Source: a candidate division WOR-3 bacterium
GTDB taxonomy: Bacteria; Hydrothermota; Hydrothermia; LBFQ01; DSFT01
Assembly (NCBI GenBank): GCA_965649115.1
Contig: CBFGJN010000030.1
Coordinates: 1 to 22,021 of the forward strand
Length of the DNA: 22,021 bases
Direction: 5' to 3'
The number at the start of each line of letters is the position of its first letter. The first letter of the stretch is position 1. This document shows, in pieces, positions 1 to 22,021 of the stretch. Both the position numbers and the translations under genes were made by a program. The notes beneath the pieces are model-generated. The model had not been told where the DNA came from and made no database searches. It was given only the letters and a program-made list of their open reading frames with translations.

Positions 1-826
1 CAATTGAAGCATATCTTTTTATTAAATCTTCAATTTCAAGAGAATGTTTAAGAATTTTATAGTGAATTTCATTTGAGCTTTCAATATATTTCTTCTTATA
101 ATAAAATCTAAAAACTCTTAAAAAATTTATAAAATCCCTTGAATCTTGAATAGTTTTTGAAATTTCTAAAACCTCTTTAACACTTCTTATTTCATTTAAT
201 ATATTTAGCCAATCATTTATTGGATAATTATTTAATTGCTTCGCTATGCCAATTGAACCTTCTGAAATATCATAAATCAATTTTATATTGTAATTCCAAT
301 TGTATTCATAACTTGAAAATTCTTCAAAGCTTAAACATTTAAAAGAAATTTTTAAGGTTCTTGAAAGAATTGTAGGAAGAATTTTTAAATAGTTTGAAGT
401 TATTAAAATGAATGTTGTTCTATGTTGATATTCTTCAAGAATTTTTAAAAGTGAATTTTGGGCTTCAATTGTGAGCATATCTGCATCCATTATTACTACA
501 ATTCTTTTTTTTGCATAAATTGGTGGTTTTTGTAATTCAATTTTTAAATTCCTAATTTGTTCTATGGAGATATTTTTTAAATTGTCAAAATTTTCCGGTC
601 TTGGACCATAAGGCTTTAATTCACCAACACTAATAAAAATAATATCAGGATGATTTAATTTATAAATTTTTTCTTCTTGTTTTGGATTACATAAAGCACA
701 GAAATATAAAGCAACTGTGGATTTACCAATACCAAATTGTCCATAAAATAATAGTGGCGGTATATTACTAAATTTTGAAATAGAAATTAAGTTTTTTAAA
801 ATATCTTTATGGCCAATGATGTTCAT
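1..826 (-). CDS. holB: DNA polymerase III subunit delta' (partial, runs off the window start)
   Basis: Not in the ORF track; I translated it by hand from the ATG at 826, which overlaps the lptG stop (ATGA). It reads MNIIGHKDIL...LLFYGQFGIGKST...NHPD...ISIEQIR...DADMLTIEAQNSLLKILEE...ILPTILSR, the clamp-loader delta' motifs. The frame is still open at the window edge. Confidence 0.9.
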   Translation of the reverse strand, partial: MNIIGHKDILKNLISISKFSNIPPLLFYGQFGIGKSTVALYFCALCNPKQEEKIYKLNHPDIIFISVGELKPYGPRPENFDNLKNISIEQIRNLKIELQKPPIYAKKRIVVIMDADMLTIEAQNSLLKILEEYQHRTTFILITSNYLKILPTILSRTLKISFKCLSFEEFSSYEYNWNYNIKLIYDISEGSIGIAKQLNNYPINDWLNILNEIRSVKEVLEISKTIQDSRDFINFLRVFRFYYKKKYIESSNEIHYKILKHSLEIEDLIKRYASI

Positions 827-1908
827 TTTTCAATTCTAAACCAACCAGGAATACCAATTATTAAAAAGAATGAATTTGGTATCCATGCTGAAAGAATAGG
901 ATTTAACTTTCCAACAATCCCGAGTGTTCTAAAAGCTTCTGAAAGTCCCCAATATATAAAAACAAAAATAACAGCTATACCAAATCCCCAAGCTCTACCT
1001 TTACCTTTTATTGCAACAGCAATTGGAAGTGATAATATAATTGTTATGACATTCATAAAAGGAAATGCTATTCTTGTATGAAATTCTGTAAGTTCCGCAT
1101 TTACTTCAAAACCTGCTCTTTTAAGTTTTTCAATTCTATTTGTAAGTTCTTTCAAATTCATCTGTTGTAATTCCTTAATTTCAGTTAGAAATTCAAAAGG
1201 GCTTTCTTCAATTTCAAGATATTCTTTGCTTTTGATTTTATTTAAGTGAATTTCATTACTATTGAAAATTCTTTCTTCAATGTCATATAAAATCCATCTA
1301 TTATTTTCATATTTACCACTATTTGCATCAATTCTTCGTTTTATCCTGCCTTCCTTTTCAAGTTCAATAATAACAATACCATTAGCAGAACTCGTTAATG
1401 CACTTATGCTATTAAAGAAATAAACCTTATTCCCACTAACAAATGTTAAATTCATAGCAAATGTTCTTTCTTTTGGAATTCTTTTCCCTTCAATCTCAAC
1501 AGCTTTTATCCATTCAGCTTTTTTCATCCAAGAACCTACAACATCAAGATACAAAAAAAGCGAAATTATTGTCATTAAAATTGAAAAAATATAAATTGTT
1601 AAGAAAGTTCTTTTCATACTTATACCTATGGATTTTATTGCCATTATTTCAAATCTTCTTGATAAATCTCCTATTGAAAAAAACGAGGACAACATTAATG
1701 CAACAGGCAGCATTAGGACAAATAAGTAAGGAATTTGATAAAAATAGTACTTAACTATTGAAAATATCTTAAAGCCTTTTTGAGGATTTATAAAGCTATC
1801 AATATTCTCAAAAAAATTAACAATTATATAAAGCATTATCACCCCTAAAATAATTATGAAAAAAACTTTAACAAATTGCGTCAATATATAAATATCAATT
1901 TTTTTCAT
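823..1908 (-). CDS. lptG: LptF/LptG family LPS export permease
   Basis: MKKIDIYI start, three N-terminal TM helices, LSRRFEIMAIKSIGIS motif, periplasmic beta-rich region, C-terminal LNPILSAWIPN motif. LptG versus LptF assignment is tentative. Confidence 0.85.
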   Translation of the reverse strand: MKKIDIYILTQFVKVFFIIILGVIMLYIIVNFFENIDSFINPQKGFKIFSIVKYYFYQIPYLFVLMLPVALMLSSFFSIGDLSRRFEIMAIKSIGISMKRTFLTIYIFSILMTIISLFLYLDVVGSWMKKAEWIKAVEIEGKRIPKERTFAMNLTFVSGNKVYFFNSISALTSSANGIVIIELEKEGRIKRRIDANSGKYENNRWILYDIEERIFNSNEIHLNKIKSKEYLEIEESPFEFLTEIKELQQMNLKELTNRIEKLKRAGFEVNAELTEFHTRIAFPFMNVITIILSLPIAVAIKGKGRAWGFGIAVIFVFIYWGLSEAFRTLGIVGKLNPILSAWIPNSFFLIIGIPGWFRIEK

Positions 1909-3586
1909 ATTTTGCTTTTTCTTCCATTATTACTTTGAAAATAAGATCAACAGCTGAATTTATTTCAATTTCATATTTTTGACCATTATCTCTCCTTTGA
2001 ATTTCAATTTTATTTTCTTTAACTTTCCTACCAACAATAATTTTAAATGGAATTCCAATTAAGTCTGCATCGTTGAATTTAACACCAGGAGAAACATCTT
2101 CTCTATCATCAATTAGAATATCAATTTTTTCTTTTAAATTTTCATATAATTTATTTGCTGTCCCATCTCTTAAAATATCAATTATTACTGCTTCAAATGG
2201 TGAAATTGTTATAGGCCAAATAATTCCTTTTTCATCGTTATATAATTCCACTGCTCCTGCCATAATCCTTCCAAGCCCAATTCCATAACTACCCATTATT
2301 ATTGGTTTTAATGAGCCATCTTTATCTTGGAAATATGCTCCCATAATCTGTGAATATCTTGTTCCAAGTTTAAATATATGACCAATCTCAATAGCTTTTT
2401 TAACATCTAATTTATTTTCACAATTTGGACATAAATCACCACTTTTTACTTTTCTTACATCATAATAATTATTAAATTCTAAATTTCCTTTCCATCCAAC
2501 ATAGTGATAATCCATTTCATTTGCTCCAATAATTCCTTCATCCATATATTTAATTGATTCATCGGGAATAATTTCAACATTTTTTAATCCATAAGGACCT
2601 ATAAATCCAGAATAAGAACCTATTTTTTCAAAGTCTTCATCAGTAGCATATAAAAATGAACCAATAATTTTTCTTAACTTTTCTTCATTTACTTCATAAT
2701 CTCCTCTTATTAAAACCAAGTAAGGTTTATCATTTACAAAATAAAGAATACTTTTTATGATATTTTGTTTTTCAACTTTTAGGAAATTGGCTAATTCTTC
2801 AACTGATTTTAAGTTTGGGGTAAAAACTTTTTCAAATTTATCATATTTTGAAACTGCATAATTAGGAATTTTTGAAATAGCAACTTCTAAATTTGCGCTA
2901 TAACCACAATTTTCACAAATGGCAATTTCATCTTCACCTGCATCTGAAATAATAGCAAATTCTTCGGATTGATTTCCACCCATAAGCCCACTTGATGCTT
3001 TAAGATGGACAAATTTTAAACCACATCTCTTAAAAATCCTGATATAAGCAATTCTATGTAATTCATAACTTCTATCAAGTCCTTCCCAAGAGCTATCAAG
3101 TGAATAAGAATCCTTCATTAAGAACTCTCTAACTCTTAAAAGACCACCTCTTGGTCTTGGTTCATCTCTAAATTTTGTTTGAACTTGATACCAAATTTGA
3201 GGCAAATCTCTATATGAATGAATATGTTTCCTCGCTATTTCAGTAATAATTTCTTCATGTGTTGGCGATAAAGCATAATCCCTATTTTTCCTATCTTTTA
3301 CCCTAAACATATCATCACCATATTCATCCCATCTTCCACTTTCTTTCCATAAACTTGAAGGTGTTAAAGCAGGCATAAATAATTCTTGTGCTCCAATTCT
3401 ATCCATTTCTTCTGTAATTATTCTATAAATTTTCTTAATAACTTTCCATCCAAGCGGTAAGAATATAAATATTCCTGATGACAATTGCCTTATAAATCCA
3501 CCCCTAATTAATAGTTTATGACTTATATTTTCTGCGTCCTGTGGTTCTTCTCTTAATGTTGGGACAAAAATTTCACTAAATTTCAT
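1895..3586 (-). CDS. proS: Proline--tRNA ligase (bacterial type with editing insertion)
   Basis: PTLREEP, SHKLLIRGGFI, PTHEE, KFRDEPRPRGGLLRVREFLMKDSYS, IEIGHIFKLG, MGSYGIG motifs. Confidence 0.98.
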   Translation of the reverse strand: MKFSEIFVPTLREEPQDAENISHKLLIRGGFIRQLSSGIFIFLPLGWKVIKKIYRIITEEMDRIGAQELFMPALTPSSLWKESGRWDEYGDDMFRVKDRKNRDYALSPTHEEIITEIARKHIHSYRDLPQIWYQVQTKFRDEPRPRGGLLRVREFLMKDSYSLDSSWEGLDRSYELHRIAYIRIFKRCGLKFVHLKASSGLMGGNQSEEFAIISDAGEDEIAICENCGYSANLEVAISKIPNYAVSKYDKFEKVFTPNLKSVEELANFLKVEKQNIIKSILYFVNDKPYLVLIRGDYEVNEEKLRKIIGSFLYATDEDFEKIGSYSGFIGPYGLKNVEIIPDESIKYMDEGIIGANEMDYHYVGWKGNLEFNNYYDVRKVKSGDLCPNCENKLDVKKAIEIGHIFKLGTRYSQIMGAYFQDKDGSLKPIIMGSYGIGLGRIMAGAVELYNDEKGIIWPITISPFEAVIIDILRDGTANKLYENLKEKIDILIDDREDVSPGVKFNDADLIGIPFKIIVGRKVKENKIEIQRRDNGQKYEIEINSAVDLIFKVIMEEKAKYEKN

Positions 3587-3594
3587 AATTGAAA

Positions 3595-3600
3595 ATTTTA
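3595..3600 (-). promoter_or_regulatory. -10-like TAAAAT, 8 nt upstream of the proS ATG, overlapping the dprA stop codon
   Basis: Minus strand GGTTTAAAATTTTCAATT-ATG. Confidence 0.55.
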
Positions 3601-4635
3601 AACCCTTTCGTAGGAATTTCCAATTTGTCTAATTAATCCTTTTAATTCCAAAGATGTTAAAGCGGTTATTAGTTCTGAATAATTTGGAAAAATTTCTAAA
3701 AGTTCATCAATACTAACCCTTGAAATAATTTTTTCATAAACCTTTTTTTCAAATTCAGTTAATTCAATATCTTTTATATTTTTATTGGTTCCAAGACCAA
3801 AATTTAATAATATATCATCGGGGCTTTCAATAATTTGAGCAATATGTTCCTTAATTAACTTAATTGGACCTTTTGCTTGTGGAACATCTATTCTATTTGG
3901 AACCGTAAAAACATCTTTATTTAATTCAAAAGCATACTTTGCTGTTATTAAAGCTCCTGAATCCTCACTTCCTTCAACTAATAAAACTCCAATGCTTAAA
4001 GCAGAAATTGTTAAGTTTCTTATCGGAAATGTTTCCTTTGATGGTTTTGTTCCTATTGGAAATTGAGAAATTATTAAGCCACCTTCATTATAAATTTTTT
4101 TAAATAATTTTTCATTGCTTTTTGGATGTAAAATATCTATACCACTTCCAAGAACAACAATTGTATTAGGAAATGCTCCAAGATGTGCATAAGTATCTAT
4201 TCCAATAGCACCACCTGAAACAATAACCAAATTTTGAGATAAAGCATTTGAAAATTTATAAGCAATGTTTTTTCCATATTCACTTGGTTTTCTCGTTCCA
4301 ACAATTGCAAATTTTAATTTTTTAAGAAGTTCTATATTGCCCCAAGCATATAAAATTGGTGTTGTAAAATCATAATTTTTTAATTCCATTGGAAAATTTT
4401 CATCATCAAGTAATAAAATTTTTACATTTAGGGCTTTTGCTTTTTTAATCTCCTCCTCTGCTTTTTTAAAATCTAAATTCCTTACAGAAGGAATTAAATT
4501 TTTGGGAATAATTTCTAATAGTTCTTCCGTTTTAGCTTTAATAACATTTTCAACATTTTTAAATTTTTCAATTAGTTTTCTATATCTAACTGGTCCAATT
4601 CCATCAGTTAATATCAGAGCAAGTTTCTCAATCAA
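3598..4635 (-). CDS. dprA: DNA-processing protein DprA/Smf
   Basis: GIGPVRY N-terminal motif, AIVGTRKPSEYG, IVSGGAIGIDTYAH, FPIRN, SGALITA, C-terminal LTSLELKGLI winged helix. TTG start. Confidence 0.95.
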   Translation of the reverse strand: MIEKLALILTDGIGPVRYRKLIEKFKNVENVIKAKTEELLEIIPKNLIPSVRNLDFKKAEEEIKKAKALNVKILLLDDENFPMELKNYDFTTPILYAWGNIELLKKLKFAIVGTRKPSEYGKNIAYKFSNALSQNLVIVSGGAIGIDTYAHLGAFPNTIVVLGSGIDILHPKSNEKLFKKIYNEGGLIISQFPIGTKPSKETFPIRNLTISALSIGVLLVEGSEDSGALITAKYAFELNKDVFTVPNRIDVPQAKGPIKLIKEHIAQIIESPDDILLNFGLGTNKNIKDIELTEFEKKVYEKIISRVSIDELLEIFPNYSELITALTSLELKGLIRQIGNSYERV

Positions 4636-4638
4636 TTT

Positions 4639-5205
4639 TTAAATCACCTTCCCCGAAAATTTAAGACTTAAACTAATAATTTTATTTTCTTTTGGAATAA
4701 CATTTAAATTACTATTTTCACTATAAGTTGTTGTAATTGATGTAATGTAGTCAAAACCTATACCAAAACCAATATAAAATTGTTTTGATATTGGAAAAAG
4801 CATATTCCCACCTATTCCAAAACCTAAATTACTTCCATTTGAGCTTCCATTATCTCCATTAAGTGTTAAACTAACAATTTGCGGAGAAAATAATGCTTGA
4901 AATATAAAGTTTTGAGAAGAATAAAGACCTATTAAGAATTTGATTTGTGTTATATTAAAATTTGTTGTATTTTCAAATGTAAAGCCATAGTAATCCCACT
5001 TTGTATTTAATGAACCAGAATTTAACTTAACCTCAAATCCTAAAAGTAAAGGACTTTCCCTAAAACCATACGTTCCAGAAAAACCAAAGCTTATAGGTGT
5101 TCCATTTGTTGTTGGTTTCGTTGAAAACACTGAACCTTTATAAGAAAAATCAATTTTTGATATACTATAAGATGAAATTCCAAAATCAAAACCCAAGAGA
5201 AACAT
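4639..5205 (-). CDS. Hypothetical protein, probable small outer-membrane beta-barrel
   Basis: 188 aa rich in G/F/S/Y with alternating amphipathic strands (LGFGIGGNMLFPISKQFYIGFGIGFDY). The fold is an inference. Confidence 0.55.
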   Translation of the reverse strand: MFLLGFDFGISSYSISKIDFSYKGSVFSTKPTTNGTPISFGFSGTYGFRESPLLLGFEVKLNSGSLNTKWDYYGFTFENTTNFNITQIKFLIGLYSSQNFIFQALFSPQIVSLTLNGDNGSSNGSNLGFGIGGNMLFPISKQFYIGFGIGFDYITSITTTYSENSNLNVIPKENKIISLSLKFSGKVI

Positions 5206-5212
5206 ATTGAAA

Positions 5213-5218
5213 ATTTTA
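5213..5218 (-). promoter_or_regulatory. -10-like TAAAAT, 7 nt upstream of the ATG at 5205
   Basis: Minus strand reads GCTTTAAAATTTTCAAT-ATG; the same motif precedes eight other starts. Confidence 0.6.
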
Positions 5219-5240
5219 AAGCTTAAATAGATATTTTTGG

Positions 5241-5407
5241 GCTTTGTCTAGTAATTCGGAAATATAGATTATTTCTTATTTTTTTCCCACCCACCCTATG
5301 AATAAGGCTTCGCCCCCCATTAGATCCCCCATAAAATCAATAGTTTTATTGAAATTTTCGTAAGTCATTGATAATCAAGCATTTAGCAATAATTACTGGA
5401 CAAAGCA
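5241..5407 (-). mobile_element. MITE-like element copy 1 (167 bp, internal deletion)
   Basis: TIRs GCTTTGTCTAGTAATT (5241-5256) and AATTACTGGACAAAGC (5391-5406), 15/16 complementary. Flanked by the direct repeat TATTTTTGG (5232-5240, 5408-5416). Confidence 0.85.
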
Positions 5408-5455
5408 TATTTTTGGAATTATTAGACAACACAAAACAGAGTAATAATTATCCCT

Positions 5456-5461
5456 TAAAAT
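5456..5461 (+). promoter_or_regulatory. -10-like TAAAAT, 9 nt upstream of the secG ATG
   Basis: CCTTAAAATTTTCAAACT-ATG. Confidence 0.6.
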
Positions 5462-5470
5462 TTTCAAACT

Positions 5471-5785
5471 ATGCTTTATGGGTTTTTGCTTTTTATTTTT
5501 ATTTTGCTTGTAATTTTTATGATATTGATTATTCTTATTCAAGAACCTAAAACAGCGGGGCTTGGAAGTTTTCTTGGAGGAACTGAAACAGTATTCGGAG
5601 CAAAAGGAACAGTTACCTTTTTCACAAAATTAACTGCTGGAATTGGTGCTATTTTTATGATTTTATCATTTATATTGGCTATGATAAACAGGCCTTCTAA
5701 TTATGGTTCAGCAATTGAGGAAGCTATAAAGAAAGGGAACATTATGAAACAATTACCTGTTCAACCACAACAACCTAAGAAATAA
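5471..5785 (+). CDS. secG: Preprotein translocase subunit SecG
   Basis: Two TM helices with ILIQEPKTAGLGSFLGG...VFGAKG...FFTKLTA signature. Confidence 0.93.
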   Translation: MLYGFLLFIFILLVIFMILIILIQEPKTAGLGSFLGGTETVFGAKGTVTFFTKLTAGIGAIFMILSFILAMINRPSNYGSAIEEAIKKGNIMKQLPVQPQQPKK

Positions 5786-5787
5786 AA

Positions 5788-7302
5788 TTGAAAAGTGCTT
5801 TAATTTCTGTTTGGACAAAAGAAGGTATAGAAAATTACGCAAAAGAATTAATAGATTTAGGTTATGAAATTATATCTACTAAGGGAACATGTGAATATTT
5901 AAAAAATTTCAATATAAATGCTAAATCAATTGACGAAATTACCAATTTTGAGCCTCTATTTGATGGAAGAGTTAAAACATTACATCCTATTATATTTGGA
6001 GGAATACTATATAAGAGAAACAACTTAAAACATCAACTTCAAGCAAAAGAAAAAAATATCCCAAATATAGAAATTGTAATTGTTGATTTATATCCATTCT
6101 CAATTGCTTCAAAAGATGTCATAGATGAAGAAGAATTGTTTGAATTCATAGATATTGGAGGAATATCACTTATTAGAGCAAGTGCTAAAAACTATAAAGA
6201 TGTTATAATAATTGTTGATTTAGATGATTTAGATTGGGTTATTGAGAAAATTAAGAAAAATTCCCTTACAATAGAAGACAGAAAAAAACTCGCATTGAAA
6301 GGTTTTTATAAAAGTGCCGATTATGATAGTTTTATATACAATGAACTTTTAAGAAGATGGCAGTTTAACATGTATGATTTAGATTTAATTTTTTCTTATA
6401 GGATTGGTTATCATTTGAGATACGGTGAAAACCCTCATCAAAAAGCAAGTTTATTATTTAACAATTACATAAAAGGATTTGCTCAAGCATTAGATTACAT
6501 TTGGGGAAAGGAACTTTCTTATAATAATTTACTTGATAGTTTTAGTGCATATAGTGTTGTAATGGAATTCAACGAAAAGGCTTGTGCTATTGTGAAACAT
6601 AATAATCCTTGTGGTGTTGCTATTGGCAGTAATGAAGTTGAAATTTATAAAAAAGCTTATGAAAGTGATCGTTTATCTGCTTATGGTGGAATTATAGCTT
6701 TTAATTTTGAAGTTAATGATGATTTAGCAAAATTATTAAATGAAAATTTCTATGAAGTTATTATAGCAAATGGTTATACACAAAAAGCATTGGATATTTT
6801 AAAAGAAAAGAAAAACAGAAGAATTCTAAAAATTAATAATTACAAAAAGCCAAATTTCTATATAAGAGATTTAGGAGGAGATTTACTAATATGTGAAGAA
6901 GATTATATTTTGTACAATGAACTTAATGTTGTAAGTGGAGATAATTTAACTGAAGACGAAAAAAAGCAAATTGAATTTGGTATTAAAGTAATAAAGCATA
7001 TTAAATCAAACGCTATTTTGTTATTAAAAAACTTTTCAACCGTAGGAATTGGAGCAGGACAGATGAGTAGAATTGATGCCTTAAAAGTAGCTATAATGAA
7101 AGCAGGTGAAAAAGCAAAAGGCAGTATTTTGATAAGTGATGCGTTCTTTCCATTCCCAGATAGTATAGAGCTTGCTTATGAAAATGGAATTTATTTAATT
7201 GTTGAACCTGGTGGCTCAATAAGGGATAATGAAGTTATAAATAAAGCAAAAGAATATAACATAAAGTTAGTTTTTACAGGAATTAGACATTTTAGACACT
7301 GA
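5788..7302 (+). CDS. purH: Bifunctional AICAR transformylase/IMP cyclohydrolase
   Basis: ALISV, GRVKTLHP, IDIGG, LRYGENPHQ, KHNNPCG, GAGQMSR, SDAFFPF, PGGSIRD, RHFRH. TTG start. Confidence 0.98.
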   Translation: MKSALISVWTKEGIENYAKELIDLGYEIISTKGTCEYLKNFNINAKSIDEITNFEPLFDGRVKTLHPIIFGGILYKRNNLKHQLQAKEKNIPNIEIVIVDLYPFSIASKDVIDEEELFEFIDIGGISLIRASAKNYKDVIIIVDLDDLDWVIEKIKKNSLTIEDRKKLALKGFYKSADYDSFIYNELLRRWQFNMYDLDLIFSYRIGYHLRYGENPHQKASLLFNNYIKGFAQALDYIWGKELSYNNLLDSFSAYSVVMEFNEKACAIVKHNNPCGVAIGSNEVEIYKKAYESDRLSAYGGIIAFNFEVNDDLAKLLNENFYEVIIANGYTQKALDILKEKKNRRILKINNYKKPNFYIRDLGGDLLICEEDYILYNELNVVSGDNLTEDEKKQIEFGIKVIKHIKSNAILLLKNFSTVGIGAGQMSRIDALKVAIMKAGEKAKGSILISDAFFPFPDSIELAYENGIYLIVEPGGSIRDNEVINKAKEYNIKLVFTGIRHFRH

Positions 7303-7307
7303 AAACT

Positions 7308-8852
7308 ATGATAATTCAAATTTTAGCGATTACGCCTTCGGAAGCTTTCAACAGGGCAAGCACACTTCTAAATGAAAACAAATTAGATTCTGTTAGTTAT
7401 TATTTAAGTATTGCTTATAAGGAATTTCCGAATGAGGTTGAAAATTTAATTTACTTGAAGTATTTAGAAGATCAAAAAACAGGTTTCAACTTAGCTTTGG
7501 AATTTGTAAAGTTAAATAAAAAATCTTGGAAAATTTCATCAATTGCTCTTCTTGGTGTTATTGAAGAAAAAAAATATAAAGAAATAGAAAAATTTTTGGA
7601 AATTTTTCCTGAAACTACAACGATTGGTAAAGTAATAAGTTTTTATAGTTTAGTCCAAAATAAAAAGTACTACGAAGCTATTAATGTGGGTGATAATTTA
7701 CTAAGCTCTTTTAGATATGCAATAACAATTCTTACAAATTATCCACAACTTCTAGATACAAGCCAACTATTTTATCTTCTTTTAAGAAAACTTTCCATTG
7801 ATTTTTTGGATTTTGCTTGTCAAAATTTTTATATGGAAAAATGTTTGAAATATATTTCAATAATTGAAAGCAAAGAAAAAGCTAAGGAAATTTATAATTA
7901 TGTTATTTTATATGGATTTTTTGGTTTAATTTCAAATGCTAAAAATTTTGATGAAGCTTATAATCAGCTACTAAAATTCGTAAAGTTTATAAAGGATAAC
8001 AATTGTAATGACTATGAAAAATTATTAACCATCTTTACTTCAATTCAATATACTTTTGAAAATGAGAGTTATTATGAATACGAAAAATTTTTATCTGCTG
8101 TTGATACGCTTGAAAATTATTGCCCTAATAAGTTTAACATTAAAATAAAATTATTAAGAGCTTATGGTTTGAGGGGATTGGACAAGAATAAAAAAGCTCT
8201 TGAAATTCTATTATCTTTAAAAGACAGCTTAAATGAACCCCAAAAACGATTTCTTATTGCTTCAGCTATTGATTACCTTGACTTTGAACTCGCTAAAAAA
8301 TTAACAAATGAATTTAACATAAATGATTCCTCAATTTTAAGAATTATTGACCCTTCAAAGAATTGTGAATTGCTTTATAACCAAAGGAAATTAAAAGAAA
8401 TTTTAAAAGTTTGCGATGAAGATACACCTGAAAGGGCTTATGTCTATTTCTTATTATCAAAAAAAGATTCAGCAAATCAAATTATAAATAATTTAATCAA
8501 AAATCTTGAATTTTCAAATAAAAATTACACTTACTATTGGAATAAAGGTTGGTTTAAATTACTAATTGGGGATATTGATAGTAGCTATTATTTAACATTA
8601 AAAGCACTTGAAATGAAACCAAACAATTCTTTCTTAATTATGAACCTTGGAAGCATTCATTTAGCAAAACTTAAAGTAGATTCTGCAATTTATTATTATA
8701 AAAAGGCATATAAAGTTAATAGTGAATATGGAAACTATAAAGAAAGTTCATTTTTCCAAGTTCTAAAAAATGATATTGAACTTATTAGTAAAATTTACAA
8801 CTTAAAAGTAAATTCAAAAGAAATTTTGGAAAAAATTAAGAAAAAGGCTTAA
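7308..8852 (+). CDS. Tetratricopeptide-repeat-containing hypothetical protein
   Basis: Helical composition with C-terminal TPR-like repeats (YWNKGWFKLLIGDIDSSYYLTLKALEMKPNN; MNLGSIHLAKLKVDSAIYYYKKA). Confidence 0.7.
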   Translation: MIIQILAITPSEAFNRASTLLNENKLDSVSYYLSIAYKEFPNEVENLIYLKYLEDQKTGFNLALEFVKLNKKSWKISSIALLGVIEEKKYKEIEKFLEIFPETTTIGKVISFYSLVQNKKYYEAINVGDNLLSSFRYAITILTNYPQLLDTSQLFYLLLRKLSIDFLDFACQNFYMEKCLKYISIIESKEKAKEIYNYVILYGFFGLISNAKNFDEAYNQLLKFVKFIKDNNCNDYEKLLTIFTSIQYTFENESYYEYEKFLSAVDTLENYCPNKFNIKIKLLRAYGLRGLDKNKKALEILLSLKDSLNEPQKRFLIASAIDYLDFELAKKLTNEFNINDSSILRIIDPSKNCELLYNQRKLKEILKVCDEDTPERAYVYFLLSKKDSANQIINNLIKNLEFSNKNYTYYWNKGWFKLLIGDIDSSYYLTLKALEMKPNNSFLIMNLGSIHLAKLKVDSAIYYYKKAYKVNSEYGNYKESSFFQVLKNDIELISKIYNLKVNSKEILEKIKKKA

Positions 8853-8878
8853 TTATAGGGTGGGAAAAATACACCTCC
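8844..8878 (+). repeat. Degenerate remnant of the MITE-like element
   Basis: AAGGCTTAATTATAGGGTGGGAAAAATA resembles AAGGCTTGATTTTAGGGTGTGTGGG (21846-21870) and the equivalent part of copy 3. Confidence 0.55.
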
Positions 8879-8899
8879 ATAAATGGTTAACTTATGCTT

Positions 8900-8905
8900 T
8901 AAAAT
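8900..8905 (+). promoter_or_regulatory. -10-like TAAAAT, 9 nt upstream of the dnaK ATG
   Basis: TGCTTTAAAATTTTCAGGCT-ATG. Confidence 0.6.
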
Positions 8906-8914
8906 TTTCAGGCT

Positions 8915-10780
8915 ATGGCAGAGAAAATTTTGGGTATTGACCTTGGAACAACGAACTCAGTTGTTTCTATAATGCAAGGTGATGAAACCATTGTTATTCA
9001 TAACTTAGAAGGTGAAAGATTAACACCATCTGTTGTTGCTTTTAAAGGAAATGGTGAAGTTATTGTAGGTTCTCCTGCTAAAAGACAGGCTATACTTAAT
9101 CCCGAAAATACAATTTACTCAATAAAAAGATTTATGGGGAGAAGATATGATGAGGCATTAGATGATATAAGAAGGGTTCCCTATAAGGTTGTTAGAGGAA
9201 GGAATGACAGAGTTGAAGTTTTTATTCCTGCTGAAAATAAAAATTACACACCAGAGCAAATATCAGCAGAGATTTTAAGATATTTGAAAAAGAGTGCTGA
9301 AACTTATCTTGGAGAGCCTGTTAGGAAAGCTGTTATAACAGTTCCTGCTTACTTTAATGATGCTCAAAGACAAGCAACAAAAGATGCCGGAACAATAGCA
9401 GGTCTTGAAGTTGTTAGAGTTCTTCCTGAACCAACAGCTTCTGCATTAGCTTATGGTCTAAATAAAACTGATAAAAAATTAAAAGTAGCAGTTTATGACT
9501 TAGGTGGTGGGACATTTGATATATCTATCCTTGAATTAAGTGGAGGAGTATTTGAAGTAATAGCTACTCATGGAGATACTCACTTAGGTGGAGATGATAT
9601 TGACAATAGAATTATTGAATGGCTTATTGAAGAATTTAGAAAAGAAACGGGCATAGATTTATCAGCTGATAGACAAGCTTTACAAAGGTTAAAAGAGGCA
9701 GCAGAAAGAGCCAAAAAAGAATTATCCTTCCAAAATGAAACAGTAATTAGTCTTCCATTTATAACTGTTGATAGTTCAGGTCCAAAACATCTTGAAAGAA
9801 CATTAACAAGAGCAAGACTTGAAGCAATGGCTATGGATTTAATAGATAGAAGTATTAAACTAATTAAGGAAGCTCTTGAAGAAGCCAAATTGAGACCATC
9901 AGATATTGATGAAATAATTCTTGTGGGAGGACAAACAAGAATGCCGTTAGTTCAAAGGAAAGTTCAGGAATTCTTCGGTAAAGAACCTCACAAGGGAATA
10001 AATCCCGATGAAGTAGTAGCAATTGGTGCAGCAATTCAAGCAGCGATTATATCTGGTGAGTATAGAGCAAAAGATATTGTTTTATTAGATGTAACACCAT
10101 TATCATTGGGTGTTGAGGTTCTTGGAGGTTTATTTGACGTAGTAATACCTAAGAATACAACTATACCAACAAGGAAAACGAAAATATATACAACAGCTGA
10201 GGATAATCAAACAAGTGTTTGGATTAAAGTTTATCAAGGAGAAAGAAAGATAGCAAGAGAAAATAGATTACTTGGAGAATTTGAGCTTTCAGGTATTCCA
10301 CCTGCACCAAGAGGAGTGCCTCAAATAGAAGTTACATTTGATATTGATGTAAATGGTATATTAACTGTTAGTGCTGTTGAAAAAGCAACTGGTAAAAAAG
10401 CTGATATTAAAATTCATGCAAGAACTGGATTAACAGAAGAAGAAATACAAAGAATGATAAAGGAAGCACAAGAGAAGGAAGAAGAAGATAGAAGGAGAGC
10501 AGAACTCATTGAACTTAAAAATCAAGTAGATGCCTATATTTATTCAGTTGAAAAATCATTAAAAGAATTTTCTTCACAAATAAGTGATGACGAAAAGAGA
10601 AGTGTAGAAGAAAAGATAAATAAAGCAAAAGAAAGTCTAAAAACTGACAATAAAGAAGAAATTCAAAAAGCCTATGAAGAACTTCAAAATGTTTGGAATA
10701 GTATAACTACAAGAATTTACCAAAGCTATAAGAGTGAAAGACCTGACGATAAAAAAGATGATTTTAGGGTAGAAAACTAA
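8915..10780 (+). CDS. dnaK: Chaperone DnaK (Hsp70)
   Basis: [70 protein letters not shown]. Confidence 0.99.
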
Positions 10781-11272
10781 ATGTTATTTTTTCTTTTTAA
10801 TCAATTAGAAAAAGAAATTCAAAAAAAGTATTTGTCTATAAACTACTTGAAGGCAAGTTTCATTCAGATTATTAAATATCCTTCAAGAAGTGATTCTGTT
10901 TTATTTAGTGGCTACTTAGTTTATAAATCACCAAGCGAATTAACTTTTAATATAAATGAAACCAAAAGTAAAATTATATTAAGAGATACGATTATAATGA
11001 CAGTTCAAAACAATGATACATCAATCCAAATTTTACCAAAAAATTATATGTTCAATCCATATTACTTCTTAACCGAAGGTATAAAAGCATATAAAAGTGA
11101 ATTAAAAAAATTCAATGATAAAATTGAAATTAATCTATTATCTGATACTTTATTTTACAAAGATATTAAATTTGTTTTAAACTCAAAGGATTATAGTATT
11201 TTAAGCGTCAAAGCAACTGACATGTACGGTGTTATATATGAATTAAAGCTGAAAGATATTGAACAAAAATGA
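10781..11272 (+). CDS. LolA-like outer-membrane lipoprotein carrier
   Basis: YLSINYLKASFIQ...FSGYLVYKSP...NP pattern resembles the LolA N-terminal strands (ASFxQ, G-x-L-x-x-K-x-P). Divergent sequence. Confidence 0.6.
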   Translation: MLFFLFNQLEKEIQKKYLSINYLKASFIQIIKYPSRSDSVLFSGYLVYKSPSELTFNINETKSKIILRDTIIMTVQNNDTSIQILPKNYMFNPYYFLTEGIKAYKSELKKFNDKIEINLLSDTLFYKDIKFVLNSKDYSILSVKATDMYGVIYELKLKDIEQK

Positions 11273-11679
11273 AAGCTATAAATTATGCTTTGAGGTTATT
11301 GAAATTTCGTTCTCGTTCTGAAAATGAATTGAGAAAAAGAATGAAACAAAAAGGATTTGAAGATATTGAAATTGATAGTGTAATTGAAAAGCTTAAAAAA
11401 TATGGTTATATAAATGAAATTGAAGATGCCATAAATTATGTTAAAATTAAATGTGAAAAGGGATGGTCAAAAAAGAAAATTTATTTTGGACTTTTAAGAA
11501 GAGGTTATAATAAAGAAATTATAAAACAAGCATTAATTAATTACCAAAAGGATTTAGTAATTCAAAAACTAAAAAATGAAATTTCAAGAAAGAATTTAAA
11601 TAAAGAGAAATTAATAAAACTTCTTAAAAGTAGAGGTTTTGAATGGGATATCATAAAAGAAGTTTTGAGAAATGATTGA
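11269..11679 (+). CDS. recX: Regulatory protein RecX
   Basis: ALRLLKFRSRSENELRKRM, LKKYGYIN, LLRRG, LKSRGF three-helix repeats. Confidence 0.9.
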   Translation: MKAINYALRLLKFRSRSENELRKRMKQKGFEDIEIDSVIEKLKKYGYINEIEDAINYVKIKCEKGWSKKKIYFGLLRRGYNKEIIKQALINYQKDLVIQKLKNEISRKNLNKEKLIKLLKSRGFEWDIIKEVLRND

Positions 11680-12340
11680 ATTAATAAATGTAAGGAAAGT
11701 TTATAAGGATCCAAATGAAATTGTTGTTTTTGAAAATTTAAATTTAAAAATATCTGAAAGTAAAATAATAGCCATAACTGGACCTTCTGGAAGTGGCAAA
11801 ACAACACTTTTGAATTTAATAGGAATGATTGATTTTCCCGATGAAGGAGAAGTTTTAATAAATTCAAAAAATATCAAAAATTTAAGTGAAAACGAAATAT
11901 CAAAATTAAGAAATGAATTTATTGGATTTGTATTTCAAAGCTCTCATTTAATAAATGAGCTAACAGTTTTGGAAAATGTTTTAATTCCAAGTTTAATAAA
12001 AAACAAATTTTTAAATAATGATAGCCTAAGAAGAGCAATTGAAATTCTTGATTATTTTCAAATATCAAATAAGAAAGATAATTTACCATATGAAATATCA
12101 GGTGGTGAAAAAAAGAGAGTTGAGATAGCAAGAGCAATTATGAATAACCCTAAAATTATCATAGCAGATGAACCTACTGCAAATTTAGACCAAAAGCTTA
12201 AATTTTCAATTATGGAAATTCTTTATAAAGTTAGAAATGATTTTGGAACTACTATTATATTTTCAACGCATGATTATGAAATACTTAAATATGCTGATAA
12301 AGTATATAAAATTGAAAATATGAATTTAGTAGAAATATGA
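11672..12340 (+). CDS. ABC transporter ATP-binding protein, LolD/MacB-like
   Basis: Walker A GPSGSGKTT, LRNEFIGFVFQ, signature ISGGEKKR, ADEPTANLD, H-loop STHD. Confidence 0.9.
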   Translation: MIELINVRKVYKDPNEIVVFENLNLKISESKIIAITGPSGSGKTTLLNLIGMIDFPDEGEVLINSKNIKNLSENEISKLRNEFIGFVFQSSHLINELTVLENVLIPSLIKNKFLNNDSLRRAIEILDYFQISNKKDNLPYEISGGEKKRVEIARAIMNNPKIIIADEPTANLDQKLKFSIMEILYKVRNDFGTTIIFSTHDYEILKYADKVYKIENMNLVEI

Positions 12341-13416
12341 AAATTGGAATACTTGGAGGAGGACAGCTCGGATTTATGACAATTTTGAGAGGAACATATA
12401 TGGGTTTTGAATTCAATGTCCTAGATAAAAGCTTTGATGTTTCTTCAAGAAAAACATCAGCAAAGTTATTTAAATTTGAAAATTATTCTGAATTTTATAA
12501 TGAAAGCGATATTATAACATTTGAATTTGAACATATTCCAATAGATATTGCTGAATTTATGAAGGAAAAGTTAAGACCTTCGCTTGAAATTTTACTATTA
12601 AAACAAAATAGATTTAATGAAAAGCAATTTTTGTTAGATAATAAGTTTCCCGTTCCAAAATTTTTTAAGGCAGAAAATGGAAGAGAAGCTTTTGAAATAA
12701 TAAAGAAAAATAATTTTATTCCATGTGTTGTTAAAACAACAAGACTTGGTTATGATGGCAAAGGTCAGTTTTATATAAGAAGTTTTGAGAATTTAGAAGA
12801 AATTTATAACTTAAATGAAGAATTAATAATAGAGGAATATATTGATTTTGAAATGGAGGTTTCTACAATTGTTGCAAGAAATGAATTAGATATTAAAGTT
12901 TATCCAATTTCCCAAAATTTTCATAAGGATGGAATTTTAATTTACAATATAACACCTGCTAAAATACCTAAAAAACTTGAAAATAAAATATATGAAATTG
13001 CTATTGAACTTTCAAAATCATTAAATTTAATAGGAATTGTTGCTATTGAATTCTTTGTTAAAGATGAAGATATTCTAATAAATGAAATTGCTCCGAGACC
13101 TCATAATAGTGGCCATTGGACACTTGATGGTTCAATTACTTCCCAATTTGAGCAATTTTTAAGAGCAATTTTAAATCTACCTCTTGGAGAAACAACATTA
13201 ATTAAACCTACATTAATGATAAATTTGCTTGGTGTCGATAAACCAAATTTAAATGAAATTTTTAAAATTAAAAATAGTTATTTTTATTGGTATTTTAAAG
13301 AGAAAAAAACGAGAAGAAAAATGGGACATATTAACATTCTTTTAGATGAATATGATGATTACAAGGATATTGTTAAATTAATTCTTGACTTGTCTAATAA
13401 ATATAGTGTTAAGTAA
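12337..13416 (+). CDS. purK: N5-carboxyaminoimidazole ribonucleotide synthase
   Basis: GILGGGQLG, TFEFEH, GYDGKGQ, NEIAPRPHNSGHWT, SQFEQ, RKMGH. Confidence 0.97.
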   Translation: MKIGILGGGQLGFMTILRGTYMGFEFNVLDKSFDVSSRKTSAKLFKFENYSEFYNESDIITFEFEHIPIDIAEFMKEKLRPSLEILLLKQNRFNEKQFLLDNKFPVPKFFKAENGREAFEIIKKNNFIPCVVKTTRLGYDGKGQFYIRSFENLEEIYNLNEELIIEEYIDFEMEVSTIVARNELDIKVYPISQNFHKDGILIYNITPAKIPKKLENKIYEIAIELSKSLNLIGIVAIEFFVKDEDILINEIAPRPHNSGHWTLDGSITSQFEQFLRAILNLPLGETTLIKPTLMINLLGVDKPNLNEIFKIKNSYFYWYFKEKKTRRKMGHINILLDEYDDYKDIVKLILDLSNKYSVK

Positions 13417-13434
13417 TTTTAACCCTCTCTGCTG

Positions 13435-13614
13435 AGCTTTGTCCAGTAATTATTGTTAAGCGATTGATAATCAATAATTTATAAAATTTTTAAGGAAATT
13501 GTTGATTTATTGGGGGGATTATTAGGGGGGCTCTGCCCCCCAAAGCAAAAAATGGGTATTTTAAAGCCAAAAGCTTTTGAAAAATAAATAATTCCAGAAT
13601 TTTTGGACACAGCA
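13435..13614 (+). mobile_element. MITE-like element copy 2 (180 bp, lacks the GGGTGGGTGGG block)
   Basis: Ends AGCTTTGTCCAGTAATT and AATTTTTGGACACAGCA. Perfect 9-bp flanking direct repeat TCTCTGCTG (13426-13434, 13615-13623). Confidence 0.9.
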
Positions 13615-13636
13615 TCTCTGCTGATTTTATATTCTT

Positions 13637-13642
13637 TAAAAT
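13637..13642 (+). promoter_or_regulatory. -10-like TAAAAT, 8 nt upstream of an in-frame TTG at 13651
   Basis: TCTTTAAAATTTTCAAAT-TTG. Confidence 0.55.
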
Positions 13643-13650
13643 TTTCAAAT

Positions 13651-15573
13651 TTGACATTATTATTATTTGCTTTTGATATTATTAAACCATATGATAACAT
13701 CTATAAAATAGACCTTTCAGGTGACAATCAAATTGTTTTCACAAATGAAAGTGTTAAACCACTAAGAGTTCAAATTCTTGAGAATAATGAACCTCTAAAA
13801 AATTATGAAATTAACATTTTCCTTATAACACCAAATAATGTTGAAAAATATAAAGTTAAAACAGACAGTCTTGGTTATGCGATATTTATTCCACCAAAAC
13901 CAAAATTTGAAGGTTTATATAGAGTTATATTTTATAGAGAAGAACATTTTTCTTATTTTACTTTTAATGCAATAGATAGACTTTATATTCTATTTTCAAT
14001 ACTTGAAATGATTGGTGGATTTATTATTTTCCTATATGGAATGGAAAAATTAAATAGAGGAATAAATGCTTTTGCAGGCGCTACAATTAAAGGTTTTCTA
14101 AAAAAATTTTCAGAAAATAGAATTTTCTCATTCTTAATAGGTATTATTTCAACAATTGCTATACAATCATCAACAGCTATTAATGTTATGCTTGTATCAT
14201 TTGTAGATTCAGGATTATTATCTTTGAAAAGTGCTTTAAGTATTGCATTAGGAGCGGGAATAGGCTCAACATTTACAACACAATTAATATCATTTGGAAT
14301 ATTTGAAATTTCACCACTTATTATAACAATTGGCTATATATTAAAAAGAATGGAAGGAAGAATTAGAGCTTATGGAAACGCTATATTTGGAATAGGTTTA
14401 TTATTTTTTTCAATAAAAATGATGTCAAGTAGTGCTTACTCACTAAATATATTTCCTCAATTTAAAAGCTTCTTTGAAAGTGTAAATAGTAATCCTTTAT
14501 TTGGTATCTTAGTATCAATAATTTTTACTTCATTAGTTCATTCAAGTGCTGCAGTTGTAGGATTTGCAATATCACTTGGTTTTCAAAATATTATTGATTT
14601 AAAAGGTGGAATTTACATCATACTTGGAGCAAACATAGGAACAAGTATAACAGCGATTTTAGCATCTTTAAAAACAGGGGCAAGTGGTAAGCAAATTGCA
14701 TTTGCAAATTTCATATATAAATTCATAACATTTTTAATTATTTTTATTTTTATAAATGATTTTATAGAAATTGTGGAAAAAACTGATAGCTCACTTACAA
14801 GGCAAATAGCTAATGCTCATACTTTATTTAATATAATTGGAGCAATTATTTTTCTACCATTTGTAAATGTTGCTCAATTTATTTTTAAGAAATTATTTAA
14901 GGAAAAAATTGAGACAAGAATTTTACCCGACCCATCTATTTTTGATAATAGCTCAATTGCTATTGTTGTTGCTCATAGAAAAATTATAGAAATGTCAAAT
15001 ATCATTGAAAATATGCTTGATAAAATTCCAGAAATTTTGATTACAAAAAATACTTCTTTAATAAATAAAGTTGAATTAATGGATGAGGAGGTTGATAGAA
15101 TTAGAGATGAAATCGTCTTATATTTAATAAAACTTCAAAAAATTGAAATGACCGAAGAAGAAAGCAAAAAAGTTAAAATAATTTCAAGCATTATTGATGA
15201 ATTTGAAGCGATAGGTGATGTTATCACAAAAAACATTACAAAAAATGTTTATAAGCTTTATAATGAAGGAATTAATTTTTCAAAGGAAGGACTTGAAGAT
15301 TTACTTGAATTTCATAAGGAAATAATGATTAGTTTTCAAATTATGAATATCGCTCTACTTGATTTTGATAAAGTGAAGGCAAAGGAAGGTTTTGAAAGAA
15401 GATTTTATGTAAATAATTTACTTGATAAGTTTCATCAAAAACATTTTGAAAGATTAAAAGCACTAATTCAGGAAACATTTTTAACCAGTTCTATACATGT
15501 TGAACTTTTGAATAACTTTGAAAGAATAAACTATCATATTAGTGAAATCTGTAAAGAGATTATGAGTGAATAA
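13651..15573 (+). CDS. Na/Pi cotransporter family protein (NptA/YjbB-like) with C-terminal PhoU domain and N-terminal Ig-like extension
   Basis: QSSTA and HSSAA repeats, GAGIGST/GANIGTS, IANAHTLFN, helical PhoU-like C-terminus. I moved the start from the track's 13603 (inside element copy 2) to the in-frame TTG at 13651 that follows the recurring -10 motif. Confidence 0.88.
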   Translation: MTLLLFAFDIIKPYDNIYKIDLSGDNQIVFTNESVKPLRVQILENNEPLKNYEINIFLITPNNVEKYKVKTDSLGYAIFIPPKPKFEGLYRVIFYREEHFSYFTFNAIDRLYILFSILEMIGGFIIFLYGMEKLNRGINAFAGATIKGFLKKFSENRIFSFLIGIISTIAIQSSTAINVMLVSFVDSGLLSLKSALSIALGAGIGSTFTTQLISFGIFEISPLIITIGYILKRMEGRIRAYGNAIFGIGLLFFSIKMMSSSAYSLNIFPQFKSFFESVNSNPLFGILVSIIFTSLVHSSAAVVGFAISLGFQNIIDLKGGIYIILGANIGTSITAILASLKTGASGKQIAFANFIYKFITFLIIFIFINDFIEIVEKTDSSLTRQIANAHTLFNIIGAIIFLPFVNVAQFIFKKLFKEKIETRILPDPSIFDNSSIAIVVAHRKIIEMSNIIENMLDKIPEILITKNTSLINKVELMDEEVDRIRDEIVLYLIKLQKIEMTEEESKKVKIISSIIDEFEAIGDVITKNITKNVYKLYNEGINFSKEGLEDLLEFHKEIMISFQIMNIALLDFDKVKAKEGFERRFYVNNLLDKFHQKHFERLKALIQETFLTSSIHVELLNNFERINYHISEICKEIMSE

Positions 15574-15585
15574 GTCATTATTATC

Positions 15586-15924
15586 TGCCCCACTATAATC
15601 CCCCATTAAATAATAGGTTATTGATAACCAATAACTTATTGCTTTGTCTAGTAAATAATGTTAGGTTATTGGTTATCAATAACTTATAAAGATTTTATTG
15701 GAATTATTTATTAAAGGGGGGTTTTAATGGGGGGCTTTGCCCCCCCATAGCCGAAATATGGGTACTTTAAAGGCGAAGCCTTGAATATAGGGTGGGTGGG
15801 AAAATAAAATACAGAAAAATAAATAATTTTAGAATTGCTGGACACAGCAATAACTTATAAATTGGGTTTTTTAAAGCAGTAGGCCTATATTTAGGGTGGG
15901 TAAGAAAAGAGAGAAAAATAAAAA
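15586..15924. repeat. Older degenerate element remnants flanking copy 3
   Basis: The left flank has C-tracts and the 25-bp palindrome (15614-15638). The right flank has TGGGTTTTTTAAAG...TAGGGTGGGTAAGAAAA...AAAAATAAA, matching the element interior. Confidence 0.65.
15640..15849 (+). mobile_element. MITE-like element copy 3 (210 bp, most complete)
   Basis: Ends TGCTTTGTCTAGTAAAT and AATTGCTGGACACAGCA. 9-bp direct repeat ATAACTTAT (15631-15639, 15850-15858). Contains all internal modules. Confidence 0.9.
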
Positions 15925-16329
15925 CTATTTTCTCATTTCATCAATAATATCTTTTAATGTCATTTTTGAAAGAAAATTTTCAATTTTTTCATTCATCTTT
16001 TTCCAAAAACCTTTCATTAAGCACATTGAAATAAAACTACAACTATTATCGCTTTCAATACATTTAACAATTCCAAATTTTCCTTCAAGTAATTCAATAA
16101 TTTCAATAATTTTTATATCTTCTGGCTTTTTCTTTAAATAATAACCTCCTTTTGGACCTCTTTTTCCTTCAACAATTCCAGCGTTTTTAAATTCAGCCAT
16201 TATTCTTTCAAGAAATGATTCGGGTATCAATTCAATATAAGATAATTCCTTAGTAGTTAAAGAACCATTCAAATGTAATCTTAAAAGTGCTCTTATTCCA
16301 TATTCAACTTTATTAGTTAATTTTAGCAT
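15925..16329 (-). CDS. Rrf2 family transcriptional regulator (three-Cys, Fe-S-binding type)
   Basis: LTNKVEYGIRAL, IPESFLERI, GKRGPKGGYYL, C-x6-C-x5-C cluster. Confidence 0.93.
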   Translation of the reverse strand: MLKLTNKVEYGIRALLRLHLNGSLTTKELSYIELIPESFLERIMAEFKNAGIVEGKRGPKGGYYLKKKPEDIKIIEIIELLEGKFGIVKCIESDNSCSFISMCLMKGFWKKMNEKIENFLSKMTLKDIIDEMRK

Positions 16330-16338
16330 TTATTTAAA

Positions 16339-16344
16339 ATTTTA
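16339..16344 (-). promoter_or_regulatory. -10-like TAAAAT, 9 nt upstream of the Rrf2 ATG
   Basis: Minus strand TGCTTTAAAATTTTAAATAA-ATG. Confidence 0.6.
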
Positions 16345-16367
16345 AAGCATAAGGTATTTTATTTTTC

Positions 16368-16573
16368 TATTGTGTCTAGTAATTTTGAAAATATATTCAT
16401 TTCTATATTTTTTTCGCACCCAACCTAATAATAAGCCTTCTGATTATAAATACCTCATCTTTTGCCTTTGATGGCTTTACCACCATTAAATCCCCTATAA
16501 AATCAATAGTTTCGTTAAAAATGTTGTAAGTTATTGATTATCAAAGGCTTAAAATTAATTATTGTACAAAGCA
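16368..16573 (-). mobile_element. MITE-like element copy 4 (206 bp, full length but diverged)
   Basis: Ends TATTGTGTCTAGTAATT and AATTATTGTACAAAGCA, colinear with the reverse complement of copy 3. Palindrome at 16527-16551. No clear TSD. Confidence 0.8.
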
Positions 16574-16685
16574 TTCTTTGATGGCGTATCCAATATTAAG
16601 CTTTCAACTTTAAAATTTCCATATTTCCTTAACAAAGCACCTTGTTAGAAACAGAAAAATAAGCCCCCCTACTGAAAAAATGCTT

Positions 16686-16691
16686 TAAAAT
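16686..16691 (+). promoter_or_regulatory. -10-like TAAAAT, 9 nt upstream of the rpoZ ATG
   Basis: TGCTTTAAAATTTTACTCCT-ATG. Confidence 0.6.
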
Positions 16692-16700
16692 TTTACTCCT

Positions 16701-16901
16701 ATGGATAAGAACTTTAAATTTCTTGCAAAAAAATTTGAGTGGAAAAAGATAGATGATAAGTACGAGGCGGTTATTGTTGCTGCCAAATATGCAAGGTTCT
16801 TATTTGAAAAGTCAAAAGAACAAAACTTTAAATTACCTTCAAAACCGATATTTATAGCGATGGATGCTTATCTAAACAAAAAGATAGAATATAAAAAGTG
16901 A
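16701..16901 (+). CDS. rpoZ: RNA polymerase omega subunit
   Basis: KYEAVIVAAKYAR...KPIFIAM matches the omega pattern; it lies directly upstream of coaBC as in the conserved rpoZ-coaBC order. Confidence 0.8.
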   Translation: MDKNFKFLAKKFEWKKIDDKYEAVIVAAKYARFLFEKSKEQNFKLPSKPIFIAMDAYLNKKIEYKK

Positions 16902-18019
16902 AAATTATTCTTGGTATTACGGGAAGTGTCGCTTGTTATAAAGGAATTCTGATTTCAAGAGAAATTTTCAAAAGAGGTCTAAATCAAAAAGTTATTTTAA
17001 CGAATTCTGCATTAAAATTTATAAGACCCTTAATTTTCAAAGCAATATCAAATGCAGAAGTTTATACACAAAAGGATTTTTTTAATTCAAATCTTCATAT
17101 TGAAATATCAAGATGGGGTGATTTACTTTTAGTAGCACCTGCCAGTGCCAACTTTATATCAAAACTCGCTAATGGTATAGCTGATAATTTATTACTTTCA
17201 GTTGCTATTTCATTTAACAAAAGGATTATATTAGCACCTGCTATGCATGATGAAATGTGGAAAAATAAATTTTTGAAAGAAAATGTAGAAAAGTTAATAA
17301 AAAGTGGAATTGAAATTATTGGACCTGTTTATGGAGAATTATCTGGTGGAGATTTTGGAGAAGGAAGAATGCTTGAAGTAAATGAAATAATAGATTATAT
17401 ATTTAAAAGAACAAAAAAAGTTTTGCTTGTATATGGAAGGACAGAAGAACCAATAGACGATGTTAGAGTAATTACAAATCGTTCAAGTGGAAAAATAGGT
17501 TATTTTATCCATAAGGCACTTGAAAGTAAAGGAATTTATCATGATATTATTGTTTGTGGTTCAATTGAGAATGTGCCAGAAAAGAAATTTATAAGAGTTT
17601 ATAGAACACAAGAGCTTTTAAATGTTTTAAAAGAAATTATTAAAAATTATGATGTTCTAATAATACCCGCTGCAATCTCTGATTTCGTAAGTGATAGTAT
17701 AAAGGGGAAAATTCATAGAAAAAATGGAAATTTAAATTTAAATTTAAAACCAAATATTGATGTTTTAAGAGAAATTTCAAGTTTAAAGGAAAATAGAATG
17801 TACATTGGATTTGCTCTTGAAGAAGAAAACGAAATTGAAGAGAATGCAAAAAATAAAATTATTGAGAAAAATTTAGACTTTATCGTAGCAAATACCTTAG
17901 ATAGTATTTCATCTGAAAATATGACAGGTTTTATAATGGATAAGAATTTCAAAAAAGTTTTTGAATTTAAAAATTTAGATAAATTTGAAGTTGCCAAAAA
18001 AATTGTAAGTTTAATATGA
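16898..18019 (+). CDS. coaBC: Bifunctional phosphopantothenoylcysteine decarboxylase/synthase
   Basis: GITGSVACYK, HIEI, APASAN, GIADNLL, PAM, TEEPIDDVRVITNRSSGK, AAISDF, GFALE. GTG start. Confidence 0.95.
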   Translation: MKIILGITGSVACYKGILISREIFKRGLNQKVILTNSALKFIRPLIFKAISNAEVYTQKDFFNSNLHIEISRWGDLLLVAPASANFISKLANGIADNLLLSVAISFNKRIILAPAMHDEMWKNKFLKENVEKLIKSGIEIIGPVYGELSGGDFGEGRMLEVNEIIDYIFKRTKKVLLVYGRTEEPIDDVRVITNRSSGKIGYFIHKALESKGIYHDIIVCGSIENVPEKKFIRVYRTQELLNVLKEIIKNYDVLIIPAAISDFVSDSIKGKIHRKNGNLNLNLKPNIDVLREISSLKENRMYIGFALEEENEIEENAKNKIIEKNLDFIVANTLDSISSENMTGFIMDKNFKKVFEFKNLDKFEVAKKIVSLI

Positions 18020-18651
18020 AACTTCCAAAAGGTTCATTAAAATGGAAAATAACATATATATTGGCTTATCCAATTGCTAAATTTATTATTGGAGTTAAAA
18101 TTTACGGAAGAGAAAATATCCCTGAAAATGGTCCTTTAATTTTAGCCCCAAATCACAGAAGCTATATTGACCCGCCTGTTGTTGGTTTTGCAAGTCCAAG
18201 AGAAACATATTTCTTAGCAAAAGAAGAATTATTTAAGTTTAAGCCATTTGCTATGTTAATATCTTTTTATAATGCAATTCCTTTAAAGAGAAGCGTTGAA
18301 TCAAAAACTGCTTTAATTTATGCTATTGAAAAATTAAAAGAAAACAAAGTCATAACAATTTTTCCAGAAGGCACAAGAAATAAAACAAAACAAAAATTAT
18401 TACCATTTAAGCTTGGCGTGGCATTTTTATCATTAAATACAAATGCAAAAATTGTTCCAATATATATAAAAAACAATGATGGTAGAGCATTTTTAAAACC
18501 TTTCTTATGGATTTTAAGAATTAAAAGACTTGAAGTTCATATAGGCAAACCCATAGAGCCTAATGAATTTACAAATGATAGAAAAGGGCAAGTTGAACTA
18601 ACAAAAAAACTATATGAAGAAATGTTAAAACTTATAGAAAATGCTAAATAA
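18016..18651 (+). CDS. plsC: 1-acyl-sn-glycerol-3-phosphate acyltransferase
   Basis: NHRSYID (HX4D), FLAKEELF, IFPEGTR, IVPI motifs. Confidence 0.93.
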   Translation: MKLPKGSLKWKITYILAYPIAKFIIGVKIYGRENIPENGPLILAPNHRSYIDPPVVGFASPRETYFLAKEELFKFKPFAMLISFYNAIPLKRSVESKTALIYAIEKLKENKVITIFPEGTRNKTKQKLLPFKLGVAFLSLNTNAKIVPIYIKNNDGRAFLKPFLWILRIKRLEVHIGKPIEPNEFTNDRKGQVELTKKLYEEMLKLIENAK

Positions 18652-19504
18652 ATTAAATTTTAAAATTGGACATTATAAAAATTGTACAGTTATACTATGC
18701 CCTAATAGGACAATTGGAAGTTATTATTGTCCTGGCTATGCCCCTTCTAGTAGAGAATTAGAACTACTTAAACCTGATAAAACTGTAAATGTTGTTAATG
18801 CTATATTATTAACAGGTTGTTCAGCATTTGGACTTATAAGAGCAGAAGGGGTTGTTAAATTTCTTAAAGAAAATAATATAGGATATAAAACACCCTTTTC
18901 TATTGTTCCTATTGTTCCATCTGCCGTTATATATGACCTTGGAGTTTTAGAGATTATTCCTGAAATTGATGATGGATATAAAGCTTGTTTAAATGCTAAT
19001 TTTGATGTAAAAATTGGAAAAATTGGTGCTGGTCTTGGTGCTACTGTTGGAAAGTGGGCAGGATTTGAATATAAAGATGATGGAGGATTGGGTTTTTATT
19101 GTTATGAATATAAAAATTTAATTGTATGTGCATTAAGTGTTGTAAATAGTGTTGGAGATATTATAGATAAAGATGGAAAAATTTTAAGAGGTGCTAAAAA
19201 AGATAATAACTTTTTAGCAGAAAATTTAAAATTTAGATTTTTAAGCATTAGTGAAAACATAAATACTACAATTGTTTGTATTCTCACAAATGCAAAAATT
19301 GATAAACTTGGTTGCTATAAGCTTTCAAAACGTTCAGTTATCGGAATATCAAGAGCAATTGAACCATCTTTTACTTCTTATGATGGAGATATTATTTTCA
19401 CATTAACAACTAATGAAGTTGAATGCTCTTTTGAAGAATTATGTGAAATCACGAATTTTGTTGTTTCTGAGAGTATTCGTTCAATAGCTCAAAAAATGTT
19501 TTAA
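18641..19504 (+). CDS. Peptidase family S58 / P1 (DmpA-like)
   Basis: APSSRELELL, AILLTGCSAFGL, VPIVPSAVIYDL, GAGLGATVGK, VVNSVGD, NTTI, YDGDIIF. Confidence 0.88.
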   Translation: MLNKLNFKIGHYKNCTVILCPNRTIGSYYCPGYAPSSRELELLKPDKTVNVVNAILLTGCSAFGLIRAEGVVKFLKENNIGYKTPFSIVPIVPSAVIYDLGVLEIIPEIDDGYKACLNANFDVKIGKIGAGLGATVGKWAGFEYKDDGGLGFYCYEYKNLIVCALSVVNSVGDIIDKDGKILRGAKKDNNFLAENLKFRFLSISENINTTIVCILTNAKIDKLGCYKLSKRSVIGISRAIEPSFTSYDGDIIFTLTTNEVECSFEELCEITNFVVSESIRSIAQKMF

Positions 19505-19811
19505 CTGCTCTTCTTACATGCGGTATTGTAATTGAACCACCTACAATTAAGGCAATATCAATAATTTCAAAAAACTCATCTTTTGTTATACCATTTTCCA
19601 AACACTTAATAATGTGATAGGTTATACAATCATCACATCTAAGAACAATTGAAGCAACAAGACCCATCATTTCTTTATATTTTTTAGGAATTTTACCATC
19701 ATTATAAACATCATGATCAAGAGCAAAAAATCTCTTTGTTGATAATGTCCCTTCTTTTAATATAATTTCATTCATCTTTTCTCTAAAAGCTTTAAAGTCA
19801 TTTACATTCAT
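19449..19811 (-). CDS. Carboxymuconolactone decarboxylase / AhpD family protein
   Basis: KYKEMMGLVASIVLRCDDCITYH (E-x9-CxxC-x3-H-type AhpD core), VGGSITIPH. Confidence 0.9.
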   Translation of the reverse strand: MNVNDFKAFREKMNEIILKEGTLSTKRFFALDHDVYNDGKIPKKYKEMMGLVASIVLRCDDCITYHIIKCLENGITKDEFFEIIDIALIVGGSITIPHVRRAVKTFFELLNEYSQKQQNS

Positions 19812-19818
19812 AGCGAAA

Positions 19819-19824
19819 ATTATA
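19819..19824 (-). promoter_or_regulatory. Consensus -10 TATAAT, 7 nt upstream of the CMD-gene ATG
   Basis: Minus strand ACTTTATAATTTTCGCT-ATG. Confidence 0.65.
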
Positions 19825-19839
19825 AAGTCTATAATTTGA

Positions 19840-20205
19840 TGGTGTGTCTAGTAATTCTGAAAGTATTTATTTTTCTTATTTTGGCCACCCATCTTATATT
19901 CAAGGTTTTGCCTTAAAAACTTCGCTCCCTTAAAAACCTCCGTTGGACAAAGCAAAAAATTTTAGTGTGTCTAATAATTTTAGAACCATTTATTTTTCTA
20001 TTTTTCCCGTCCACCCTGAAATTAAGCTTTATTCAGTAATTCTGGGAACATATATTTTTCTATATATAGTTTCAGAAAATTTTTCATAAGTTATTGATAA
20101 TCAATTACTTGACAACAATTATTGGACAAAGCAAGTTTTATTTAGTGTTTATAAAAATTCTGAAAGTATTTATTTTATTATATTTCTTCCATACACCCTA
20201 TTAAA
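19840..20205 (-). mobile_element. Tandem cluster of four same-orientation element derivatives: 19840-19954, 19963-~20024, 20025-20133, 20143-~20205
   Basis: Four starts resembling TGCTGTGTCTAGTAATTCTGAAA and two GGACAAAGCA ends (19954, 20133). AATTCTGAAAGTATTTATTTT is identical at 19853 and 20156. Palindrome at 20087-20111. Confidence 0.8.
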
Positions 20206-20246
20206 ACAACGTAAAGATTAGCTTGTCCTTTCTTTAATAAAATAAA

Positions 20247-21599
20247 TCAAGACAAACTCTGACTGATTTTTTCAAACATTTCCTTAAAAACCTTCGGATC
20301 AATTTTGGAATTTATTTTTTTAGCCTCTCCAATAAAAAAGCCTAATAGGCCTAATTTCCCTGATTTATATTCTACAAACTTTTGAGGATACTTTTCAATT
20401 AAATCCATTATTATTTTTTTAACTTCACTTTCATCTAATAATTCAAAATTTTTAAGAATTTCATCAACACTAAGTTTATCCTTCATTTCTAACAATTTCT
20501 GCCTTGCTATATGACTTGGAATTTTATTTTCCTTCATTAAAATTGTTAGTTTTGAAAGTTCTTTAACATCGGGGAAATTTTCAAAAGATTTTATGATATT
20601 TACAATTAAATTACTTCCAACAATTGGGTCTCCTCCATTTGAAAGAAATAGTTCAAAATAATTATTTAAATTTATATCTCGGACAATTACTTCTGCATAT
20701 TCCTCACTAACACCAATACTTAAATAATAATTAAATTTCTCAAAGGGTGTGCTAAACTTAAAGTCAAAATTTTTTAATGTGATAAAAGGCAAGTCTGGTT
20801 CTGGAAAATATCTATAATCTTCCTCACTTTCCTTCTTTCTAATTTCTCTTGTAGTCTTTGAATAATCATCCCACATTTTTGTTGTTCTTTTTATAGAAAT
20901 GCCTTTTTTTATCTGTTCTACTTGATAGTTTATTTCATATTCAAGAGCATTTTCAACTTCTCTTATAGAATTAACATTTTTTATCTCCACTCTTTCATTG
21001 TTATTAACGGACACATTTATATCAACACGCATTTGACCTTTTTCCATATTAGCATCAGATATATTTAGATATTGAACCAAAAGTCTTAAATTTTCAAGAA
21101 ATTTAACAACTTCTTTTGGATTTCTCATATCAGGATATGTAACAATTTCAATTAATGGAATTCCTGCTCTATTAAAATCTAACAAAATCTGATTATCTTC
21201 TATCTGAATGCTTCTTGCAGTATCTTCTTCAAGACTTATTCTCATAATTCTAACATGTTTTTCACCTTTAAGATCTAAATTCAAGTATCCATCATAACCA
21301 ATTGAACCTATTTTATATTGAGTTATTTGATAACCTTTTGGAAGATCAGGATAAAAATAATTTTTCCTATAAAATTGAAACTTTTGAGATAACCTACAAT
21401 TTAAAGCCTTTGATAACATTATAGCATATTCTAACGCTTTTTTATTTACAGAAGGAAGTGTTCCCGGATAACCGAGACATATTGGACATATATTTAAATT
21501 AGCTTCATCTTCATAATTGTAGTCATTTTTACAAGAGCAAAACATTTTACTTTCAGTTTTTAATTGAAGGTGAATTTCAAGACCTATCTTTATATCCAT
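20247..21599 (-). CDS. gatB: Asp-tRNA(Asn)/Glu-tRNA(Gln) amidotransferase subunit B
   Basis: IGLEIHLQL, KMFC, CLGYPGTLP, RKNYFYPDLPKGYQITQ, DFNRAGIPLIEIVT, EIKNVNS, DYRYFPEPDL. Confidence 0.98.
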   Translation of the reverse strand: MDIKIGLEIHLQLKTESKMFCSCKNDYNYEDEANLNICPICLGYPGTLPSVNKKALEYAIMLSKALNCRLSQKFQFYRKNYFYPDLPKGYQITQYKIGSIGYDGYLNLDLKGEKHVRIMRISLEEDTARSIQIEDNQILLDFNRAGIPLIEIVTYPDMRNPKEVVKFLENLRLLVQYLNISDANMEKGQMRVDINVSVNNNERVEIKNVNSIREVENALEYEINYQVEQIKKGISIKRTTKMWDDYSKTTREIRKKESEEDYRYFPEPDLPFITLKNFDFKFSTPFEKFNYYLSIGVSEEYAEVIVRDINLNNYFELFLSNGGDPIVGSNLIVNIIKSFENFPDVKELSKLTILMKENKIPSHIARQKLLEMKDKLSVDEILKNFELLDESEVKKIIMDLIEKYPQKFVEYKSGKLGLLGFFIGEAKKINSKIDPKVFKEMFEKISQSLS

Positions 21600-21609
21600 A
21601 TGTTTTTAA

Positions 21610-21615
21610 AGTTTA
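21610..21615 (-). promoter_or_regulatory. -10-like TAAACT, 10 nt upstream of the gatB ATG
   Basis: Minus strand CCTTTAAACTTTAAAAACAT-ATG, a variant of the recurring motif. Confidence 0.45.
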
Positions 21616-21669
21616 AAGGATAGAAGAATTTTACAAAACTTCGTTTTATAAATACCTATATTTAGACAC

Positions 21670-22021
21670 TGGGGACAAAGCTCCCGACAAAAAATAGGGT
21701 ATTTTAAAGGCGAAGCATTGAAGATAGGGTGGGTGGGAGAATATAAAAAACAAATAATTTCAGAATTATTAGACAAAGCACTTATCAATTTAATTTATAG
21801 GGGGGCGTTAGCACCCCTACCGAAAAATGGGGATTTTATAAGCCGAAGGCTTGATTTTAGGGTGTGTGGGTAAATAAGGAAAAAATAAATAATTTTAGAA
21901 TTACTAGACACAGCACTGATTAGATGCTTTGTCTAGTAATTATTGTTAAGTCTTTGATTATCAATAACTTATAAAAATTTTAAGAAAATTATTAATTTTG
22001 GTGGGGGTTTTAAGGGGGGCG
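21670..22021 (+). mobile_element. Tandem cluster of three element copies: right halves ~21670-21780 and ~21797-21915, and a new copy from 21925 that runs off the window
   Basis: Right ends AATTATTAGACAAAGCA (21780) and AATTACTAGACACAGCA (21915). Left end TGCTTTGTCTAGTAATT at 21925. Palindrome at 21947-21971. Confidence 0.85.

Follow-up and report, generated by a model that had tools for sequence, protein, structure and literature searches.

A repeat of 170 to 210 nt with the ends TGCT...AGCA, present across the 1.85-Mb genome of an uncultured hot-spring bacterium of candidate division WOR-3, stands with its right end at a nearly fixed distance upstream of host promoters, in one orientation. 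A second transposase family thus inserts in an oriented, promoter-anchored manner, and does so at a position different from that of TnGBS and ISLre2. To our knowledge, such insertion in bacteria has so far been described only for Mutator-like transposases. The starting point was a stretch of 22,021 nucleotides (the window), whose initial annotation had noted element ends close to several promoters.

RESULTS

Repeat copies and promoters in the window

The copies in the window and the promoters that they face are listed below, where the offset is the distance from the terminal G/C of the element to the C of CTTT in the promoter motif.

5210..5221, minus strand: CTTTAAAATTTT, the promoter motif in front of the beta-barrel gene (4639-5205, minus strand), with TAAAAT at 5218-5213 and the start codon a few bases on
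5231-5240 and 5407-5416: duplication TATTTTTGG(+1) of the MITE at 5241..5407 (copy/flank alignment)
5241..5407, minus strand: MITE copy turned with its right end (5241) toward the beta-barrel gene (alignment and end scan; offset 19)
5417..5433, plus strand: solo decayed right-end remnant facing secG (scanned end 5432; offset 20)
5453..5464, plus strand: secG promoter motif CCTTAAAATTTT, with TAAAAT at 5456-5461
13426-13435 and 13615-13624: duplication TCTCTGCTG(A) of the MITE at 13436..13614 (flank alignment)
13436..13614, plus strand: MITE copy between purK and the Na/Pi gene, right end facing the Na/Pi gene (offset 20)
13634..13645, plus strand: promoter motif of the Na/Pi gene, with TAAAAT at 13637-13642
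15640..15849, plus strand: full-length MITE nested in an older broken copy, with 9-bp duplication ATAACTTAT and no adjoining promoter
16336..16347, minus strand: promoter motif of the Rrf2 gene (15925-16329, minus strand), with TAAAAT at 16344-16339
16369..16573, minus strand: decayed MITE, right end facing the Rrf2 gene (offset 21)
19816..19827, minus strand: promoter motif CTTTATAATTTT of the CMD gene (sequence and end scan)
19841..20240, minus strand: block of three or more decayed copies in the interval from the CMD gene to gatB; right end 19841 faces the CMD gene (offset 13)
21690..22021, plus strand: copies at the contig end, with right ends 21779/21780 and 21914/21915
21916-21924, plus strand: 9-nt spacer, followed by the left end of the next copy from 21925, which runs off the contig (end scan)

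The initial annotation had read near-constant gaps between element ends and TAAAAT boxes from six loci, and five of these gaps hold. The gap is 22 nt at the beta-barrel gene (5241 to 5218), at secG (decayed end 5433 to 5456), and at the Na/Pi gene (13614 to 13637), and 23 nt at the Rrf2 gene (16368/16369 to 16344); the CMD gene has an end in the same orientation at a shorter gap. The sixth, a remnant thought to end before the dnaK box, had to be given up: the sequence at about 8868-8890 is only an internal GGGTGGG piece of the element, and the end scan of 6850-13387 gave no terminal repeat. No right end faces the promoters of proS, rpoZ, and gatB, as had been stated. The site orthologous to the CMD/gatB block is empty in a same-genus genome; when filled sites of the window were set against empty sites of a same-genus genome, both junctions were present only at CMD/gatB, and the upstream neighbors mostly differ.

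Structure and copy number of the repeat

Genome-wide, the repeat has 1,186 end-like sites and size classes that peak at 160 to 180 and 200 to 220 nt. Target duplications of 9 bp are perfect in 94 of the 208 complete copies and agree in at least eight of nine positions in 111, whereas shuffled pairs gave none; the 9-bp target itself shows no sequence preference. Copies are also stacked. Among 162 pairs of facing termini within 60 nt of each other, 132 are exactly 9 nt apart, and the stack junctions are head-to-tail in 104 cases versus same-end in 3. Short and non-coding, with terminal inverted repeats, a target duplication, and many copies, the repeat is, as judged from its sequence, a MITE, apparently derived by internal deletion from an IS5-family (IS903-like) insertion sequence. 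Its right arm is A/T-rich and is predicted to lie at about -47 to -70 of the promoter. A motif-like TTTAAAATTTT lies about 40 to 50 nt inside the left end of the insertion sequence and of many MITE copies.

Host promoters

The host promoter is an extended -10 element, CTTTAAAATTTT, that lacks a -35 element and usually lies 6 to 11 nt from the start codon. The motif is a transcription signal, because it also occurs 5' of tRNA genes and of leadered genes that have a GGAGG site. A copy is borne by 186 of the 522 leaderless-type promoters (36%). Among the 336 promoters without a copy, a -35 is not conserved at all, and thus the element does not replace a conserved -35. Orthologous promoters in same-genus genomes keep the motif where the element is absent; the secG motif, for example, is conserved in same-genus genomes without an element at that site. 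For the dnaK stretch, contigs of four metatranscriptome runs contain no more than 6% of its words.

Distance and orientation relative to the promoter motif

Flanks of right ends were read outward from the element, with CTTTAAAATTTT allowed at most one mismatch and a full 80-nt flank required. Among the 456 right ends with such a flank, the motif lies at offset 20 in 121 and at offset 19 in 47, and a second peak, including 28 ends at offset 12, covers offsets 10 to 14; the chance expectation at 18 to 21, from the genome-wide motif density, is 0.7. The major peak is 2 nt wide with no tail toward larger distances, and a few right ends directly abut the motif. Taking 463 right ends together, the motif is found at 18 to 21 in 174 (plus 12 with two mismatches) and at 10 to 14 in 52 (plus 5), a further 114 ends abut the next copy at 9 nt, and 85 have no motif nearby, many of them sitting inside other copies. 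In these 85 ends without a strict motif, weaker TAnAAT boxes are not enriched at the right distance. The 19-nt spacer between right end and motif is not conserved in sequence.

The motif stands at either offset class in 243 of the 332 free right ends (186 at 18 to 21 nt and 57 at 10 to 14 nt, versus 1.8 and 2.3 expected from the intergenic motif density) but in only 9 of the 175 free left ends. The 25 motif matches of 315 left ends are spread flat over 6 to 67 nt, and counts at the two peaks among 321 left ends are 5 (18 to 21) and 4 (10 to 14). With this distance spike and orientation bias, the genome-wide histogram is far from chance and bears out the promoter-targeted, oriented insertion proposed in the initial annotation. 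A second species of the genus has right ends at 19 to 21 in 15 of 37 cases and at 10 to 12 in 10, versus none of 29 left ends at either peak.

The two registers differ in sequence context: TG precedes the motif in 20 of 35 cases at offset 12 versus 27 of 147 at offset 20. A single anchor does not explain the minor register and its link with TG. We considered a deletion between the TGCTTT of the left end of a copy and the promoter TGCTTT as its origin; one empty orthologous site (promoter G000:C15:4181) fits direct insertion better.

Transposase and long copies

Identical long copies with MITE-like ends are located at contig ends, where they break the assembly. They share the starting sequences TGCTTTGTCCAATAAAT and TGCCTTGTCCAATAATT with the MITE; a transposase reading frame follows the left one, and the two ends are nearly the same, with 15 of their first 17 bases in common. 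Their interior is absent from the assembly, so that 16 right-type and 10 left-type ends are seen as separate pieces and not as one element. The motif is at offset 19 to 20 in 11 of the 16 right ends, and 3 more abut a copy; the corresponding count for left ends is 0 of 10. A same-genus element of 1,533 bp, which carries a TnpB-like gene and no transposase, has an end that is 82% like the right-type end.

The 56-amino-acid (aa) transposase N terminus in the window's genome (G000:C93) matches NF033579 with an E value of 3e-5, as a fragment below the cutoff. A 300-aa protein that is 92% identical to it scores 245.5 bits over the full NF033579 model (cutoff, 140), carries PF01609 and PF13737, and aligns with IS903B over 96% of its length at about 26.6% identity. 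An IS903B inverted repeat (read from locus L086) agrees with the left end of the insertion sequence at 14 of 18 positions. By these comparisons, the driver is an IS5-family (IS903-like) transposase with, it appears, many identical copies in the genome.

Searches for a complete transposase gene in this genome by tblastn and family models gave only N-terminal fragments. End pairs 0.6 to 4 kb apart enclose no transposase but only genes for housekeeping functions and membrane proteins and a restriction-modification pair, and inspection by eye of the multicopy reading frames revealed no transposase. PF01609 and NF033581 had no match in five same-genus genomes. The only full NF033581 match in the class (G054) was rejected as a partner, since it is IS5/ISAba23-like and its ends are unrelated, and tblastn with its protein found no match in the window's genome. 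A class-wide NF033579 search returned nothing but fragments and elements with other ends. The long-copy interior was absent from metagenome and genome collections scanned with exact words, and a related-locus search with the 300-aa protein gave no relative.

DISCUSSION

Proposed mechanism

Very probably, an IS5-family transposase chooses its targets by reference to the host promoter, and the MITEs are its internally deleted derivatives. This proposal builds on direct observations, namely, insertion geometry and orientation, 9-bp duplications, reuse of single sites, a motif independent of the element, and the transposase family. The target of integration would be 9 bp long, with its end 10 nt upstream of the C of the motif in the major register and 2 nt upstream of it in the minor register, and the right end would always come to lie next to the promoter. 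Each insertion would leave the distance between target and promoter unchanged, with new copies entering the same 9 bp, which would give the head-to-tail stacks with 9-nt spacers. Selection must also have shaped the surviving copies, because all copies seen are fixed or old.

How the promoter is recognized is a separate question. We tentatively favor a transpososome that reads the motif DNA directly, or else the bent A4T4 structure of the motif, because the target coincides with the expected place of sigma region 4 on a bound promoter and the motif is long and nearly invariant. The same geometry could arise if the transposase were tethered to the promoter-bound RNA polymerase holoenzyme (sigma or alpha), which we consider possible but rather doubtful. 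Such a tether was proposed for TnGBS by analogy with Ty3 (PMC3942029), and it would suit both the like targeting of mRNA and tRNA promoters and a 9-bp target without sequence preference. However, if the motif's C is -15, the major target covers about -34 to -26, where sigma region 4 sits, whereas the TnGBS site, 15 to 17 bp upstream of the -35 (PMC3942029), is outside that footprint. The lack of enrichment of weaker TAnAAT boxes at the 85 right ends without a strict motif also argues against a tether.

Besides being targeted, the copies may be kept as upstream promoter modules, the A/T-rich right arm serving as a putative UP-like element or insulator. The share of leaderless-type promoters that carry a copy, the predicted position of the right arm, and host promoters without a -35 of their own are in keeping with this role. 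It is nonetheless unlikely: the -35-like TAGACA/TGGACA of the right end is too distant from the -10 box for a -35, at 27 nt in the major register.

It is very improbable that insertion is random and that selection spares the copies at the closest position harmless to the promoter. Every copy seen has survived selection, and intragenic copies would be lost, but selection of this kind does not predict a 2-nt-wide peak without a tail, an orientation bias of 243 to 9, or repeated use of a single 9-bp site. Moreover, the long copies, which are recent because they are identical, share the offset in 11 of 16 cases. The 57 right ends that lie 8 nt closer, including that of the window's CMD gene, and the few that abut the motif indicate that 19 to 20 nt is not the closest tolerated position, an option that the initial annotation had raised and that now looks unlikely.

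Still less credible is the derivation of the element from the Mutator superfamily (ISLre2/TnGBS/ISKra4), for which the same oriented, promoter-anchored behavior speaks. PF06782 and NF033572 had no matches in five of five genomes (the window's and four same-genus genomes), the PF06782 part being a weak negative, as its control matched 0 of 14 control genomes; the long copies begin with an IS5-family N terminus and encode an IS903-like transposase, and their ends resemble those of IS903B. Finally, a mobile promoter, in which the motif is part of the element and the constant distance is internal to the repeat, could appeal to the motif-like sequence inside the left end but is refuted by empty orthologous sites that keep the motif, in addition to the 9-bp duplication falling between right end and motif and the unconserved 19-nt spacer, and hardly deserves consideration.

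Significance

By targeting with reference to the promoter, a transposon can multiply and yet leave genes intact. The same habit at a different position in a second DDE family, unrelated to the first, would, if true, mean that the trait evolves convergently, and the target rule of a small (300-aa) enzyme could be dissected. As natural markers, the copies map several hundred promoters of an uncultured phylum, in a 1.85-Mb genome that tolerates a mobile element at one promoter in three. It is a more speculative idea, and on balance an improbable one, that homing to the -35 position of promoters lacking a -35 arose independently in an IS5-family transposase and that its MITEs became the upstream flank of about one-third of the leaderless promoters. 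Promoter architecture and transposon would then be mutually adapted, with copies acting as UP-like or insulating modules and as rearrangement breakpoints.

Comparison with known systems

Bacterial MITEs are mostly intergenic, clustered, and nested, and preferences for intergenic regions or 3' ends are listed in a 2024 review (PMC10969869). The repeat described here is likewise mostly intergenic, clustered, and nested and resembles them in being short and non-coding, with terminal inverted repeats and target duplications, but none of the MITEs named in section 3.3 of that review has a fixed promoter distance together with a fixed orientation.

IS903B makes 9-bp target repeats (PMC9769513). The present element shares with IS903/IS903B the 9-bp duplications, inverted repeats alike at 14 of 18 positions, a transposase alignable over 96%, and the same Pfam domains; unlike in IS903, the host is an uncultured thermophile, and the protein identity is only about 26.6%. 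The literature searched contained no report of promoter-anchored targeting by IS903.

ISAjo2-type elements (IS1202 family) insert in one orientation at a fixed small distance from dif/pdif sites, according to PMC10132070. They are thus likewise insertion sequences oriented at a fixed small distance from a protein-bound site, but the anchor described there is the XerC binding site and not a promoter, and the family is different.

The closest likeness in behavior is to the TnGBS integrative and conjugative elements, ISLre2, and ISKra4, whose Mutator-like transposases insert them 15 to 17 bp 5' of the -35 so that the right inverted repeat adjoins the promoter (PMC3942029). On this point the analogy drawn in the initial annotation was apt, since the right end adjoins the promoter in both. 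The systems also share a fixed distance upstream of promoters (housekeeping ones in TnGBS, ISLre2, and ISKra4), a single orientation, and avoidance of genes, as described in the same paper. The likeness is one of behavior and not of descent. (i) The transposase families are unrelated, being IS5/IS903-like here. (ii) The element lies 19 nt upstream of the extended -10 motif, at the -35 position of a -35-less promoter, with its end 22 nt from the -10 hexamer, whereas the site given for TnGBS and ISLre2 in PMC3942029 is upstream of the -35. (iii) A second register, 8 nt closer, exists here. (iv) PMC3942029, in its account of TnGBS and ISLre2, attributes the orientation to unlike ends, whereas the ends here are nearly alike and yet the orientation is strict. 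(v) Unlike in TnGBS and ISLre2, MITE derivatives have multiplied here to several hundred copies.

Right element ends face promoters at fixed distances

The window covers all of contig C30 from an assembly of 1,848,020 bases (99 contigs, 27.6% G+C). A pattern scan of this genome found 1,186 end-like sites, comprising 463 right ends, 321 left ends, 399 unclassified ends, and 3 ambiguous ones; right and left were assigned by inner sequence. The flank was read outward from every end, and the promoter motif CTTTAAAATTTT was scored with at most one mismatch, the offset being counted from the terminal G/C of the end to the C of CTTT in the motif. The resulting genome-wide histogram has a spike at offsets 20 (n=121) and 19 (n=47) beyond the 456 right ends with a full flank, with few motifs at 21 (n=4) and 18 (n=2). 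A second group lies at offsets 10, 11, 12, 13, and 14 (n=1, 6, 28, 10, and 7), and 315 left ends gave 25 motifs in a flat spread. We refer to offsets 18-21 and 10-14 as the major and minor registers.

Surroundings of right (n=463) and left (n=321) ends; additional motifs with two mismatches in parentheses
Motif at offset 18-21: right, 174 (+12); left, 4 (+1)
Motif at offset 10-14: right, 52 (+5); left, 3 (+1)
Copy abutting at 9 nt: right, 114; left, 131
Other copy nearby: right, 10; left, 9
Contig end: right, 7; left, 6
Motif elsewhere: right, 4; left, 5
None: right, 85; left, 161

Among free ends, i.e., those outside stacks of copies and away from contig ends, the motif is at one of the two positions in 243/332 right ends versus 9/175 left ends, where intergenic motif density would predict 1.8 (18-21) and 2.3 (10-14). 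These data show that target choice is measured from the promoter and is strictly oriented. The observation in the initial annotation is thus confirmed, and its main interpretation, promoter-targeted and oriented insertion, is supported. Its other reading, that the ends mark the closest tolerated position, fails because 57 ends lie 8 nt nearer and a few abut the motif.

Right ends in the window
5241, facing the beta-barrel gene, major register
5432, facing secG, major register
13613, facing the Na/Pi gene, major register
16369, facing the Rrf2 gene, major register
19841, facing the CMD gene, minor register

The same arrangement exists in a same-genus genome (G002), of which 355,505 bases, about a fifth, were sampled: the motif lies at 19-21 beyond 15 of 37 right ends and at 10-12 beyond 10 of 37, and at neither peak in any of 29 left ends.

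The element is a MITE with 9-bp target duplications

In an exact-word scan, the element end was matched in “Candidatus Hydrothermia” bacterium records. The window copies can be aligned over 170-210 nt; they show terminal inverted repeats that follow the pattern TGCT(T/G)TGTC(T/C)A(G/A)TAATT, a left arm that includes TTGATAATCAA, a G6/C6 hairpin in the middle, and a right arm with AGGGTGGGTGGG followed by an A/T-rich stretch. With element bounds set as TGCT...AGCA, 94/208 complete left-to-right copies lie between perfect direct repeats of 9 bp (111/208 with at least 8 of 9 positions matching), a result never obtained with shuffled left/right pairings; the element thus qualifies as a true MITE that duplicates 9 bp of its target.

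Complete copies also keep a motif-like TTATAAAATTTTTAAGG in the left arm, approximately 40-50 nt inside the left terminus (13478-13495 in the window, for example), which matches the promoter that precedes the transposase gene of the long copies described below. Because this sequence agrees with the host motif whether read inward (52/220 copies) or outward (93/220), the copies may carry promoter activity of their own.

The motif belongs to the host

Exact TTTAAAATTTT occurs 705 times in the genome, and an ORF with 60 or more codons starts within 25 nt after it in 328 cases, 276 of them at 3-8 nt. Because the same motif also precedes tRNA genes (at about 10 nt) and some leadered genes with a GGAGG site, it is a -10-type transcription signal rather than a ribosome site, and it mainly serves leaderless messages. 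A right-oriented end lies within 70 nt upstream in 186/522 motif-plus-ORF starts. The 336 starts without a nearby right end show no information upstream of -5 relative to the C of the motif, and therefore there is no -35 element. Genome-wide, most genes begin 6-11 nt after a near-invariant CTTTAAAATTTT box without a -35 element or Shine-Dalgarno sequence (in the window, e.g., 5453-5473, 8898-8917, and 13634-13653), so that leaderless mRNAs seem to be the norm; in a minority, the same box is followed by a leader with GGAGG.

The element does not include the promoter motif, because (i) the 9-bp duplication separates the right end from the motif, (ii) the spacer between end and motif is not conserved, and (iii) orthologous promoters keep the motif without the element. 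Two same-genus genomes have the same CTTTAAAATTTTCAAACTATG at secG with no upstream element, and in a third the element is present at another distance. Judged by eye from the sequences, 14 of 34 occupied promoters with an orthologous gene start in the G002 sample are clearly empty there, about 15 also carry an end, several at another offset, and the rest are ambiguous or unusable. At the empty CMD site of G002, gatB runs into the CMD promoter and ends inside the motif, where copies occupy a 430-nt block in the window. Compared with G002, the inserted block (window 19816-20250) changed the final few codons of gatB and introduced a new stop. Upstream DNA of most occupied promoters is not syntenic with G002 (13/15 sites have no upstream match within 2.5 kb), which suggests rearrangement at the copies.

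Stacked copies and target choice

Of 162 pairs of facing termini no more than 60 nt apart, 132 have a spacing of exactly 9 nt, measured between terminal bases; these junctions are left-to-right in 104 cases, left-left in 2, and right-right in 1, and the others include an unclassified end. In 33 major-register stacks, agreement of the two flanking 9-mers averages 6.82 of 9 for the promoter-proximal copy versus 5.82 for the distal one (perfect in 16 versus 11); the proximal copy matches better in 15 stacks and worse in 5, with 13 ties. The pattern is consistent with insertion of new copies beside the promoter, and left-flank exchange by recombination between copies would yield the same pattern. 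In three stacks the outer 9-mers are equal and the inner one differs, as if a pair of copies had moved as one unit.

No sequence preference was found within the 9-bp target itself. The motif is preceded by TG in 20/35 cases at offset 12 versus 27/147 at offset 20, and the element itself begins with TGCTTT. Since the minor-register spacing (9 nt, then TGCTTT) is that found within stacks, a second anchoring mode, on an end-like word, possibly underlies this register. For the promoter itself, the transposase could read a promoter-bound protein rather than DNA; we lean toward direct reading of the motif DNA, because the target sits where sigma region 4 would be.

A candidate IS5-family driver

No transposase was found between end pairs in the assembly. 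Sixteen contig ends break off about 120 nt into one identical sequence starting TGCCTTGTCCAATAATT (right-type), and another identical sequence, starting TGCTTTGTCCAATAAAT (left-type), is present at 8 contig ends by one count and at 10 places by another. Being identical and breaking the assembly, these long copies, which share MITE-type ends, are a sign that a long element was recently active. Beyond the 16 right-type ends, the motif is at offset 19-20 in 11 (two mismatches in one of them), a copy follows at 9 nt in 3, and 2 show neither; none of the 10 left-type ends adjoins a promoter.

One left-type copy (G000:C93) extends 110 nt further into a host-type promoter directly followed by ATG and 56 codons, whose peptide matches NCBIfam NF033579 (IS5 family; E 3e-5). 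A 92% identical relative of 300 aa from a large protein collection has PF01609 and PF13737, scores 245.5 bits across the whole NF033579 model, and is about 26.6% identical to IS903B transposases over 96% of its length. The inverted repeats of IS903B (1,057 bp in a public plasmid) match the left end of the long copy at 14/18 positions, and, according to PMC9769513, IS903B makes 9-bp target repeats. Mutator-like families had no match in five genomes; the PF06782 control gave no match in any of 14 control genomes either, so that this negative is weak.

Because the assembly lacks the interior of the long copies, the right- and left-type sequences may come from different elements. A similarity of 82% links the right-type end to the end of a 1,533-bp element in G002 (locus L035, G002:C87, 1501-3033). 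This element, with the same inverted ends, is flanked by a 9-bp duplication and sits at offset 20 from a promoter motif. It carries only a 492-codon TnpB-like gene (NF040570, E 3.5e-16), and thus a gene for an RNA-guided nuclease inside a DDE-type element. At G000:C51:6378-8157, a DNA methyltransferase gene and a second gene, possibly for a restriction enzyme, lie between a right end and a left end 1,780 nt apart and may form a composite unit. Contig ends of G013, from another genus of the same order (L066, L069, L072, and L078), have a related long element starting TGCTTTGTCCAAAAAG that leads into an IS5-like N terminus sharing the word W..YN..L..RG.

Comparison with known promoter-directed elements

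TnGBS, ISLre2, and part of ISKra4 are described in PMC3942029 as inserting in one orientation, 15-17 bp upstream of the -35 element, and a tether to the initiation complex is proposed there. TnGBS thus inserts well upstream of -35, whereas here the target is at the expected position of sigma region 4. Within the full-text literature searched, we found no report of promoter-anchored insertion by an IS5-family element or a MITE, and in a 2024 review of prokaryotic MITEs (PMC10969869), section 3.3 names no promoter-anchored MITE. Compared with known promoter-anchored behavior, the system differs in its transposase family, in its position, and in the amplification of a MITE to a third of promoters.

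Follow-up and report, generated by a model that had tools for sequence, protein, structure and literature searches.

Non-autonomous transposons (MITEs) of IS903-type elements are already known. In the portion of its description at hand, MITEAba12 of Acinetobacter is a non-coding element of 113 bp with IS903-type ends (GGCTTTGTTGCA...) and 9-bp target-site duplications (TSDs), recorded in 90 copies over 30 genomes and showing an AT-rich preference only (PMC6382973). It is mobilised in trans by single-ORF insertion sequences (ISs) of about 1.02-1.05 kb, i.e., ISAba12 and relatives such as ISAba10, with which it shares identity at the ends alone, and about 40% of its copies retain TSDs (PMC6382973, same portion). 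The target of IS903 itself is given as the palindrome WTTYA-N9-TRAAW in the available section of a second source (PMC2577343, citing Hu & Derbyshire 1998/2001). A fixed position relative to promoters was described for TnGBS ICEs, ISLre2 and ISKra4, whose Mutator-like transposases choose sites 15-17 bp ahead of the -35 box in sigma-A promoters, according to the part of the study available (PMC3942029).

The DNA analysed here (the window, 22,021 nucleotides) is the whole contig G000:C30 of a hot-spring bacterium. A sequence-only reading had reported one and the same element in all seven gaps above 50 bp and in both orientations, and this was borne out: a search profile (nhmmer) derived from 216 full genomic copies gave 15 matches, which occupy both strands and six of the gaps, and the seventh (8853-8914) holds only an internal remnant of 21-27 nt at 8844-8870. 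The MITE, with a consensus of 205 nt, makes up 1,465 of the 2,140 gap bases in the window (68%), and only two MITE bases lie outside the seven gaps. The profile scan of the genome and its relatives proposed in that reading revealed 781 pieces in G000, equalling 5.4% of 1.85 Mb, as well as family members in the congeners G002 and G003; the family was not found in G001 and G004 of the same genus, and only two weak partial matches occurred beyond the genus among 36 genomes. Termini with at most two mismatches numbered 914, compared to 14 in a reversed-sequence control, and a partner of at least 95% identity exists for 63 of 218 full copies. In the tests made, the element matched no named family: an Rfam scan of the window gave one match with E <= 1 (E 0.87; 24.8 bits vs a gathering score of 55.8), the plasmid and phage sequences searched contained no match, and the literature search yielded no paper describing the family.

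The MITE is short and non-coding, and its copies are explicable without any ORF. Its ends are asymmetric, the left one being TGCTTTGTCCAaTAAaTA and the right one, read inward, TGCTgTGTCtAgTAATTC. Coordinates and modules proved to be as described before, the copy at 15640-15849 featuring in order a TIR, a palindrome, G-tracts, two hairpins, GGGTGGGTGGG, an A-rich tract and a second TIR. Folding of this copy gave three local hairpins (z = -3.05). The hairpins are GC-rich and the host genome is AT-rich. All pieces in the window are listed in Table 1.

Table 1. MITE copies and fragments in the window. R, right end; promoter motifs are candidates.
Position	Strand	Feature	TSD (exact, both sides)	Context
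5241..5407	-	internally deleted copy, 167 bp, both termini kept	TATTTTTGG (5232-5240, 5408-5416)	R end (at 5241) 19 nt from minus-strand promoter motif 5213-5221, gene 4639-5205
5417..5433	+	R-end remnant, 17 nt (repeat family D12)		19 nt upstream of secG promoter motif 5453-5461
8844..8870	+	internal fragment, short, comprising hairpin 2 and the GGGTGGG module, below nhmmer threshold (repeat family D8)		overlaps stop of gene 7308-8852; upstream of dnaK promoter motif 8897-8905
13435..13614	+	copy, 180 bp, without GGGTGGGTGGG module	TCTCTGCTG (13426-13434, 13615-13623)	R end 19 nt from promoter motif 13634-13642, Na/Pi symporter gene
15586..15639	.	decayed older fragment, left part		host of insertion 15640-15849
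15640..15849	+	full-length copy, 210 bp, nested in older copy	ATAACTTAT (15631-15639, 15850-15858)	between two convergent genes, where a promoter is not expected
15860..15926	+	older copy, right part; model positions 116-183
16371..16573	-	near-full copy, profile match		R end ~20 nt from minus-strand promoter motif 16339-16347, Rrf2 regulator gene
19840-19961, 19965-20028, 20065-20133, 20150-20202	all -	four-piece stack, profile matches		faces promoter motif 19819-19827, gene 19449-19811; proximal R end 12 nt from motif
21669..21780	+	5'-truncated copy; model positions 89-205		opens a plus-strand series in front of a gene that lies past the contig end
21791..21915	+	5'-truncated copy; model positions 74-205		R end followed by 9-nt spacer CTGATTAGA
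21925..22021	+	left part of copy, cut by contig end; model positions 1-96		assembly break on the repeat

The MITE is mobile. The three different 9-bp direct repeats reported earlier are all present exactly in the window, and tabulation of the TSDs, likewise suggested there, gave perfect 9-mers for 94 of the 216 full copies and at most one mismatch for 109, compared to 1.26 in shuffled flank pairs. A frame shifted by 1-3 nt left only 0-7 perfect pairs, and other lengths failed as well. TSDs are kept by only about half of the full copies, and in reconstructed empty sites with their flanks they were not seen to belong to a longer conserved unit. Empty orthologous sites, also named in the earlier reading, were found: of the gaps 15574-15924 and 19812-20246, only about 0-1 nt is left in G002:C4, the collinear contig of the congener. 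In the same congener, the promoter of the Rrf2 regulator gene also bears a MITE copy, there with a perfect TSD. The data on TSDs, parent IS and empty sites bear out the earlier claim of a high-copy element that has TIRs and 9-bp TSDs of variable sequence and is mobilised in trans by a DDE transposase. Alternatively, the repeats could be host regulatory or structural DNA (REP-like sequences, terminators or modules upstream of promoters) that owes its spread to recombination or duplication, not to transposition, as they are always intergenic and promoter-associated, have hairpins (z = -3.05) that are GC-rich against an AT-rich background and occur in head-to-tail arrays. Nevertheless, this explanation is largely refuted and very improbable in view of the TIRs and copy-specific 9-bp TSDs, the sites empty in G002, an IS with the same termini and TSD length, and stacked neighbours that are not mutual closest relatives; moreover, terminator-like sites are not in excess (3 vs 6.0 +/- 2.4 expected) and no Rfam family was matched.

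A long element with MITE-like termini was recognised at contig ends, with its end A at 16 and its end B at 10 of them (26 in all), and perfect 9-mers common to six A/B contig-end pairs represent the 9-bp TSD of this parent IS. End B codes for the N-terminus and end A for the C-terminus of P0004, a 300-aa DDE transposase recovered from a public protein collection. Its link to G000 consists in the 35-43 residues of the N-terminus and the ~11 residues of the C-terminus for which these contig ends code. P0004 matched the IS5-family model NF033579 with 245.5 bits (cut-off 140), covering model positions 2-288 of 289, and features the domains PF01609 (88.9 bits) and, N-terminally, PF13737 (73.5 bits vs a cut-off of 28.1); NF033579 and PF13737 we take to be marks of the IS903 group in particular. 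An alignment of P0004, ISAba10, ISVa1 and a class relative showed no variation in the residues D115, D194 and E256 or in the Y-(2)-R-(3)-E-(6)-K signature (Y249, R252, E256, K263), and the ISAba10 transposase aligns end to end with about 30% identity. As for the inverted repeats of GGCTTTGTTG type expected of IS903-type elements, the IS termini agree with the repeat of ISAba10 in 14 of 18 positions, with TG and not GG as first letters. MITE and IS are identical in 23 of 25 left-end positions and have TAATTC in common at their right ends. The IS is estimated at ~1.05 kb (~68 nt from the left end to the start codon, a 903-nt ORF and ~82 nt after the stop); its interior is not assembled in the draft genome G000, and a PF01609 search of G000, G002 and G003 gave no match. 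The parent of the MITE is an IS5-family, IS903-type element. A transposase ORF bounded by the same TIRs, which the sequence-only reading had proposed to look for, was therewith traced as far as ends coding for the termini of P0004, the interior missing from the G000 contigs. The co-resident parent, the oriented promoter placement and the 9-nt-spaced stacks had not been noticed in that reading.

That reading had left the family between IS903 and IS256/Mutator. The first stood, by NF033579, PF13737 and the ISAba10-like ends; the second would mean that an IS256/Mutator-like transposase mobilises the MITE and that the IS5-type element is unrelated. IS256-family elements produce 8-9-bp duplications, which would fit. 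The promoter-targeting transposases known from the available part of the source are Mutator-like (PMC3942029). Nevertheless, PF00872 had no match in G000 or G002, its single occurrence in the congener G003 is a decayed, unrelated remnant without MITE termini, and the IS5-type element agrees with the MITE in left end, 9-bp TSD and register, which renders this assignment hardly credible at all. An IS256/Mutator-like family for the parent was thus not supported, PF00872 having no match in G000 and P0004 being of the IS5 family.

The right (R) end of the MITE points at the promoter-like motif CTTTAAAAT. As it lies 6-10 nt ahead of start codons, CTTTAAAATTTT is probably a -10-like promoter motif of the host. 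Insertions hold a fixed register and orientation relative to this motif. It was found at 19 nt from 135, at 18 nt from 45 and at 10-13 nt from 60 of 458 R termini, whereas left (L) termini show no peak (18-19 nt in 3 of 299). Division of the R termini by location (n=454) placed 120 inside stacks and 334 outermost, the latter having the motif at 18-20 nt in 188 and at 10-13 nt in 58 cases (together 246); 75 are without a motif within 40 nt. The two registers are 8 nt apart. Seen from the promoters, an R end is present at 209 of 726 of the motif type (about 29%). The IS behaves likewise: 12 of its 16 R ends are in register (chance rate 0.024), three abut another terminus at 9 nt and one does neither, and in eight metagenome loci with transposases of 61-88% identity, seven of eight IS-type R ends are in register, too.

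Stacked copies are independent insertions, head to tail. The gap from R to L end is exactly 9 nt in 96 of 114 junctions, and 42 of 76 spacers are identical to the next 9-mer. Their independent origin follows from the identity values, which for neighbours (0.721) do not exceed those for random pairs (0.727, p = 0.52). The age gradient is weak, identity to the consensus being 0.871 for proximal and 0.860 for distal copies (p = 0.026), with the proximal copy closer to the consensus in 59 of 104.

It is highly probable that the MITE is moved in trans by the IS903-type IS and inserts in one orientation upstream of the promoter motif into a self-renewing target. According to this model, the repeats are ~205-bp MITEs mobilised by the co-resident ~1.05-kb IS, and transposition duplicates 9 bp of target. 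This target is situated upstream of CTTTAAAATTTT, at a distance of 10 nt in the major and about 2 nt in the minor register. IS and MITE both enter with the right end gene-proximal. Each insertion would restore the target 9-mer beside the promoter, and later insertions would therefore strike the same spot, giving rise to head-to-tail stacks with exact 9-nt spacers in which older copies are pushed upstream and decay from their left ends. The transposase itself probably picks the site, be it by read-out of the motif or via a promoter-bound protein, and the position would be tolerated as it leaves the core promoter intact. A rival view is that insertion is random or, as in MITEAba12, merely AT-preferring, and that the promoter-proximal pattern is what purifying selection left in a gene-dense genome. 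The genome is indeed compact, with other sites being mostly coding, the classical IS903 motif is a loose palindrome only (PMC2577343, section available), AT-rich DNA is preferred by MITEAba12 (PMC6382973, portion at hand), and 75 of the 334 outermost R ends have no motif. Nevertheless, selection fails on the single-nucleotide registers (135 and 45 of 458 at 19 and 18 nt), the strict orientation (L ends, 3 of 299) and the exact spacers (96 of 114 junctions), and intergenic sites a few nt away should be equally harmless. Moreover, the 16 IS copies, recent since their ends are identical, are already in register (12) or stacked (3). Sequence alone separates targeting from selection only in part; this view is considered improbable.

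Compared to the known systems, as far as the accessible parts of the respective sources go, the family resembles MITEAba12 in being non-coding and in the IS903-type ends, the 9-bp TSDs, their retention by a part of the copies only, the trans mobilisation by an IS of probably similar size and a single ORF, and the identity to the parent limited to the ends. It differs by ~205 bp with internal hairpin modules, by 781 pieces (5.4%) in one 1.85-Mb genome and by asymmetric ends, fixed promoter register and orientation, and 9-nt-spaced stacks. The 9-bp duplication, the AT-rich targets and a recognition through bases outside the duplicated 9-mer are in common with IS903, as described in the section available; however, IS903 has a symmetric motif directly adjoining the duplication, whereas the present one is one-sided and lies 10 nt (or about 2 nt) beyond it, and the WTTYA/TRAAW consensus was not seen next to the TSD in reconstructed empty sites. 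With TnGBS, ISLre2 and ISKra4, as presented in the part available, it shares asymmetric ends and insertion upstream of promoters, with a short and constant spacing and in a conserved orientation, the promoter-proximal end being the right inverted repeat. This resemblance is one of behaviour only, not membership: their transposases are Mutator-like and that of the present parent is of the IS4/IS5 DDE_Tnp_1 superfamily, their reference point is the -35 box and here the -10-like motif of near-leaderless genes, and massive MITE amplification is not described for them in that part (PMC3942029). A further-reaching interpretation, tentative and rather doubtful, is that an IS903-type transposase has independently evolved true promoter homing, with the MITE as a standard module at ~30% of the lineage's promoters. 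Placement would then be due to the transcription machinery or a dedicated read-out of the -10-like motif, not to the loose palindromic preference of IS903, and the upstream module may insulate or tune promoters.

A MITE share of 5.4% in a small genome, combined with occupation of about 29% of promoters, an oriented register sharp to one nucleotide and self-renewing target sites that give rise to 9-nt-spaced stacks, was not found described. For the annotation of this hot-spring lineage, the MITEs explain the assembly breaks at most intergenic regions and also mark promoters. Additionally, they offer a natural experiment on the upstream DNA requirement of near-leaderless promoters. If the transposase picks the site, a 300-aa enzyme, 25-nt ends and a 9-nt motif would form a compact, tractable system and a model for how a simple DDE transposase locates a 'safe' promoter-side site. 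If promoter homing is true, a second lineage of bacterial transposases, unrelated to the first, would share the behaviour of TnGBS, and the promoter-tethered retrotransposons of yeast would have a bacterial counterpart.

In the window, repeat finding links every gap of more than 50 bp named by the sequence-only reading, on both strands, and a profile of the MITE, a non-coding, non-autonomous element of about 205 bp with asymmetric left and right ends, places 15 matches in six of these seven gaps. The seventh contains only a 21-27-nt MITE fragment. The claim of the same element in all seven gaps and in both orientations is confirmed. The gaps total 2,140 bases, of which 1,465 are MITE DNA; elsewhere on the contig the MITE accounts for 2 bases. 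The family extends over the whole source genome G000, a draft of 1,848,020 bases in 99 contigs (94.5% complete, 27.6% G+C), and the sequencing runs containing most of the window are labelled as hot-spring metagenomes, with no RNA run listed among them. A first profile built from five window copies gave 680 matches across 93 of the 99 contigs; a second one, built from 216 full-length copies, completed the proposed genome scan with 781 matches that together span 100,079 bases (5.4% of the genome); among them are 230 copies of full length, 464 with a right end and 338 with a left end. Moreover, the terminus pattern, with up to 2 mismatches allowed, occurs 914 times in G000 vs 14 times in a reversed-sequence control. 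The window contig itself terminates within a MITE copy and a MITE match lies within 300 nt of 106 of the 198 contig ends, which identifies the family as the cause of the assembly breaks. Contigs of four public runs (four studies) likewise all stop at the MITE gaps, and among the matches listed for them none is cleanly joined across a copy.

The 9-bp direct repeats reported around three copies are present in the gap sequences exactly as quoted, and tabulation of the target-site duplications (TSDs) throughout G000 revealed a perfect 9-mer at 94 of 216 full copies whose flanks are present (109 with at most one mismatch), compared to a mean of 1.26 when left and right flanks from different copies were paired. 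Moving the frame by 1-3 nt left 0-7 perfect matches. Recent activity is indicated by a partner at 95% identity or more for 63 of 218 full copies. In the same genus, the family is represented by many copies in G002 and a few in G003, and was not found in G001 and G004; 36 more distant genomes yielded two weak partial matches only. Contig C4 of G002 is collinear with the window at 88-91% protein identity and provides the empty orthologous sites that had been suggested as a check, with two filled window gaps being empty there: the two convergent genes flanking the first lie 1 nt apart, and the 435-bp stack (head-to-tail copies with 9-nt spacers) in the second is missing. For one further copy, the corresponding promoter in G002 also bears a copy, which is flanked by a perfect TSD; this is either an old insertion or one promoter targeted twice. 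At the secG promoter, G000 and G002 bear different copies, 9-mers and offsets, and from these sequences it seems to have been targeted independently in both genomes. The site holds a full copy and a fragment in G002, and solely a 17-nt right-end remnant in G000. Downstream of purK and upstream of rpoZ/secG, comparison with the congeners gave no clean filled/empty pairs, as gene order differs or occupancy is not comparable. At gatB, the stop codon in G002 overlaps the promoter motif of the following gene, a MITE stack occupies that point in G000, and the last residues encoded in G000 depart from those of G002 where MITE-derived DNA starts. A reading in which gatB ends in a decayed MITE left terminus was withdrawn as too weak.

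The sequence-only reading had proposed mobilisation in trans by DDE transposition, and had named IS256/Mutator-like elements and IS903 as having TSDs of this size. In the assemblies of G000, G002 and G003, no gene matching PF01609 or PF01610 (IS4/IS5-type and ISL3-type transposases) was found. The single match to the IS256/Mutator-type transposase (PF00872) in these genomes is a decayed remnant in G003, located on a contig without MITE termini and unrelated to the family. Pairs of terminal inverted repeats (TIRs) spaced 0.3-6 kb and flanked by TSDs were limited to MITEs in tandem and a single 1,426-bp unit that lacks a transposase. Among the termini unexplained by MITE matches, two are found in identical form at several contig ends: end A at 16 and end B at 10. 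Six A/B pairs carry an identical 9-mer outside the terminus, and hence the members of each pair flank the same insertion, which duplicated 9 bp of its target. Two variant copies run 216-236 nt into end B and enter an open frame, whose 43-aa translation matched one protein in a collection of 5.8 billion, the 300-aa P0004 (E = 1.5e-15, 89% identical). The frame for the N-terminus of P0004 starts about 68 nt into end B, and its final residues and stop codon are in end A; the link between P0004 and G000 comprises these terminal residues only, and the length of the insertion sequence (IS), about 1.05 kb, is an estimate, its interior being missing from the assembly. Within 64 genomes of the class, end B was found in G000 only. 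An exact 21-mer of end B gave 0 matches to metagenome contigs, where near-identical records may be absent from the set searched, and the 28-aa N-terminal peptide, too short for this purpose, gave no Pfam match. Two copies of the parent IS that have diverged, on contigs C93 and C50, run longer than the rest; in the former, other residues stand in place of the conserved N-terminal KRGRP of the transposase, and this copy is probably decaying.

P0004 matches the IS5-family model NF033579 over its full length with 245.5 bits (cut-off 140), contains PF01609 and the N-domain PF13737, retains the DDE triad and the Y-R-E-K signature, and is about 30% identical end to end with the transposases of ISVa1 and ISAba10. 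The left terminus matches the 18-nt inverted repeat of ISAba10 at 14 of 18 positions, and the published end table of ISAba12-type elements gives the same repeat as for ISAba10 (PMC6382973). Furthermore, the left ends of MITE and IS agree at 23 of 25 positions; the right ends of both have in common a TAATTC signature which the left ends do not carry. The end A/B pairs with their 9-bp duplications, P0004 and the agreement of the left ends support mobilisation by DDE transposition in trans, and the parent of the family is an IS5-family IS which joins to a 9-bp staggered target. Of the two candidates named, IS903 was retained on the basis of the NF033579 match and PF13737, and IS256 is not supported, the decayed G003 remnant being the sole match in the three genomes.

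Both the register and the orientation of the insertions are fixed relative to a putative promoter motif. The motif CTTTAAAAT lies 6-10 nt ahead of the start codons of 726 ORFs of at least 80 aa in G000 and fits a putative -10-like element of mRNAs that are nearly leaderless. In the empty sites as reconstructed, no conserved -35 element is visible, and this, together with the position of the motif, suggests -10-only promoters with near-leaderless mRNAs in this lineage. The motif was found at 19 nt from 135, at 18 nt from 45 and at 10-13 nt from 60 of 458 right termini, and at 18-19 nt from 3 of 299 left termini. A second count assigned 120 of 454 right termini to the interior of stacks; the remaining 334 feature the motif at 18-20 nt (188), only at 10-13 nt (58), elsewhere within 40 nt (13) or not at all (75). 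Accordingly, right ends occupy two discrete registers (18-20 nt and 10-13 nt) that are 8 nt apart. Counted by promoter, 209 of the 726 have a right end oriented like the gene; the distance is 18-19 nt for 150 of these and 10-13 nt for 47. The IS follows the same rule, with the motif (at most 2 mismatches) at 18-19 nt in 12 of its 16 right ends, for which the chance rate is 0.024; 3 others lie 9 nt from a further terminus, and the last fits neither pattern. At eight metagenome loci whose transposases share 61-88% identity with P0004, the same register was observed in 7 of 8 IS-type right ends.

Promoter motifs, right ends and related loci
Feature	Sequence	Positions	Strand	Motif to right end
Motif CTTTAAAATTTT	window	5213-5221	-	
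Motif CTTTAAAATTTT	window	5453-5461		
Motif CTTTAAAATTTT	window	8897-8905		
Motif CTTTAAAATTTT	window	13634-13642		
Motif CTTTAAAATTTT	window	16339-16347	-	
Motif CTTTAAAATTTT	window	19819-19827	-	
Right end	window	5241		19 nt
Right end	window	5433		19 nt
Right end	window	13614		19 nt
Right end	window	about 16371		about 20 nt
Right end	window	19840		12 nt
Seventh gap, fragment only	window	8853-8914		
Gap between convergent genes, empty in G002	window	15574-15924		
Stack missing in G002	window	19812-20246		
Copy with counterpart in G002	window	16371-16573		
secG promoter, G000	window	5417-5461		19 nt
secG promoter, G002	L052	886-1152		12 nt
gatB locus, G000	window	20247-20262		
gatB locus, G002	L060	14830-14870		
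1,426-bp unit	G000, C11 (L009:1860-3285)	31359-32784		
Diverged parent-IS copy	L011 (G000, C93)	1-236		
Diverged parent-IS copy	G000, C50 (L012)			
IS256/Mutator-type remnant	G003, C103 (L010)	1-2113		
IS5-type element of class relative	L032 (G046, C168)	954-2030		

In the reconstructed empty sites, the motif stands 10 nt past the duplicated 9-mer and CA immediately before it, the 9-mer itself being AT-rich and otherwise without consensus. The CA holds even at insertions without a recognisable older copy beneath; it could reflect target choice or else be what remains of right ends that have decayed, as these terminate in ...GCA. The palindromic WTTYA-N9-TRAAW, listed as the IS903 target motif in a table of PMC2577343, was not seen in the reconstructed empty sites, and G000 differs from IS903 in this respect. 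In a relative from the same class (G046), an IS5-type element is intact; it encodes a transposase of 309 aa and has a 9-bp duplication and inverted repeats different from those of G000. No promoter motif was seen adjoining this element, and homing may thus be confined to the lineage studied here.

Stacking was analyzed at 114 same-strand junctions of a right end followed by a left end, which are separated by 9 nt in 96 and by 8 nt in 8 cases. An origin of the stacks by tandem duplication or slippage would make neighbours resemble each other, but they are no more alike than random pairs (similarity 0.721 vs 0.727, p = 0.52; 35 junctions, 400 random pairs), which rules out tandem duplication, and slippage was likewise rejected. 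Hence, the stacks are independent serial insertions. In 42 of 76 cases, the 9-mer that follows the proximal copy is identical to the spacer, and in 20 of 43 so is the one that precedes the distal copy. Intactness is commoner among proximal copies, with right ends intact in 80 of 104 of these and left ends in 47 of 104 distal ones. In the simplest model, the distance to the motif would define the target and every insertion would regenerate the 9-mer beside the promoter, so that the next one would land at the same spot. The age gradient in its support is weak, identity to the consensus being marginally higher in proximal than in distal copies (0.871 vs 0.860, p = 0.026).

A natural MITE copy is predicted to fold into three local hairpins (z = -3.05). 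Consensus scans revealed an excess neither of sigma-70 promoters (117 vs 106.3 +/- 10.6) nor of terminators (3 vs 6.0 +/- 2.4). Besides, the 1,426-bp unit on contig C11 combines MITE-type termini and a perfect 9-bp duplication, TATATCTTT, with two ORFs (65 and 242 aa) and its own promoter motif, and has no Pfam match and no transposase. By a rough estimate, about 0.2 perfect 9-mers are expected by chance at this spacing, and the unit may represent a composite member of the family that carries cargo.

The element is a MITE of an IS903-type IS, with MITEAba12/ISAba12 as the nearest published case; the register, density and stacks found in G000 do not appear in the portion of that report available (PMC6382973). 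In its landing behaviour, the family resembles TnGBS, ISLre2 and ISKra4, which enter in a single orientation, 15-17 bp ahead of the -35 box and with the right repeat nearest to the promoter (PMC3942029). However, these elements use Mutator-like transposases, whereas the parent IS here belongs to the IS5 family, and membership in that group was rejected on this ground. An Rfam scan of the window gave a single sub-threshold match, to a plastid 3'UTR, and a distant-mode comparison of the MITE with plasmids and phages gave no match. The element is likewise not described in the literature searched on IS903 target choice, TnGBS, Hydrothermae/EM3, Hydrothermia/Hydrothermota, and MITEs with the IS5 family, and a survey of WOR-3 genomes published in 2025 mentions neither transposase nor MITE, and neither insertion sequence nor repeat (0 occurrences). 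As far as these sources reach, the family is unnamed, as had been supposed. The present work contributes the window map, two empty orthologous sites, and a transposase recovered, classified and tied to contig ends, together with the tandem-duplication test, the register count for the IS only with its chance control, and the same register in metagenome relatives. As the register is sharp and is obeyed by IS copies whose identical ends imply that they must be recent, we infer that it is set by the transposase rather than by later selection.
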